This document shows positions 1 to 60,988 of a stretch of DNA of 60,988 nucleotides, piece by piece; position 1 is the first letter of the stretch, and the number at the start of each line of letters is the position of its first letter. Below the pieces are notes generated by a model. That model was not told the DNA's origin and searched no databases. It saw only the letters and a program-made list of their open reading frames with translations. The position numbers and the translations under genes were made by a program. Source of the DNA: a virus (Duplodnaviria; Caudoviricetes); IMG/VR virus record IMGVR_UViG_3300031753_000298, positions 1 to 60,988 of that record. One strand, given 5' to 3'.

Positions 1-69
1 GCGTTCGACAAAGGGCAGAACCTTTGCCATTTCGGTTGCGAGTGTAGACTTGTTAACCGCGATATTCAT
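1..69 (-). CDS. N-terminal fragment of a possible DNA polymerase III beta-clamp-like protein (truncated by window)
   Basis: Manual translation MNIAVNKSTLATEMAKVLPFVER, with a GGGAGG Shine-Dalgarno at 80-85 (- strand). Resembles DnaN N-termini (M.i.v.k..l...l..v..vVER). Only 23 aa visible. Confidence 0.4.
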   Translation of the reverse strand, partial: MNIAVNKSTLATEMAKVLPFVER

Positions 70-92
70 AATGAGCGTTCCTCCCTGGTTCG

Positions 93-134
93 CTCCTCAT
101 GCGCCAATGTAGGGACGCACGGACGCATGAGGAG
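93..134. other. 11-bp inverted repeat / RNA hairpin in leader
   Basis: CTCCTCATGCG (93-103) pairs with CGCATGAGGAG (124-134), 20-nt loop, between two small leftward genes. Confidence 0.6.
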
Positions 135-142
135 GGGACTAG

Positions 143-217
143 TCAACCTATAAACAGGTGCGTGTAATACAGCGCGAGAATACAGAACGTAAGAATAGCT
201 ACGAGTGTATGTCTCAT
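143..217 (-). CDS. Small hydrophobic peptide (24 aa)
   Basis: MRHTLVAILTFCILALYYTHLFIG with a GGGAGGG Shine-Dalgarno upstream; below the ORF-track cutoff. Confidence 0.4.
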   Translation of the reverse strand: MRHTLVAILTFCILALYYTHLFIG

Positions 218-291
218 CTTGTTTCCCTCCCGTTTCTAGCTTCCAGCAAGACGCGCGGGGAGATCGTGCGCCTATGCTCGAAGCTAGACCA

Positions 292-1158
292 CTAGGCAGC
301 TTTCAGTTCTGCCATACGCTCCGCCAGGGTCCACAGTGCGCGGTTTAGCTTTACGTCTTGGTCAATTCCCTTTACTTGGCGAGTCGAAACCGCGCGGAGT
401 CTGCGGCCGGCGCCGTCGCGCTGGACACCGTGCAAGCCGCCCTTGATAACGTTTTCCTGGACGCGGTTGAATGTTTTCCAGAGATCAGTGCCGGTGTCCT
501 CAGAACGACGTGGGCGGAGGAGCTGGGCGGCCGTGATGGGAGTAGTAACTTTACCTTCTGAGTCGGCGAACCTGAGCGTGTGCGCAGCTTCGGCGAATGC
601 GGACTGTTCGCCATCGGTGAGCTGCAGACGTGACCATGTTCCGGCGGCTTGCAGCGCTTTCTGTGAGTTTTGAATGATCAGATTCGAGCCGTCGATTACT
701 TCGGCAACAATGTTTCCCTTGTGCATGACACTGAGACTTGCGGTTGTCGAATCGGCGACCATGAGACCGTTCGAGCAGACTAGACGGTACATTCCAGCGA
801 TCAGCTTGTAAGCGCTTGTGCCATCGTGCGAGTTAACCAGTACAACTTCGGGGATGACATCGCCGACAACTAAGTCAGCTCCGATGTCCTGATGTCGGAA
901 GCGAATCATATGCTTTGTGAACTCGGCCTTTCCTTCGATACGTGAGCGAGACTGCGACGCGCTGAACGGTTGAAAGCCAGCCTTAATCATTCCCTCAATT
1001 ACGTTGATTGTTGGAATGTAGGTGTAACGATCGGAGCGGGACTCATGCGCACGGGTTGCCAGCGCGGACGGCGCATATTGCGCTATCTGGTCAATGGTGA
1101 GCGGAGTCTGGCGACGGTTGGCAGGTGTTCCATAGGTGAAGCTGTGAAGGTAAGACAT
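292..1158 (-). CDS. DUF932/DUF945-family protein
   Basis: Characteristic motifs HESRSDRYTYIPT, KHMIRFR, NSHDGTSAYKLIAGMYRLVCSNG, DLWKTFNRVQEN, LNRALW. Confidence 0.85.
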   Translation of the reverse strand: MSYLHSFTYGTPANRRQTPLTIDQIAQYAPSALATRAHESRSDRYTYIPTINVIEGMIKAGFQPFSASQSRSRIEGKAEFTKHMIRFRHQDIGADLVVGDVIPEVVLVNSHDGTSAYKLIAGMYRLVCSNGLMVADSTTASLSVMHKGNIVAEVIDGSNLIIQNSQKALQAAGTWSRLQLTDGEQSAFAEAAHTLRFADSEGKVTTPITAAQLLRPRRSEDTGTDLWKTFNRVQENVIKGGLHGVQRDGAGRRLRAVSTRQVKGIDQDVKLNRALWTLAERMAELKAA

Positions 1159-1326
1159 TGTTGGATTCTCCTTTGCGTGCCGCGTTTAGTTCGGTCACGT
1201 CTTATGACTCATATATCTTGCACGCTTAATTCCAAAGGATTTTCCAACGAGTTAGGGAGTAATTCAGTGAGTTAGAGGAATCAAGAGTGACAATAATTCG
1301 CATGAGAATGGAAATAATTGTCACAC

Positions 1327-1644
1327 TTACTCGCAAGTCTGTGATAGCTCGGCAATTAACGCGCGTGAATAAGTGACACTTTTTCGCCTTAATTTGTCGG
1401 CGATTCTATGATGCTCATTACAAAGAAAATGCACGTTGTATGGTTCGGCATAGTTAGTGTGATGTCCGTCTGCATCTCCTGCGCCGCAGACCTCGCAACG
1501 TTGGCGTACAAGCCAGCCAAACCGCACAGCCCGTGCATATAGATACTGTGCGCGAGAGTATTGCGTGCGTCGCCACATCGCATTCTCTTTGAGGAATACC
1601 GGCCGTAATCTTCGGGTCATCTGTGAATTGCCAGCAATTAACAT
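1327..1644 (-). CDS. Small HNH-like endonuclease
   Basis: CEVCG...DGHHTNYAEPYNVHFLCNEHH pattern typical of small phage HNH proteins; true start may be the internal MWRR. Confidence 0.65.
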   Translation of the reverse strand: MLIAGNSQMTRRLRPVFLKENAMWRRTQYSRAQYLYARAVRFGWLVRQRCEVCGAGDADGHHTNYAEPYNVHFLCNEHHRIADKLRRKSVTYSRALIAELSQTCE

Positions 1645-2198
1645 GCCAGGTTCTGCTTAGGTGCGCGTGTCTCGCGCGTGCCAGGTTCACAGCTCACGTG
1701 AGCACGCAACGTTTGCCAGAAGTTTGTCACGTTTTTCTTACAGAAAACTCGACAGCCCAGATCCGCCGCGCGTCCGTTGACTCTCGGATAACGAAACCGA
1801 TAGTCACAGAAACAAAGGAGTTAGACGCTGCAGCGTCCGGCCGGCCGCCAGGTACATCCGCCCCGCGCGCGCCCCTCCGCTGGCCCTCCTTCTTCCCCTC
1901 CTTCTGGTCCGCTCCGAACCCAGGGGAAGCCCGGTAGACCCCCGGCCTGATTTTGAGCCGAACTTACCTTTGCCCCCAAATTGGAAAAATCACCAGAATG
2001 AATCTAACTCGTGTGTATTCAGCGCGATATAGACCACTGGACCGGTATATTCACCCGGAAGACCATATTTACTCGCGCGGTAAATGTGGCCGTTTCAGTG
2101 AATATGAAAGAGAAGGTGTTCACCCGGCCAGCGTTCACGGTTCGCGAACAGCGAATTTTCCTGAACACGAAACCGGGCGTAACGGAAAGTTTTCCTGG

Positions 2199-2218
2199 GC
2201 GTGTCAAATTGACATATT
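2199..2218 (+). promoter_or_regulatory. Quasi-palindromic operator, copy 1
   Basis: GCGTGTCAAATTGACATATT; core TGTCAA-A-TTGACA, 4 bp upstream of a -35 box. Confidence 0.75.
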
Positions 2219-2222
2219 GCGC

Positions 2223-2251
2223 TTGACTTTCTCGTTAAGTCGCGCGATAAT
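2223..2251 (+). promoter_or_regulatory. Sigma70-type promoter for rightward unit
   Basis: TTGACT (2223-2228), 17 bp spacer, GATAAT (2246-2251); ATG at 2264. Confidence 0.7.
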
Positions 2252-2263
2252 GTGTTCACTCAA

Positions 2264-2569
2264 ATGAAGCGGTCGAGACTCATTGGCTTGTTCGCGGGCG
2301 CCCTACTCGTCTCCTGTGTCTGTGCAGAAGGCCGCCAAGCGGCTCCTCCCCCGCCCTCCCCTCCTCCTCTTCAACACGTCGAGTACATCCTGGTCCCGAC
2401 CTGCGTGGACTCGATCGTGGTGAACACGAAGAAGTGGCATTGCGTGGTAGACAACCCTGACAACCCGACCCAGGTCGTGTGCGACCCGGACTCGATGACG
2501 GTCCTGTTCAAGAAGACGATTAAGATTCGGGATTGCGTTGAGGTCCATATCGTGATGGAGAAGAAATGA
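2264..2569 (+). CDS. Hypothetical exported protein
   Basis: Signal-like N-terminus MKRSRLIGLFAGALLVSC, Pro-rich linker, Cys-containing domain. Confidence 0.6.
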   Translation: MKRSRLIGLFAGALLVSCVCAEGRQAAPPPPSPPPLQHVEYILVPTCVDSIVVNTKKWHCVVDNPDNPTQVVCDPDSMTVLFKKTIKIRDCVEVHIVMEKK

Positions 2570-2769
2570 AGATCACCAAAGTGTCGAGCACTCGGGTGCA
2601 GTTGCTGCTGACTTTACAGCCAGAGAATGAGGCTGAAATTGCGTTGCTCACGCTCGCTTCAGGAGCGTACGGAAGTATTGCAGCACCAATCGAGACCATC
2701 ACTGACAGAGACAACCCCGAAAAAGAAGGAACGTCCGAGTCAGTCATTACGTTGGCGTTACGGAATTAA
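2566..2769 (+). CDS. Hypothetical protein
   Basis: ATGA overlap with the previous gene; GGAG Shine-Dalgarno. Confidence 0.55.
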   Translation: MKITKVSSTRVQLLLTLQPENEAEIALLTLASGAYGSIAAPIETITDRDNPEKEGTSESVITLALRN

Positions 2770-2771
2770 AT

Positions 2772-3083
2772 ATGACCTCCCTCACCGGCCCAAACTGGGG
2801 AACCGATAAACGCCTCTGGCCCGGCCTGATAGCCCGCATCCAGAATTGGGGTAGCTTCCTCTCGAACTACCCGCCGCCCTCACTCACGCTAGAGTTCCTG
2901 GGCTTCCGCCTGAACATTCCGTGGACGCCGGTGTATGTACGTCCGGACTGGAAAGTTCCGTACTGGTCCCCGCGCTACCTCTGCATCCGTTGGCACCTGT
3001 TCCGTTACGACGCGTACGCGCGCGAGTACATCTTCATCAGCGCGATGGCGAAGCGGGTTCCGATCTTTGAGGTGATGCCGTGA
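2772..3083 (+). CDS. Hypothetical protein
   Basis: Tightly packed in the same operon; Trp/Pro-rich. Confidence 0.55.
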   Translation: MTSLTGPNWGTDKRLWPGLIARIQNWGSFLSNYPPPSLTLEFLGFRLNIPWTPVYVRPDWKVPYWSPRYLCIRWHLFRYDAYAREYIFISAMAKRVPIFEVMP

Positions 3084-3360
3084 GCTGGCCAGAAGCAATT
3101 GTGAAGAGCATCGACACGCTCTGTTTAACCGTTATCTTTATCGGAGGCGGCATACTCGCCTGGTGCGTCTTCGTGTTTCTCGTCTCAGGCGGCCCGGAGG
3201 ACTGAATGGAACTCTACCTCATGTCACTCTCCGAAAAACTCATCTTCTGGGGCTGGATCTCGTCCTCGCACGGTCGCTCCCTGGATTGGTATTACTGGCA
3301 GCAAGCCGCACACGAATCACGCAAGCCCGCGAGCCGTAGCTCTGCACAAGAGGAGAAGAA

Positions 3361-3546
3361 ATGAAGATTTGGATAAATCATCGGTTTACTGATCAACCTC
3401 TAAAGCAGATATACAGTCGGGAGTTTCCTGCTCCTCCAGATTCCTTACTCCGAGCCGAGGAGTTGCTTCCTGGATCGATGTTGGACGACGTGCATGTCAC
3501 TGCGGAAGGGGTGCATTTCTATTTCAAGGAAAGAGAATCCGAATGA
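3361..3546 (+). CDS. Hypothetical protein
   Basis: GAGGAG Shine-Dalgarno; part of a run of small coupled ORFs at 3080-3700. Confidence 0.5.
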   Translation: MKIWINHRFTDQPLKQIYSREFPAPPDSLLRAEELLPGSMLDDVHVTAEGVHFYFKERESE

Positions 3547-3836
3547 AAGTCCGAGTGTTCCTGAGCGCTACTGAAGAAGTCGTAATTGACGGGGCCAACT
3601 CTCTCGCCGAAGCAGAAGAGGCCGCTCTACGTGAAGCCCGCAAGAGAGGTGTCGCGGTCTTTGTAGAGGGTTCCGAGATTGAGGAAGAATGATGAAAACG
3701 ATTCTGGAACGTATCGGTCTCGTAATTGTGCCCGCGGTCTTCTTGATCGCGGCCATCTATCTATTTCGCATGCACGCCCCGGTCGCCGGCGGATTTTGTA
3801 TTCTTGCTGCATTCCTTACGGGCAAAAATTGAGACC

Positions 3837-4289
3837 ATGAAAACATTCTCTCTACTCTTCATCCTCCTGTGCAGCCTGCCGGCTCTCGCGCAGACTGAGC
3901 CAACTCCGCCCGCGTTTATTTATGTGTGTCCTCCGCCATCAAAGAAGCCTTGCGTCACTTACTCCGTCTCTGTGCAGAGCACTCCAATCATGAATGGAGA
4001 GCCTCTGCTTGGCCAAACAAATCGGAACAACAGAACAATAAAACTTTACCGTCACCCCGACAACTTCATCTTCGCCGCGACTCTCCTGCATGAGTGCATG
4101 CACGCCGTGCTCTATGAGGGCCACATGATTCATCAGGATGGATGGGATAGCGAGCGGATGTACGCGCACGACTTCATCTACAGGATCGAGCCTGGTCTGA
4201 CCCGATTGATTCAGGATAATCCCGCGCTCATCTCGTTTATAAATGAGGCCCGGAACAAGAGTGGGGCGAGGGCGGACGACCGTGAGTAG
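3837..4289 (+). CDS. Secreted zincin-type metallopeptidase-like protein
   Basis: Signal peptide MKTFSLLFILLCSLPALAQ and HExxH motif (TLLHECMHA). Confidence 0.65.
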   Translation: MKTFSLLFILLCSLPALAQTEPTPPAFIYVCPPPSKKPCVTYSVSVQSTPIMNGEPLLGQTNRNNRTIKLYRHPDNFIFAATLLHECMHAVLYEGHMIHQDGWDSERMYAHDFIYRIEPGLTRLIQDNPALISFINEARNKSGARADDRE

Positions 4290-4791
4290 CAATCCAAAAT
4301 TACGCATTGGTCCTTTGACTATAAGGCAGGCAAATGCACTCATTACAGCTAAACATCGTCATCACAAGTCTGTCACAGGACATCGTTTTAGTCTTGGTTG
4401 TTTTGTTGCTGAGACTCTTGTAGGTGCTGCAGTAACTGGCCGCCCGGTAGCACGAAACGTAGATCCGTATCAAGTTGCAGAAGTGACCCGTTTAGTATCA
4501 GACGGCACTCCTCATGTTTGCTCTATGCTCTATGCAGCTAGTGCTAGGGCAGCGCAAGCGATGGGTTTTCACTGGATACAAACGTACATTTTAGAAAGTG
4601 AAACAGGAAAGTCTTTGGAGGCTGCAGGTTGGTTACCGATTTACTCGACAGGATGGAACTGTGGTTGCAAACAAGGGCAGAAATGCGCAGGCTGTCTAAC
4701 ATCCGGAGGCGATTGGAATCGAAAAACCAGAAAAGACCGTCGCACGGATCAGCCAATGTGCCAGAAACAAAGATGGGGCAAAAGATTGTAA
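4282..4791 (+). CDS. XF1762-family / Mom-like GNAT-fold protein (putative DNA modification)
   Basis: ANALI..HRHH...GHRFSLG, GRPVAR, EVTRL.SDG...CSMLY.A..RAA.AMG...TYILESE.G.SL.AAGW match this family; GTG start at 4282. Confidence 0.7.
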   Translation: MSSNPKLRIGPLTIRQANALITAKHRHHKSVTGHRFSLGCFVAETLVGAAVTGRPVARNVDPYQVAEVTRLVSDGTPHVCSMLYAASARAAQAMGFHWIQTYILESETGKSLEAAGWLPIYSTGWNCGCKQGQKCAGCLTSGGDWNRKTRKDRRTDQPMCQKQRWGKRL

Positions 4792-4816
4792 TTGCAGGTG
4801 ATGTTATTCTCTCCTC

Positions 4817-5515
4817 ATGAAGACTCCTTCCCGTTCGCCCCAGGAAGCCATCCTACAGAACCCGCCCAAGCGAGATCGACCTAAACCGGTCATCTCGAAC
4901 CGCGATCCGGAGACGGGCCGAATCGTGCGCGCGGACGGCACGGTGCGGCGCCCGGTCCCAAAGGATCCCAACGTAGGGGCGTATCCGTTAAGTAAAGCCG
5001 TCTTCAACCAAGAGATCTCGAATCTCGAAAAACTCTTCCCTCTCGACGATCCTGCGGTCGCCCGGCACGTCGCCAAGATAGTGTTCGCGCAGTACCACAA
5101 CTACGAGAAGGCCGCCGCTATGATCCTGCCCAAAGGCTCGGCGCCCTCTCTCGTCGCGACCGCCGCTCACGAATTCCGCACGCACCCGAACGTTCTCGCC
5201 CAGCTCAGCGAGATGGACAAAGAGAACGGCCTGGACGACCGCGCGCGCAAGCATCTCATCGGCCTACTCTGGTCGAACGTGCGCGATCGGGATCCGCGCA
5301 AAGCCGTCGCCGCGCTCCGCATGCTCGCCGAGGCGACCGGGATCATCGGGAACAATCAGCGAGGGGCTGCGGCGCCCGCCGATCTCCCCCTACAGGATCT
5401 CGGGAAGGGTCTCGCGCAGATGGGGTTCGACAAGAAGACGCTCAAGCAGATTCAGGAAACTCCGGCGCAATCTTTCGATGCTACAATGGAGCTGGATGAC
5501 GAGGAGGATGAATGA
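4817..5515 (+). CDS. Putative terminase small subunit
   Basis: Helical protein with HPNVLAQL...KAVAALRMLAEATG pattern, upstream of TerL; acidic tail. Confidence 0.5.
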   Translation: MKTPSRSPQEAILQNPPKRDRPKPVISNRDPETGRIVRADGTVRRPVPKDPNVGAYPLSKAVFNQEISNLEKLFPLDDPAVARHVAKIVFAQYHNYEKAAAMILPKGSAPSLVATAAHEFRTHPNVLAQLSEMDKENGLDDRARKHLIGLLWSNVRDRDPRKAVAALRMLAEATGIIGNNQRGAAAPADLPLQDLGKGLAQMGFDKKTLKQIQETPAQSFDATMELDDEEDE

Positions 5516-5675
5516 ACACAGTGTTAGGTTACGTCCTTATCTGGATCAGCGGTCTCGCTTGCGGCTTTGGGTTCCGCGGTGTCATTGATCGTCTGATTCA
5601 CAGCGCTGAAGCCAAAGTTCAAGCTGAAAAAGCTGCGTTGATTCAGGCTGCACAGCAAGTGGAGAAGAAACTCTA

Positions 5676-6038
5676 ATGGGAGGCTTCGCAGGTATCCTCG
5701 GCGGCGTCGGCAAGGCTCTCGCGAGTCCGATGGCGCAGAAGCTCGGCCAGGCCGCCGGCAAGGTAGGCACCCAACTCTCTCCGGGACTTCAGCCTGCACA
5801 GTCGAACGACATGGCGATGCAGGGACCGCAGAATACGATGGGTCCGACTCAATCTTCCTCTCCTGTGCAGGGCTTAGGCCAAGGTCTCGCGAATATCCGG
5901 CAGGCTCTCGCGCTACGCCAATCTCGTCTGAACCCGACCTCGATCGGAGCGCCCCAGAATTTAGGGATCGGGAGCGGTAACGGAATCCCTAACCCGTCTC
6001 AGGGTTACGGCCCGGAGTCAGTAAGAGTAGGACCGTGA
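5676..6038 (+). CDS. Gly/Gln/Pro-rich disordered protein
   Basis: MGGFAGILGGVGKAL amphipathic N-terminus, low complexity. Confidence 0.55.
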   Translation: MGGFAGILGGVGKALASPMAQKLGQAAGKVGTQLSPGLQPAQSNDMAMQGPQNTMGPTQSSSPVQGLGQGLANIRQALALRQSRLNPTSIGAPQNLGIGSGNGIPNPSQGYGPESVRVGP

Positions 6039-6274
6039 TGCCCGGAATTTCGCAGGGCGGAGGATCGAGCACGGATCAATTCCCCAAGCCTCTTCGCCGA
6101 ACCAAAACTGACGAGTTCGAAAACTGGCAAAACAGCTCACTGGGTTCTTACCCTCACTCCGGTCAGGGCGGACTGAGCGGAATCACGCCGGCCGTTCTGC
6201 AAGCCAAGCTCCGCGCTCAGCAAGCATCATCTCCTGTGCAGAAGACCGGCTTGAACGGAATTCGTGTACAATAA
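6035..6274 (+). CDS. Hypothetical low-complexity protein
   Basis: Coupled to the previous ORF (GTGA overlap). Confidence 0.5.
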   Translation: MMPGISQGGGSSTDQFPKPLRRTKTDEFENWQNSSLGSYPHSGQGGLSGITPAVLQAKLRAQQASSPVQKTGLNGIRVQ

Positions 6275-6291
6275 TTCTTGCGAGGTAAAGT

Positions 6292-6495
6292 ATGGCGTTC
6301 AGTCCAGATGCAAGTCCGGCGTTCCAAGCGTATCTGAAGGGTCGCGCGAAGTTCGCGGACGGTGATCAGTTCGAATACGATCTGTTCTTTATCAAGTATT
6401 GTTGCCAGCAAGCGGATTTGGCCGCGGCCGTGACTGCCGCAACCGCTGTGACTAGCGCTCAGACCTCGACGACGAGCAAAAAGCATCAGTTTTAG
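6292..6495 (+). CDS. Small protein, paralog 1 of 3
   Basis: MAFSPD...QAY..GR....G....YD..F, ends KHQF; GAGG Shine-Dalgarno. Confidence 0.7.
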   Translation: MAFSPDASPAFQAYLKGRAKFADGDQFEYDLFFIKYCCQQADLAAAVTAATAVTSAQTSTTSKKHQF

Positions 6496-6521
6496 TGGTA
6501 GAATGAAATAGGAGATTCGTT

Positions 6522-6767
6522 ATGTCGTTCACGCCAGATACTGACAACGCTTGGCAGGCTTATGTGTTCGCGCGCAATTTGATTAAGGGCGCGGATCTGG
6601 CGGTTTGGGACGCGACGTTCTCGCAGTACTTCTGCTTCCAGGTGACCAGCGCCGCGACGCTCGTTGCGAACTCAGGGTCGCCGGCGGCTTCGAACCCGAA
6701 CGGATCGATTGCGACAGCGATCGCGGCCGCGAATCTAGCGGTGAAGCAGTTGAGCCGAAATTTCTAA
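6522..6767 (+). CDS. Small protein, paralog 2 of 3
   Basis: MSFTPDT...QAY.FAR..I.G..LA.WDA.F.Q, ends SRNF; AGGAG Shine-Dalgarno. Confidence 0.75.
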   Translation: MSFTPDTDNAWQAYVFARNLIKGADLAVWDATFSQYFCFQVTSAATLVANSGSPAASNPNGSIATAIAAANLAVKQLSRNF

Positions 6768-6776
6768 GGAGTCTTT

Positions 6777-7022
6777 ATGAGCTTTACACCCGACACGAAT
6801 CTGGATTATCAAGCGTATCTTTTCGCGCGCGGCAAGATCAGCGGCGAGAACCTGGCGAACTGGGATGCTGCGTTTGCTCAGGCTGTGGCGTTGTCTGCTT
6901 CGAGCGCGTCTACCTTGATCGCCACGACTGGATCCGCTAGCGCACCTACGGCCGGCAATCCGGGGATGGTGCTCTGGATCGGACAGGCTAACGCGTCGAT
7001 TCTGCAGAACAGGAACTTCTAA
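6777..7022 (+). CDS. Small protein, paralog 3 of 3
   Basis: MSFTPDT...QAY.FAR..I.G..LA.WDA.F.Q, ends NRNF; AAGGAG Shine-Dalgarno. Confidence 0.75.
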   Translation: MSFTPDTNLDYQAYLFARGKISGENLANWDAAFAQAVALSASSASTLIATTGSASAPTAGNPGMVLWIGQANASILQNRNF

Positions 7023-7318
7023 TGGCCGGCATGTTTGAACAGATGGCGCAGCCCGGTGCCCCGATGAAGAACTCGATGACGCCGAAGCCCCGCGGCCCAG
7101 TGATCGGCCCGCCCAAGGTGAAGATGCCGTCAACCAACACGGTCGGACAGCCGCAGGTTCGGGCGTCGAGCGATATGTTTCGGTCGAGTCTAGGTCCCAA
7201 GCTCAAGCCTCTTCCGACGAATCCTATGCAGCCGACCCAAGGGCACACTTCATTGCTTCAGTCGTCGGGCGGTAAAAATGGTTTTGATGGGTTAAGACCT
7301 AAAGGACCACGCGTTTAA
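7022..7318 (+). CDS. Basic Pro/Met-rich disordered protein
   Basis: TAATG stop/start overlap with paralog 3. Confidence 0.55.
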   Translation: MAGMFEQMAQPGAPMKNSMTPKPRGPVIGPPKVKMPSTNTVGQPQVRASSDMFRSSLGPKLKPLPTNPMQPTQGHTSLLQSSGGKNGFDGLRPKGPRV

Positions 7319-7355
7319 TTCGCTGTAAATACGTGGTATAATTGCCTTTCCACGT

Positions 7356-7907
7356 ATGAAACAAACTCATTGCCTCCGTGGTCACTTACGTTCTCCAGAT
7401 AATCTTACTTCTGTAGGCCAATGCAAAATTTGCCATACAATACAGGGAAGACAACGGCATTTTGCGAAACGTGATCAGATCCTTGCAGCCGCACGTAAGC
7501 GATATTGGGACAATCCTCAAAAGCACCGGGAAGCCTCGCGACAATGGGCTAAGGATAATCCGAACAAAGCGACAGCCATTCATCGGACATGGCGCTGGTC
7601 GAACCGTTCACTGTGTCTTTTGTCAGCGACTCGTAGACGCGCTCGAAATACAAATACTCCTTTCAATTTAACTCTGGAGGACATTTTTATTCCAGATGTG
7701 TGCCCGATTCTTGGAATTCCTCTTTTCTTTACTCCTCGGAAAGTAACGAATAACACGCCATCTTTGGATAAGATTATTCCGAACCTTGGCTACGTCAAAG
7801 GCAACGTTGCCGTAATCAGCATGAAAGCGAATGGTCTCAAAAACAACGCGAGTCTGAAAGAGTTCAAATCCTTAATTCAATATTTGGAGACTCACGGTGT
7901 TCAGTAA
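7356..7907 (+). CDS. Free-standing HNH-type homing endonuclease
   Basis: HCLRGH...CKIC N-terminus; CPILGIPL...PSLDKIIPNLGYVKGNVAVISMKAN core; preceded by extended -10 TGGTATAAT. Confidence 0.8.
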   Translation: MKQTHCLRGHLRSPDNLTSVGQCKICHTIQGRQRHFAKRDQILAAARKRYWDNPQKHREASRQWAKDNPNKATAIHRTWRWSNRSLCLLSATRRRARNTNTPFNLTLEDIFIPDVCPILGIPLFFTPRKVTNNTPSLDKIIPNLGYVKGNVAVISMKANGLKNNASLKEFKSLIQYLETHGVQ

Positions 7908-10425
7908 TGCTCCAATCAATACACATGAACTCAAGGCCAAAACCGGCCAACTCCTGCCTTCGCAGCGTGAGTATGTGTTCTCGCCCGAGCGTTTCAGCAT
8001 GCTTGCGGGAGGGTTCGCTTCCGGCAAGACCCACGCAATGATTTTGAAGGGTCTCGTGTTGTCTGCTGTGATCCCTGGCAACGTCGGGATGGTCCTGCGT
8101 TACCACTACACAGATTTGGAAGAGTCTACGATGCGGACTTTCTTCGATATCTGCCCGCCGTCGTGGATCAAAGCGTTCAATAAGAAAGCACGCACGGTAC
8201 TACTGCGTAACGGGAGCCTGATTTTTTTTCGGCACTTACATGATGCCAAAGCTCTGACCAAAACTAGGCGTTTGGGCGCGAACCTCGGCTGGTTTGCGAT
8301 CGACCAAGCGGAAGAGATTCAGCTTGAACACTGGCAAGCGATGATGTCACGACTCAGGCTGCCGCGCGCGCCCAAGAAGTTTGGATTCGGAACGATGAAT
8401 CCCGCAGGTCACGACTGGCTGTGGGAGACCTTCTTTTCTCAATTCAAACCGTGGCCGCGCGACAAAGAGAAGAAGGCTTTGCCTATCGATGGAAAGTACT
8501 ACCAGGCGTTCCGCGGGCCGGACACGCTCGGGATCGCGGTGAACTCAGAAGAAAACAGAGAGAGTGCAGGCGGGTTCATCGAAGATTCATATTTCGACAG
8601 TAACCTGAAACAGTGGGGACGTGAGTGGGTCGAGCGTTACGTGTACTGCTCGTTTGACGATTTTACTGGCAAAATTTACAGGGAGTTTGAGGGAGGGTTG
8701 CGTAATGAAGACTATCGCTCCGTACATATTGTTGATCCTTTCCCGATTCCTAAACATTGGCCCCTCACGGTGGGAATTGACGTTGGCGGCGATAGTCCGT
8801 GGGCTGTTGTACCTGAATACACTGACGATGCCGGTAATCAAATTATCGTTCGAGGGTTTTCCAAACGAACCGGACGAACCGGAGAAGTAGCGCAGTGGAT
8901 CAAGAACAACCTTCCCTGGAACGAATCGCGCACCCAGTACGTGATGGACTGGGAGAACAAAGTCGCAATGGTCGAGCTGGGGCAAGATCACGGGATCCAC
9001 GCCCAGATCGCGCGCAAAGAGGTGATCCCCGGTATCCTTCAGACCAACGCATATTTTCATGTGCAGAAACATCGTGCGCTCCCTGAGTGGTATCAAGACA
9101 CGCAACCGAACGCTCGTTATCAAAAGTTCCGCAACGCCGGCTCGCCGCGCACGTTCGTGTTCAATACGTTCACGGAGTTTATTCAGGAGCACGACGCGTA
9201 TAAATGGGATCCCAACAAAGCAGACAAGCCTCTGAAGACTGCGACCGCTCGCTACGACACGTGTTTCGCGCAGGGAACAAATATTTTGATGGGAGACGGT
9301 ACGCAAAAACGAATAGAACGTATCTGTGCTGGGGATTTTGTCATGACACGCTTTGGCTCAAAACGTGTCCTTAGTACTGGGATGACTAATTCTTATGCTG
9401 AAGTGTTTCGGGCCGAGTTTTCTAATGGCACAGAAATCGTTGCTACTGCTGAGCATCCCTTTTGGTCAGTTAATGCCGGTCTTTTGACATTGAATACTCT
9501 TCGATATTCTGATATACTTCAAGAATGGAACCCAGAACAGTTATCTACGACGGCATTGAGTGGTACATCAACAAAAGGAATCCGTACTATCGAGCCTTCG
9601 TCAACGGCAAGACGATTAAACTCCATGTGTATATCTGGACGAAACACAATGGCGCAGTTCCTGCAGGATATGTGGTTCATCACAAAGATGAGAACAAACG
9701 AAATTGGGAATTGGGTAACTTGGAATGTATCCCGTCTGGGATCCATGCAAAGGAACGTCATCCCTCTAATCTCGATCTCGCACGGAGCGCCGCCGCTAGC
9801 TGGCACAAATCTGTGGTTGGTCGGAGATGGCATTCTTTGCACGGGAAGCGGGTATGGAAACAAAGAGTGCTCAAACATCGGGTTTGTAGACACTGCAAAA
9901 AACAGTTTTCCACCAAACACAACCGTAAAGAATTCTGTTCCAACAACTGCAAATCAGCATGGCGGCGAGTCGCTGGTTTGGACAACATTAAAAGAAGGTG
10001 CGTCGTCTGCAGCAAGTCGATTGTGGTCAACCGTTACTCAAAAATCCGCTCGTGCAAAGGTTCCTGTTCGGCTCGTCTCACTGTCGAAGGCCGTTCCAAG
10101 ACCCGTTTATAATCTCGCTGTTGAAGATGTTCATGAATATTTCGCAAACGGACTTCTTGTTCGTAATTGCGACGCGCACCGTTATGTCTGCATGACACGG
10201 CCGATCCCCGGTAAATGGGAGGAGCCTGAACGCGATTGGGACTCCATCGCGAAGAAGGATCCGTTGAGCTACCGCGCAATGCGCGATATGGACAAACGGA
10301 TCGCCGAGCGAGAGTGGCGGAGGAAGGGCGGGGCCGCGTTGAGGGAAGCGGACATGGAAGATGCGCCGGATGTGGATCTGCGAGGCGATGAAAAGTTTGA
10401 CTGGGCGGGACAAGGGGAAGTCTAA
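7897..10425 (+). CDS. terL: Terminase large subunit, intein-containing
   Basis: Walker A GGFASGKT, Walker B-like AIDQAEE, motif III TMNP, RNase H-like nuclease GIDVGG; C-terminal YDT|CDAHRY is reconstituted after intein removal. Confidence 0.92.
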   Translation: MFSNAPINTHELKAKTGQLLPSQREYVFSPERFSMLAGGFASGKTHAMILKGLVLSAVIPGNVGMVLRYHYTDLEESTMRTFFDICPPSWIKAFNKKARTVLLRNGSLIFFRHLHDAKALTKTRRLGANLGWFAIDQAEEIQLEHWQAMMSRLRLPRAPKKFGFGTMNPAGHDWLWETFFSQFKPWPRDKEKKALPIDGKYYQAFRGPDTLGIAVNSEENRESAGGFIEDSYFDSNLKQWGREWVERYVYCSFDDFTGKIYREFEGGLRNEDYRSVHIVDPFPIPKHWPLTVGIDVGGDSPWAVVPEYTDDAGNQIIVRGFSKRTGRTGEVAQWIKNNLPWNESRTQYVMDWENKVAMVELGQDHGIHAQIARKEVIPGILQTNAYFHVQKHRALPEWYQDTQPNARYQKFRNAGSPRTFVFNTFTEFIQEHDAYKWDPNKADKPLKTATARYDTCFAQGTNILMGDGTQKRIERICAGDFVMTRFGSKRVLSTGMTNSYAEVFRAEFSNGTEIVATAEHPFWSVNAGLLTLNTLRYSDILQEWNPEQLSTTALSGTSTKGIRTIEPSSTARRLNSMCISGRNTMAQFLQDMWFITKMRTNEIGNWVTWNVSRLGSMQRNVIPLISISHGAPPLAGTNLWLVGDGILCTGSGYGNKECSNIGFVDTAKNSFPPNTTVKNSVPTTANQHGGESLVWTTLKEGASSAASRLWSTVTQKSARAKVPVRLVSLSKAVPRPVYNLAVEDVHEYFANGLLVRNCDAHRYVCMTRPIPGKWEEPERDWDSIAKKDPLSYRAMRDMDKRIAEREWRRKGGAALREADMEDAPDVDLRGDEKFDWAGQGEV
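9490..9518 (+). promoter_or_regulatory. Internal promoter inside the intein, leaderless start for the nested HNH
   Basis: TTGAAT (9490-9495), 17 bp spacer, TATACT (9513-9518) with extended -10 TG; ATG 7 nt downstream at 9525. Confidence 0.6.
9525..10112 (+). CDS. HNH homing endonuclease nested in an alternative frame within the intein
   Basis: LHVYIW...GYVVHHKDENKRNWELGNLEC (HNH_3-like), then CRHC..F.....FCSNNC and CVVC....CKGSC Zn-ribbon repeats. Confidence 0.85.
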   Translation: MEPRTVIYDGIEWYINKRNPYYRAFVNGKTIKLHVYIWTKHNGAVPAGYVVHHKDENKRNWELGNLECIPSGIHAKERHPSNLDLARSAAASWHKSVVGRRWHSLHGKRVWKQRVLKHRVCRHCKKQFSTKHNRKEFCSNNCKSAWRRVAGLDNIKRRCVVCSKSIVVNRYSKIRSCKGSCSARLTVEGRSKTRL

Positions 10426-10649
10426 TGGGCGGAACTGGAGTAGATCTCAGACCGGACGAAGATGAGCCGGCGAATCGACGCAAGCCGCGGATGTACTCGT
10501 CGTTTCAGCAACTGAGTCCAGCGAATCCGTACCCGCTCGATTTTTGTTTATGGTTACAGCGCAATTTCGATTTCTTGCTTGAGCAGTTTGAGTTAGAGAG
10601 GAAGGAACATGAAACGAATTCTTGGATTTCACGTTTACGGCAAGAGTGA
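10425..10649 (+). CDS. Hypothetical protein
   Basis: TAATG coupling to terL. Confidence 0.5.
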   Translation: MGGTGVDLRPDEDEPANRRKPRMYSSFQQLSPANPYPLDFCLWLQRNFDFLLEQFELERKEHETNSWISRLRQE

Positions 10650-11040
10650 GGACGCGATAAGGGAGCAATTGTGGCGCTTCCGCGAGACCTCCTGGGTCGC
10701 TTCGTCTGCACAGTTGGATAAGCGAATTGCGCAGCTTGAGCGCGAGATCGAGTATTACCGGCGCCGGTTCGATGAGGCCCAGGAGCGCGCGGATCGCCAG
10801 CTCGATGAGTTCATGCAGGCGAACGGGATGGGCGAGGTGACGACGACGGCGCGCAGGGACGCGAGCGAGAAGTCTGCTTCTGTGCAGAAGGAGATGGATG
10901 CTCAGAAGAAGGAGATCGGGGAGATGTTCGCCGAGACCCTTGGAACCGAGCATGACGAATTTGGGTTAGAATTACCAGAGGATTTACATGATGCCGCTGC
11001 TGCGCTCATGAGTGTGCCGACCCAGAAGAAAGCGAGCTAA
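10609..11040 (+). CDS. Coiled-coil hypothetical protein
   Basis: GGAAGGA Shine-Dalgarno; heptad pattern; lies between TerL and portal. Confidence 0.65.
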   Translation: MKRILGFHVYGKSEDAIREQLWRFRETSWVASSAQLDKRIAQLEREIEYYRRRFDEAQERADRQLDEFMQANGMGEVTTTARRDASEKSASVQKEMDAQKKEIGEMFAETLGTEHDEFGLELPEDLHDAAAALMSVPTQKKAS

Positions 11041-11043
11041 CCC

Positions 11044-13407
11044 GTGGCGGAATTTAACGAAGAAGACGACAAAGAACTCGAAGGTGATGAGAAAGATGCG
11101 GCTGCGGGTAAAGATCCCTATCAAGACACGCAAGCTATCTCGGCGCGAATCGATCGCTGCCTCTCCATTGATCGTTTCCAGCGATCCCTCTTCGAGCGTG
11201 AATGGTTCCGTAACGTTCTCTTTATCGCCGGACAGCAATGGGTTATTTACGAACGTGGACGCTGGCGCCCGCGCTCGCTGCCCGCATGGTTTCCGCGCGC
11301 CCAGACGAACAAGTTCGCCGAGAAGTACAACGATGTAGTCGCGCAGCTCATTCAAGGTCACCGTGTTCCGATCACGTATCTGCCCGCGAAGGACGATCCC
11401 GAAGACATCGCGACCGCTGAAGTGGGTCAACGTCTGCGCGAAGTCTTCTACGCCGAAACTGAAGTTGACGAGAAAGAATCCGAGATTGCAGCTTGGCTCG
11501 TCGCGACAGGCAACGCCTTCCTCATTCCCTATTACGACATGGACAAGGAGTACGGCACGACGTTCGTGCAGCACCAAACGTGCGATCACTGCGGAGCCGT
11601 CCTGACTCCCGAGGATCTCGCGTCCGCGGACGGCGGCTGTCCTGAATGCGCGGAGAACGGCGACTTTCACAAAGAACTCACTCCTGCACAGGATCAAAAT
11701 GGAAACGCAATCGGTGATGAGTACCCGATCGGCGCGATGCAGGCTGATGTGTGCGGGCCGTTCGAGATCCGGCTGGATCACCGCATCACGTCGATAAAGG
11801 AGCAACGTCGCTTCATCCGCCAACGTCGGTACGATCTGGATTTTGCAAAAGAGAAGTGGGATCAATTCGCAGATGTGATTAAATCGGACTGGGGGAATGA
11901 TCTCTCTCAGTACTATCTCGATGTCATGGCGCACGTCACTTCGTCGTTCTCTGCTTCTGGCGGCTTTATCGGCGGTGGACCGGCTGCACCGAAGAATCCT
12001 AAAGTCACTGCTTACGAGTTTTTTGAACTCCCCACAAAGAAGTTCCCCAAAGGACTCCGCGCGGTCCGACTCGGAGCGAACGCCCAAGCCATAGTCGAAG
12101 CCGGGCCTCTCCCCACGAAATTCGGGGCCGGCGTGCGCAAGAATCAGTACTTCCTTCCGCTCGTCCACTTCGGATTCGACAAGATTCCGGGCCGATTCTG
12201 GCGCAAGACTCGTTTGGATGACTTAGTTCCGCTCCAGATCTTCCGCAACACGGTCGAGGCGAACCTCCGTCTGTCTGCACAGAGGATGGGGAACGCGATC
12301 TGGCTCAATCCGAAGGGTTCCGGAGTGGATTTGATCACCGGTGAGCCTGGCCAGCATATCACGTACAACCCGATCTCACTCGGCGGCAGTTCGATCGCTA
12401 AGCCCGAGCGTGTTCCGGCCGAACTGAATAACGTTCAGCCTCTCATCATGCTCATGAACAAGATCGATGACTCGATGGAGAGGGTCGCCGGCACTTTCTT
12501 CCTTCAGGGCGGCGATACTCCGCCCGGAGTGACCGCGGCGAGCGCTCTGGCCTACCTCGGCGAGCGGTCCCAGAAGGCTATCGCGCCGCTGATGGCTGAA
12601 TACGCAAAGGGCTGGCGCCAGTTTGAGTACATGGCGCTCGAAATCGCGCGTGACAACTGGGACGAGACCCGGATGCGCGTGATTACGGGCAAAAACAAGA
12701 AGTGGCAGACTATGAAGTTCACGAAGGCTGATCTGCAGGGCGCCGTGAACCTCGTGATTGACTACAACGGGATGTTCCCCAAGTCGAACGCGACCGAGCG
12801 AGCCACGATTCAGCAGCTTGTGCAGATGGGCGTGATCAATCCGCAGGATCCCGAGATCGGGATGGGTATCTTGAAAGTGTTCGGCGAGATGGCGATTACG
12901 GGTTCGGCTTCGATCGATGTGGAGGACGCGACGAAGGAGCAGGATGCGTTTATGACGGATCCTAACTTCATCCCGCAGATCCGCCCGATGGTGGACAACA
13001 GCAAGGTTCATCTCTTGCTCCACACGGATCTTGCCAAATCGGATGAGTTCCGTGAGTTACCTCCGGAGCGTCAGCAAGTCTGGATCGCTCACATCCAGAA
13101 TACGGTCACCGATATGGTTGCGCGGCAGCTCGCGCTCGAAAGCGCCGGTTTCAACGATCAAGCCAATGAGGAGATGCCGAGCGGCCAGGCTCAGGATGCG
13201 GCCCAAGCGGTTGCGGGCGCGCAGAACGGTGCGGCGGGTCTTCCGGGTAATCCCGAAGAGGCCGGCCAGCCTGTAGGTCCGCCCCAGACTCCCGATATCG
13301 CCGCGGGTTCGACTGGGCCAGGGACGAATCCGGACAAAATCGACGTAGGCACGAACCGCTCGATCAACCTCCCCAAAGGTCCGGGCGGCCCAACGATGGT
13401 TCAGTAG
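11044..13407 (+). CDS. Portal protein with inserted CxxC...CxxC zinc ribbon
   Basis: Size and position after TerL; P22-like features (GQQW, EIAAWLVATGNAF, RLDDLVPLQ, TAASALAYL, Pro/Gly-rich tail); CDHC...CPEC insertion. Confidence 0.85.
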   Translation: MAEFNEEDDKELEGDEKDAAAGKDPYQDTQAISARIDRCLSIDRFQRSLFEREWFRNVLFIAGQQWVIYERGRWRPRSLPAWFPRAQTNKFAEKYNDVVAQLIQGHRVPITYLPAKDDPEDIATAEVGQRLREVFYAETEVDEKESEIAAWLVATGNAFLIPYYDMDKEYGTTFVQHQTCDHCGAVLTPEDLASADGGCPECAENGDFHKELTPAQDQNGNAIGDEYPIGAMQADVCGPFEIRLDHRITSIKEQRRFIRQRRYDLDFAKEKWDQFADVIKSDWGNDLSQYYLDVMAHVTSSFSASGGFIGGGPAAPKNPKVTAYEFFELPTKKFPKGLRAVRLGANAQAIVEAGPLPTKFGAGVRKNQYFLPLVHFGFDKIPGRFWRKTRLDDLVPLQIFRNTVEANLRLSAQRMGNAIWLNPKGSGVDLITGEPGQHITYNPISLGGSSIAKPERVPAELNNVQPLIMLMNKIDDSMERVAGTFFLQGGDTPPGVTAASALAYLGERSQKAIAPLMAEYAKGWRQFEYMALEIARDNWDETRMRVITGKNKKWQTMKFTKADLQGAVNLVIDYNGMFPKSNATERATIQQLVQMGVINPQDPEIGMGILKVFGEMAITGSASIDVEDATKEQDAFMTDPNFIPQIRPMVDNSKVHLLLHTDLAKSDEFRELPPERQQVWIAHIQNTVTDMVARQLALESAGFNDQANEEMPSGQAQDAAQAVAGAQNGAAGLPGNPEEAGQPVGPPQTPDIAAGSTGPGTNPDKIDVGTNRSINLPKGPGGPTMVQ

Positions 13408-13465
13408 AGTGAACATTAAGTCGGTTATCGACCATTATTCTGAACGCTAGGTGTAGTGAAGAACA

Positions 13466-13612
13466 ATGAAGAAACTCCGATATTACTGGCAACTAGGTTC
13501 TTTGGTGTACGCATTGTCAAAGCTGCGTAGACACTTCGGTCCAGTGAACTTGTGGTGGATTCGTCTTGCATGGAAAACCCTAGACGGCGTATACCGCTCT
13601 GAGGTTCAGTGA
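13466..13612 (+). CDS. Small hypothetical protein (48 aa)
   Basis: MKKLRYYWQLGSLVYALSKLRRHFGPVNLWWIRLAWKTLDGVYRSEVQ; stop overlaps the next start. Confidence 0.4.
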   Translation: MKKLRYYWQLGSLVYALSKLRRHFGPVNLWWIRLAWKTLDGVYRSEVQ

Positions 13613-13917
13613 TGTTCGAGAAAACCAAGTTTGACTCGAAGTACTCCGAAGCCGGCACGCTGGTCGCTGGATACATCGAGAATGGTAAACAGCACTGTGC
13701 AGACTGTATTCACACGAAGGAGAAGGGCGTCAACATCTGCGTTCATCCTGTTGTTTTGGTCGATCCGGAGTTGAAGGCTCGCCAGATCAAGAGCGCGGAT
13801 GGCTCAGTAAATGGTGTTACAATTAGTCTCGAACGCGGTTGCTGCCGTTTTGTCAAAAAGCCGTGGCGGAATCCGCACAAACTTTTGAACTACATCGCTT
13901 CGGCGACCAAGGAGTAA
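13612..13917 (+). CDS. Cys-rich protein, HiPIP-like Fe-S motif
   Basis: QHCADCIH...ICVH...ISLERGCCRF resembles CxxC-xn-C-xn-GxC of high-potential iron-sulfur proteins. Confidence 0.45.
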   Translation: MFEKTKFDSKYSEAGTLVAGYIENGKQHCADCIHTKEKGVNICVHPVVLVDPELKARQIKSADGSVNGVTISLERGCCRFVKKPWRNPHKLLNYIASATKE

Positions 13918-13920
13918 TTT

Positions 13921-14292
13921 ATGGGTAAGTACGATTCAGAACGTGGACCGAACGATTCCGGCGCTCCGTATCCTGGCGAGAGCCAGTATTACGGGCGTGA
14001 CGTGAAGCAGAAGCCTAGCGGCGATCGGAGCGATCACAAGAGCGGATTCGGCAATTCGAACTTCCGCGGTGGGGCCGAGAAATCGAGCGGTCTTTCGTCC
14101 TCGACACAGAAGCGTAACGTGAAGGGCAACCCAGGAAGCTCTCCGTGGGCTTACGGACGTTCCGTGGACGCTCGGCATACTCGCACAGCCTCTCAGAATG
14201 GCCCGCACTCCAAAGTTGGAGTAGGCAAGCCGTCGAATCCGGGCCGCGTGAGTCCGTTATACGCCGGCAATAAAGACAAGTCGGGGAACTGA
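13921..14292 (+). CDS. Basic disordered protein (PLYxGNKDxSG tail)
   Basis: AAGGAG Shine-Dalgarno; Gly/Ser/Lys-rich. Confidence 0.6.
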   Translation: MGKYDSERGPNDSGAPYPGESQYYGRDVKQKPSGDRSDHKSGFGNSNFRGGAEKSSGLSSSTQKRNVKGNPGSSPWAYGRSVDARHTRTASQNGPHSKVGVGKPSNPGRVSPLYAGNKDKSGN

Positions 14293-14294
14293 AC

Positions 14295-14492
14295 ATGGCG
14301 ATCAAGCAGAGCAGCGTGAAGAAGAGTGGACTGCGCACGCCGCAGGTTCCGCGCGATGATGTTTGGAAGTACGGGCGCCCGACCGGGCCGGAACACACCC
14401 GTGTGTCGGACAACAAGAAGCAAGATACTCCGTCAGACAAGCGTCCGGGCAACCCTCTCTACAAAGGGAACAAAGACAGGAGCGGAATATGA
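14295..14492 (+). CDS. Basic disordered protein (PLYxGNKDxSG tail)
   Basis: Shares its C-terminal motif with the preceding ORF. Confidence 0.6.
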   Translation: MAIKQSSVKKSGLRTPQVPRDDVWKYGRPTGPEHTRVSDNKKQDTPSDKRPGNPLYKGNKDRSGI

Positions 14493-14722
14493 GTGTTGAA
14501 TCAAACAAGGATTTCCTCTATTGGGTTGCGAGTCAGTTTTCTCCTTCTCATGCTGGCCACATAGCCGATCGGCTAAAGCAGATCGCCGATGATTACTTTA
14601 GTGATCCATCTCCCGAACAAATCGAAGCCGAACCCTCAACTCCTGTGCAGCCTGCCCAGCAAGAAGCGCCTTCTGCACAGAGCGAAGAAGGGATCGAGGA
14701 AGCATCCGATCCACAGGAGTAA
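14489..14722 (+). CDS. Hypothetical acidic protein
   Basis: ATGA coupling; MSVESNKDFLYWVASQF... Confidence 0.55.
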   Translation: MSVESNKDFLYWVASQFSPSHAGHIADRLKQIADDYFSDPSPEQIEAEPSTPVQPAQQEAPSAQSEEGIEEASDPQE

Positions 14723-14724
14723 CA

Positions 14725-14874
14725 ATGCGGTCCTACAAAAAGTATCTCGACGCGGCGCTGCTCGTGCTTCTGGGCGGATGGCTCGGAATCCTGACCTACA
14801 CTCAGTTCTTGATCATCAAGACTCTCGCGATGCACGATATGTTGCTCCGCGTGATTGTAGGTGGAGGGAACTGA
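14725..14874 (+). CDS. Small membrane protein
   Basis: MRSYKKYLDAALLVLLGGWLGILTYTQFLII...; AGGAG Shine-Dalgarno. Confidence 0.45.
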   Translation: MRSYKKYLDAALLVLLGGWLGILTYTQFLIIKTLAMHDMLLRVIVGGGN

Positions 14875-14875
14875 G

Positions 14876-15043
14876 GTGCCGCTAAGTAAGTATAATGCGG
14901 AGTTCGGCGGGAAACCTGGGTCTGCACAGAAAGCACACTCTGCAATGATTCAGGAGTACGGAGACAAAAAGGGCGAGTCCGTGTTCTACGCCACGAAAAA
15001 CAAGAAACTCTCTGGCGGACTGAACGATGTAAGGAAGAAGTAA
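14876..15043 (+). CDS. Small basic phage protein
   Basis: M..EYG.KKGESVFYA..NK motif, recurrent in phage head modules. Confidence 0.55.
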   Translation: MPLSKYNAEFGGKPGSAQKAHSAMIQEYGDKKGESVFYATKNKKLSGGLNDVRKK

Positions 15044-15152
15044 TGGCGCTCAAGGTCAAAGTGAAGCTAAAGGCGGACGGGGCCGACGCGAAGAAGATTC
15101 TGCCCAAGCTGCCCCAGATGAAGCTGGCTGGTCTGGATGGAGTGAAGAAGAA

Positions 15153-15350
15153 ATGACCCCTCCGATCACGCCTGGTCCGCAGGCCGGTCTCGCAGCAGTC
15201 AAGCCGAAGCCCAAAACGAAACTCGGGTTGCGCCCCAAGACTTCGATCTATCTCTCGGATCAGAAAGTATCCCCGTCTGCTGCACAGGACAAAGCAACGA
15301 TCCGACAATGGCGTGCTCAGCAGCAACCGATCCCAGAGAAGCAAATCTAA
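15153..15350 (+). CDS. Small basic Pro-rich protein
   Basis: Coupled to a 37-aa Lys-rich ORF at 15043-15156. Confidence 0.45.
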   Translation: MTPPITPGPQAGLAAVKPKPKTKLGLRPKTSIYLSDQKVSPSAAQDKATIRQWRAQQQPIPEKQI

Positions 15351-15351
15351 C

Positions 15352-15371
15352 ACGTGTCAATCTGACATATT
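15352..15371 (+). promoter_or_regulatory. Quasi-palindromic operator, copy 2
   Basis: ACGTGTCAATCTGACATATT, intergenic, upstream of the capsid module. Confidence 0.75.
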
Positions 15372-15458
15372 CCCTTCTGCGAAAACGCTCCTTTTAATTC
15401 TGTAGTATTCTTTATTCAGTATCAGACCTGAAGGTCTGGGCCAACTAAGGAGAAAGAT

Positions 15459-15911
15459 ATGATCAAGATTCGAAACGAAGGCGAGATTCTTATCAGCCTG
15501 CAGATCAACGGCACGCAAACTATTGCTGCCGGTGGCGTTGCCACTACAGATTCTGCTGTAATTCCCTTTGCAAGCCGCCTTAAGGCTATTCTTGCTCGTG
15601 AAGGCGTGGCTGGAACTGGAACCACAGCAACCGCTGATATCTTGAAGAACGGCGTGACAATGGTTAGCTCAGGCACTTTGCTGAGCTATGCTGGGGGGAC
15701 GAACGTCCCAACATACTCAGCGAACCTTTCGCCGAATCCCCCGACTTTTGCAAAAGGCGATGTTGTGCAGTTGAAGAACATTGCTGTCAATGGCACGACT
15801 GCAGCCGTGGATCAAACCGTGATTTTGGTGCTTGAGCGAGCGCGAGCAGGTTCGTGGAATGATCCTGTGCAGTTCGATACGCTTGGTGCGGACAGCGACG
15901 CTATTAGCTAA
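15459..15911 (+). CDS. Putative capsid decoration / minor head protein
   Basis: Beta-rich Thr/Ala/Gly composition, upstream of scaffold and MCP; AAGGAG Shine-Dalgarno. Confidence 0.55.
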   Translation: MIKIRNEGEILISLQINGTQTIAAGGVATTDSAVIPFASRLKAILAREGVAGTGTTATADILKNGVTMVSSGTLLSYAGGTNVPTYSANLSPNPPTFAKGDVVQLKNIAVNGTTAAVDQTVILVLERARAGSWNDPVQFDTLGADSDAIS

Positions 15912-15986
15912 TTTTTGGACCTCGGCTCTGATGTTGTGAGCCAATCCCGTCCGGGTACTCCGGACGTAAATGCAAGGGTGGTAATT

Positions 15987-16949
15987 ATGGCAGTAAACGA
16001 CGACGCGCAAGGTACTCTTGAGCAAGTCGATGTCACCGGGCAAGAAAGTGCTGAATCCGGCTACTCCGGAGAAAGCAGCGAAAATGACGACTTCCTCGTC
16101 GTAAACGATCGGGTCAAGTACGCAACTCGCGAAGATGCGATTAAGGCGTACCAAGAATCCGGAAATCGGATCGAACAACTTTCTGTCTGGGAAAAAGAAC
16201 TGAAGGATTACGGAATAACGGATCCCAAAGTTGTCCGACAACTCCTCAACGAACTGGTTCAACGCCGGAACGATGCGGAGAAAGCGGAGAAGCAAGCTAA
16301 GGAAGCGGCTGGAGATGGGAAGGGCAAGCAGACTACCCGCTCCGATGATTCTGACGAACTGAGCAAGGAAGATCAGGCAGCTCTGAAGTGGTTGCAGAAG
16401 ATGGCTCCGAGACTCGGATACGTTCCGAAGGACGAGCTGCAGAAAACTGTAGAGGAGCTGAAAGGCCAAATCACCGAATTGCAGGCTGGCACTCAGGCTG
16501 CACAGGAGGAGAGACGGTCGAGTCTGATCGATTCAGGCCGGCAGAACGTGTCGCAGTGGCTCAGTGATGACAAGATCGCTGATCCGGACGGCAACAAACG
16601 TCACGTGATTGAGACGCTGGTAACAGCGTGGATCAACCAGGATGACGAGCGCGTGAACAAGTTCTATCAGGGCGGTTCGGTAACGAAGGAACTCCTGAAA
16701 GAAGGTTACGACTTGGCGAAGAAGTCGCTGGGTTGGACGGGCGCGCAGCCGGATGCGACAAGCCGAGCAGCAGATAAAGGGCGAGCGATACAGAGAAACA
16801 AGAGCTTGCCGAAACCGGGTACGAGCGGTAAAGCCGGTCAGCAGACTGATGGAGTGCGACGGGACGCGGCAGGGCGCAGGGATCACATTGGTTCGGCGCA
16901 CAACGCGGCTTGGGAGATAGCGAACAAGCACTTTCACAATGCTGAGTAG
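15987..16949 (+). CDS. Capsid scaffolding protein
   Basis: Acidic N-terminus, coiled coils and basic C-terminus, immediately before the MCP. Confidence 0.7.
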   Translation: MAVNDDAQGTLEQVDVTGQESAESGYSGESSENDDFLVVNDRVKYATREDAIKAYQESGNRIEQLSVWEKELKDYGITDPKVVRQLLNELVQRRNDAEKAEKQAKEAAGDGKGKQTTRSDDSDELSKEDQAALKWLQKMAPRLGYVPKDELQKTVEELKGQITELQAGTQAAQEERRSSLIDSGRQNVSQWLSDDKIADPDGNKRHVIETLVTAWINQDDERVNKFYQGGSVTKELLKEGYDLAKKSLGWTGAQPDATSRAADKGRAIQRNKSLPKPGTSGKAGQQTDGVRRDAAGRRDHIGSAHNAAWEIANKHFHNAE

Positions 16950-17025
16950 CTGAGGCGGATCGGCCTGGTGTAGCAAACGACATCGATGATGAGTCGAGTC
17001 GAAATCAGAAACAGAGGAGAAATTT

Positions 17026-18333
17026 ATGGCGCAGGACACAACTGTTTCGGGTTTTGATGCGGCGTTGAAAGACGTTTACGCAGGCCCGATCCGAAATCAG
17101 CTCAACGAAAAGACGCGGTTGCTTGATCTGTTCACCAAGGGTGACATCGAGCAGTATGAATGGGAAGGCCGTCAGGTCGTCCTGTCTCTCCGCAAAGCGC
17201 GTAACTACGGCGTGAAGGCCACTGCTGAAGGTGGAGCGTTGCCCGTCGCCGGTAAGCAAGCGTACGCAAACCTGAAAATTCCAATGAGGTTCATCCAGGG
17301 CCGCATCGAATTGACCGCACAGGTCATGAAGGCGTCCCGGAGCGACAAAGGCAGCTTTGCTCGCGCGATGGACTCAGAACAAAAGGGCTTGGTTGATGAC
17401 CTGGCCCGGCAGCGCAACCGGATGCTGAATTATTTCGGCCAAGGTACGCTGGCTACCACTACTACGACTGGCGCGGTTGCGGCCGGTGCGAACATTGCGC
17501 TCGCGAACCCTGGTGGAGTAAGCGGGACCACGAACGCGACCCGGTTCATCAAGGTCGGGATGCAGGTCACGATCACTGATGTGACCGGTGTCACGGTGAA
17601 GGTGAACGGCAACGTCACGTCCGTGGCGGAACCGAACATCCAGCTCGACGCCGCTACCGTCAACAACCTCGCGTCTGGCGACCTCGTGTCGCTCGGCTCG
17701 AACTCATTGGCGACTGGTGCGTCCTCGGATTCTTCGTTCGGTTTGGAACCGATGGGAATTCTGGGCATCGTGGATTCGACCACGTACGTGTCCAGCATCT
17801 TCTCGTTGGATCGTTCGCAGGCTGTCAACGCGTTCTTCCGTTCGAATGTGTTGTCGAGCGTCGGGACCATCAGCCCCGACATTCTGCAGCGCGGAACGGA
17901 TAACGCCGAGGAAGTCAGCGGCGAAGTGATCGATCAGTATCTGTGTCACGTTTCGGTTCGGCGTGAGTTGATCAAGCTGACTGAAGCGGATCGTCGATAC
18001 ATGGGCAGCTCTCAGCCCAAGAACTTCGACGGCGGCACAGAGGCCGGCGCGTTCAAGTCCGAGTACTCCTTCAACGGAACTCCGGTGAAGGTGGACAAGG
18101 ATTTCGCGTACGGAACCCTGATCGGCGCGAACAAGAGTCACCTGTTCTGGATCCCAGAGGTCGAGGGAGAATGGGCGGATGACGACGGCACGGTGCTGTT
18201 CCGTGTTCAAAACAAAGATAACTATGAAGCAAGATACCGCGTTTACGAGAATTTTTTCTCAGACAAGGGCGACAGTCACGTAAGGTTCGACGGAATTACC
18301 GCGACAGTCGTTAGCGGCGTCTTTGCCGATTAG
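17026..18333 (+). CDS. Major capsid protein
   Basis: FDAALKDVY..PIRNQLNE, EGGALP, DLARQRNRML...GQG, PMGILGIVD, FNGTPVKVDKD; 435 aa; strong GAGGAG Shine-Dalgarno. Confidence 0.88.
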   Translation: MAQDTTVSGFDAALKDVYAGPIRNQLNEKTRLLDLFTKGDIEQYEWEGRQVVLSLRKARNYGVKATAEGGALPVAGKQAYANLKIPMRFIQGRIELTAQVMKASRSDKGSFARAMDSEQKGLVDDLARQRNRMLNYFGQGTLATTTTTGAVAAGANIALANPGGVSGTTNATRFIKVGMQVTITDVTGVTVKVNGNVTSVAEPNIQLDAATVNNLASGDLVSLGSNSLATGASSDSSFGLEPMGILGIVDSTTYVSSIFSLDRSQAVNAFFRSNVLSSVGTISPDILQRGTDNAEEVSGEVIDQYLCHVSVRRELIKLTEADRRYMGSSQPKNFDGGTEAGAFKSEYSFNGTPVKVDKDFAYGTLIGANKSHLFWIPEVEGEWADDDGTVLFRVQNKDNYEARYRVYENFFSDKGDSHVRFDGITATVVSGVFAD

Positions 18334-18356
18334 TTTCAATAACTTAGCAGCATTTG

Positions 18357-18381
18357 GGCCATCCTAACCGATGGCCTTTTT
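18357..18381 (+). terminator. Rho-independent terminator after the MCP
   Basis: GGCCATC-CTAACC-GATGGCC followed by TTTTT. Confidence 0.75.
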
Positions 18382-18411
18382 GCTTTGTACGAGAACTTTA
18401 TTATAATTCAC

Positions 18412-18440
18412 TTGATTTTCCATGAGAATTAAACTATAAT
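18412..18440 (+). promoter_or_regulatory. Sigma70-type promoter of the HNH gene
   Basis: TTGATT, 17 bp spacer, TATAAT; ATG at 18450. Confidence 0.65.
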
Positions 18441-18449
18441 GATTTCATC

Positions 18450-19049
18450 ATGGAAACCAAACGCTGCTGGAAATGTACTCACACAAAGCCTCTGACCGAA
18501 TTTCACAAAAACCGCACGACATCTGATGGATATGAACAAGTCTGCAAACCGTGCAAAGCGAATGAATCAGCCCTTCGTCGGCAAAGACGGGCATCTGCTG
18601 GGCTTTGTCATTGCGGGCGTGAACGCAAAATAGGGTACAACACTTGCTCTATTTGTGTGGAGAAAAGTCTTCTTTGGGGCCGAAGTAATCCAAACAAAAA
18701 AGAAGATGGGATAGCTTGGCGGAAATCTGTTCGTGCCCGTATTTTCGCTCATTATGGTAAACAGTGCGCCTGCTGCGGTTTTTCATGTCAGGATTTTCTA
18801 ACAATCAATCACATCAATGGAGGAGGCAATCAGCATCGCAAAGAAGTCGGTGGAGGAACTATTTTCTATTCCTGGCTTATTCGACACAACTTCCCTTCCG
18901 GATTCAACACGCTCTGCTACAACTGCAACTGTGCCGCAGGACACAACGGAGGAATCTGCCCACACAAAACGAGCTGCGCGGATTCTGCTAAACTACCCGC
19001 AGGAAACGCCTATGCTATCCTTCCTGAAATCGTTGCTGAGCGAGCCTGA
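18450..19049 (+). CDS. Free-standing HNH-like endonuclease
   Basis: KRCWKC..KPL.EF...CKPC N-terminus; YGKQCACCG...LTINHINGGG..HR...LCYNCN. Confidence 0.78.
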   Translation: METKRCWKCTHTKPLTEFHKNRTTSDGYEQVCKPCKANESALRRQRRASAGLCHCGRERKIGYNTCSICVEKSLLWGRSNPNKKEDGIAWRKSVRARIFAHYGKQCACCGFSCQDFLTINHINGGGNQHRKEVGGGTIFYSWLIRHNFPSGFNTLCYNCNCAAGHNGGICPHKTSCADSAKLPAGNAYAILPEIVAERA

Positions 19050-19236
19050 CGGTTCCTCCATCTCCTACGCTCGCGTCTCCGGATCGATCGCTCTCCTCGC
19101 CACAATCGGATGGGTTACCTACCTGGTCCTCAAGACTCATGCTCTCCCGCCCCTCGGCGAAGCCTCCGCGTTCGTCTCGGCCAGCTACGCCGTGAACAAG
19201 GTCGCGACGGCCGCCCAGTCTTATCTCCAAAAGTGA
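19012..19236 (+). CDS. Holin-like small membrane protein
   Basis: MLSFLKSLLSEPDGSSISYARV followed by two hydrophobic segments and YAVNK. Confidence 0.5.
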   Translation: MLSFLKSLLSEPDGSSISYARVSGSIALLATIGWVTYLVLKTHALPPLGEASAFVSASYAVNKVATAAQSYLQK

Positions 19237-19360
19237 TACACTTAATTCGACGGCATTCTCGCTGTTCAACGGCCTCTTGCTGATCCGTCTCGGCAATCGC
19301 CCCTAACCCGCGCAACCGATCCTGTCCTCCGGAATCGGCCCTGTGTATAGGAGAAGCGTT

Positions 19361-19945
19361 ATGGCTTTAGCTCTCGAAACCCAGCAAGTCTCCCTCAAAA
19401 TTGTGGACGAAGCCGCAGTCGTTGGCACCGCGGACGGCGACGAAGTGTCCGGCAAGCAAATCTACCGCTCAATGGGCAACAACAAAGTGTGGCGCAACGA
19501 CGCCCGCGGCAAGTACGTTTCCCTGATGTTCGACGGCCAAGAAATTAAGTTCCGCCCCGGAGAAATCAAAACGTTCAGCATCTCGGTCGCGAACGCCCTG
19601 ATTCGCGCCTCTGCGATCATCGTGGGTGACAAACTCACCGGTGAGATCGCGCCGTTCCTTCAGCGCGTCGGCTACTCCGACCTCGCCACGAACGAATCGA
19701 AACCGTTCGCGAGTCCGACTACGTGCCCGGTCTGCGGTAACGATCAGCACACGCTCGCACGCCTCACACGCCACATCCTGAAGCACAAGAAGACTCACCC
19801 CGAACTCTTCGAAGACGCCCAGGACGCCCAAGAAGAGTTGCAACGCAACCTCTCCACCGAAGAGATCGTCGAGTCCGAGTTAGCGGAAGCCGATGGTGCT
19901 GACTCTGTGCAGAACGTAGTGGAACCAGAAACTGATGAACAATGA
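19361..19945 (+). CDS. Hypothetical protein with a C2H2 zinc finger
   Basis: CPVC-x12-HILKH; AGGAG Shine-Dalgarno. Confidence 0.65.
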   Translation: MALALETQQVSLKIVDEAAVVGTADGDEVSGKQIYRSMGNNKVWRNDARGKYVSLMFDGQEIKFRPGEIKTFSISVANALIRASAIIVGDKLTGEIAPFLQRVGYSDLATNESKPFASPTTCPVCGNDQHTLARLTRHILKHKKTHPELFEDAQDAQEELQRNLSTEEIVESELAEADGADSVQNVVEPETDEQ

Positions 19946-20535
19946 GTGATCGGACTCCACCGGCCGGCTTCGTGCGATCCTTGCAACTCATGGATTCGCT
20001 CCTCTCCGTCCGCTGGGGTCCAAAAGTAGGCAAGTGGGTGATTGAGCGCAAGGCTTTCGTCCCCGTGAGCGAGATTGAGTTTCTCCGCAAACGCAAGGCT
20101 CGCGCGAAAGCCTTCTTCAATCATCCGCCAGCAAACGCGACTTCTGCACAGAAGCAACAGCAGGGCGCGTTGTGGGAAGAACTGAGTGAGGAGTTGGCGA
20201 GCGCCCGGATGGGCAAACGTCCTATCATGTTCACCAAAGTTCTCTCGCCCGAAATCTACAACGCTCTCGCGGCCGCGGACATCCGGCGCTACGGAGGCTA
20301 CGCCCGCTACGCCGACGCCCTCGAAGCCGGCGAGGAGCGAGCAGAAGCCGAGGCCGAACGTATCCTCTCGAACAAGCGTAACGCGTACAACAAAGAAGTG
20401 TATGACATGCTCAACTTCATCTGGAAGAAACGAGAGGACTCTTTGATCAACGGCGAACGGGACATGCGCAAACTTCTTCACGACAAGAAGACGCAGCCAG
20501 ATGATGAGCCACTTCTAAGTTTGACCGATATGTAA
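19942..20535 (+). CDS. Hypothetical head-module protein
   Basis: ATGA coupling; PPAGFVRSLQLMDSLLSVRW. Confidence 0.65.
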   Translation: MSDRTPPAGFVRSLQLMDSLLSVRWGPKVGKWVIERKAFVPVSEIEFLRKRKARAKAFFNHPPANATSAQKQQQGALWEELSEELASARMGKRPIMFTKVLSPEIYNALAAADIRRYGGYARYADALEAGEERAEAEAERILSNKRNAYNKEVYDMLNFIWKKREDSLINGERDMRKLLHDKKTQPDDEPLLSLTDM

Positions 20536-20626
20536 CAGCTATCGGTCGTTCTGCCCAGGCTGAAAGACTTTTCGTTGCTAACCTATCCGATCAGTCTCCT
20601 GTGCAGAACTAAGGTACAATATTCGC

Positions 20627-21355
20627 ATGGCGATCACGGGCCAATTTCTCATCGATCTCACGAACGATAATCTCGCCGGATACGCCAACAGCGTTTCGGA
20701 TCGCCAGCTCTTATCTCATCTGAATGAAGCAAAAGATGAGGTGTGGACACTCCTGAAGAGTTTGCAGGACGAGGATTTCCTCCAGACTAGCCAGAACACA
20801 GACTCCACACAGCTCAATTATTTCCCAAAAGACATCAACGGCAACCCTCTCGCGAACGGCGCGCTCTCCACGACACTCCGAGACTACACGTTGCCGGCGG
20901 ACTTCCGCGAGATCAAGTTCATCGAAGTGACGCTCAAGGGATACGAACAAACGGTGTTCGTGTTCAAAGAAGTGAATAGTGAGGACTGGAAGACCGCGCG
21001 CCGCTCGGCAAACGTGGATCCAACGCTCACGCCGACGATCGAGTACTTCTACACGATTCGGAACAAGAAGATTTTCTCTCTTGCACAGTTCCCCGAGGTT
21101 CCGTTTACGCTGACTCTCTGGTACACCCAGTCCCTTCCTGACTTTGAAGCCGGTGACGTGATCAGTTCTATTCTTGATCCGTACAATAAGAAAATGGCGA
21201 CCTACGCCGCGAAAAAGAGCATGATCGGAACGCAAGATCCTTCCCAATTCGCCCTCTGGACTTCCCAATGGAAAGAAGACATCATCAGCATCACGACCGG
21301 TTCAGCTCCAACCAATCAGAGCGATGCAAAATATGTAGAAGATTTCCTGGGCTGA
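20627..21355 (+). CDS. Head-to-tail adaptor (tail tubular protein A-like)
   Basis: LLSHLNEA..EVW, YTLPADFREIK motifs; position between capsid and nozzle. Confidence 0.7.
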   Translation: MAITGQFLIDLTNDNLAGYANSVSDRQLLSHLNEAKDEVWTLLKSLQDEDFLQTSQNTDSTQLNYFPKDINGNPLANGALSTTLRDYTLPADFREIKFIEVTLKGYEQTVFVFKEVNSEDWKTARRSANVDPTLTPTIEYFYTIRNKKIFSLAQFPEVPFTLTLWYTQSLPDFEAGDVISSILDPYNKKMATYAAKKSMIGTQDPSQFALWTSQWKEDIISITTGSAPTNQSDAKYVEDFLG

Positions 21356-21365
21356 TTCTCTTCAA

Positions 21366-21385
21366 ACGTGTCAATCTGACATATC
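21366..21385 (+). promoter_or_regulatory. Quasi-palindromic operator, copy 3
   Basis: ACGTGTCAATCTGACATATC directly followed by TGCTAGAAT (extended -10). Confidence 0.75.
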
Positions 21386-21454
21386 TGCTAGAATAATTCC
21401 TGAAGCAGCCTCTTTGAGCGCTCGTACGGTGGGCCGAAGAGTGAATGAGCGACT

Positions 21455-24295
21455 ATGCCGCGTAAGCCTACAGGAAGCAACCGGGTCGAAGACTCTCGTT
21501 GGGATTTGGTTCTCGGCGAAGATACCTACGCCGGACAAAACGCTCAGAATCCAGCTACTGCTCGCCAAGTTCAATCTTTCATTCCACAGGATGATGGCCA
21601 GCTCCATCGCGAACTAGTCGAGCCGACCTTCGCCTCAAACACGCTCACCGGCCCTGTCTGCGGTCTCTACTCCTTCAACCAAAACAACGGCATCGGCGGA
21701 GTCGTCCGCACTCAGTTCGCGGCGGCCCGCACGAACTTCACAGTCGGAACGAAGACTTGTAATTTCTATCAACTGGTCGCCGGCGCATGGTCCGCAGTCG
21801 CCGCAGTCGGAACGCTCGCTGACGCCCCGCAATGCGTCACACTCGAAAACAACTTCTTCCTCTCCGATGGCGTCACGAACTGGCTCTACAACGGAACTAT
21901 TTGGGTAAACGTCGGTTTCAAGATTCCGCTTGGTGCCCCAGCCATCAACGTCACTCAAGGAAGCAACCAGGTCGTCTTTATTGGCGGCGCCTCAGCAGTC
22001 ACCGCTACGTTCTACCGAGCGAGCTACTCTGGGCAGCATGGCGAGTGCGGTATTACGCGACAAGGCTTGCCTCCCGTTCTAGCCGGACCCGTAACGAACA
22101 ATAGTGTTCTGTTCAATCCGCCCCAGCTCACCGGCTCACGTGACCCGAACGTTCACCCGATGCAGTGGGCCACGATCGACGCAAACGGAAACATCACCGG
22201 GTACATCACGCCGAATCCTCTCGATACAGACACCGCGAACGGTCACCAAGCGATCGTCACGTTCAGCTTGTACTTTCCTGCTCCTGGACTCTACCAGATC
22301 TCTCTCCTCCACGATGACGGCGCGTTCTTCGGAATGGGTCCAGGTTCCGTAACCGGTGCGGCTCCCGTGAAAGTCTCTGGCCCGTACATCAACATGTTCA
22401 CGAACACGACTCCCACGAAGGCATATCCGAACTTCGGCGGCACGAACCAAGCCGCGAACAATGGGAGCTACAACGACATCTTCACTGTGCAGATCTTGCA
22501 GGCCGACACATACGGGGTCGAGATTGCGTATCGAAACTGGCAGAACAATCAAGATCTCATGTTCCTCGTGAACGGCGCCACGCCGGTCGCCGGCTCCGCC
22601 GCGTCGCAAGGGGTCACCGCTAACGTCGGCCGTTACTACTGGTACACCGACGCCGATCAAACTACGGGCGTAGTCACTGAGAGTTCGTCTTCAGCAATCG
22701 GAACCGTAAGCGGCGCTTCGATCAACGCCACGATCAATGTGTATCAGCAGCCTGGCCTCACATCATCCAACACAGCCAACGCGAACATAACTGGCTCAGC
22801 CTCCACCGACTCCCCCGGTCCAATCGCAACCGCGTTCGCTTCGTGGATGGTCGGAATGAATCTCTGGATCAACGGGACACTCATAGGCAAGATACAATCA
22901 GTTACTGACTCAAGCCATCTTGTCCTAACCGCGAACGCTCTCGCTACAATCACAAACGGGCGCCCAGTCATCGCCGACCCGCGCTCGACTCACTGGCACA
23001 TTTACGCGAGCGAAACGGACGGATCTAAAGTGGGCCAGTATCTCGCTACGGTGCCAGTCACGCAGAACTTGAGCACGACTCCGTATCAAGATACGTCTCC
23101 TTTCATCGACAACGTAGCGAACACGTTCTTGCCGATCTACAGGCCCGTGCGCAACGACATGCCGCCGCCGAGCAAGATCCTCGAAGTCCACAAATCCCGC
23201 ATGTTCCGGCGCCGCGAAGCCAAACCCAACTTCTTTAACTTCACCGCGAACGAAGAAGTCACGTCCGGAAACAACGGAGATCCTGCACAGTGCATGCCGG
23301 GCGCGGACGTAAACACGATCAGTGACATGGTGAATGAGACTTCGTATCCGGATCAATCCGCCCGGATCCGCTCGATCATCGCGCACATGGATGCGCTCTA
23401 CTTATTCTCGGAGAAGCAGACTTACCCTCTATACGGCCAGTCTGTAGATGATTTCTCGATCAGTCAGTACGTCACGTTTCAACGAGGGATCGCGGGCCGG
23501 TTCGCCGGCAAATCTACCTCGTACGGTCTCGCGTTCGTTACGTACGATCGCAAAGCTGTGCTATACCCGTCTTCCTACTACGCAAACTATCTCGCAGAGC
23601 AGATGGACACAACTTCTCAGCTCCTCGAAATCGGCAAGCCGATGCGTAACAAACTGCTCGGGATCGATCCGACCCGACTCGACGAAGTAGTAAGTGAGTT
23701 CTACCTCTACGGGATCCGCGCGTGGTGGATTGTCTCTTACCCACTCGCCGCTGGCGGCTACCAGTGTTACGTCTACGATTTCGGCACACACATTTGGTTT
23801 CAGCTCCAACGAGGGTTCGCGTCTCTCGCTGCAATGGAAGTGTCCGAGGGAATCATCGTGCTCGTCGGAGGCGACGGTGCAGGCAATACATACGTGATTG
23901 ACGATCAATCTGGAACGTACAACCAAACCGGAACCTACCCGCAAGCCACGTTCCGCACGGCTTTGATTGACTTCGGCAATCCGAACATCGCGCACGTGTT
24001 CCGCTATCTCGAACTGGAGTTCAACTCTGCACAGATGGCAAAAGATACGACGATCACTGTTTGGTACGATCCAGTCGATGTGGACAATCCAGGCGTAGGT
24101 AAACTTATCCCTCTTCGTCCCGCAAAGGGGGCGAATCGATATCGTGCATGGAGTGAAGGAGCCGCAACTTGTCAGCGCATGCTTTTACAGATTCAGACGC
24201 GCTCTAGCACGAATGCAGGCGTAATCCGCGGAATTAAATTGGCCGCCGATCCAGTCACAGGCGTGCTCCCGTCTGATCAGGCCGGAGGCGTGTAA
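21455..24295 (+). CDS. Tail nozzle / DNA stabilisation protein with inserted PA14-like domain
   Basis: 946 aa beta-rich protein after the adaptor; C-terminal YVYDF...W and DFGNP...VFRYLEL; internal PGLYQISLLHDDGA is PA14-like. Confidence 0.65.
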   Translation: MPRKPTGSNRVEDSRWDLVLGEDTYAGQNAQNPATARQVQSFIPQDDGQLHRELVEPTFASNTLTGPVCGLYSFNQNNGIGGVVRTQFAAARTNFTVGTKTCNFYQLVAGAWSAVAAVGTLADAPQCVTLENNFFLSDGVTNWLYNGTIWVNVGFKIPLGAPAINVTQGSNQVVFIGGASAVTATFYRASYSGQHGECGITRQGLPPVLAGPVTNNSVLFNPPQLTGSRDPNVHPMQWATIDANGNITGYITPNPLDTDTANGHQAIVTFSLYFPAPGLYQISLLHDDGAFFGMGPGSVTGAAPVKVSGPYINMFTNTTPTKAYPNFGGTNQAANNGSYNDIFTVQILQADTYGVEIAYRNWQNNQDLMFLVNGATPVAGSAASQGVTANVGRYYWYTDADQTTGVVTESSSSAIGTVSGASINATINVYQQPGLTSSNTANANITGSASTDSPGPIATAFASWMVGMNLWINGTLIGKIQSVTDSSHLVLTANALATITNGRPVIADPRSTHWHIYASETDGSKVGQYLATVPVTQNLSTTPYQDTSPFIDNVANTFLPIYRPVRNDMPPPSKILEVHKSRMFRRREAKPNFFNFTANEEVTSGNNGDPAQCMPGADVNTISDMVNETSYPDQSARIRSIIAHMDALYLFSEKQTYPLYGQSVDDFSISQYVTFQRGIAGRFAGKSTSYGLAFVTYDRKAVLYPSSYYANYLAEQMDTTSQLLEIGKPMRNKLLGIDPTRLDEVVSEFYLYGIRAWWIVSYPLAAGGYQCYVYDFGTHIWFQLQRGFASLAAMEVSEGIIVLVGGDGAGNTYVIDDQSGTYNQTGTYPQATFRTALIDFGNPNIAHVFRYLELEFNSAQMAKDTTITVWYDPVDVDNPGVGKLIPLRPAKGANRYRAWSEGAATCQRMLLQIQTRSSTNAGVIRGIKLAADPVTGVLPSDQAGGV

Positions 24296-26271
24296 TGGCC
24301 AAACAGTACAGCGCCCGAGTCCCTACCTCCCTGCCCAGTCTCACCGACGTGAAGTCGATGCCAGACGCGATCCAGACTTGGAAGCCGAAGCTCAACCAGG
24401 CGATCAAGTCAGCGCTCCCTCCGCCGACTCCGTACAACTTCAAAGCGACAAGCATGCGCGGCGGGATCATGCTCTCGTGGTCTCCGATACCGGCCGTCAC
24501 GAATCCGAAACTAACCGGCCCGGATGGATACGAACTTCTGCGTTCGCCCAGTGGCACATTCACGGACGACATCCAAATCATCCCGATTCCGGGCGTGCAT
24601 CAGACGAGCTATCTCGACAACATCGGCGGATCGGCGACTACGGTATCCTATCGAATCCGGACTACGGGAGGCTCAGCCGCAGCTCCGCAATCTCAACGCG
24701 GCCCCGAGTCTGGCACCGTGCGTCATCGCTCGATCGACGCGAGTGATACGAAGACTGCACAGACCACGATCTTCGATAACTTCACGACGGACAAGACTCG
24801 CTCGAACGCTCGGTTCGGTAACTACGGCTCGGAGAAGTACAAAACTGGACTCGGCAAAGTTGGAGGAGGAGCGGCCGGTTCCGGCGCCGGGTATGCCGGC
24901 GGCACGGGCGGCGGCGGTTCAGGAGTGCCTCCAGTAATTCCCGGTCCTCCTGGACCTCCTGGTCCTCCTGCGGGAGCCGTTTCGTTTGATCAGATTCAAA
25001 GCGGCGAGAATACTACCGCAGCCATGATTCTGGGAGCCGGGGCTGTGCTGGACGTTGATCCAAACAACCCTGGCGTAATCGACGCCACAAACATTCAAGG
25101 AATCCCAGTCAATCCGGCTGCCCCGACACACAACGGAGAACTTCTCATCTACGATGCGCCATCAGGCACCTACATCCCTGGCGATCCTCTTGTGCAGGGC
25201 GTAGAAGCAGCAGGCACCCAATCCACAACCAATCCTGTGCAGATTGGAGGAGTTGATCAAGCAGGAAGGGTTCAGAAGCTCCGTGTTGACGCGGATGGAG
25301 GCTTGCCGGACGTAAAGGAAACGAACCGATTGCTCCAGCTCGCGGCTCAGGCCGATACTTCTCCTCAGCACGTAATTGTCGAGACGATTTTGACCGAGGC
25401 TCATGTAATTGTAGATTCGTTGCCTCCAGGGGGAAGCTCCACCTCTCTTACAGATGGGACGAACGGAACAGTTGCAGTCAAGCCTGGCTCGACTCCAGCC
25501 GCTGCGTCCGACATTGCGCTAGTTGTTGCGGTCTCGCCAAACAACACGATTCCAGAGAATCAAACTCAGATTGCTGGCGCTGCAATCGCCACGGCCGCTG
25601 CTGGGGTCCAAAAGGTCGGAGTTGTCGGGAGTTCAGGCGGAGTTGTTGATGCGGTCATCGGGGCTGGAACCGCCCCGGCAAACATGGTTGTGACTGGCGG
25701 AGTGAGGAATACCACTCCTCCTGCGCCAACCAACGGACAGTCTACCGCGCTTCAACTGGATAGTTCATCCGGTCTTCGAGTGACGACTGAGGGAGGCAAA
25801 CCGACTTACGCATCTCAGTTTCAGGTTACCAGTCTTGCCAATTACACTGTAGTTTTAATCGGCTCTGGAACTAAAACAGTTAAGGTTACTCGCGTCCGTC
25901 TTTCAGTCAACATCGGAGCGGCGGCACTCGCCAGCGTATTTTTAACTTTATTTACCTCTGTCTCTGGGGGGACTTCCGCCTCGCCAGCAAAAATTGCTTA
26001 TGACAGTAATGATGTAGCGGCGACGGCTGTGTTGAATACTTATACAGTAACTCCTAGCACACAAATAGGAGTAAATATCGAGGCTTGGGAAGGAGTGGCA
26101 ACGCAAACGACCACTCCATCTACAACAGGCTCTCTCGTCCGTGTGGAATGGACATTCGGGGGAAACGGCGCGAAGCTCCCTACCCTCAGAGGAACCGCAC
26201 AAGGTCTAGGTATATTTTCATCGACCGCAGGATTGACTTTAAGTGGCTCTTTTGAATGGACTGAGGAATAA
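24295..26271 (+). CDS. Tail fibre / virion appendage protein
   Basis: FN3-like N-domain (LSWSP...GYEL...SYLD...SYRIRT), Gly-rich linker, (GPP)3, beta-rich C-terminus ending EWTEE. Confidence 0.65.
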   Translation: MAKQYSARVPTSLPSLTDVKSMPDAIQTWKPKLNQAIKSALPPPTPYNFKATSMRGGIMLSWSPIPAVTNPKLTGPDGYELLRSPSGTFTDDIQIIPIPGVHQTSYLDNIGGSATTVSYRIRTTGGSAAAPQSQRGPESGTVRHRSIDASDTKTAQTTIFDNFTTDKTRSNARFGNYGSEKYKTGLGKVGGGAAGSGAGYAGGTGGGGSGVPPVIPGPPGPPGPPAGAVSFDQIQSGENTTAAMILGAGAVLDVDPNNPGVIDATNIQGIPVNPAAPTHNGELLIYDAPSGTYIPGDPLVQGVEAAGTQSTTNPVQIGGVDQAGRVQKLRVDADGGLPDVKETNRLLQLAAQADTSPQHVIVETILTEAHVIVDSLPPGGSSTSLTDGTNGTVAVKPGSTPAAASDIALVVAVSPNNTIPENQTQIAGAAIATAAAGVQKVGVVGSSGGVVDAVIGAGTAPANMVVTGGVRNTTPPAPTNGQSTALQLDSSSGLRVTTEGGKPTYASQFQVTSLANYTVVLIGSGTKTVKVTRVRLSVNIGAAALASVFLTLFTSVSGGTSASPAKIAYDSNDVAATAVLNTYTVTPSTQIGVNIEAWEGVATQTTTPSTTGSLVRVEWTFGGNGAKLPTLRGTAQGLGIFSSTAGLTLSGSFEWTEE

Positions 26272-26298
26272 TGTAGTAAAATTGAAAAGGAGTTCTAT

Positions 26299-27066
26299 AT
26301 GCCTGGAACAGATGTGAACCAACTCGTTAGGGTCGCGCGAACGCTTCCCGCAGCGACGCCGGATGGAACGGCTCCAGTCGGCAACCCTCGCGCCGGAAAA
26401 TACCTTGAGCAGTATGTGATGTCCATGATCGGCACGAAACATGTGTTGGCTGACGAAGGCTCATATTTTACCGCCTCTATGACTCCTGGCCAGACGGCAC
26501 TCGCTTACGGTATTCAGGCTTCTTTCTCGGACATCGCAGGATTCATTGCGATTCAAAACGGCGATGTTGCGAACGGAAAAAGAATCTATCTCGATTACGT
26601 CAAGTTCTCACTTTCTGTGGCCCCCGCCTCTTCAACATCTGCTTTGCTTGCCGTGAAAATTGACACGGCTAATCGGACGCCATCGGCCAACTTTTCGTTG
26701 CAGACACCGAACAACGTGAACATGGATTCAGCGGTCGCCTCGATCGCCAAAGTTTGGTTTCCTACAGGCGGAACGTTAACTCTTCCTACTGTCGGAGGCT
26801 CCGCTCGTGTCGTTACTGGAAACCTAAATCTTCGTGCAGTCCTTCCGACTGTTGCTGACGAATACGTTATCCAGTTTGGCGGAACAGATTTGAGTCAAAT
26901 GGAGAACGCGGCCGTTGCGACCGCTACGATTGTTAAGAAACAAGTCAATGCCCCTCCGGTCATTATAGGTGGCACGGATTTTGGTTTACTTCATCTCTGG
27001 TTCCCGTCGAACGCCACAACCGCCGCATCGTTTAGCAATATCGAAGTTGGTTGGTGGGAACGCTAA
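26299..27066 (+). CDS. Putative virion structural protein
   Basis: Beta-rich, ends EVGWWER like the preceding C-terminal domain; AAGGAG Shine-Dalgarno. Confidence 0.55.
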   Translation: MPGTDVNQLVRVARTLPAATPDGTAPVGNPRAGKYLEQYVMSMIGTKHVLADEGSYFTASMTPGQTALAYGIQASFSDIAGFIAIQNGDVANGKRIYLDYVKFSLSVAPASSTSALLAVKIDTANRTPSANFSLQTPNNVNMDSAVASIAKVWFPTGGTLTLPTVGGSARVVTGNLNLRAVLPTVADEYVIQFGGTDLSQMENAAVATATIVKKQVNAPPVIIGGTDFGLLHLWFPSNATTAASFSNIEVGWWER

Positions 27067-27112
27067 CCCCTTCCGCAATAAGTGATAGAATTAAATGCGG
27101 TAGGAGTGTGTT

Positions 27113-27700
27113 ATGGGGTTCTTTTCAAGCGGCGGACGCCAAGCTGTAGGCCAAGGAGTCGGTCTCGCGGGAGTGGCCGGACAAGCCGCTTCGAAACAAA
27201 TCGGTATTGATCAAGGGCTACAACAGGGATACCGTAAAACTGGCGACACGACCGCAAACTCTCTTTTCACTCTACCTGCAAACGGCGGCCTAAATCCCTA
27301 TCTCTCTCAGCAGTTCGCGCGCGAGAAAGAACAGATTGGCAAGACGTATGGAGATCAAGTTGCTGCTGCCCAGCGCGGTCTCACTCAGCGCGGGATGAGC
27401 GTCGCCCCGACCGGCTTGACCGCTTCGATTCAAAACACCGCAATCCGGAACGCCGGAGACACCGAGACCGGAGCGTACAACGATCAGCTCAAGAATCAAC
27501 TTGGGCTAGGTTTACAGGGCGTGAATTACGCGCAACAGCAGCAGCAACTCTACGATCCGTTGAAGGCTGTCGCCGCGACCGATCAAAGCGCCCAAACACT
27601 CGGTCAGCTTGGCGCACTGAAACAACAGATGGGTTCAGGATTTGGCGACGTATTGAAAGCCGCTGGAACCATTCTCCCGGCGTTCAGCGGCGGCGTATAA
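27113..27700 (+). CDS. Putative ejection (internal core) protein
   Basis: Gly/Gln/Ala-rich, MGFFSSGG start, LTQRGM; position after tail genes. Confidence 0.6.
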   Translation: MGFFSSGGRQAVGQGVGLAGVAGQAASKQIGIDQGLQQGYRKTGDTTANSLFTLPANGGLNPYLSQQFAREKEQIGKTYGDQVAAAQRGLTQRGMSVAPTGLTASIQNTAIRNAGDTETGAYNDQLKNQLGLGLQGVNYAQQQQQLYDPLKAVAATDQSAQTLGQLGALKQQMGSGFGDVLKAAGTILPAFSGGV

Positions 27701-27712
27701 GGACTCTCGTTT

Positions 27713-29458
27713 ATGGCTGTGAATCCATTTCTAGCTCGGCTCAACGCGATGCTGGGCCGGCAGAATAAAGGCCAGCCGGTTCCAGACGCAACAGGAAGCT
27801 CCACTCCCGACGCCTCCGCAGGCGCCGCGACAGACGGAGGAAGCTCCGGTTCGCAGGGCGTGAGCGGCCCTCCGCAGCCTCTCAAGATAGCCTCCGGCAG
27901 ATCCGCTCCCGACACCTCCGGCACTGACCAGCCTCCCGCGGCGATCGCTCCTTGGATCGGGCCTCCCGCAGTTGGACAGAAGTCTGCATCCGAGGCTTCG
28001 AAGGATACTCCGGCCGAGGGCGACGTTGCTCCTTCTGCACAGGAGATAGGGACGAGTTTCGATGACGCGGCTGGATCTGACAAAGGTCCGAATGTCGGAT
28101 CTGGCGCGAACGAACCTCTGCTCGCCTCGCAACTCCCCAAGAACCCTTTGATGCGCGCCCTCGCCAAAGTCACTGGGATGGCAAAGGAGTCGCCGGCGCC
28201 CGGCCAAGTCTACACAGGTCCGCAAGGGAAAGCCGCAGAAGGCACGTATGCTGGTCCGAATCAAAACTCAAAACTTGGTACCCTCGCCAAATTCGCTGGA
28301 GGTATCGTTCAGCGAGGAGCCGAGAACTACGGTTCGAATTTTGATCGTGAGATGTTACTCGAACGCGAGAAGATCGCATCTCAGCGTGCTCTCGCTCGCG
28401 CTCAGCTCGCAAGCCTAGATGCCTGGCGCCAAGGGCAGCTCCCGATCAAGCAACAGACTGCTGATGCTGCGACTCAACGCGCGGAGACGGGCGAGGCCGT
28501 TGGCGAAGCTCGGATTCCTCTTCTGTCTGCACAGACAGGATTAGCAGGCGCAAAGACTGGACTCGCTCAATCACAAGATGAGAAGACTCAGCTCGAAGTC
28601 GAGCAGATACGGCAAGGACTGTTTCCTGTGGATCCGATTACAGCGCAGCTTGTGAATCGTCCGGAGTTGGCTGGCAAAGCAGTCTCTCCGTTCATGTGGA
28701 AACAGATGCAAGGCGTGCTCACCGCGCGCGGCCTAAAGGCTATGGATCTTGGGCAAGACGGATATTGGATGGTTGACCGTGCAGGGAATAAAGTTCATCA
28801 GATCTCCGCAGTCGGCCCGAGCGTCGCTCGCGCGCAAGCCTACGGAGCTAATCGTCCTGTGCAGGCGTTAACGTCTGAAGGCAACCTTCAATGGATGCCT
28901 GCAGGCCAAGCCTACGCTCAAGGAGCGTCGCCGGCCGGCGAAGGCACGAAGACAATGCAGAAGGAAGCTCAGTTCCGAGACATTCAAACCGGCTCGGCAC
29001 GTGTTCGCTTGGCAATCAATAATTTGGATACGCCTCTATCGGCTGGAGCGATTTCTTCACTCACGATGGCTATGCGCGAGACTGATCCGAATGTGTTCCA
29101 TCAACTCATGGATAACTTCTTCGGAACTCAACAACTCACGCCTGCACAGAAGGATTTTGCTGTCGCAGTCGCTCAGATTAACGAGCGTGCTCTATCGCTT
29201 CGGAACATCGCCGGCATGGGATCCGGATCTGACTCGATGCGTGCCGCAATTCGCGCAACTCTACCTAACGCCAAGAGCGGCGACAAAGACCTCATGCTGA
29301 AGCAACTCAACGCGTTCGATCAGATGGTGGATGCGTTGCACACAGGTGTACCGGGCACCGCAGTAAATCCTCGCAAACCAGCCGCGTCCACGACTGGCGG
29401 CGCGACTCACATCTGGACTCCGCAAGGACTTAAACCCGCTACCTTCGGAGGACGCTGA
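27713..29458 (+). CDS. Putative ejection protein
   Basis: Disordered N-terminal half, helical Gln/Ala-rich C-terminal half. Confidence 0.55.
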   Translation: MAVNPFLARLNAMLGRQNKGQPVPDATGSSTPDASAGAATDGGSSGSQGVSGPPQPLKIASGRSAPDTSGTDQPPAAIAPWIGPPAVGQKSASEASKDTPAEGDVAPSAQEIGTSFDDAAGSDKGPNVGSGANEPLLASQLPKNPLMRALAKVTGMAKESPAPGQVYTGPQGKAAEGTYAGPNQNSKLGTLAKFAGGIVQRGAENYGSNFDREMLLEREKIASQRALARAQLASLDAWRQGQLPIKQQTADAATQRAETGEAVGEARIPLLSAQTGLAGAKTGLAQSQDEKTQLEVEQIRQGLFPVDPITAQLVNRPELAGKAVSPFMWKQMQGVLTARGLKAMDLGQDGYWMVDRAGNKVHQISAVGPSVARAQAYGANRPVQALTSEGNLQWMPAGQAYAQGASPAGEGTKTMQKEAQFRDIQTGSARVRLAINNLDTPLSAGAISSLTMAMRETDPNVFHQLMDNFFGTQQLTPAQKDFAVAVAQINERALSLRNIAGMGSGSDSMRAAIRATLPNAKSGDKDLMLKQLNAFDQMVDALHTGVPGTAVNPRKPAASTTGGATHIWTPQGLKPATFGGR

Positions 29459-31440
29459 TGCCGGGCAAATGGAACGTGCAAGCTCCCGATGGCAAAGTCA
29501 TCCAGTTTCCCGACGAGTTCACTTCTGACGATGTGAACCGGGAAATGGGGAAGATATACGCTCCGTCTACTTCTCCCGAATCAGTCGGCGCACCGGGGGT
29601 TTCAGCGCCTTTTCCTCCTCTTCGTAAAGGTTCAAGTAGTCAACTTGAAGGAGGCCAATCTCCAATCATTTCGAGTGCTCCCGAAGAGAGCGGGTTGATG
29701 ACTGGCCCTCTATCCAAAGAGAAATCGACATTAACCGGCCGACTAACTGGGACTGATCCGTTGATGCAGCAATTCTATGCGAGGACAGCAGCGTCTGCCG
29801 CCGATATTCCATCTGCGATCTCTGGTGCATTAGAGTCCGTAACGGCTCCTCCGACTTCTGAAGAAAAAACTGAGTTTCCTAGCTTGAACTTGAATAGTCC
29901 GGTAAACCGCGTTCCTTTAGCTGCACAGAGGATGGTTGGTCAGCCAATCCAGCATGCAGTTGATTGGTACGAACAGGCCGCTCGCGGAAAAGTTCCGAAG
30001 CCTATCGAGCAAGCCCAATCCGTCGCGCCCGAAGCTCTAGGCCAAGGAATTCAAGCGGTTGGGACTGGAGCATTAACTGATGCTGTGATGAAAAAAGTTG
30101 TTCCGAGTGGGGTGTCAGGCGATGTACCTTCCGCAACTGACAAACTAAAAATGCGCCAGGCACTGCGCCCGCAAGACAAAGATTTACGGTTTGATCAGAG
30201 CGTTGGAGATGCTTGGTCCCGGATGAAAGACCAGATATCCCAGAACGGAATGCCCGCGACTCTTGGGGATTTCTATGATCTGCTCAAGAACGCAAAGAAA
30301 CAAGTGTGGTCTGAGATCACTTCGAAACTTCAGACTGCGCAGAACACAAAACCTCCTATCAAGGGATTACTCCCTTCTCCTACAGCCGAGATTGATACAG
30401 GTGTTCAGTCTGTGCAGGGCGAAGCTCCAGGCGGAGTTCTACGAGCGGAATCTCAGCCTGCCAATCGTTATGGTCATCCTCCTTTTCCGTCTGATCAAGG
30501 AACTTTTCCTTTGCGCTCGGAACAGCCTCCTCAATTTCTTTCTGGCGGAGCACATCCTGAGATGTCCGGCCAACTCACGAATCCAGCGACTTTACTCACG
30601 CGAGACACGTCCGCTATTTCGGCAACGCGGGATCGCTTGGCTTCTGTTGTTAACGACGAGAGTAAGTTTTCAAAATTGACTCCTGGAGAACAGAGTGCCT
30701 ATGAATCCCAACTCAGCCGCCTGAACAAACTCCTGGAACCGGGGCCGTCCGGAGTCGTGCATGGTCCCTCGATTGATGGAAACCAAATAGCGAACGCTAT
30801 CGAGAAAAGCATTCGTCCACGCGGCAAACTCTTTGCCGATTCTTCTGTGCAGGAATTAAAGGCACGAGCAGACGCGTATCGTGGTCGCACGCTTCCTTTA
30901 GATTACGCAGAGGAACTCCTGCAGGATGCGAACCGAGAAGCGTCTTCGTGGTATCAAGGTGCAAGCCGGGATCCTCACGGACCTCAATATCAAGTATCAG
31001 CGGCCGCAGAAGCTGACTCTCTTCGAAACCAGCTTTACACGAAGATCGACGAGCTAACAAAGTCTGACCCAGGCACTGCGCGACAACTCAAGAAGGAATA
31101 CGGTGCCCTGAACTCATTGCAGAAAGCAACAGGCAAACGGATTCCGGTTGTTTCACGCCAGGCTCCGATGAATCTATCCCAACAGATCATGTCAGGCGCT
31201 CTCCCTGTCGCTGCATTAGAACTTGCTATGCACGGCGGTTTAAGTAGTCCGGAAGCAATCGGCACAGCGGCACTAGGTTACGGAGGTACGAAGCTCGCAA
31301 AGTACATTAACGCGCCCGAGACCTTGCTGAAATCTGCCTTGCGCGAACCGACTAATGTTCCGGCCCCGATATCTCAGGCTCTGCGTAAAGGAGCCGCAGT
31401 AGGTGCCGGCTCGACGGCTCTGAAAGGAAAACGTCAATAA
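29458..31440 (+). CDS. Putative ejection protein
   Basis: N-terminal VQAPDGKVIQFPD motif typical of podovirus injected proteins. Confidence 0.55.
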   Translation: MPGKWNVQAPDGKVIQFPDEFTSDDVNREMGKIYAPSTSPESVGAPGVSAPFPPLRKGSSSQLEGGQSPIISSAPEESGLMTGPLSKEKSTLTGRLTGTDPLMQQFYARTAASAADIPSAISGALESVTAPPTSEEKTEFPSLNLNSPVNRVPLAAQRMVGQPIQHAVDWYEQAARGKVPKPIEQAQSVAPEALGQGIQAVGTGALTDAVMKKVVPSGVSGDVPSATDKLKMRQALRPQDKDLRFDQSVGDAWSRMKDQISQNGMPATLGDFYDLLKNAKKQVWSEITSKLQTAQNTKPPIKGLLPSPTAEIDTGVQSVQGEAPGGVLRAESQPANRYGHPPFPSDQGTFPLRSEQPPQFLSGGAHPEMSGQLTNPATLLTRDTSAISATRDRLASVVNDESKFSKLTPGEQSAYESQLSRLNKLLEPGPSGVVHGPSIDGNQIANAIEKSIRPRGKLFADSSVQELKARADAYRGRTLPLDYAEELLQDANREASSWYQGASRDPHGPQYQVSAAAEADSLRNQLYTKIDELTKSDPGTARQLKKEYGALNSLQKATGKRIPVVSRQAPMNLSQQIMSGALPVAALELAMHGGLSSPEAIGTAALGYGGTKLAKYINAPETLLKSALREPTNVPAPISQALRKGAAVGAGSTALKGKRQ

Positions 31441-31569
31441 TGTCTCAGACAAAATCAAAATGCAATCATGAATTCGTCATCACAAACCCGATACTCAAAC
31501 CACTACTTGAATGGTGCCCGAAATGTGGATGTATGAAAATCCCATTCACGAAAGGCGGTAACAATTAAA

Positions 31570-33348
31570 ATGGCTCCTCCGGCACCCATCTCGAACGCTC
31601 TTAATCCTCCTCCTGTGCAGAAGCCGCCGGATCCGGTCCTCGCCGCGAGCGGTCACGAAGACTTGCTCGGCGATCCTGGCACCGGGTTCATGGCACGAAC
31701 GGGCGAGCGGATCAAGGATAACGTTCTTGCTTTGCCTCGTCTGGCTAAGCAAGCTCTCGAACCGTCTTCTGCACAGACATCGAACAAGCTGAACACGACT
31801 CAATCGGCTGTGGAGAGTATGCGGAGTCCTCTTGGACAGTACAAGGATCCCGCGAACATAGCAGGCGACATGATCAGTATGGGCCTGCCTCTCGAAATGG
31901 GCGGGATGCCTGAGCGCCAGCCTCTTGTTGGCGAGCACCCTGCATTTCATCAGCAGCTCATGTCCTCCACCGAACAACATGGCGCAGCCACAATGAACCC
32001 CCGGACCGGGATGCCCGTGACTGGCAACAAGTTCGCGGTCTCGATCGCTCCTGAACACTCGGTGTATTCAGAAACCCCTTTCTCTCATGAGCAAGTGTCG
32101 AGCTTTGTGCAGCAGCATCAAGATGTGCTTCAACGGAACCCGAACCTACACGTCAGCACAATGAAGGATCCGCATGGAGTCTACTCACTCGAACTCTCCG
32201 CCACGACTTCGAACAAACCCGCTGCTGTGCAGATGGGTCAGGAACTCAACCAGCAAGGCGTGTATCACGTTGGCCGAGGCGAACATGTTCCGACCGGAGG
32301 CACAGGCGAGGCGGCTCCTCATCAACTCTCCGTGGATGAACGCGCCCAGATGCTTCATGCGGCCTCTCCTCAAACGTGGGAGGCTCAGCCTTTCTCTGGA
32401 ACTCACTATTCGGATCAAAAGTTGGATTACATCGACGGGAATCGCCGCGGCATTAAGCCGAACGGGAAGAATGGGCAGCCTACTCCTCCAACCGGACAGG
32501 AAGCTGCACGCCTGAATCTTCAGTCTCAAACAGGAGTCGGTCAAGACGCTCCTCCTGGCTATTACGTGTACAAAAACGGCTCGCGGCCGGAACCCGGTGT
32601 TGGAACGCGTCCGTTCTCTCACTCCGTTCGTGACAACTTCGCGATCGCCAAGATTGGCGATCCGCAATGGGAGCAAGCGGCCCAGCAAGCTCATGATGAA
32701 GTCCTACAGCAGACCGGGAATCCCCAGGCTGCACAGTATGCGAAAGCGAACGCAAAGGAACACGCGATTCGCGATGCCGGGTATGACGGCTACACTTCGT
32801 CTGGGAATCACGGTGTTCATTTCTTGTTTGATGGACACGAAACCAGCCTGGTCGGGTCGCCACCTAAACCGTTCGAGCTACCGGCAAGCCGTCAGCCTGC
32901 ACAGGTGACGAATAATGCGTCAGGGCAGACGATGGCTTCACAGGAAGCGCTGAATCGTCAAGCCAGTGAGAAAGCTCTCGGCGAGCGCCGGGTCGCGGTC
33001 GATACCCGGAGCGGCACCGAGCGTCCGCTGATCGGACCCGAAGCTGTGGATTATCGAGCGCAGCCTCATGAGTCAGTGGAATTCCGAGGAGGCCAGCGAG
33101 AGGGCGAAGTGATCAACGCCGGCAACAAAGCTCGTCCTTACAAAAAGGCGGTATCGAGCGGGGCGGAGAAGGCGCCAAACACAGCCTTCTTCAAGCGTGC
33201 ACTAGCCGAACGTCCGAATGAACCGCTGAAGAATCAGATAGAATATTCACAGCAACTTAGGCAGAAAGCCGAGAAAGCTCCAGGCGGGGATCCAGCCGAA
33301 ATCAATCGGATCGCGAGCGAGTATTTGAAGAGTTTGGGTGCTAAATAA
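31570..33348 (+). CDS. Putative ejection protein with possible ADP-ribosyltransferase-like domain
   Basis: THYS...GQEAARL...YYVY...PEPGVG...EHAIRDAGYDGY segment. Confidence 0.5.
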   Translation: MAPPAPISNALNPPPVQKPPDPVLAASGHEDLLGDPGTGFMARTGERIKDNVLALPRLAKQALEPSSAQTSNKLNTTQSAVESMRSPLGQYKDPANIAGDMISMGLPLEMGGMPERQPLVGEHPAFHQQLMSSTEQHGAATMNPRTGMPVTGNKFAVSIAPEHSVYSETPFSHEQVSSFVQQHQDVLQRNPNLHVSTMKDPHGVYSLELSATTSNKPAAVQMGQELNQQGVYHVGRGEHVPTGGTGEAAPHQLSVDERAQMLHAASPQTWEAQPFSGTHYSDQKLDYIDGNRRGIKPNGKNGQPTPPTGQEAARLNLQSQTGVGQDAPPGYYVYKNGSRPEPGVGTRPFSHSVRDNFAIAKIGDPQWEQAAQQAHDEVLQQTGNPQAAQYAKANAKEHAIRDAGYDGYTSSGNHGVHFLFDGHETSLVGSPPKPFELPASRQPAQVTNNASGQTMASQEALNRQASEKALGERRVAVDTRSGTERPLIGPEAVDYRAQPHESVEFRGGQREGEVINAGNKARPYKKAVSSGAEKAPNTAFFKRALAERPNEPLKNQIEYSQQLRQKAEKAPGGDPAEINRIASEYLKSLGAK

Positions 33349-34499
33349 TGGCAACACCGTGCGTTGTTACGGCAAATTTTGAAGATTCGACAGGAGCTGC
33401 ACTACAGGGAAATAGTTTCCTGCGGTTCCGCTTGAGAAATTTTGCGGGCAACGTTCCTCTCGTAACAGGAACCGCGATCGTTGTCGAGACTCAGTTGGAT
33501 GTGTTTCCAAATGGATCAGGTCTGATCAGCACTAATCTTTGGGGCAACGATTCGATCTCTCCAACTGGAACTTTCTGGACGTGCGAATTCTGGAATAACG
33601 GAAGAATCACCAGCCAACAGAATTACCTCATCACTGGCGCATCCTTCAATCTCAACTCGGCTCCACCGATCAATCCTCCTCCGGCTGCATCCGGGCCGTG
33701 CGGAGGCTTACCGAGCGGAGGCTTAACAGGCCAAGTTCTCACGAAGAATAGCAATACATCATGCGATGCGAGTTGGCAGGCTGTTTCTGCTCCTTTTGGC
33801 GGGCCGCGGCCCTCTTTAGGCAACTGGCACGGCATTACGATGTCGCCGCACACGACAGTCATCACAAACAACAATGCGTACGGCACAAACCCCACGACGG
33901 GCGGAGGAACCGTAACAGCGATCCGGCCCACGGCGACAGAACCTGCGTATCTCATATTTCCGACCGCGGCCAATGTAGGCGGCGGAGACATCGCGTACCT
34001 GCAGGACAACGGCGGCATGAACGATGGCGTCAACAAAGGATCCATCACACTAGGGATTCTCGCAATCACAGAGTATCGTGTGATTGTCCCCATTCTTGCG
34101 AACGCTCGTGCGTATGTTGGTTTCGGTGATCAGCATAACAGCGAGAACGCTATGCGGACAGACTCGATTGGTTCCACTGGAGGACTAAACTTCTGCGGGT
34201 TCCGATACTCTACATCAGCAGGAGACACGACTTGGAAATGTGTCACGGCCAACGCAGTGTCGCAGACTATTGTGGATTCCGGAGTCACGGTATCGGCCAC
34301 GGTTGGCGCTGTGCTCGCAATCAAGTTTAATGGCACGAACGTCCTATTTTTCATCAACGGCGTTCAGGTTGCCAGCATCGCGACGACGGTTCCGACGACC
34401 AGCACGAAGATGGGGAACATTTGCTTCTGCGATAATATCAACCAAGCAAACTCGATCCAGATTGCTGTCGCATATTCTTATTGGTGTACAACGGTATGA
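33348..34499 (+). CDS. Tail fibre/spike protein
   Basis: N-terminal attachment-like domain, LPSGGLTGQVLTKNSNT..DASW fibre repeat, lectin-like C-terminus (FFINGVQVASI). Confidence 0.7.
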   Translation: MATPCVVTANFEDSTGAALQGNSFLRFRLRNFAGNVPLVTGTAIVVETQLDVFPNGSGLISTNLWGNDSISPTGTFWTCEFWNNGRITSQQNYLITGASFNLNSAPPINPPPAASGPCGGLPSGGLTGQVLTKNSNTSCDASWQAVSAPFGGPRPSLGNWHGITMSPHTTVITNNNAYGTNPTTGGGTVTAIRPTATEPAYLIFPTAANVGGGDIAYLQDNGGMNDGVNKGSITLGILAITEYRVIVPILANARAYVGFGDQHNSENAMRTDSIGSTGGLNFCGFRYSTSAGDTTWKCVTANAVSQTIVDSGVTVSATVGAVLAIKFNGTNVLFFINGVQVASIATTVPTTSTKMGNICFCDNINQANSIQIAVAYSYWCTTV

Positions 34500-34756
34500 G
34501 CGAACCCACGATCAACGAAATCATCCTCGGTGAGTTGCGCGGCCTTCGGACGGAAGTTACGCAAGGTTTCTCAGAAACCAAACAGCGGATTACCGCCATT
34601 GAGACGAACACTGAGCCGTTCTTCGAGAAAGACGGAGGTCGCCAGACGATGCAGGAAAGCATCGACGATTTGAAGAAGACCAAGTATGTAGTGCTCGGCG
34701 GGGCCGGCGTACTCACGACGCTCGGCCACTGGCTTCTGCACAAGCTGAATTTCTAA
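34496..34756 (+). CDS. Coiled-coil membrane protein (holin/antiholin-like)
   Basis: Coiled coil followed by a C-terminal TM segment VVLGGAGVLTTLGHWLL. Confidence 0.5.
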   Translation: MSEPTINEIILGELRGLRTEVTQGFSETKQRITAIETNTEPFFEKDGGRQTMQESIDDLKKTKYVVLGGAGVLTTLGHWLLHKLNF

Positions 34757-34783
34757 GCGTGGTAAAATAAAGAAGGAGCATTT

Positions 34784-35215
34784 ATGCCCGGTGGACAAGG
34801 ACCAGGAGTAGCGTACGAGCGAGGGACACAGGCGTTCATTTATACCGCTTTGGCTGCGTCGAACGCCCAAGTAGGTCTCGCAGCTCCAGTCGGCGCCGGC
34901 ATCTTTGGGATCGTTCCAACAGTATCCCGCGGCCAGCTTCCTTTCAATGGAGTGTTCCAAATCCGGGCGATCGGCGGCTCCTTCACGTCGTTCTCAGTCA
35001 CGATTCTAGGGAGTCTGGACGGAGTGAACTTCTTCCCGATCAGCGCAGCCGTCACACAAGCGGCCCCGACCAACATGAGCGTGAACGGAGGAATCTTTAC
35101 GGCTGAGACTTCCGGAGCGGTCGGAATCGATTTCGGAGTACGTTACATCTCTGCAGTAGTCACCGCACTCGTGCTTGGCACCGCAACCGGACTAGAACTT
35201 AGCTTCGCAGTTTAG
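34784..35215 (+). CDS. Putative virion beta-sandwich protein
   Basis: ILGSLDGVNFFPI...VRYISA motif; AAGGAG Shine-Dalgarno; TGGTAAAAT upstream. Confidence 0.55.
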   Translation: MPGGQGPGVAYERGTQAFIYTALAASNAQVGLAAPVGAGIFGIVPTVSRGQLPFNGVFQIRAIGGSFTSFSVTILGSLDGVNFFPISAAVTQAAPTNMSVNGGIFTAETSGAVGIDFGVRYISAVVTALVLGTATGLELSFAV

Positions 35216-35769
35216 AGTCCGTGTACGAGTAGTGCCCCGATCGCTACACCGATCCCGACCGTTTTTAGCGTCGTTCCTACTTTCTTCCAGAACGCAGGTT
35301 TCTTCTTGAGCGCAGCAATCTGGATGTCCTTCTGCTCCTCAATCTTCTCCTGTGCAGATAACTCAGTTTGGCAAGCCTGTAGGTTAACCTGCGCGACCTT
35401 GCACTCCCCTAGCGCCTGCACGAGAGGCATCACGTCCACGCTCACAGAACCGGGAGCCTGGGGGATCGGCCGGGCGTTCAGCGGGACATCGGTGAGCTGA
35501 GGGATCGCCGCGATTGCTTGCTCGGGAGTCTTCACATCATGCACGATGCGGGTGATCACCTGGGTCTGCTGCTTTGCGGCATTCTGCACAGAGATGATTT
35601 GATCCTGGAGAGACTTCACAATTTGTGAAGATTGCTTGACTTGGGCGTCGGCGAGGAGCCGAGCGTCATGCTCTTGAATCCACGAGTGGCCTAGTACGAG
35701 CGCTACGCTGAGCGCAGCGATCCAGACCAGATGAGAAAGTACGAAATGTTTCACGTCCCAATTAAACAT
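35212..35769 (-). CDS. Spanin-like membrane protein
   Basis: N-terminal TM, coiled coil, two Cys, hydrophobic C-terminus; directly downstream of the endolysin. Confidence 0.5.
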   Translation of the reverse strand: MFNWDVKHFVLSHLVWIAALSVALVLGHSWIQEHDARLLADAQVKQSSQIVKSLQDQIISVQNAAKQQTQVITRIVHDVKTPEQAIAAIPQLTDVPLNARPIPQAPGSVSVDVMPLVQALGECKVAQVNLQACQTELSAQEKIEEQKDIQIAALKKKPAFWKKVGTTLKTVGIGVAIGALLVHGL

Positions 35770-36184
35770 AAAACTCCTGTTTCCCGATCGTGGCGACGTG
35801 CGGGTGATGCTCCGGATCGCCGACGATGACTCGCGTGAACCATCCAGAAGTTACGGTTCGCGGGTTGTAGTAGTAGTGAGCACCGCAGGTTGGATCGGGA
35901 TCTTCACCTCTTAACACATACTCTACTAACATGGCGCAGTACGCATATTGAATATCGCCATCCTGCGGAGTTAGGTTGAACTCTGGATCGCTCGACACAC
36001 TCATCGACGTGAACTGATTCTTCGCGAACACTACACGATGCACGTCGGCCGGGAATCCAATCGCACCGACTCGGTTCGCGATCACGTGCATGACCGCGCG
36101 CATGGCTTCCTGCCCGTCTCCGCGGGCTTCCTTCCATGCGCAGAGCGCTACGTTCGCAGCGTCGTCTTGATCGTAGACGATCAT
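35762..36184 (-). CDS. Cell wall hydrolase (SleB/Hydrolase_2 family), probable endolysin
   Basis: WKEARGD....AV.HVIANRV, NQFTS, DPTCGAHYYYNP. Confidence 0.85.
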   Translation of the reverse strand: MIVYDQDDAANVALCAWKEARGDGQEAMRAVMHVIANRVGAIGFPADVHRVVFAKNQFTSMSVSSDPEFNLTPQDGDIQYAYCAMLVEYVLRGEDPDPTCGAHYYYNPRTVTSGWFTRVIVGDPEHHPHVATIGKQEFYV

Positions 36185-36564
36185 TACTTCGCTCCTCTTG
36201 CGATCGGTGCGCCGGCCGCTTCCATCTCAAGCTGGAGAATAGCGAGAGCACGCCAACACATTTTTGCTGAGTGGCGTAGACCATCTGAATCGAACGTCCC
36301 GCGCTCAGCGAAGTGCCGCTGCATTGTGTCGGCATGATCGGCTGACTTCCCGCGAGACCAATGAAGAGGCTGGCCAGGATTGTGCTGCTGATTCCCAGCG
36401 AACGACACCTTCGCAACTTCGATGAGCGCCGAGGCGAAATAATCGAACACGCCGGAAGCGAGCGGGATGTTCTTACGCTCCGCTGAGTCAGTCGGGAGTA
36501 TTGGAGACGGAGTTGCCTGGGACAGATCTTTAGGGACTATCTTTTGGAACGGATTCGTGCTCAT
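36184..36564 (-). CDS. DUF5664 dATP/dGTP diphosphohydrolase-like protein
   Basis: ERKNIPL.SGVFDYF..AL.EVAKVS..GN.QHNPG.PLHW.R.KS.DH.D...RH...D.DG.RHSAK..WRALA.LQ. Confidence 0.75.
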   Translation of the reverse strand: MSTNPFQKIVPKDLSQATPSPILPTDSAERKNIPLASGVFDYFASALIEVAKVSFAGNQQHNPGQPLHWSRGKSADHADTMQRHFAERGTFDSDGLRHSAKMCWRALAILQLEMEAAGAPIARGAK

Positions 36565-36823
36565 CTTCTTGCTCTCTTTCCTGAAGTAGTTTTGCTAACT
36601 CTTGTTTCTCTTTCTCGATCAACTGTGCAGCCTGCGGCTTAGTGAGACCGGCCATATCGCACACGCGCATGAACTCGCGGGAGCCGGTTGTGAGCCAACG
36701 GGCAGCAAGATGCGCAATGTGCAGATCATCCTTCCGGCGCGAGCGCGCTTCTGTCTGTGCAGTCCGGATGACATGCAGCCATAGTTCACGTTCAAGATTT
36801 CTTCGAGGCGTATTCGAGGACAT
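36530..36823 (-). CDS. Conserved phage hypothetical protein
   Basis: ERELWLHVI..A..EA....AARWL....FMRVCDMAGL pattern. Confidence 0.55.
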   Translation of the reverse strand: MSSNTPRRNLERELWLHVIRTAQTEARSRRKDDLHIAHLAARWLTTGSREFMRVCDMAGLTKPQAAQLIEKEKQELAKLLQEREQEDEHESVPKDSP

Positions 36824-37223
36824 AGCATCCAAGTAGGAACTCTTTCGTTTCCTGCCACGTGTCGAACTGCTGGACGCCTGGCGTGTAATGAAACACGTTT
36901 TCTTTTGGGCCGCAGATGATGAGGGTTTTGCCTCGCCCTGCAGCGTAACCGGATTCAAAGTGCCGACCGCCGCGCCGGTGACACGGCCCGTTCTCTGGAT
37001 CCACGGTGAGCAGGACTAATGCGTCTGCCGCGTCGATGTCCTGGATATCGATCTGTGCAGTCTGAGTGAGATAGTCTTCAGTTACATCACTCATCAGAGT
37101 AGCGGGCGCGACCTTTTCGTCGAGCCATCGCGAAGTCACCTCGATCCCACACGCGCGCAACTCTTCGGCTTTAGCGAGTGTTTCGTTCTTACTCGAAAAC
37201 CAAGCGGCCAGATAAACTTTCAT
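36792..37223 (-). CDS. Nucleoside 2-deoxyribosyltransferase-like protein
   Basis: KVYLAA, TSRWL, DIQDIDAADALV, GGRHFESGYA, GPKENVFH. Confidence 0.75.
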   Translation of the reverse strand: MKVYLAAWFSSKNETLAKAEELRACGIEVTSRWLDEKVAPATLMSDVTEDYLTQTAQIDIQDIDAADALVLLTVDPENGPCHRRGGRHFESGYAAGRGKTLIICGPKENVFHYTPGVQQFDTWQETKEFLLGCYVLEYASKKS

Positions 37224-37540
37224 CGATCATCTCCGTTTCCGCGAAGCACGCCACGCCGCAAACGATCAGTCAGCTTGTCAACGTTGGCTTGCATGACTTC
37301 ATCTGGAGTGAATCCCATCTCTGTGCAGATTTTCGTCCAGTAGTACAACACGTCTCCGAGTTCTTTCTTCAGAGCCGCCTTATCGATATGATCATCCCGG
37401 AGCAGTTTCTTGATGTGCTCTTGCACTTCGCCCGCTTCCCCGCCGAGACCAAGAGACATAATCGCGAGAGCTTCTTTGAGAGGGCGCCCGTCACTAATCC
37501 ACACGGACTCCACAAATCGCGCGTAATCTTTGAATGTCAT
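37220..37540 (-). CDS. MazG-like nucleotide pyrophosphohydrolase
   Basis: LGLGGEAGEV.E.IKK..RD...ELGDVLYY...N.DKL..R..RG.L.G.GD.R. Confidence 0.88.
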   Translation of the reverse strand: MTFKDYARFVESVWISDGRPLKEALAIMSLGLGGEAGEVQEHIKKLLRDDHIDKAALKKELGDVLYYWTKICTEMGFTPDEVMQANVDKLTDRLRRGVLRGNGDDR

Positions 37541-38220
37541 GGTTGTGGTCCTAAAGGTGCCTCTAACTTCGTGCTCCTTGCCTTCACTTCGGAAATCTGG
37601 TGCTGTCCGGTCGGCAAAAATTCAACCGCCCACACAGATCCGGTGCTCTCCGGGCCGGGCATTCCGGTCTCCTTCGACGGAGTTTCTTTGATCGGCGGCT
37701 CGACGTTCTCCCCGAGCATGGTCCGGAGAGGGTAGAGATTACGCGAGTGCGTAACGAGCACGAGAGCCTGGGTCGGATTCTGCTCGACGTATTGCCGTGC
37801 GGCCTGCACAGGTTTGGAATAGCGACCGATGAAGTCTGAGTAGGATTCACCTTTGGGCACCTTCATGTCCGGGTTGTCTTGGAAATGCTTGAGCGCCGCG
37901 AGGGAGTCATCGTTGATCGGCATCCCAGTGAACTCGCCATACTGCCAGGGCCGGAGCGTCGGCGTAGTGGTCACGGCCGCGCCGGTCTTCTGCGCGATAG
38001 CGTGCGCGGTTTGCTGAGTTCGGGTGAGGTCGCCGGCGTAGATGTGGGCGATCGGGAACTGCGCGACCTTATCGCCAGCCTCGTTCGCTTGCTTGATTCC
38101 GGTCGCATCGAGTTTGGGATCAAGCCAGCCGCGGAACTCCTTCTGAGCGCCCTTGTTCATTTCGGTTTGTCCGTGACGAACTAGAAAAATTGTAGGATTA
38201 GCCAAAACAGAAGTCTTCAT
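37537..38220 (-). CDS. Histidine phosphatase (phosphoglycerate mutase superfamily)
   Basis: LVRHGQT..N, D..L...G..QA, DLTRT.QTA, P.GES, LVTH. Confidence 0.88.
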   Translation of the reverse strand: MKTSVLANPTIFLVRHGQTEMNKGAQKEFRGWLDPKLDATGIKQANEAGDKVAQFPIAHIYAGDLTRTQQTAHAIAQKTGAAVTTTPTLRPWQYGEFTGMPINDDSLAALKHFQDNPDMKVPKGESYSDFIGRYSKPVQAARQYVEQNPTQALVLVTHSRNLYPLRTMLGENVEPPIKETPSKETGMPGPESTGSVWAVEFLPTGQHQISEVKARSTKLEAPLGPQP

Positions 38221-38259
38221 GCAGGGACTCCTAGCCGACCAAATTTCTGTCCTGAAATG

Positions 38260-38511
38260 TCAGCTCGCTGAGTCAACTTTCTTTCTCCTATTCCGTTTCC
38301 CGATATGAGCCATCGCTTCGTGCAGTCCGACATGTCCGAGCCGATACTTCCGATCGTGCTCAACCCATCCTCTACGCGGTTTCTTTCTCCCTAACCCGTG
38401 CCGCGTGAACCCCGTCACGAGAATCAGGCGCCCAGTGTGACGCTCAATCTTGCCTTCTTTATTCTTGAACGTGAAGTCCAGGACGCGTTGAGGGTGTTTA
38501 AGGGCGTTCAT
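38260..38511 (-). CDS. Basic hypothetical protein
   Basis: ATGA coupling to the phosphoesterase gene. Confidence 0.45.
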   Translation of the reverse strand: MNALKHPQRVLDFTFKNKEGKIERHTGRLILVTGFTRHGLGRKKPRRGWVEHDRKYRLGHVGLHEAMAHIGKRNRRKKVDSAS

Positions 38512-39371
38512 CGCAGCGTGATCTCCCACTTCCCAGACGGCTCAAGAATGCAGCGGGCCATCATGGTGTCAGAAGGAGCCATTCCTGCGGTCTCGGCGTA
38601 GGTTCCCCAGTACTCAAGGAAGCTCGAACTCATCACGCCAGCGAACTTCTCCAGACGGATCTTTTTGTTCTGCCGCTTCTCGCGCCAGTCAAAGAGGAGC
38701 ACGACATCGTGTAGATGGCCGACGAGATAGAGCTGACTATCGCCGCGCCCCATAAACCTATGCAGCATCTGGGCTTTGGCGCCTTTTGTGCGCGATCCTG
38801 TTCCTCCGTGCCAAAGAGAGACTTTGAACGGCTCGTGCTCTCCGTAATGGATGTCGATGTACTGCGTGCCAGAAGAGTACGGAATCTTCAGGAGGGTCGC
38901 GAGTAAGTGTCCGAGATCGCCGAACGTTTTCACGCCTCGGCGCTCATGATTTCCGCCAACAAAACCGATCACGCGATGACGCATCGGCATCATCAACTCA
39001 ACGAACCGATATACCTGGCCCTGCGGCTCTACGGTGTTTTCATACGGACTAGCGATTGAGATTACAGTCGCAGCATCTACAAGATCTCCGCCAAAGAACA
39101 CAAACCGGTTCGGCTTTGCTAGAACCCAGTCCCGAAACTCAATTACGCGCTCGACCTTGCAGGACATGTGACCGTACTGCACGTCTGTGATCATCAGGAG
39201 TTCAATGCCGTTGGGGAACTCTTCCGGGTCGAACTTGACACTGAGATACTTCAGTTCGTCGCCGTACTGCATCGTGCCGCGGACCTGGACGATATCTTCC
39301 GGGGCATTCTTCCAAAGACGCGTGAGGTAATCACCAGTCGTAGCGACGAGGGCTTTTGTGTGTGGAGGCAT
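38508..39371 (-). CDS. Calcineurin-like metallophosphoesterase
   Basis: TDVQYG, GGDLVD, GNHE, WHG, GHLH. Confidence 0.85.
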   Translation of the reverse strand: MPPHTKALVATTGDYLTRLWKNAPEDIVQVRGTMQYGDELKYLSVKFDPEEFPNGIELLMITDVQYGHMSCKVERVIEFRDWVLAKPNRFVFFGGDLVDAATVISIASPYENTVEPQGQVYRFVELMMPMRHRVIGFVGGNHERRGVKTFGDLGHLLATLLKIPYSSGTQYIDIHYGEHEPFKVSLWHGGTGSRTKGAKAQMLHRFMGRGDSQLYLVGHLHDVVLLFDWREKRQNKKIRLEKFAGVMSSSFLEYWGTYAETAGMAPSDTMMARCILEPSGKWEITLR

Positions 39372-39722
39372 TTAGAGTTTGTTCTCCTGAATTTTACGAT
39401 GAAGATAAGTACTACGCCTTTTCCAACGATTTTGCTCTGACGACCAAGACCGAATCTGACTTTGGCGGTAGGTTCCGTCAACCTGTTTTACCTGACAAGT
39501 TGAACATCGCAGTTGGCCTCGATCTATCCAAGTTCCTCGCTTAACCTGTCTATCTGGATGATATTTACATCGCGGTCTTTTTCCTTTATCCCACTGAGCT
39601 TTTCGTCTGACTATTGCAAGATCTCGAAGACACTTCGTGCAACGAGCTGAATGAGGGCTAGTTTTTGCCGTGCTAGGCGCAACAAATCTGACCTTACACT
39701 TGACACATTTCTGTCGGCGCAT
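39372..39722 (-). CDS. Cys-rich basic protein
   Basis: CVKC, CTKC, CKYH, CSTC motifs. Confidence 0.5.
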   Translation of the reverse strand: MRRQKCVKCKVRFVAPSTAKTSPHSARCTKCLRDLAIVRRKAQWDKGKRPRCKYHPDRQVKRGTWIDRGQLRCSTCQVKQVDGTYRQSQIRSWSSEQNRWKRRSTYLHRKIQENKL

Positions 39723-39967
39723 GTCCCTCTGTTATGTCGTCCATTTTAGCAGAAATCCCGCAATAAATCAAGGGATTTCCTCGGTCTCTTGTTCTGTGCA
39801 GGCCGTAGGCTCGCCATCTCTTCCGGAGCATCTGGGCCGTCTGCACAGGCGGAATGATAAAGATCGAGACATGGATCGAGGAGCTGGGCGTCGAGTTCGT
39901 GTGGATAGGTCGCGCTTTTCATGTCTCTATTATCTCGCATGTTTTCCGAGACTGCTAAGTTGCTCAA

Positions 39968-40291
39968 TCACCAGAGATTATCGAACGCCCCCTGGCGAAC
40001 AAGTTTGCGCATCCGTCGCTTGAATCGAGACCCGTGAAAATGCTCCTGCGGTGTCTTGGGAAATTCTACGTGACACATTTCATGAAGCAGCGTGGTGCAT
40101 GCAATGCGTTCAAGAAATTGCAGTTCGTGTCGCAGGACGATGTACTGCGGAACCCAATTTGTAATGCGTGTTTCCGCAACATGATTAGGAGCAGTCTTCC
40201 CAAAATAAACCCGTAGGCGTTTCGGTAGCCGATTGCCGAAGTACGTTTTGTTGTAGGACTTATAGTAATCGCGTAGCTCAGCGCTCGTCAT
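39968..40291 (-). CDS. SprT-like zinc metalloprotease
   Basis: YN..YF.N.LP, TLLHEMCH, HG..F. Confidence 0.8.
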   Translation of the reverse strand: MTSAELRDYYKSYNKTYFGNRLPKRLRVYFGKTAPNHVAETRITNWVPQYIVLRHELQFLERIACTTLLHEMCHVEFPKTPQEHFHGSRFKRRMRKLVRQGAFDNLW

Positions 40292-41160
40292 ATCTCACCC
40301 TCAAACGGATCTTTCCACCGAGTCCGATGGATGGAAACCGTCGAGCGGGCATTCTGCATAGTGCGGAGAACGTAGTCACGGCGCCGGAGCTTCGCGCGAG
40401 GTTTCGCCCTCTTCAAGAACTCCGCTATATTCTGCTCCACCGTGGCGTCGGCGCCCATGTCTCGAACGACGGCGCAAGCCAGGGAGAATTCCGCACCGCT
40501 CGCGGACTCGTCGGAGTCGCCGGGCGAGACGGGCGGGATATAGGAGGAGCGGATTTCGGCGTCCGTCAACTCTCCAAAATAGATCGTGAAGAACTCCGTC
40601 AAATCGCGAGTCTCAATCTGTGCAGACAAAGCCCCGGACGGCGTGTCTGTAATCCACGGTTCTTGCAGAGCACTGATTACTTGACCAGTCACCGTGAAGT
40701 ACCGCCCGCTCACGTACGCCTCAAGAGCCGGGTGCTTGTCTGGAGGATGCTGCACAGACAGATTGGTCATCTTTATTTTTCGTCCGCGGACCGGCATCGT
40801 GGCTTTGCACCAGATGTGGAAGCCTCGTCCGCTCGGCGAGAGTTCGGTGTAACTGTTCACGTGAGCGATAATCTGCCATGCCCAATGCTCAGTTTCTCCT
40901 GTCTTCGGATCTCTACACACATCCAGATCGAGCGCGCAGTAAGGCGGCGCGATCACGCATCCTGGTCCGTGGAAGTACTTGCCTCCTTTCAGTACCTGTT
41001 CGAACGTGCTCCATGTGGACGGGTCGGTGCTGCTCGCGAGTTCCAACGACTTCACATCAAAAAGAACTTTGGTGAATCTGCCGTCCCTCTCCTCATTACG
41101 ATACCCGACCCAGCGAGGGAGTTTGCGCAACTCCTCGGGAAATTTTGAGAAGTCACTCAT
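40288..41160 (-). CDS. Primase-polymerase (NrS-1-like AEP) without fused helicase
   Basis: PEEL..LPRWV, ASSTDPSTW.TF, ALDLD, YTELSPSG.G.HIW, E.Y..GRYFTVTG, D.S.S..EF. Confidence 0.85.
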   Translation of the reverse strand: MSDFSKFPEELRKLPRWVGYRNEERDGRFTKVLFDVKSLELASSTDPSTWSTFEQVLKGGKYFHGPGCVIAPPYCALDLDVCRDPKTGETEHWAWQIIAHVNSYTELSPSGRGFHIWCKATMPVRGRKIKMTNLSVQHPPDKHPALEAYVSGRYFTVTGQVISALQEPWITDTPSGALSAQIETRDLTEFFTIYFGELTDAEIRSSYIPPVSPGDSDESASGAEFSLACAVVRDMGADATVEQNIAEFLKRAKPRAKLRRRDYVLRTMQNARSTVSIHRTRWKDPFEGEI

Positions 41161-43088
41161 TTCTGCTGCTCTCCCCACGACCGGCCCCAGGACGGACCAG
41201 AATTGATCGTCACGATTGGAATAATGAAGCCCGGCATTTCTTCTGAGGGAGTCTCCATATCCTCCACAAGCCACTGCATCGCTGTCTTCGGATCGATCTC
41301 TTCTTTGACGTAGCAAAGGATCTCGTCGTGAATACTCAACACGAATCTCATCAAGCCCTCTCGCTTCCAGCGCCGATGGAGGTTGAGAGTCGCGAGCTTG
41401 ATGAAATGGGCCACGGGACTCTGTTGTTGCATCGCCTGTGCAGTCTTCATTCTGTCTGCCGGATCACCATAGGAAATAAGTAGATAGCCATGTGGAGTCC
41501 TCACCGCATGTTCCTTCTCGCATTGCAACGAGACACTCTTCTGAAAATCTCGCACGCCAGGAAAACGAGTGAAGTATTTGTTCGCAACTTCTAAGGCTTT
41601 CCGTCGATTTGAGTAGCTGGCATCGCCGAATACTCTCCGGGCCAAATTCACGCCCGTAAAACTTACTACCTTGCCGTCGAAGGTCCACTCAGGAAATACG
41701 ATTCGAGCGCCTGCGGCGATCTCTTGCTTGATCCGTGTGCCGCGCAGCTCTTGCGGAGTTTTAAGTTGGATCCCTTCCAGAATATTGCCGGCATGCTGGA
41801 TCGACTTTGCCGCCTCGCGTGCATTGCCGAGCGTTTTGGAAATTTCCATTTCTTCTGTCAGACCTGAAATCTCTTTCACGTAATCATGCAAATCAACGTC
41901 ACGATCTATCTGGTAGCCTGACCGAAACAGCACCACACGATTCTCTGCGTTCGAATAGTCCGCACGCAAAATGTACCAACCCGGCGGCGCGATGATCGCT
42001 TTGCGGTAAGCCTTCCCGATGGACTTGCGTCGTTTCCCTATGTTCTGCAGGTTGGGCGAGCTGCACATCAGACGAGACGAACTAGTGAAATAGGCAAGAT
42101 GCGGATGAATGAATCCATTCGGATCAGTGTAGCCCTCAATATATCCCGTCTTCGGATCCACGTACTGATCCTGAAACCAGCGATCCGGTCCGTTCCCGAG
42201 CTGCTTGAAGTCCAGCAGTTTCACAAGATCAGGCGGCGCGAGATCGTCTCCGCCTAACTCCTCAACCGCATCCTTGATCGTTTCTTCCTGATTATCGTCG
42301 AGCTTCAGGCCGTGCTTCGCTTTGAAGTACGCGATCACTTGTTGCGAACTCTTCGGATTGAACGGGAGTTCAGCCTCTAGTGCGGCGCGATCTTTCTCAT
42401 GAGCTAACCGCAGCTCTTGCACGTAAGGCTTATCGACAAACACGCCGTACTCACGCGCCTCGGCGAGAGCAACAGCTAACTCTCTGTGCAGAACGTAGAG
42501 TTTGTCTAGCCCACGCAGGGCCATACTCCGATTGAGATGAGGGAGCGACAGGATCGGGGCTGCAGCGTCTAGTCCGTTGTATCCCTGCTCATCGTGGACC
42601 GGACACGGGCCAGAACACACATCACCTCGACAATCTTTCCAGTGCGGCAGATCGGTATAGAGCGAACTCATAGTCCACAAATTGTTGAACCCGCGCCCCC
42701 GTTTCTCTCCTTGGTCTTCTTCGAGCGCAGCTTTGCCCGAAGACTTCGAGAGGTGCATGTTCACTAGCCAATGCTTGATGATCGTGTCTTCGATGTTTTC
42801 GAGATTCAGTTCAATCCCAACATTCTTGAGAACTCTTAGATCCGCTCCCACGAGATTGTGACCGGCGAACACCGTTTCTGGATGCGCCGCAAGAAGCGCT
42901 CGAAAGAGTTCGCGTCCTTCGCTGAACGGAACTGAAACGTGAAGTTCGCCGTCCGAGAGACCGAGGATCGTCGGGCGGCCTTCTTGGTTGAATTCGAGAT
43001 CGAAGCCGAGCGTGGTTTTGCCATAAAACCTCCTGATGTCGTTTGGATCGCGCGAGACCGCGGGCCAAGTTGGGAGGAACGTGTACAC
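41157..43088 (-). CDS. Family A DNA polymerase with 3'-5' exonuclease domain
   Basis: Exo GFDLEF, GHN, YNGLD; SRL.CSSPNLQNI; motif A ADYSNAENRV; motif B REAAKSIQHAGN; motif C IHDEI. Confidence 0.9.
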   Translation of the reverse strand: MYTFLPTWPAVSRDPNDIRRFYGKTTLGFDLEFNQEGRPTILGLSDGELHVSVPFSEGRELFRALLAAHPETVFAGHNLVGADLRVLKNVGIELNLENIEDTIIKHWLVNMHLSKSSGKAALEEDQGEKRGRGFNNLWTMSSLYTDLPHWKDCRGDVCSGPCPVHDEQGYNGLDAAAPILSLPHLNRSMALRGLDKLYVLHRELAVALAEAREYGVFVDKPYVQELRLAHEKDRAALEAELPFNPKSSQQVIAYFKAKHGLKLDDNQEETIKDAVEELGGDDLAPPDLVKLLDFKQLGNGPDRWFQDQYVDPKTGYIEGYTDPNGFIHPHLAYFTSSSRLMCSSPNLQNIGKRRKSIGKAYRKAIIAPPGWYILRADYSNAENRVVLFRSGYQIDRDVDLHDYVKEISGLTEEMEISKTLGNAREAAKSIQHAGNILEGIQLKTPQELRGTRIKQEIAAGARIVFPEWTFDGKVVSFTGVNLARRVFGDASYSNRRKALEVANKYFTRFPGVRDFQKSVSLQCEKEHAVRTPHGYLLISYGDPADRMKTAQAMQQQSPVAHFIKLATLNLHRRWKREGLMRFVLSIHDEILCYVKEEIDPKTAMQWLVEDMETPSEEMPGFIIPIVTINSGPSWGRSWGEQQK

Positions 43089-43349
43089 CTAATTCTCCAC
43101 ATCCGTCCGCTTCAGCAACTGCGCGCTCCCCTTCTGCTTATTCTCCCGGATCTGCTTCGCGAGCTTCTCGAAGATGACGGGCTGCTGCTGAATCGGCACG
43201 TTCGAGATGGACTGGAGGAGATCCGGTTCGCCCGCGAAAATGAAGATGCAGTAGAGACCAGCAGAGTCGGCCTTCTCCATTAAGTCTTCGGCGTAGCTCT
43301 GTAACGTTGTTCCATGAATGTCTTTATAGTCCACGAGCTTCTTTGGCAT
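43089..43349 (-). CDS. Hypothetical protein
   Basis: MPKKLVDYKD... with GAGGA Shine-Dalgarno. Confidence 0.5.
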   Translation of the reverse strand: MPKKLVDYKDIHGTTLQSYAEDLMEKADSAGLYCIFIFAGEPDLLQSISNVPIQQQPVIFEKLAKQIRENKQKGSAQLLKRTDVEN

Positions 43350-43372
43350 TTTCTTAATCCTCGTCTGACTCA

Positions 43373-44275
43373 CTAGATTTCTCCCTTGAACGGATCCACA
43401 AATTTCGTCTTCATCTTTTTGGGCTTCCGCGGCGCACCAGAGCCTGCCACTTTTCGCTTCTTCGCCTTGAACTCGAATCGCTCGCGATACGTTTCGATCC
43501 AGTCGGCAGCGAGAGCGGCATAATGCCCGCGCCAACGAGTGACATTACTCGCGTAGCGCAAGAACGCTTGCGCTGCCTTGCCTCCAAGTAGGCTAAGAAC
43601 CCGGCGACCTTGTTGAGTGAAGTCGCGAACTTTTTCTGCATCTTTGACGGCAAGTGGGAGAGGAGTGATTTCGCGAAGTATACCCGCTGGATGCAATCCC
43701 ACCACGACCGTATCTGGTCGGAACTTATCGAGTCGGTCCCACATCCGGCAGGCTTTCTCGGCTCCTTGCCGCGTAGTCCCGGTCGGGTACTTCGGGACTC
43801 CTTTGACGAACGAGACGCACCTAATCGTGTTGTCGAGGTAGACTTCTTCACGTTTTATCCCTGCCTTCGGCCATATCCAGAACTGTAAAGCGGCGCCACT
43901 CTGACCCACGACTGGCGCACCCTGCGATAAGAACTTGAGCGGGACATCAGGATAGTCACGCCGGCGAGTCCGGATCTCTGCCGAGACCGTTTCCGAATCG
44001 CTCCAAAAAGCGCGACCAGGAACGGGCGAGAGTTGAAACGAGACTTCTTCCCTTCCAGGGGCTTCGAGTACAAACGCGTAGCGCGCCGTAAGTGGATCTC
44101 CAGAGCCAGCAACAAACCCTCGTCCGACAGATTCGAAAGACTTTCCGTCTGCACAGTGCTCATTAACGTGTGTTTCAAGTTGTTCTCCACAGTGGCGGCA
44201 GGTACACGCGAGCGGGCAGCCCGCGGCGTAGCATTGTTCAGGTTTATCGCGCATCGTCCGTGCAGTCCTTAACAA
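43373..44275 (-). CDS. Uracil-DNA glycosylase family 4-like protein (SPO1 polymerase N-domain type)
   Basis: C...CPL, V.GSG, LEAPGREE, PVVGQSG, AGI.REEVY.DN.IRC, HPA.ILR. Confidence 0.7.
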   Translation of the reverse strand: MLRTARTMRDKPEQCYAAGCPLACTCRHCGEQLETHVNEHCADGKSFESVGRGFVAGSGDPLTARYAFVLEAPGREEVSFQLSPVPGRAFWSDSETVSAEIRTRRRDYPDVPLKFLSQGAPVVGQSGAALQFWIWPKAGIKREEVYLDNTIRCVSFVKGVPKYPTGTTRQGAEKACRMWDRLDKFRPDTVVVGLHPAGILREITPLPLAVKDAEKVRDFTQQGRRVLSLLGGKAAQAFLRYASNVTRWRGHYAALAADWIETYRERFEFKAKKRKVAGSGAPRKPKKMKTKFVDPFKGEI

Positions 44276-44284
44276 TTAAGTGTC

Positions 44285-44821
44285 TTATGGGGCAAACAAG
44301 AGAACGCCCCAAACAAGAAGCGCGATATTCCTTTTGACCAAAACAGACAACTCATGAAGGCTGGCGTCTCCTTTTAGTTTATTCGCACGCCAACTGATGA
44401 CCCAAACGTTTCCGGGAACATATCCCAACTCTGGAATGATTCGGTCAAGAGATGGTCCTTGAGGAGATTGTTTGCCTGTATTTTTCGTAAATACGAATGG
44501 TGTTCCGAACACAGGACACCGATCAGGAATCACAATATCAGCAAGCGTTAAGGAGTAAGGAACTTTTCTTTCCTTCGCATTTTTCCGCGCGTTTGAAAGC
44601 ATAATCAGTTCTGGATGTGATTCCCTCCATTTTAGGCAGACCATTTTGCTTCTCTCCGGATTGAGTACACGCCATTCTTTTGATTTTTCTTTTGCCTCAG
44701 CACGATGCCGAGATCGCCAAACAGCATGACAGGTTTTACATGCTCCAGTGGATTCTTCGACAGTGGACAAGGTTCGGGGATGTCCCCATTTACAAAATGA
44801 TTTGCGCGGTATTCTACTCAT
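44285..44821 (-). CDS. Free-standing HNH-type homing endonuclease
   Basis: FCKWGH...CKTC; IPDRCPVFG.P...PSLDRIIPELGYVPGNVWVISWRAN; same family as 7356-7907. Confidence 0.8.
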   Translation of the reverse strand: MSRIPRKSFCKWGHPRTLSTVEESTGACKTCHAVWRSRHRAEAKEKSKEWRVLNPERSKMVCLKWRESHPELIMLSNARKNAKERKVPYSLTLADIVIPDRCPVFGTPFVFTKNTGKQSPQGPSLDRIIPELGYVPGNVWVISWRANKLKGDASLHELSVLVKRNIALLVWGVLLFAP

Positions 44822-46367
44822 CGATGTAGTACAACTCCCTACGAGCACGTGTGGTGGCGACGTAGACAAGATTCGTCTCCTGCTCCCGCTGCGTGTCTAA
44901 CTTCATCGCCCAAGACGGAAAGAACAGATTCTGATTCAGGATGAACACTCGGTCCCACTCGCCGCCTTTCGCCTTGTGGACCGTGGACAGGATCACTTTG
45001 TCCTGTGCAGAACCCTCTCCATCCTGGAACATCCCCTCGATATCTCTCCGCAACTCCGCCAACGTGCGCGGTTCCTCGTTCAGAAACACCCTCAGAGTCT
45101 GGACCCGATCGCTCAATCGGTCCGCCTCATCCGGCTTCCTTTGCGCGTAGAGCTTCCCGATCTCGTTGCTCGACCACACACTCAGCTCATCCTTTATCGC
45201 CTGCACAGACGCGGATTCGGCCCAGTTGGATTTCTCGACCCGTTTCTGTATGCGTGTGAGCAACGCGAGGATCCCCGCCCCAATATCGCGCCCGATCACT
45301 TTGTTCGAAACCCGCGCCCGGATCAACGCGAACGCGCGCGCGATCAGCGGGGCGTTATTTCTGCACAGGATCACGTCGCCGGGCCGGAACGTCGAATCGT
45401 CCCAGTTGACTCCGAGCTGCGTAACCGATCCATCCGGGGCGTTCGGCGCCGGCTCAATATGGCTCACGTACATCCGCGCTCTCTCCACAACCTTGCGTGG
45501 GCACCGATAGCTCACAGTGAGCGGAAGCTCGATCGCTGCGAATTCCTGCTGAAGCTCCGCAATTGAGTTCGTCCCGGCGCCGCGGAAGCCGTAGATTGCC
45601 TGTCGAGGATCTCCAACCGCGATCAGCCGGCCGTCCGGAGCGAGCGATCGCCGAATGATGGCTTTCTGCATCTCGTTGATATCCTGAGCCTCATCTACGA
45701 AGACTAAATCGTATTTGCGGAACGGAGCGTTGAAGATGAGCGGCATATATATCTGATCGTTGAAATCAAATTTAGCCTGTGCAGCATCCTCGACGAGAGC
45801 GAGACGGATGGAGATCGAGAGAACTTCACGTGCGAACCGGATGAGTTCTTTCGAATCGACCCACTCGATTTCATAACGATCCATCAAGCCGAGCCAGTTC
45901 GTATCGTAATCACCAACGAGACCTTTTGCGTCTTCACCAACCTGCCGTGTCTCCGGCACAATCCCCGCGTTCTGCGCCATGCTCACGAGCTTCTTGGTCG
46001 CGCTCATGAAATCTTTGTTCCGGTTCGGCGTGCGGTCCCGGATGATGTTCGAGAGTTTGTACGCGTCCGGCGCGAGCGTGCGGCCCGTGAACTTCGCCCA
46101 GGCCCGCGACCCGAGGGCGTTCAGGGTCATCGCGGAGACGCTGGACGGGAGCCTCTTCTTGAGTTCATCCGCGATCCGCCTGTTGAACGCGATGAAGAGA
46201 GAGTCGGTCTCCATCGGGAGCCGATGTGCGGCCTCAACTATTGTGCTTGTCTTGCCCGAGCCTGCCACGGCCACGACGGTTGCTGATCCGGCTCCGTTCT
46301 GCACAAAGGCGAATATGGCTTCTTGCTGAGGGGACCACGCGAGTTTTGGAACGACGAGAGTGCTCAA
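44814..46367 (-). CDS. UvrD/Rep-like SF1 helicase
   Basis: AVAGSGKT, VDEAQD, VGDPRQAIYGFRGA, L..SYRCP, STVHKAKG.E, YVATTRAR. Confidence 0.92.
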   Translation of the reverse strand: MSTLVVPKLAWSPQQEAIFAFVQNGAGSATVVAVAGSGKTSTIVEAAHRLPMETDSLFIAFNRRIADELKKRLPSSVSAMTLNALGSRAWAKFTGRTLAPDAYKLSNIIRDRTPNRNKDFMSATKKLVSMAQNAGIVPETRQVGEDAKGLVGDYDTNWLGLMDRYEIEWVDSKELIRFAREVLSISIRLALVEDAAQAKFDFNDQIYMPLIFNAPFRKYDLVFVDEAQDINEMQKAIIRRSLAPDGRLIAVGDPRQAIYGFRGAGTNSIAELQQEFAAIELPLTVSYRCPRKVVERARMYVSHIEPAPNAPDGSVTQLGVNWDDSTFRPGDVILCRNNAPLIARAFALIRARVSNKVIGRDIGAGILALLTRIQKRVEKSNWAESASVQAIKDELSVWSSNEIGKLYAQRKPDEADRLSDRVQTLRVFLNEEPRTLAELRRDIEGMFQDGEGSAQDKVILSTVHKAKGGEWDRVFILNQNLFFPSWAMKLDTQREQETNLVYVATTRARRELYYIDE

Positions 46368-46595
46368 TTTTATCTCCAGAGAAAGCTCGGGCCGGACAGA
46401 AGGAGGAAACTATCCGGCCCTTCACTTCAGCGCGTGGGGGAAAAGTTAGTGGGACTGTGGTCTGCTAGGCTAATTAAAAGTCCCCAACCCGAAGGTTTAG
46501 CCTCTATTACACGGGACCACTCGCGGGAGGTTCGTATCAGCCTGTCCCCTCCATCCGATCACTTGCATGCAGTGGCTGATCGGAGAATGTCCAGC

Positions 46596-47276
46596 CTACT
46601 GATTCTCCTGCTCCCACATCCGTTTGTAGCCCTTCGATCCCGCCCCGACCTTGCCGTTCCACGGCTTGATCTTCTTCGGGTCGAACGCAGTCTGGGCGTT
46701 CAGGATGTTGCGGACCTTCAACCGGTTCTTGTAGCGCGGATCGTCGCCACCATCGGGACGGCGCAGGAACACGACTTCGAGACCGGTGAGCAACTTGTTG
46801 TGGTTCTCGATCAGCTCGTCGAAGGTCTGCGCACGGGCCGTGATCCCGACTCCGGCGCTCGTCCGTCCGGCGTCCTTCGCAAGCGTACGCAACTCTTGCA
46901 ACGTAGCGGTCCCGTCGTTGTTCGCGACCGCGATGCGGAACTGAGTCTGCTGCTTGTTGCCTTCCTCATCGGGCAGAGTGCTTGCGTCCACGTTGATGTC
47001 ATCCACGAAGCCCTTCGGCATGAACACGTCGTAGGTCACTTCGAGCGATGGCACGTTGGTGGACTGCAGGCCCACGATGACCGCAACGGTCTCTTTCTCG
47101 TTGTCGTAACGCTTCACCGTGACACTCGTGATCACGCCCTGGTGAGCATCCGGAATGGCCGGCGGCACCGCGAGCGAACTGGTCGCAAAATAATCGATAT
47201 CGCCCGCGCCTTCAGGAGCGGACTCGAACGCTTCGGTTACGCTCCCTGCTGCAAACACATCTTGTTCGTCACTCAT
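46596..47276 (-). CDS. Putative single-stranded DNA-binding protein
   Basis: Acidic N-terminus, OB-fold-like beta pattern, located downstream of the Sak4-like ATPase. Confidence 0.45.
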   Translation of the reverse strand: MSDEQDVFAAGSVTEAFESAPEGAGDIDYFATSSLAVPPAIPDAHQGVITSVTVKRYDNEKETVAVIVGLQSTNVPSLEVTYDVFMPKGFVDDINVDASTLPDEEGNKQQTQFRIAVANNDGTATLQELRTLAKDAGRTSAGVGITARAQTFDELIENHNKLLTGLEVVFLRRPDGGDDPRYKNRLKVRNILNAQTAFDPKKIKPWNGKVGAGSKGYKRMWEQENQ

Positions 47277-47339
47277 GTGAAACTCCTCTGTAGCGCTGAA
47301 TTTTGATCGAGCCGCCGCGCCGAGAGCGGGCCGATAAAC

Positions 47340-47630
47340 TTAATTGATCGGATATGCTCCGAGCTGCTCCAGCCGCCCGATCGCCTCTCCGTAACGGAAG
47401 AACACAACGCCGAACGAGATCAGCCGCATCAGATCCTGCACAGTCTCAATAGGAAACCCGGCCGTCATCCCTGCGCCCACGATCCGTTCCTTGAACGCCG
47501 GGAGCTTGATAATCGCGCCGATCTCCTGCGAGTTCGGAGCGTCCGGGCCGTGGCCTTCTTGGATCGCGCGCTCAGACATCTCGCTGATGACCGCTTCGAG
47601 CATCTCGTTTGTGAATGAGATCGCGCTCAC
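47340..47630 (-). CDS. Hypothetical protein
   Basis: Coupled ORF in the recombination operon. Confidence 0.5.
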   Translation of the reverse strand: MSAISFTNEMLEAVISEMSERAIQEGHGPDAPNSQEIGAIIKLPAFKERIVGAGMTAGFPIETVQDLMRLISFGVVFFRYGEAIGRLEQLGAYPIN

Positions 47631-48706
47631 TTGGTCTCCTGCTTCGCGGCCTGCACTTTAGCCCAGAGTTGCGCGAGATTCATGGGTTCCTTGGGCTGGA
47701 GCACGGGCGGCATCCGCATCGCGAGTTCTTTGGGGAGCTTGATCTTCGCGAAGAGTTCTCTCTTGTATATCTGTTCCTTCCCCTTATCGTCTTTCTTCTT
47801 GTACTGCAGATACTGCGGGGTCGTGATGAACTTGCCCTGGCCGCCGCCGTAGAAGCTCGACTTGTCCATGAACAGGACGTACTCAAGCTCGGCGGTGAGC
47901 AGGAGCCGCGCGCCGGTCGGAAGATCCGGACCCATCGCTTCTTCGTTCGCAACCGGGGTCTCGTACTTCTTCGCGAGCGCTGTGAATATCGTGTGCATGC
48001 GGCGATTCTTCAGGCTGATGAGCAGATCGCGTAGGTTATCATTTACGGCTTTGTAGACCTGGCGCCCATCTTTCCGTTCGCGCCCGTCATCTGTCGTCTC
48101 GTTCTCATCCACTAACTGATTCGCGCCCTCGGTCATGTCGTCGATCTGCAGGACGGCGTTTCCATCCGGAGACGCGAGCCGATCCGCCCACTCAGGGAAC
48201 CCGATGTGCCGCGCGAGCTGATCGGGAAACTGCAACGCCCACGAGAGCGCCGCGCCATCCGTAATCTGCGCGACCCGATAACCTTGATTCTTGAGCGGGA
48301 GCATCTGCTCCTGCGCGCGAGTCAGGATGATTAGGGTGCGCTCGGGTCCGCCGAACTCGGCGGCAGTGGTCGTTTTCCTGCTGTCGGTTTCCCCATACAG
48401 TAAGCAATGAAGGAACCCGGACTCTAGCCCCTTCGTGTTAAATCCGACGATCCCTTTGGGCACCGTCATCTTCGCGCCGACCGCGGCGTTCACGCCGGCC
48501 GCAATTGAGGAGGGCTGCTGCACAGACAAAGAAGGGTGAGCGGTAGCTCCAGAAGGCATAGTTACGCTGGATTGAACGGCGCGAATCGTGCCGACCGCGG
48601 TGGGGGCAACTGAAGGAGACACTTTAGGGACGGTTATCCCATTCGGCTGAGCCGGTGTTCCAGGTTGCCCCACAGTCGATGTAGGGGAATCAGGAGAAGG
48701 GGTCAT
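47627..48706 (-). CDS. AAA_24 / Sak4-like ATPase (recombination)
   Basis: LLYGETDSRKTT (degenerate Walker A), LQIDDMT, DGRQVY, IFTALAK, GPDLP.G. Confidence 0.65.
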   Translation of the reverse strand: MTPSPDSPTSTVGQPGTPAQPNGITVPKVSPSVAPTAVGTIRAVQSSVTMPSGATAHPSLSVQQPSSIAAGVNAAVGAKMTVPKGIVGFNTKGLESGFLHCLLYGETDSRKTTTAAEFGGPERTLIILTRAQEQMLPLKNQGYRVAQITDGAALSWALQFPDQLARHIGFPEWADRLASPDGNAVLQIDDMTEGANQLVDENETTDDGRERKDGRQVYKAVNDNLRDLLISLKNRRMHTIFTALAKKYETPVANEEAMGPDLPTGARLLLTAELEYVLFMDKSSFYGGGQGKFITTPQYLQYKKKDDKGKEQIYKRELFAKIKLPKELAMRMPPVLQPKEPMNLAQLWAKVQAAKQETK

Positions 48707-48933
48707 TAGATTACAGGCTCCGTTTCAGTGGTCAGATCCAGTTGGAGGTCTGCCGTTTTGCGCTTGAACTCCTCGGACAACCGCTTGCGAAGGAACTCAA
48801 CCGGATTGACGTTCTCCGGCACAGATTCCGTCACCGAAGTGGAGACCTCTGTGGTTGAGGAGTACGAGGAAGGGCAAAGTTTGGTGATCGACAACGTAAA
48901 ATTTACGGTGTACTGGATACGCTTGTCCTGCAT
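48706..48933 (-). CDS. Hypothetical protein
   Basis: First gene after the promoter at 48969-48997. Confidence 0.5.
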   Translation of the reverse strand: MQDKRIQYTVNFTLSITKLCPSSYSSTTEVSTSVTESVPENVNPVEFLRKRLSEEFKRKTADLQLDLTTETEPVI

Positions 48934-48968
48934 GATTCTGGCTCCGTGCTCACTGATTGAATGAGTGC

Positions 48969-48997
48969 ATTATATCGCGAGAATTACAGGAAGTCAA
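48969..48997 (-). promoter_or_regulatory. Sigma70-type promoter for the replication operon
   Basis: TTGACT, 17 bp spacer, TATAAT on the - strand. Confidence 0.8.
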
Positions 48998-49000
48998 CTG

Positions 49001-49020
49001 AATATGTCAATTTGACACGT
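49001..49020 (-). promoter_or_regulatory. Quasi-palindromic operator, copy 4
   Basis: Reverse complement ACGTGTCAAATTGACATATT, 3 bp upstream of the -35 box. Confidence 0.75.
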
Positions 49021-49990
49021 TCTGCTGTTCCTTCACTTGCTTGTAAAATTCCGCGACGCCCGCATGCAATGCGGTCCCGATCTGCAGTTCGATCTGCTCC
49101 TCTTTGTCGCTGAAGAGACCATTGATCAAGCGGTACTTTTCGAGACACTGGGACGCGAGTGAGTACTGACTCGCGCTGATGATCACTACGTCCGGATCCG
49201 CGAGCTTTTCCGGATCGATATGGATCAAGGAGAGCTGCGTCGCTGGGTCGGTCGGGTCGAACTTCGCGATGGCTTTGTCGTTATCCTCAAGCACAGTCGG
49301 ATGCACATGCTTCGAGCAATACTTCCCGAAGAACTGGCACTCCCGATTGAAGCTGTGACACTGCATGCCGGGAAGCTGCCACGGAACCAGCCCGGACCGG
49401 CGTGCGCATCGGATCTGCGCCGCCTTCGCGCGATATCCGGCCGCGATATCTTCCAACTGTGCAGAACTGAACTCATACAGCTCCGGCGTGTCCGGATCGC
49501 TTGGATCCTTCGGCCAGAACCGGACCGGATTACTCTTCACCGCCGCACGGACCCGAACTCGGGGATTCTGCACAGAGAAGGAGTAGGACTCGCCGGCTTT
49601 GTCGTAGTAGGTGCCGCGGTTGAGCGCGAGAGCGTAGAGGGAGATTTGGGAGCCAGTCGAGATCTCCCGAATCCACACGGTTTCGTTCCACCAGGAGGTC
49701 TCGCGCCCCTTCGCGTCGCGGCGCGGCTCCTTCGCAGATTTCCATTCGTTGCCACGGATGCCGATGGAGTCCTGATCGATCAAATCTTGGACGCCGATCG
49801 CGACCGTTAGCTCGTCGAGCCACAGGACGAATCCGGTCTCGACCGCGAGGATCCGGTTCTGGGAGTCTTTGGCGCCGTGCGTGGAGATCCAGGCGTCAAC
49901 GAGGCCGGCGCCAGTCTCGCGCGCGACCGGGGAGATGTCGAGGGAGGCGATGCTCTGCACAATACGATTGAAGTCAATTTTTAGCGACAC
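49007..49990 (-). CDS. Cas4-like PD-(D/E)xK nuclease, circularly permuted
   Basis: ILAVE..F, G.QDL, EWKS, QISLYA, C......C......C, then ISASQY...QC..KY...IGTALH at the C-terminus. Confidence 0.75.
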   Translation of the reverse strand: MSLKIDFNRIVQSIASLDISPVARETGAGLVDAWISTHGAKDSQNRILAVETGFVLWLDELTVAIGVQDLIDQDSIGIRGNEWKSAKEPRRDAKGRETSWWNETVWIREISTGSQISLYALALNRGTYYDKAGESYSFSVQNPRVRVRAAVKSNPVRFWPKDPSDPDTPELYEFSSAQLEDIAAGYRAKAAQIRCARRSGLVPWQLPGMQCHSFNRECQFFGKYCSKHVHPTVLEDNDKAIAKFDPTDPATQLSLIHIDPEKLADPDVVIISASQYSLASQCLEKYRLINGLFSDKEEQIELQIGTALHAGVAEFYKQVKEQQNVSN

Positions 49991-50180
49991 GAGCTGCCTT
50001 CTTTGGGCGGAGGCAGCATGAGCCGATCCAGCCGCGTTCAGAGATATAGACCCCAGGAGTAGGTTTTCGACAGGATGCGCAAGTATACTTGCCGGGCTGC
50101 CCGAACGGATTCCTTCTCAGCGGTCCGCCAGGCCACGCAGAATACCCCGATTTGCCCTGCAGAACCCCATTTCTAGCCAC
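49974..50180 (-). CDS. Small Cys-containing protein
   Basis: CASC...GSCC; coupled ORF. Confidence 0.4.
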   Translation of the reverse strand: MARNGVLQGKSGYSAWPGGPLRRNPFGQPGKYTCASCRKPTPGVYISERGWIGSCCLRPKKAARVAKN

Positions 50181-50358
50181 GTGAGTGCTCCATTTGAGTA
50201 GTTTTGAGTTCCTTCACAGGAATCGCTATTTTGTGAGGTGTGACGCCTTTATAGGCCGCGATAGGCTGCACAGAAGCTAAGCCGTTCTCATCAATGGATT
50301 TAAGATAACCCGTGCGCCATCCATCCGCGAAATATTGCACCAGATCTCCCGGCTTCAT
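50173..50358 (-). CDS. Small SH3/KOW-like protein
   Basis: MKPGDLVQY....GWRTG. Confidence 0.55.
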   Translation of the reverse strand: MKPGDLVQYFADGWRTGYLKSIDENGLASVQPIAAYKGVTPHKIAIPVKELKTTQMEHSRG

Positions 50359-50576
50359 CCCGCAAACCCGTCCGCTTGATCAGTCGGGTTCGTGGCGTCC
50401 ATCCGCTCGGCCGCAAGCCTGAGCAATGCCGCGGCGCCCTGGTTCCGAATGTGTCCGTTCACCGACCCGGACCAGATCCGAGTCTGATTGATCCAGAGCG
50501 TGCATTCGTAATCGGCGGTCCCGTCCTCGCGCGCTAGGCCGCTCGGGGTGACGTTGTGCGCGGTGAAGATTAGCAT
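50355..50576 (-). CDS. Hypothetical protein
   Basis: ADY...LWIN...I..G.V.GH.R..G pattern; coupled ORF. Confidence 0.55.
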   Translation of the reverse strand: MLIFTAHNVTPSGLAREDGTADYECTLWINQTRIWSGSVNGHIRNQGAAALLRLAAERMDATNPTDQADGFAG

Positions 50577-50782
50577 GAGGGGTCCGGCACCTTATCGTAG
50601 ACACCCTCTTCGAATTCTGCGCGGGCGAGATTATCGAGGGCTTTGTGCCGAGCGTACGCATCGAGCACATACGCGATCTTCTGCACAGGAGTGAAGACAA
50701 GCATTTGCGCGAGGAGCTGGCCGGCAGGCGTGCCCCAGTGGAGCTGAAAATCAATCCAATCTTTCGTGTTCTGTGCAGACAT
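50570..50782 (-). CDS. Hypothetical protein
   Basis: MSAQNTKDW... first ORF of the leftward unit. Confidence 0.5.
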   Translation of the reverse strand: MSAQNTKDWIDFQLHWGTPAGQLLAQMLVFTPVQKIAYVLDAYARHKALDNLARAEFEEGVYDKVPDPSC

Positions 50783-50992
50783 GAAGGAAACTCTCTCTCT
50801 CTCTAGCCGCAAAAATGGAACAGCGCTGCGACTCCGCCCAATAGCACAATCCATGTAATAATTCGTACGAACTCAGTGAGGGCAGATTCTAGGTCGGGAC
50901 TCATTCACAACTCTCATTCAGAACCAAGGCTCAGGCGCAATGTGTTATCGGCAACGCGTCTGAGCCTTAATCGGAGGTCAACAATTGAGTGC

Positions 50993-51021
50993 ATTATAAC
51001 GCGAGATGAGTAATTCCGCAA
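50993..51021 (-). promoter_or_regulatory. Sigma70-type leftward promoter
   Basis: TTGCGG, 17 bp spacer, TATAAT; shares TCTCGCGWTATAATGCACTCA with the 48969 promoter. Confidence 0.7.
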
Positions 51022-51177
51022 GTTAATTGAGCCGAGGACCGTCTGGCTGAAGATAGGGCAGCGGGGGCGGGATATGTGAGAGAGAACTGCAGACGGTCTC
51101 TCTGACTCAATGCGTAGAGGATAGCACAAACCCGAACGCTTAGTTCTGGACCTCGGGTATAATTCGACTTCTCGCCT

Positions 51178-52146
51178 ATGAAATCCGAACTCATTCGAGC
51201 CACAAGAGCACGGTTGGCCTCTATGAAGAACAGTCCTTTTGTTGTGCAGAACTTAATCGCGGTTGGCTCAGTAAACATGCTGGTTGGAGACAGCAACGCT
51301 GGCAAAACGCCGTTCGCGATGCAGCTCGCGTTATGCGTAGCGGCGGGGATCCCGTTCCTCGGGCTGAAAACGACGCCGGGCCTCGTGCTCTACTTTGACT
51401 TCGAGAACGGGGTCGAGAAGATGATGGAGCTGTACGATCGGGTGCGTGAGGGGCTAGGGATTGCAGAGGATCTCGACACGTTCCGTCTTCTCTACTCTGG
51501 CACACGCGACGAGATCGCGAGCGATGTGCGGGAAGGTAAGCCGAGCCTGATCATCATCGATACCATGCGGTCCTTCAATCCAGACACAGAGGAAAGCAAC
51601 ACAAAGGCCGCGAACGTCATGCGTTGGCTCAAGAATCTGTCTCATGTGAACAACGGAAACGGTACGTCGTCTCTATTCCTGCATCACCCCAAAAAGGATC
51701 AGGAGAAACATGAGCGTCCAAGTCTCGACTCGACCGGCCCGATGCAGCACTGGCTTAGTTTCGTGGCTGGTGCCTCGGCGATCGTGAATCAATCCGACAC
51801 TCGGATAGGATTCGAGGCTTACGAGTCCGGCCAGGCTGAAGCAATCGTGCGCGCCACGCGCCGCGGCGAAGGAGAGTTCGGGCCGCTCAAGCTCGGCCGG
51901 ATCCGCCAGGACCAGAGCGGAGACGAATTAGCATACGTACAGATCACCGGAAAGTCGCTCTTGGGCCAGAAGTATCGCGAGGCACTGGGTCATCTACCCG
52001 AGGAGTTTCATTTCACAGACGCAGTTAAGTTGTTGGGCTGGAACAAGAAAGCCGTGTCGAACCTGCTACGAACTCTCATCTCTTCAGGGCTGCTTGAGAA
52101 GCTAGGGAAGCTAAAAACAGCCACTAAATACAAGAAAACACAATAG
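51178..52146 (+). CDS. AAA_25 / RepA-like (SF4) helicase with C-terminal HTH-like region
   Basis: GDSNAGKT, VLYFDFEN, IIIDT, LHHPKK, GASA. Confidence 0.82.
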   Translation: MKSELIRATRARLASMKNSPFVVQNLIAVGSVNMLVGDSNAGKTPFAMQLALCVAAGIPFLGLKTTPGLVLYFDFENGVEKMMELYDRVREGLGIAEDLDTFRLLYSGTRDEIASDVREGKPSLIIIDTMRSFNPDTEESNTKAANVMRWLKNLSHVNNGNGTSSLFLHHPKKDQEKHERPSLDSTGPMQHWLSFVAGASAIVNQSDTRIGFEAYESGQAEAIVRATRRGEGEFGPLKLGRIRQDQSGDELAYVQITGKSLLGQKYREALGHLPEEFHFTDAVKLLGWNKKAVSNLLRTLISSGLLEKLGKLKTATKYKKTQ

Positions 52147-52147
52147 A

Positions 52148-52912
<765 letters not shown>

Positions 52913-52916
<4 letters not shown>

Positions 52917-53245
52917 TTCTGCCTCCGAGCGTATTCCAGAGCGGCTTGCCATACTTGCTCACGGTTTGCCCAATATGGCAAAAGTTTGTTGTTCTTACAA
53001 AATACTAGGAACGCTTTCCGGTCTTCCTCGGGCGAAGGGGAATAAACAGTTAGCGGCTCGTCGGTAATCAGCACCGTACCCGGAGCCGCGCCTTTACTCA
53101 CTGTGATTACTGGAGTCAGGATGGGCTGTGGGTCAGCCAAAGAATAAGAATTGTCTGGGTGTCGGACATAGTAGCTTGGTTGCATGTGTACCGATGGCGG
53201 GGCTGAAGGCATATCGTAGATGCTGTGTGGCGGGACGGTGGTCAT
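52913..53245 (-). CDS. Hypothetical protein
   Basis: GGGGAG Shine-Dalgarno; coupled ORF. Confidence 0.5.
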
Positions 53246-53389
53246 TGATGCTCCCCTGTTTCTTTCTTCTGCACAGACAAAAGCAGCGCGATCTCCCAGA
53301 GACCTAACATGATCTGGGAAAGGATCCGATCCTGCGTAGAATACGATCCGTCCGCGAGAGCGTGCAGGTTATCAATCTTCCTCTCGATC

Positions 53390-53647
53390 TCAGTTGATTC
53401 CATATTTCGGCTCCTTGAACTCTATTCGTTCCCCTGTCTCCGTGTTCTCCATCCCCTGCACCACGTTGCTCGCGGTCCGCCGCGCATAGTCCGCAGCGTA
53501 CTCCGTAACCAATATGCGCGCGAGACAAAACTTCGTGATACCACTCATCTGCTGGGCAGACAACTCGGCCCCTAACTCGGTCGTCCCGCTCGCAATCCGG
53601 ATGAGGGTGCAGGTTAGCTTGTCATAATCAGGATCGACGTATTTCAT
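53390..53647 (-). CDS. Hypothetical protein
   Basis: GGAGG Shine-Dalgarno; ATGA coupling. Confidence 0.5.
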   Translation of the reverse strand: MKYVDPDYDKLTCTLIRIASGTTELGAELSAQQMSGITKFCLARILVTEYAADYARRTASNVVQGMENTETGERIEFKEPKYGIN

Positions 53648-54132
53648 TGCACCCCTCCCGCCCCGAAACCCTGCACGTGCAGTTTTGCGTGCAGCTCCTG
53701 CTCCTTTCGGATCCGCTCAAACTCTTCCGTGCGCATCCGGGCCTCCTTTACCTGTAACGCCCCAAACTCCACATTGGTCTCGTCTACTTTAGCGAGCGTG
53801 CGGAGCCGCGCGAGATACGCCGTCGCGAGTTCGTACACCACGAGTTCCGCGTTCGCTATCCCCACGAGCGAGCCGAGCGTGACGGCCGCCCAGAGTTCGA
53901 GAGAGGATCCGGCCTGCACAAGAAGGAAGGGTTCGTAGCGGTAGAGGAAGAACGTGAGCCAGGCGGAAGTCCAGACGCTGAAGCAAAATGAGCAAGTCAG
54001 AAAGTAAGCGAGCTTGCGACTCCAGAAGTACGTGCGTGAGCGTGCCCAGTTGCGGACTTCCAGGGAGACCTCTTCTTTGGTTTGAATCCGCGTGATAACG
54101 GCGACGAGTGTGGCGAGAGCGAGTAGGTTCAT
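53644..54132 (-). CDS. DUF1360-like membrane protein
   Basis: ITRI..KEE.....R.W...LAYFLTCSFCFSVW plus TM helices. Confidence 0.6.
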   Translation of the reverse strand: MNLLALATLVAVITRIQTKEEVSLEVRNWARSRTYFWSRKLAYFLTCSFCFSVWTSAWLTFFLYRYEPFLLVQAGSSLELWAAVTLGSLVGIANAELVVYELATAYLARLRTLAKVDETNVEFGALQVKEARMRTEEFERIRKEQELHAKLHVQGFGAGGVQ

Positions 54133-54396
54133 TGTTCGTTGTCCTTCCGAGTCTTGGCTGCGAGAAACCCTGTGAAGATGCCTAGAAGCCAGCAAATAAG
54201 AGCGATCGCTGTGCATTCATTGTCACTGATCATCCGTTCAATCATTGTGTCAGCTCCAGAAGATCGCAAAGCGCAATCAGAATCTTGCACGCGCGGCGTT
54301 CAGGCGTTGTGTTGTAAACATCGTTGCGAACGAACGGATGCTGATCCGCAAGATATACGCTCGCATGTTTGAGAACAAGGAGCGCGTCGTATACGC

Positions 54397-54624
54397 TCAC
54401 AACATTCTCTCCTGTGCAGGCAGATCGTTCACGAACCGCATGAGGTTGTACATTTTGATGATTTGCCGGACCGTTAACTTGCGCCCGGTCGGAAGATCAA
54501 TCTTTGTGTCCCACACGCCCCGATCGGCGAGCTGCAGCACCATCTTGATGAGTTGCGCGCTCGTGTCGCACGTGCGGACCTGGCGCTCGGCTTGTTCGAT
54601 TTCGGAGGTAAGGTAGCGGCTCAC
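54397..54624 (-). CDS. Hypothetical protein
   Basis: AAGGAG Shine-Dalgarno, GTG start. Confidence 0.5.
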   Translation of the reverse strand: MSRYLTSEIEQAERQVRTCDTSAQLIKMVLQLADRGVWDTKIDLPTGRKLTVRQIIKMYNLMRFVNDLPAQERML

Positions 54625-54685
54625 TTGTACTCCTTGAGTGTTCGATCTTCTGTGCAGAAGAGAACGTTTCCGTTAGATCGCGCCG

Positions 54686-54922
54686 CTATATCCCCATCCT
54701 TCTTCTTCGCTCGCCCTGCTCGTTCTCCCACTCTTTCTGGGCGCGTTGAAGGAACGGAGAGGTCAGGACGGCCCGATACAGACTTCTGCAAGCGTGACAA
54801 TACTGGAGAGCGGTCCGGGCGACCATGCTTAGGGTCACGCACTCTTCGCACCCGCACAGAAGATCCATTGGGGCGCGGCAACTCTTGCACTCGCGATCGC
54901 CGGGAAGAAGGGGCGGTTTCAT
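54686..54922 (-). CDS. Small zinc-binding protein
   Basis: CKSC, CGCEEC, CHAC; GGAGGAG Shine-Dalgarno. Confidence 0.5.
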   Translation of the reverse strand: MKPPLLPGDRECKSCRAPMDLLCGCEECVTLSMVARTALQYCHACRSLYRAVLTSPFLQRAQKEWENEQGERRRRMGI

Positions 54923-55368
54923 GAGAGGATTTTACTCCTCCCACCGCACGCGAATATTCCTCATCCGTGATCGGCCGGCGCCAGGGTTTCGCGGATTCGT
55001 TTATTGAAGAGTTGTGACTATTTTGGCCCATGTTGATTCCACCAATCTCTCACGCACGCCCGCAACTCTCCGTAAAACACTCCGAAGAGAATGATCATAA
55101 TTGCGAAGCGCCAGTTCATATACGCCGCAACAGCCCCCGAAGCGCCCGGAACGGCCACGCTATTGTCCAGAGCATCAGGCCCATTCCGTCCGCGCGAGAC
55201 GCGACGAAATAGTCCGCAGTGCTCGGATGCGGGATGTACAAGGTGCCAATCCGTCGATACGGCGGTACCAAGGGCTTACGTTTGCGCTTACAAGTCTTCA
55301 TTTGTCCTGTGCAGAGGGGAGGGCCGAACTTTATTCTCTCAACATGCGCATTCTCGCTCAATTTAGGC

Positions 55369-55396
55369 TTGCGTGTCAAGAAAAATCGCGTATAAT
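55369..55396 (+). promoter_or_regulatory. Sigma70-type promoter of the RHS gene
   Basis: TTGCGT, 16 bp spacer, TATAAT. Confidence 0.6.
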
Positions 55397-55413
55397 ATGT
55401 CAAATTGACACGT
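55394..55413 (-). promoter_or_regulatory. Quasi-palindromic operator, copy 5
   Basis: AATATGTCAAATTGACACGT, overlapping the -10/+1 of the RHS promoter. Confidence 0.75.
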
Positions 55414-55484
55414 TCGAATTACACGTGCTGGGCCGCCCAGCATTGAATCTCAAAGTGAGACACACAAACCAGAGGAATTTATCT

Positions 55485-58400
55485 ATGAAAACACTTAAGA
55501 TTTTAGGGCTGATGCTGATTTGCTTGATTGGAGCTCAGTTCGTCTCAGCTCAGGCCAACACCGGCTTCCCTCAGCACGGAACGTTCTCAAACGCTGGCGG
55601 CGGTATCGACACGATTGATTTGTCTAGTCTTAACGTTCACCTTTCTTTGCCTCTACGAAGTTTGAGCGCTGGCGATATGCCTGCGGTGGCAAAGCTAGTG
55701 GTGGACAATTCCGCTATACCCATCTCGTCTCCATTCCACTATCAATGGAACCCAGGTCTCCAGATAAATCCGAACACAATCGCATATCTCGGTAACAACA
55801 GTCCTTCCGGTTGGAAATGCGTGAACGGGCCGTTTACCGTATCCGGTGTCGTAGATTCAAACAACACGTTTCACAGCACCCCTCCTCTGACTGTGGCGTG
55901 CGGTAATTCAGGGACGACCACGCCAGGTACCGATGGATGGTCGTTAGAAGGAACGTTGAGTACTACTGGTGTGTGGACGACATTGACGGGCACCGATCCG
56001 GCAGGGAATGTATACAGCTTATTCCCCGGAACAAGTGTGACCGATCCGCATGGGAACAAAATTCAAGGATACTTTGATGTCAATTTTTGTCTCCAAGCCC
56101 GGTCATGTGGACCGCCGAACGGAGTAACATATTCCGGTTCTTTGACTGACGCCGCTAATGCCACAGTGCTGACTTCCTCGTCATCCATTGCATCGTTGAC
56201 GCCAACGGTGACTTACCCAGACGTGAACGGTGCTTCACAACCGATTACGTTGACCTATGGCCTATACAACGAGGACGCTTACTTTGGGTGCGCTGGAGAA
56301 ACGGACTATTGGGCTTCTGGCTTTGCAAATTATCTTCTAACCAGAGTAGCTTTTCCTGATGGTTCGTTCTACTCATTTGGGTATGAGCCAACGTTCAACC
56401 ATTCGACATTTACGACTGGACGTATCGCGTCTGTGACTCTTCCAACCGGCGGAATCATTCGATACGATTATTCAACCTATGGTACACACGGTCAGAATTG
56501 CAATCTCCAGCAGACTGCGGGATTCACGAAGACCACGCCGGACGGTGTGTGGAAGTTTGATAACTCCACGGGCACGAATGCGGCTCAGCACAACGTCACA
56601 GTGACCGCTCCTGATGGGACTTACACCGGATACAACTTCGATTACGAGTTTGAAACCTTGCGCCTGACCAAAACTGCTGTTGGCGGCACGACGCTCTCTA
56701 CAGTTACTACCTGCTACAACAATAATTTCACTGGATGCGCCACGTACAGCGGTCTGACAAATGGGCAAGCTATCACGCAAAAAAATGTCTACACCGACAT
56801 CGGTGCTTCGGCAGGCGCGGCCCAGGTCCAAACAAACTATGATTCCTATGGCCGGTTGACCGACGTTCGCAATTATGATTTTGGGCAGGGAGCAAATAAC
56901 TACGCCACGCATACCGCGCTTGTTTACGGTTCCTATAGCGGTGGCGTCTGCAATGCACTCACCGGCATCTTGAATCGTGTGTGCAGCACCACGGTTTTTG
57001 ATAGCTCTTCGCACATCCTGTCCTATGGTCTAGGTGTGTTCAATGCCTCGGGAGACCAAACACAACATCAGCAATTGGTCTCGGGTAACACCTATCTCAT
57101 TAGTTCCGCCTCGTACAACGCCAACGGAACCCTGCACACGACTACGGATGTTAACGGCACGATCACGAATTACACGCAGGGCGATTGTGGAGGGTTCTTT
57201 CCGACCGGCATCGCTGCTGGAGGAGTATCTCGATTCTTCGCTTGGGATTGCAATGGTGAAGTCATAAAGGCCGTAAATGACGGCAACGGTAATCCCGCGA
57301 CAGTGATCACCCATGCCGATCCTCTATGGCGACCTGATTCTGTGACTGATCCAACAGGAGCGCTAACCAGCTTCTCCTATACACCCACAAGCAGCACGTC
57401 ATCCATGTTGTTCGGGTTGAACTCACAAAACACGAGTGTGGTGACACTAGATTCGATGGGCCGTCCGTTCGACACGCAAGTTAAGAACGGGAGCACTTAC
57501 AAAACCTTCACGAGTGCGTATGATGTGAACGGGCGACCTTCTTCAACAACCCAACCGTGTTCTGTGGCTCTGGGTGCATCGTGCCCAACGGTCGAAACCA
57601 CACAGACGTATGACGGACTTAATCGACCCCTTGTGACCACAACCGCTGCGGGCGGAACCATAACGAACACGTACGCAGGGCGCGACGTATTGACTACACT
57701 CGGCCCGGCATCCACGGGAGAGAACGTCAAGAGTAAGCAGTACGAGTATGACGGGCTGGGTCGGTTGCTCTCCGTTTGCGAGATTAGCTCGATGACCGGC
57801 TCGGGTCCGTGCGGCCAGGATAGCGGCGGCACAGGGTTCCGAACAAGCTACACATATGATCCGCTGGGCCGGTTGCTGACTGTAACGCAAGGGGCGCAGA
57901 CTCGCACCTATGGCCCATACGACGGCCTGGGCCGGATGTCCCAAGAGATCAATCCAGAGAACGGAACGACCACCTACACCTACGATACAGCAGGCTGCTC
58001 AGGTACATCTAACGGCGATTTAGTTCGGCAAGCGGACGCCGTAGGCAACGTTACTTGCTACCACTACGACAATCTGCACAGAGTCACGTCTGTTACTTAT
58101 AGTGGCCCGTACCTCGCAAACACTCCCAGCAAAACGTTTGTGTATGACGCGGCGACTGTGAATGGACAGACTATGCAGAATGTCAACGGCCGTCTTGCCG
58201 AGGCTTACACAGGTGCTCGGGCTACGGACGAAGGCTTCAGCTACACAGCGCGAGGGGAGCTGGCCGACTACTACCAATCCAGCCCAACCTCGGGCGGTTT
58301 CTATCACACTGTGCAGAGCTACTGGCCGAACGGAACACTCGCGAGTATCTCCGGCGTCGGACTCCCGATCATTAACTACGGCGATATGGATGGGAGCGGC

Positions 58401-60215
58401 CTAGACGTGATGGGGAACGTTAAGACAGTGACCGCGAGTGCGGGAGTCAATCCTGTCTCGGCGGTTACGTACAGCAACTACAACTATGTTACGAGCGCGA
58501 CGTTCGGGTCTTCGGATGTTGCGACATTCAACTACGATGTTCACGGCCAGATGACGAAGTATCAAGAGGCCATCAACGGAACGATCGTGTCGGGTGTTCC
58601 GGCGTGGAACGCAAACGGGTCGCTCAAGAAACTCACAATTGTTGACCCGCTTAACTCCGGGGATGCTCAAACGTGCAACTACACACTAGAAGACTTAGCT
58701 CGTCTCTCGAAGGTGGATTGCGGAACAAAATGGGGCCAGACGTTTACGTATGACCCTTTTGGAAATATTGCGAAGCAAGTCATCTCCGGCGACGCGGGAC
58801 AGAACTTCCAGGCGACTTACAACACCAACAACCGAATTCATGATATAGGTGGACTTGTCCCGACCTACGACGCTAATGGAAACTTGTTGACAGATACATT
58901 CCACACCTACACATGGAACATCAACGGACGCCCGGCTACCGTGGATACCGCAACGCTGACTTACGATGCGTTCGATCACGTAATCGAGAAGACTGACGGC
59001 GGCGTGGATAACGAGTATGTCTACCTCGGCGGGCAGAAACTCGCCGTGATGGATGGGCAGGTTCAGAAGAACGCTTACGTTCCTTTACCGGGCGGAACAC
59101 AGGCCGTGTACGTCGCCGGAACTCTCTCGTTCTACCAAGTCCCTGATTGGCAAGGGAGCTACCGGATCGCTTCGACGCAGGGCCGAGCGCTCAAGTTTAG
59201 CCAAGCGTTCGCTCCGTTCGGGGAGTCTTATGCGTTGAGTGGGACCGGGAGCCGCCAGAGTTTCGCGGGCAACAATAGTGACACCGAAACGGACATGGCC
59301 GACGCCGGGATGCGCGAGGAACACACCACGCAGGGTCGGTGGATTTCTCCCGATCCGGCAGGGCTGGGCGCGGTGAGTTTGGCGGATCCGCAGAGTTGGA
59401 ACCGATACGCTTACGTGAGCAACAATCCGTTGATTAGTGTCGATCCTTCAGGACTAGAAGACCCCAATTTTGAAGAAAATCTTTATTTCAACAGCGGGGA
59501 ACATTTAGGCCAAGGCAATAGCTCCTTCTCCTCTTTGTGTTTTTGCACAAGCGGAGACAGCGAAAACACCGGAACTTTTTTAGATTTCGTTAACACTAGT
59601 CTCATGGGTGCCAACGGAAGCGGCAGCGACTCTCTTTTAGGGAACATGGAAGGAGTCTCAACGGAATCACAGCCGCTAGGCGGCGCGGGCGGTTCGTGGG
59701 ATGGGCCGCAGATGCTTAATTTCAGTGATCTGTGGAGTACAAGCGCAGGACAAAGTATAGAGTCAGCGTTTGCCCGTAACCCGGCTCACCCCGCCGTAGT
59801 GGGAGGTCCGGGGCTTTCCTCCTTCGAGATGAGTTCGATGTGGTTAACTGTGGGTAGCGCCCCAAGTTTCTTCAACATAAACAACACAGAAGCAGTATTC
59901 CATCCATCAGAGGCTCCCGCATTCCAACAGGAGGGGACAGCATTCAGGCAGTATTTAGTATCAAGGCCGGCGACCCGTAGAACAGGCGGACAGGCTTTGA
60001 TTTCTGTGTATCAGGAAGCTCTCGACGGCAGTGGCATGTGGCGCACTTCTAATCATTGGGGCACTATGACATCAACCAAATGGATGCTAGGCTCACCTGA
60101 GTATATGGAATCAATAGGCGGGTTGCGAGTAGAACCAGAGTTCTGGCTTTTCAACGAGCCAGTAACGGGATGGGTACGCTTTGCGGACATGACTCCCTAT
60201 GTGCCCGTGCCCTAG
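55485..60215 (+). CDS. Secreted RHS/YD-repeat protein with unknown C-terminal (toxin) domain
   Basis: AGAGGA Shine-Dalgarno; signal peptide MKTLKILGLMLICLIGAQFVSAQ; many YDxxGR repeats; core GRWISPDPAG...WNRYAYVSNNPLISVDPSGL; 252-aa tail. Confidence 0.92.
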   Translation: MKTLKILGLMLICLIGAQFVSAQANTGFPQHGTFSNAGGGIDTIDLSSLNVHLSLPLRSLSAGDMPAVAKLVVDNSAIPISSPFHYQWNPGLQINPNTIAYLGNNSPSGWKCVNGPFTVSGVVDSNNTFHSTPPLTVACGNSGTTTPGTDGWSLEGTLSTTGVWTTLTGTDPAGNVYSLFPGTSVTDPHGNKIQGYFDVNFCLQARSCGPPNGVTYSGSLTDAANATVLTSSSSIASLTPTVTYPDVNGASQPITLTYGLYNEDAYFGCAGETDYWASGFANYLLTRVAFPDGSFYSFGYEPTFNHSTFTTGRIASVTLPTGGIIRYDYSTYGTHGQNCNLQQTAGFTKTTPDGVWKFDNSTGTNAAQHNVTVTAPDGTYTGYNFDYEFETLRLTKTAVGGTTLSTVTTCYNNNFTGCATYSGLTNGQAITQKNVYTDIGASAGAAQVQTNYDSYGRLTDVRNYDFGQGANNYATHTALVYGSYSGGVCNALTGILNRVCSTTVFDSSSHILSYGLGVFNASGDQTQHQQLVSGNTYLISSASYNANGTLHTTTDVNGTITNYTQGDCGGFFPTGIAAGGVSRFFAWDCNGEVIKAVNDGNGNPATVITHADPLWRPDSVTDPTGALTSFSYTPTSSTSSMLFGLNSQNTSVVTLDSMGRPFDTQVKNGSTYKTFTSAYDVNGRPSSTTQPCSVALGASCPTVETTQTYDGLNRPLVTTTAAGGTITNTYAGRDVLTTLGPASTGENVKSKQYEYDGLGRLLSVCEISSMTGSGPCGQDSGGTGFRTSYTYDPLGRLLTVTQGAQTRTYGPYDGLGRMSQEINPENGTTTYTYDTAGCSGTSNGDLVRQADAVGNVTCYHYDNLHRVTSVTYSGPYLANTPSKTFVYDAATVNGQTMQNVNGRLAEAYTGARATDEGFSYTARGELADYYQSSPTSGGFYHTVQSYWPNGTLASISGVGLPIINYGDMDGSGLDVMGNVKTVTASAGVNPVSAVTYSNYNYVTSATFGSSDVATFNYDVHGQMTKYQEAINGTIVSGVPAWNANGSLKKLTIVDPLNSGDAQTCNYTLEDLARLSKVDCGTKWGQTFTYDPFGNIAKQVISGDAGQNFQATYNTNNRIHDIGGLVPTYDANGNLLTDTFHTYTWNINGRPATVDTATLTYDAFDHVIEKTDGGVDNEYVYLGGQKLAVMDGQVQKNAYVPLPGGTQAVYVAGTLSFYQVPDWQGSYRIASTQGRALKFSQAFAPFGESYALSGTGSRQSFAGNNSDTETDMADAGMREEHTTQGRWISPDPAGLGAVSLADPQSWNRYAYVSNNPLISVDPSGLEDPNFEENLYFNSGEHLGQGNSSFSSLCFCTSGDSENTGTFLDFVNTSLMGANGSGSDSLLGNMEGVSTESQPLGGAGGSWDGPQMLNFSDLWSTSAGQSIESAFARNPAHPAVVGGPGLSSFEMSSMWLTVGSAPSFFNINNTEAVFHPSEAPAFQQEGTAFRQYLVSRPATRRTGGQALISVYQEALDGSGMWRTSNHWGTMTSTKWMLGSPEYMESIGGLRVEPEFWLFNEPVTGWVRFADMTPYVPVP

Positions 60216-60445
60216 ATCGCAAGCTCCCAAGGACCGCACTCAATCGTGTCGTCGCTGGGGTCGCATGACTTGCCGTTGGTGTCGAAGCGCATACGTTCGT
60301 GAGCGTTCCATGTGCCATCGTTTTGCATCACGCCAGTTTGCACGTCCACGCCCGACGGCGTGACCTTGACCACTTTACCCTTGATGGAATAAACCCCGCT
60401 GACCACGTGAACGTCCTGACCAATCACCAATGTCTTCGTGTCCAT
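60212..60445 (-). CDS. Hypothetical protein
   Basis: GGGAG Shine-Dalgarno; convergent with the RHS gene, stop codons overlap. Confidence 0.55.
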   Translation of the reverse strand: MDTKTLVIGQDVHVVSGVYSIKGKVVKVTPSGVDVQTGVMQNDGTWNAHERMRFDTNGKSCDPSDDTIECGPWELAI

Positions 60446-60463
60446 AAGTCTCCCTCTTCTCCC

Positions 60464-60988
60464 TCAACTCAAAAATTTCTTGCTCAGATCTGAATCACAC
60501 TCTAACCGCGAATACATCATCGTGGCCTGGAGCGAACGGTGCCCCAACATCGCCTGCACCTCATTGATCGTCCCGAGCCGCGCCCACTTTCGTCCGCACG
60601 CGTGCCGGAATGCGTGGGGGTGACACTTGCGCAGGTCCACGTTCGCGCGCATCCCGGCATGCTGGATTTGCTGCCACAGATTCACGCGCGAGAACGGAAA
60701 GAGTCGGGCGTTCAGGAGCTTTGTTCTGCACAGAGCTTCGAGCTCGTCGCGCACTTGTGGCACGAGATACTGCCGGGTGAGCCGGCCGTTCTTCAGCCGC
60801 TGGATGACCAGCTCGCCATTCTTGATATTCTGCGGAGTCAGCATGAGCAGTTCACTTGCGCGTAAGCCGTAATGATACAGGATGCGGATGGGGAGTTTCC
60901 AGTACTCCGGCCGAACCTTCGCGATGAGCGCCTGGGCCTCAGCATCCGTGATGTAGATCCAATCGTGGGTCGGATCTTTGTATCTCAT
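60464..60988 (-). CDS. Short tyrosine recombinase (catalytic domain; FimB/FimE-like)
   Basis: YGLRASEL, RLKNG, HPHAFRHACG, LGH.S...T..Y. The ATG is the last codon in the window, so the gene may extend further. Confidence 0.88.
   Translation of the reverse strand: MRYKDPTHDWIYITDAEAQALIAKVRPEYWKLPIRILYHYGLRASELLMLTPQNIKNGELVIQRLKNGRLTRQYLVPQVRDELEALCRTKLLNARLFPFSRVNLWQQIQHAGMRANVDLRKCHPHAFRHACGRKWARLGTINEVQAMLGHRSLQATMMYSRLECDSDLSKKFLS

Follow-up and report, generated by a model that had tools for sequence, protein, structure and literature searches.

What keeps a single eight-letter word at more than one copy per kilobase throughout the genome of a temperate phage, and which protein might read it? 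The question is raised by the window (the entire 60,988-nt stretch of viral DNA analysed here), an integrated provirus of a soil phage that is temperate, as it encodes a tyrosine integrase. The word is CTGTGCAG, which reads as CTGCACAG where it lies on the - strand.

An octamer enriched at the DNA level

Exact copies of CTGTGCAG/CTGCACAG number 70 (2.0 expected) and span 2320-60733, a density of 1,148 per Mb (1.15/kb). The initial annotation had counted about 70 copies, about 35 per orientation; each strand indeed carries 35, and all 28 of the start positions it named are among the exact matches:

CTGTGCAG on the + strand, first 18 starts: 2320, 3867, 3970, 5863, 6234, 10880, 13695, 14643, 15865, 19905, 20599, 22485, 25235, 28857, 30410, 30845, 31613, 32225
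CTGTGCAG on the + strand, last 17 starts: 35350, 36623, 36755, 37053, 37321, 39794, 40618, 41436, 42484, 45003, 45777, 49457, 50771, 54412, 54650, 55307, 58309
CTGTGCAG on the - strand (CTGCACAG on +), first 18 starts: 5648, 5794, 10706, 11684, 12275, 14673, 14922, 15280, 16498, 20144, 23283, 24027, 24755, 28035, 28527, 29142, 29921, 31769
CTGTGCAG on the - strand (CTGCACAG on +), last 17 starts: 32729, 32897, 35584, 37804, 39841, 40750, 44149, 45201, 45361, 47436, 48518, 49568, 50266, 50681, 53269, 58074, 60726

Dinucleotide-preserving shuffles (n=100) yielded a mean of 1.99 copies (sd 1.38, maximum 7), so the excess is ~35-fold, in keeping with the ~30-fold first claimed. Markov models of orders 1 to 4 predict 1.8, 2.1, 2.7, and 7.6 copies; orders 5-6 (35 and 66 expected) are uninformative because they are composed of the octamer's own sub-words. 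The octamer is by far the top 8-mer of the window, the next independent 8-mer reaching 20 copies, and its letters in reverse order occur 0+1 times on the two strands. When synonymous codons were shuffled gene by gene with the protein unchanged (200 shuffles), the mean was 10.1 copies (range 5-16), and shuffling codon order (200 shuffles) gave 7.2 (range 5-13); both used the 79 genes called in this analysis, and ~5 of each null count are sites outside the shuffled genes. The excess thus persists under the codon- and protein-preserving null that had been proposed as a check (70 vs. a null mean of 7-10, maximum 16), and also against related words, as the remaining CTGNNCAG words have 0-6 copies each. 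The 24 one-off variants stand at background (0-10 copies, mean 2.4), and the true palindromes CTGCGCAG and CTGTACAG are found once and not at all, respectively. The octamer enrichment is real.

The copies lie mostly inside genes (65/70; the other 5 fall between genes or at gene boundaries), and 50 of these 65 are read as xCT-GTG-CAG or xCT-GCA-CAG, as had been described; phases 0 and 2 are likewise above expectation. The resulting [SPTA][VA]Q tripeptides are ~2x as frequent as amino-acid frequencies predict, and 50 of the 76 are encoded by octamer codons, vs. 2.4 expected. Together with the codon-preserving nulls, this upholds the view that the word is maintained as DNA: the octamer acts at the DNA level, not as a peptide or codon bias. 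Its flanks follow the Y..R pattern noted earlier, with a pyrimidine at position -1 in 57/70 copies (T33/C24/A11/G2) and a purine at position +8 in 53/70 (A39/G14/C12/T5).

The absence of polarity also holds, both by strand (35/35) and relative to the coding strand (27 vs. 23). Adjacent sites are nevertheless of opposite orientation in 82/133 cases, vs. 67.3 expected (P=0.007), and each orientation is fairly regularly spaced at ~1 copy per 1.7 kb (gap CVs per orientation 0.78, 0.81, 0.74, and 0.70; Fisher P=0.005). Alternation and per-orientation spacing hint at a strand-specific need for the octamer.

Distribution, turnover, and avoided genes

The one known sister phage, G002, has 65 copies (30+35), vs. 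a first-order Markov simulation mean of 2.07 (maximum 5). The motif-poor relatives G001, G003, G004, and G005 have 4, 4, 1, and 2, and another 78 portal-related stretches have 0-2 each. The trait therefore belongs to one small phage clade (window and G002) and is not family-wide, which adds to the earlier interpretation. The early/immunity regions of the two phages have zero detectable genes in common, yet the octamer is identical.

Individual sites turn over quickly. Of 33 mappable window sites, 27 are not common with G002 and 6 are identical in it, vs. a 4.2% background (P=0.002); most sites arose independently in the two phages, and the common ones show excess conservation. Identity to G002 at window sites is 49% within the 8-mer vs. 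54-56% in the flanks, and some sites were created through amino-acid changes. Rapid turnover would also be expected if a neutral molecular drive, with a sequence-specific bias in repair or mutation like that of very-short-patch repair, turned near-cognate words into a functionless octamer. Deamination of the palindrome CTGCGCAG gives the octamer in its two orientations; this palindrome occupies 2/4 one-off aligned sites in G002, and TGCGCA is low in that phage (6 observed vs. 22 expected). Such a drive is nonetheless quite improbable: there is no CTGCGCAG pool to serve as source (8 copies in motif-poor G001), TGTGCA outside the octamer is not raised, the one-off variants are neither depleted nor raised, sites emerge from unrelated sequence and via amino-acid changes, common sites are conserved 4-fold over background, and DNA methyltransferases of the PF01555, PF00145, and PF02086 families are encoded by neither phage.

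Octamer density falls to 0.44/kb in the most conserved core (vs. 1.34/kb) and to 0.65/kb in regions without a homologue in relatives (vs. 1.34/kb elsewhere). Genes of note are as follows:

292..1158, - strand: DUF932 gene, 87% amino-acid identity to motif-poor G005; 0 octamers
4243..4791, + strand: Mom-like DNA-modification gene (PHROG 1384, E 1e-29), GC3 0.37, window only; 0 octamers
7356..7907, + strand: HNH/EndoVII-like endonuclease gene, low GC3 (0.41); 0 octamers
7897..10425, + strand: large terminase with an interrupting intein; 0 octamers in 2.5 kb
17026..18333, + strand: major capsid protein gene, 81-83% amino-acid identity to G001 and G002; 0 octamers
18450..19049, + strand: HNH endonuclease gene, GC3 0.42; 0 octamers
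27713-33348: three large tail genes; 12 octamers
36184-38220: cluster of MazZ-like, MazG, nucleoside deoxyribosyltransferase-like, and histidine phosphatase genes
44285..44869, - strand: HNH/EndoVII-like endonuclease gene, GC3 0.38; 0 octamers
55101-60215: RHS gene; 3 octamers
60464..60988, - strand: tyrosine integrase, at the record edge; 1 octamer

The initial annotation was right that the three HNH genes, the intein/TerL gene, and the MCP gene are free of the octamer, although each alone is non-significant; for the RHS gene it gave two copies where 3 are counted. Its broader claim of depletion in mobile or constrained DNA is supported by the pooled set that adds the Mom-like and DUF932 genes (mobile/recent DNA), which has 0 copies in 4,062 nt vs. 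4.66 expected (P=0.009), and by the low density in the conserved core. The DUF932 gene, given its identity to G005, is a recent exchange.

The Mom-like gene and the nucleotide-metabolism cluster could suggest that the octamer is a DNA-modification target, or else a restriction-enzyme decoy. GTGCAC, one base off the octamer's GTGCAG, is avoided in both phages (1 and 0 copies), as such a reading might predict. However, the Mom-like gene cannot explain a common trait, since it is absent from G002; modification targets are not normally enriched, a decoy offers no evident gain once GTGCAC has been purged, and the three methyltransferase families are missing from both phages. A modification or decoy role is accordingly very unlikely.

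Known dispersed words and the host lineage

HIP1 (GCGATCGC) is described as a cyanobacterial octamer found at 300-2,700 copies per Mb, a 15-300x excess, intragenic in all frames, conserved above background between genomes and somewhat evenly spaced, with a function that has stayed unresolved over decades in the accounts cited (PMC5861425, PMC4390886). The window octamer resembles it in abundance (35x, 1,148 per Mb), in conservation (6/33 sites vs. 4.2%), and in occupying several phases. HIP1, on the other hand, is perfectly palindromic, extends over the whole host chromosome as a host trait, and is linked to orphan methyltransferases, whereas the window octamer has an asymmetric centre (with palindromic variants at 1 and 0 copies), is so far phage-only, and occurs in phages lacking the three methyltransferase families.

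The Neisseria DUS and Pasteurellaceae USS are asymmetric 9-12-mers at ~1/kb, in both orientations and in preferred frames, that shape peptides; they belong to the chromosomes of naturally competent hosts, where they are often found at terminators as inverted pairs. The octamer is similarly asymmetric, ~1/kb, present in both orientations, and biased in reading frame, but just 5/70 copies are intergenic and it is known here from phage DNA. It also resembles Chi, another octamer that lacks symmetry, which a DNA-processing machine recognises on one strand. Chi is reported to be over-represented in phages that depend on it; in lambdoids it is 2-5x enriched at 0.2/kb, concentrated from origin to cos, and it is host-enriched (PMC3784561). 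In contrast, the window octamer is 35x enriched at 1.15/kb, evenly spread (gap CV 1.04), without polarity, and no more frequent than background in 728 kb of DNA from the candidate host phylum.

That host sample comprises the surroundings of 78 RHS-homologue metagenome loci (728,141 nt; GC 52-61%; probably Terriglobia) and holds 19 octamers (0.026/kb), the true host being possibly missing from it. The sample bears on whether the host genus of both phages carries or demands the octamer, in the manner of HIP1, uptake sequences, or a Chi-like site; the prophages would then have acquired it through amelioration or under the same selection. An integrated provirus with an integrase is subject to its host's repair and selection regime, sister phages commonly have one host clade, and the octamer's absence from newly acquired genes is what amelioration predicts. 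Its density and enrichment also lie within the HIP1 range (PMC4390886, PMC5861425), and lambdoid phages are described as over-representing their host's Chi (PMC3784561). Relatives of the window phage are binned with Acidobacteriota (Terriglobia) MAGs, and no literature survey of iterated words in that phylum was found.

Against an origin in the host stand the background density above, if the sample includes the host, and the fact that 0/32 bacterial-type (RHS-homologue) loci of at least 8 kb have any dispersed iterated 8-mer. In phage loci such words occur in 8/48, 5/72, and 3/5 cases, which favours a generally phage-intrinsic origin of iterated words. Several phage clades within the portal family have each their own, different word, so many hosts with private words would be required. 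The 6-bp palindromes avoided by the window are a different set from those avoided by G002, which implies that the two phages have encountered different restriction repertoires. Lambdoid Chi is, as reported, just 2-5x enriched and regionally concentrated (PMC3784561), and alternation of orientation is not predicted by a host signature. A host-lineage origin is thus doubtful, albeit a serious contender.

Candidate readers of the octamer

Three open reading frames are common to the two motif-rich phages in a way that matches the octamer's distribution:

40288..41160, - strand: AEP primase-polymerase (PrimPol), 290 aa from the ATG at 41160, with a longer TTG frame to 41316
47340..47630, - strand: 96-aa ORF with a weak G002-only match (29-32% over 50-89 aa)
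54621..55031, - strand: small Cys-rich protein region (CxxC...CxC...CHxC), overlapping frames 54621-55031 and 54686-54922

PrimPol is the sole annotated gene present in both motif-rich phages and in 0/4 motif-poor relatives. Searches with tblastn/tblastx find it in the window and G002 only, and an HMM built from the pair matches these two of 10 records. It belongs with PHROG 1829/13901 DNA primase (E 2e-32) and matches the PDB 'Primase' chains 7rr3_A, 6k9a_A, and 6a9w_A (E about 2e-19). By hhalign it aligns at 100% probability with homologues bearing the Pfam 'NrS-1 polymerase HBD domain', the aligned part being the catalytic domain alone (columns 5-168), and a Pfam search of the window protein at E up to 1 did not detect the helix bundle. 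The protein has an SPS loop (ELSPSGRGFHIW), and its R255-x-K257...Y263 stretch is invariant between window and G002.

It is tentatively proposed, as possible rather than probable, that the octamer is the priming site of this PrimPol. The octamer would be a DNA-level recognition word private to the clade, kept at ~1 per 1.7 kb per strand by selection on synonymous sites and tolerant protein positions, and would serve as the enzyme's template recognition site. PrimPol would read single-stranded DNA and so need copies of its own on each strand; spacing per strand, near Okazaki-fragment length, could then support lagging-strand priming or replication restart, and the long site could limit priming to phage DNA. 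Both PrimPol as reader and priming as the role of the site are inferred. Usual primase sites are 3-4 nt long, and we know of no report of genome-wide enrichment of any primase site. A homologue of this clade-private enzyme, NrS-1 PrimPol, is described as using its helix-bundle domain, with R249, K251, and Y261 as key residues, to recognise an 8-nt site on single-stranded DNA, 5'-TTTGGTTA-3', and 5'-GTG(A/G)-3', and template sites are given as GTG for ORF904 and CCTG for hPrimPol, BcMCM, and TthPrimPol (PMC8718748). CTG and GTG are both within the octamer, and 24/70 copies read CCTGTG. Unlike the abundant octamer, the 8-nt NrS-1 site is reportedly far rarer than GTG within the NrS-1 genome (PMC8718748).

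Co-occurrence of PrimPol and octamer amounts to one evolutionary event, since the window and G002 are sisters, and the Cys-rich protein and the 96-aa ORF have the same phage distribution. The nearest GRGFHIW-type PrimPols are carried by G022-G026, in which TGTGGWCA occurs 5, 19, 18, 18, and 9 times (reversed control 1, 1, 3, 0, and 1); G022, G023, G025, and G026 are close relatives and thus roughly one independent case, and in these four the word is strand-biased, unlike the window octamer. Among further PrimPol-bearing loci of at least 8 kb, 5/72 have a dispersed enriched 8-mer, with GTG in 0/5; GTG/CAC falls within the top 8-mer of 14/72 PrimPol loci, where chance gives roughly 19% (hand estimate), and a dispersed enriched 8-mer is absent from L383, the phage whose PrimPol ranks next in similarity (39% identity). 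There is no general link of the PrimPol family with iterated octamers; unlike the window, sampled PrimPol-bearing phages mostly lack an iterated word, and octamer reading by PrimPol is putative. Priming is further weakened by iterated words in phages without a detectable homologue of the window PrimPol, namely G017 (94% complete), G011 (100% complete), and G008, a 50% fragment with the same octamer.

The sites could instead bind another phage protein for silencing, compaction, or self-marking, either a repressor of the stoperator type or the Cys-rich protein. The phage is temperate, iterated words are apparently commoner in phage than in bacterial loci, and the Cys-rich protein is common to the window and G002 only. 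Cluster A mycobacteriophage stoperators, 13-bp asymmetric sites at ~0.6/kb genome-wide that are oriented with transcription and specific to immunity groups, offer a precedent in which one phage protein binds dozens of dispersed sites in a temperate phage. The window sites, however, are 8 bp (a low specificity), 65/70 are genic, and their orientation is independent of transcription (27 vs. 23); the word is identical although the immunity regions have no genes in common, no HTH repressor was identified, and a double-strand binder does not predict regular spacing per strand. Binding by such a protein is therefore unlikely. The Cys-rich protein, a possible DNA-binding candidate that may be the 'C2H2' protein of the initial annotation, has homology in G002 only (L095:2650-3006), its frame changing in each of the two phages, and zero matches in Pfam and PHROG; the 96-aa ORF is likewise without a match in family searches. 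PrimPol is a better candidate reader than the Cys-rich protein. The PrimPol gene itself carries octamers at 40618 and 40750.

The octamer and its carriers

The octamer CTGTGCAG, which reads CTGCACAG on the other strand, is present in 70 copies in the window, 35 per strand. It is a genuine and very strong word at the DNA level that belongs to one small clade of phages. Dinucleotide shuffles contain 1.99 ± 1.38 copies (maximum 7), so that the excess is 35-fold, at a density of 1,148 per Mb, and the octamer is the top 8-mer of the window at 3.5 times the next independent word. The initial annotation had reported this enrichment from hand counts and named its loss under a codon-preserving null as grounds for refutation. 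The enrichment survives this null: across a set of 79 genes (ORFs chosen greedily and adjusted by homology; 93% coding), a synonymous-codon shuffle leaves 10.1 copies (maximum 16) and a codon-order shuffle 7.2 (maximum 13). The word is sharp. Its 24 one-off variants average 2.4 copies in the window, other CTGNNCAG words occur 0-6 times each, and the palindromic-centre variants CTGCGCAG and CTGTACAG are found once and not at all, respectively. The preceding base is T or C in 57 of the 70 copies and the following base is A or G in 53, and the flanks contribute little.

Among the 65 genic copies, 50 lie in the single frame without Cys and His codons (phase 1; xCT-GTG-CAG or xCT-GCA-CAG), with 7 copies in phase 0 and 8 in phase 2, against about 2 expected in total; the 15 copies in these two remaining frames and the 5 outside coding sequence likewise exceed expectation. 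The tripeptides [SPTA][VA]Q occur at about double the rate expected from composition, and 50 of the 76 are written with the octamer (2.4 expected from codon usage). On the sense strand at phase 1, CTGCACAG appears 27 times and CTGTGCAG 23 times, which, together with the equal count per strand, agrees with the earlier description of the word as unpolarised. Two sites inside the primase-polymerase (PrimPol) gene of the window align with different amino acids in the sister phage G002, indicating that proteins have been altered to accommodate the octamer. Selection at the peptide or RNA level was rejected, as codon choice within the tripeptides is fixed, the octamer is also present between genes and in the other frames, and both orientations are equal in the mRNA sense.

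The window record is classed by IMG/VR as a provirus, 88% complete. Megablast of the window returned no close cultured phage, and its capsid protein is at most 41% identical to those of cultured phages. The consistently nearest relative is G002 (60,892 nt, 90% complete), which is syntenic with the window and shares 71% amino acid identity in the portal, 83% in the capsid protein, 71% in the terminase and 61% in the polymerase; BLAST found no genes in common between the early regions of the two. Portal searches brought in 80 viral loci, of which G002 is the sole rich one, with 30 + 35 copies (simulation mean 2.07, maximum 5). Four whole relatives (G001, G003, G004 and G005) contain 4, 4, 1 and 2 copies, respectively, and the remaining 78 portal loci 0-2 per stretch examined. 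A scan of viral contigs for plain octamer pairs gave at least 118 stretches, 80 of them retrieved, and a complete scan for T/A-flanked pairs gave 62, mostly tandem repeats, with none of five records checked enriched overall; the pair scan is an insensitive method that failed to recover G002. An unrelated 18-kb podovirus fragment (G008) holds 14 octamers, all in phase 1 by hand count and with flanks that differ from those of the window, and its 80 relatives carry the octamer at 0.06/kb. If about one in ten phage contigs has an iterated word, a handful among 2.9 million would share this one by chance, and G008 is therefore treated as uninformative. Neither CTGTGCAG nor CTGCACAG is mentioned in the literature searched.

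The octamer could also be a signature of the host lineage that the phage has taken on, which we consider rather unlikely. Portal and RHS homologues bear database names that indicate Acidobacteriota (Terriglobia). Metagenome DNA around 78 RHS homologues (728,141 nt, probably Terriglobia) contains 19 copies, or 0.026/kb, which is background in a sample that may miss the true host. A Patescibacteria-labelled MAG (G006), in which a portal alignment picked out a 1.7-kb phage contig as its only match in genome contigs, is likewise at background, with 27 copies in 1.4 Mb, and the literature searched held no relevant report of over-represented octamers in Acidobacteria genomes. A search for phages with the window tail protein (29458-31440), as a proxy for a shared host, gave no relatives. 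The portal protein lies on a 105,540-nt parent contig, and a host flank to the phage, about 44 kb beyond the provirus, hence exists.

Arrangement and turnover of sites

The gene content against which the sites are placed is as follows.

Gene content of the window
Packaging and structure: large terminase split by an intein, P22-like portal, major capsid protein
Replication and repair: family-A DNA polymerase, UvrD-like helicase, PD-(D/E)XK nuclease, UDG-like protein
Nucleotide metabolism: MazZ/MazG cluster
Mobile and accessory: three HNH/EndoVII-like endonucleases, Mom-like gene, 1,704-aa RHS protein
Right edge: tyrosine integrase

Scarcity in mobile or constrained DNA, noted at the outset, is borne out: there are 0 copies in the 2.5-kb terminase/intein gene, in the gene for the capsid protein and in the three HNH genes, as well as in the Mom-like gene and in a DUF932 gene with 87% identity to its counterpart in an octamer-poor relative. 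In the pooled segments (intein, three HNH, Mom-like and DUF932), 0 copies lie in 4,062 nt, where 4.66 are expected (P=0.009). The RHS gene has 3 copies. Stretches with homologues in all five relatives carry the octamer at 0.44/kb, those with a homologue in any of the five at 1.34/kb, and those without any homologue in them at 0.65/kb.

In the window, the intervals between sites look random (CV 1.04), whereas those in G002 look slightly regular (CV 0.79). The cumulative orientation skew of the window stays within +/-3. Adjacent sites switch orientation in 82 of 133 cases (67.3 expected, P=0.007), and sites of one orientation are spaced more regularly than chance would give (CVs 0.78, 0.81, 0.74 and 0.70; Fisher P=0.005). 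The two tests depend on each other, and they are suggestive of a need for the word on both strands, with a copy roughly every 1.7-2 kb of either strand. A spacing of about 132-135 nt in five site pairs was attributed to chance, the segments being unrelated in sequence.

When 33 window sites were mapped onto G002 through protein alignments, 6 were identical, 4 one-off and 23 unrelated; on G001, 0 of 23 were identical. The 6/33 represents an about 4-fold excess over the 4.2% identity of all aligned 8-mers (P=0.002), and the reverse mapping of G002 sites onto the window gave 6/28. At unshared sites, identity to G002 is 49% for the 8-mer, 54-56% for the flanks and 60% overall. With the 8-mer just slightly more diverged than its flanks, patch conversion was rejected: sites arise step by step where the sequence is variable, and not through the exchange of a whole patch.

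Hyperabundant octamers such as HIP1, uptake sequences and Chi are traits of cellular chromosomes, and the purpose of HIP1 is still under debate. The octamer is statistically like all three, yet a member of none. Its abundance and its presence in three phases fall within those of HIP1 (15-300x, 300-2,700 per Mb, all frames), and, as with HIP1, its sites are conserved above control words. However, HIP1 is a perfect palindrome, whereas the octamer has a TG/CA centre, and HIP1 has a cognate orphan DNA methyltransferase, whereas six-frame searches of G000 (the window) and G002 detected none of the families PF01555, PF00145 and PF02086. HIP1 is a chromosome-wide cellular trait; for the octamer, the cellular DNA sampled is the probable Terriglobia set, in which it is at background and which may miss the true host. 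DNA uptake sequences are enriched in the chromosome of a naturally competent host, and the octamer is known here from phages alone. Chi shows strand polarity or regional concentration, which the even strand counts, flat skew and random-looking gaps of the window do not. Chi is over-represented in host DNA; the octamer stands at 0.026/kb in contigs of the candidate host phylum, which perhaps do not include the true host. Stoperators follow the direction of transcription, unlike the octamer at phase 1, and have a cognate immunity repressor shared by phages with the same site. A signal of the kind known from cellular chromosomes, and of similar strength, is found in a 61-kb phage and its sister, and is absent from the next relatives and from sampled host-phylum DNA. 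A small genome with few clade-private genes is a far more tractable setting for finding the protein that reads the word.

Candidate readers of the octamer

Three products are private to the window and G002.

Genes private to the window and G002
40288-41160 (-): PrimPol
54621-55031 (-): small Cys-rich protein, in two frames
96-aa ORF: weak match

A binding site for a phage DNA-binding protein other than PrimPol is an unlikely reading. The Cys-rich protein is a private candidate for such a role in a stoperator-like model, and no immunity repressor was identified in protein scans. In both phages this protein (L095:2650-3006 in G002) is split over two overlapping frames, one encoding its conserved N terminus and the other the CxxC...CHxC segment. 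The split may stem from programmed frameshifting, from two overlapping genes or from a defect common to both phages.

The leading mechanism, put forward tentatively, is that the octamer serves as a priming site for a private PrimPol. The gene is present in G000 and G002 and has no match in G001, G003, G004 and G005; its co-occurrence with the octamer amounts to a single evolutionary event. G003 encodes a different Prim-Pol (PF09250). Close homologues of the PrimPol are P0198, P0199 and P0200, on contigs of 38,881 nt, up to 66,006 nt and 21,547 nt, respectively. The window PrimPol matches PDB 'Primase' chains (E 2e-19), which we take to be those of phage NrS-1. Using hhalign, it aligns at 100% probability over columns 5-168 with homologues that carry the Pfam 'NrS-1 polymerase HBD domain'. 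The SPSG loop is visible in the alignment, and the catalytic AEP domain of the protein resembles that of NrS-1 in having an SPS loop and lacking a zinc finger; the role of the loop is described in a study of NrS-1 PrimPol (PMC8718748). The helix-bundle domain family PF22763 has no match in the window PrimPol at E up to 1, and the C-terminal part is unaligned by hhalign and unrecognised by Pfam. By eye, R255-x-K257...Y263 of the window protein resembles R249, K251 and Y261 of NrS-1 PrimPol. According to that study, NrS-1 PrimPol reads 5'-TTTGGTTA-3' and GTG(A/G) via its helix-bundle domain (PMC8718748), and the octamer contains both CTG and GTG.

The nearest PrimPols (28-34% identity) belong to five records (G022-G026, four of them close kin), in which TGTGGWCA is present in 5, 19, 18, 18 and 9 copies, about 8-fold enriched and strongly on one strand (e.g., 3 + 15). 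These records encode a PrimPol-helicase fusion, and G024 favours the form TGTGGTCA where the rest favour TGTGGACA. In a wider PrimPol-bearing set, a dispersed enriched 8-mer was detected in 5 of 72 loci, none of the five with GTG, and a locus whose PrimPol is 39% identical to that of the window (L383) had none. A general PrimPol-octamer rule was rejected on these grounds; the link is not a family rule and stands as a conjecture specific to the clade of the window and G002.

An extended form of the priming reading, which we regard as improbable, makes the octamer a private replication address. Here, the PrimPol would recognise a template site of unusual length (8 nt) and would have co-evolved with the phage genome, which would supply one site per about 1.7 kb on either strand, and primer synthesis would thereby be restricted to phage DNA. 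Iterated words of further clades of soil phages, among them CCTGTAGTA and TGTGGWCA, would likewise be private addresses, and self-restricted DNA transactions would then be a recurrent phage strategy. If the primase link holds, this would be, to our knowledge, the first genome reshaped to feed a long-site primase. The PrimPol candidate can be tested with one protein and a few oligonucleotides.

Iterated words in other phages and further features of the genomes

An unbiased screen for dispersed 8-mers, with sites under 300 bp apart collapsed and expectation taken from an order-3 Markov model, detected iterated words in 8 of 48 portal-family loci. In the two sets of PrimPol loci the counts were 5 of 72 and 3 of 5, and none of 32 bacterial-type loci had such a word. 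Scores are 24-47 for the window and G002, far above the maximum of 21 among all other loci. That several unrelated soil-phage clades have their own dispersed intragenic words and the bacterial-type loci none suggests that the phenomenon is wider than the window. It also tilts the balance towards a phage-intrinsic origin of the octamer, on a small bacterial sample.

One distant clade of ~41-kb phages (G017, represented by L380-L382, and G018), with a portal about 25% identical to that of the window, has its own dispersed word CCCTGTAGTAA; the observation also covers L046, L049, L054, L056, L057, L059, L076 and L077. The word CCTGTAGTA has 20 copies in G017 (7 + 13) and 14 in G018, its reversed control 0, and its sites there are mainly intragenic and in both orientations. 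No homologue of the window PrimPol was detected in this clade. A 41,909-nt record with terminal repeats (G011; L230-L232) contains multiple iterated octamers, namely ACCGGCAG (29 copies), TTCATCAA (28), CAATCAGG (26) and CTGCTGAA (25), of which ACCGGCAG is dispersed in both orientations without conserved flanks. In L018 (12,229 nt), AGGGGGACCT is dispersed in 7 copies. L078 and L079 have CCGGTGGCTCC 9 times, and the L079 copies, clustered within about 3.4 kb, probably mark a repeat-containing gene.

Several further features of the window were observed. The DUF932 protein (292-1158 (-)) and its G005 counterpart share 87% identity, though the G005 portal is only 50% identical, indicating recent gene exchange between distant family members. 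Genes for a MazZ-like dATP/dGTP diphosphohydrolase, a nucleoside 2-deoxyribosyltransferase-like protein, MazG and a histidine phosphatase form a run at 36184-38220 (-), which, together with the Mom-like gene (4243-4791), hints that bases are modified or that nucleotides other than the canonical ones are used; a scan of proteins showed no PurZ-like gene. The RHS-repeat protein is encoded at 55101-60215 (+) within the phage record, and its best homologues, only 45% identical, are encoded by bacterial contigs that bear the names Terriglobales, Terriglobia or Candidatus Acidiferrum. An intergenic (CT)n/(AG)n microsatellite at about 50,800 lies immediately beyond the octamer copy of 50771, on its right; a count over the whole window gives 12 occurrences of the 12-mer AGAGAGAGAGAG together with its complement, and one such run is seen in intergenic context.

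Many 6-bp palindromes are nearly absent from the window (observed/expected): CTCGAG 0/23, GTCGAC 0/14, CAGCTG 0/14, AAGCTT 0/13, GAGCTC 2/24, GTGCAC 1/23, CCCGGG 0/10, GGGCCC 0/11 and GACGTC 0/9. G002 avoids a different set (GTGCAC 0/18, ACCGGT 1/12, CCATGG 0/9 and TGCGCA 6/22), and only GTGCAC and CCATGG are avoided in both.
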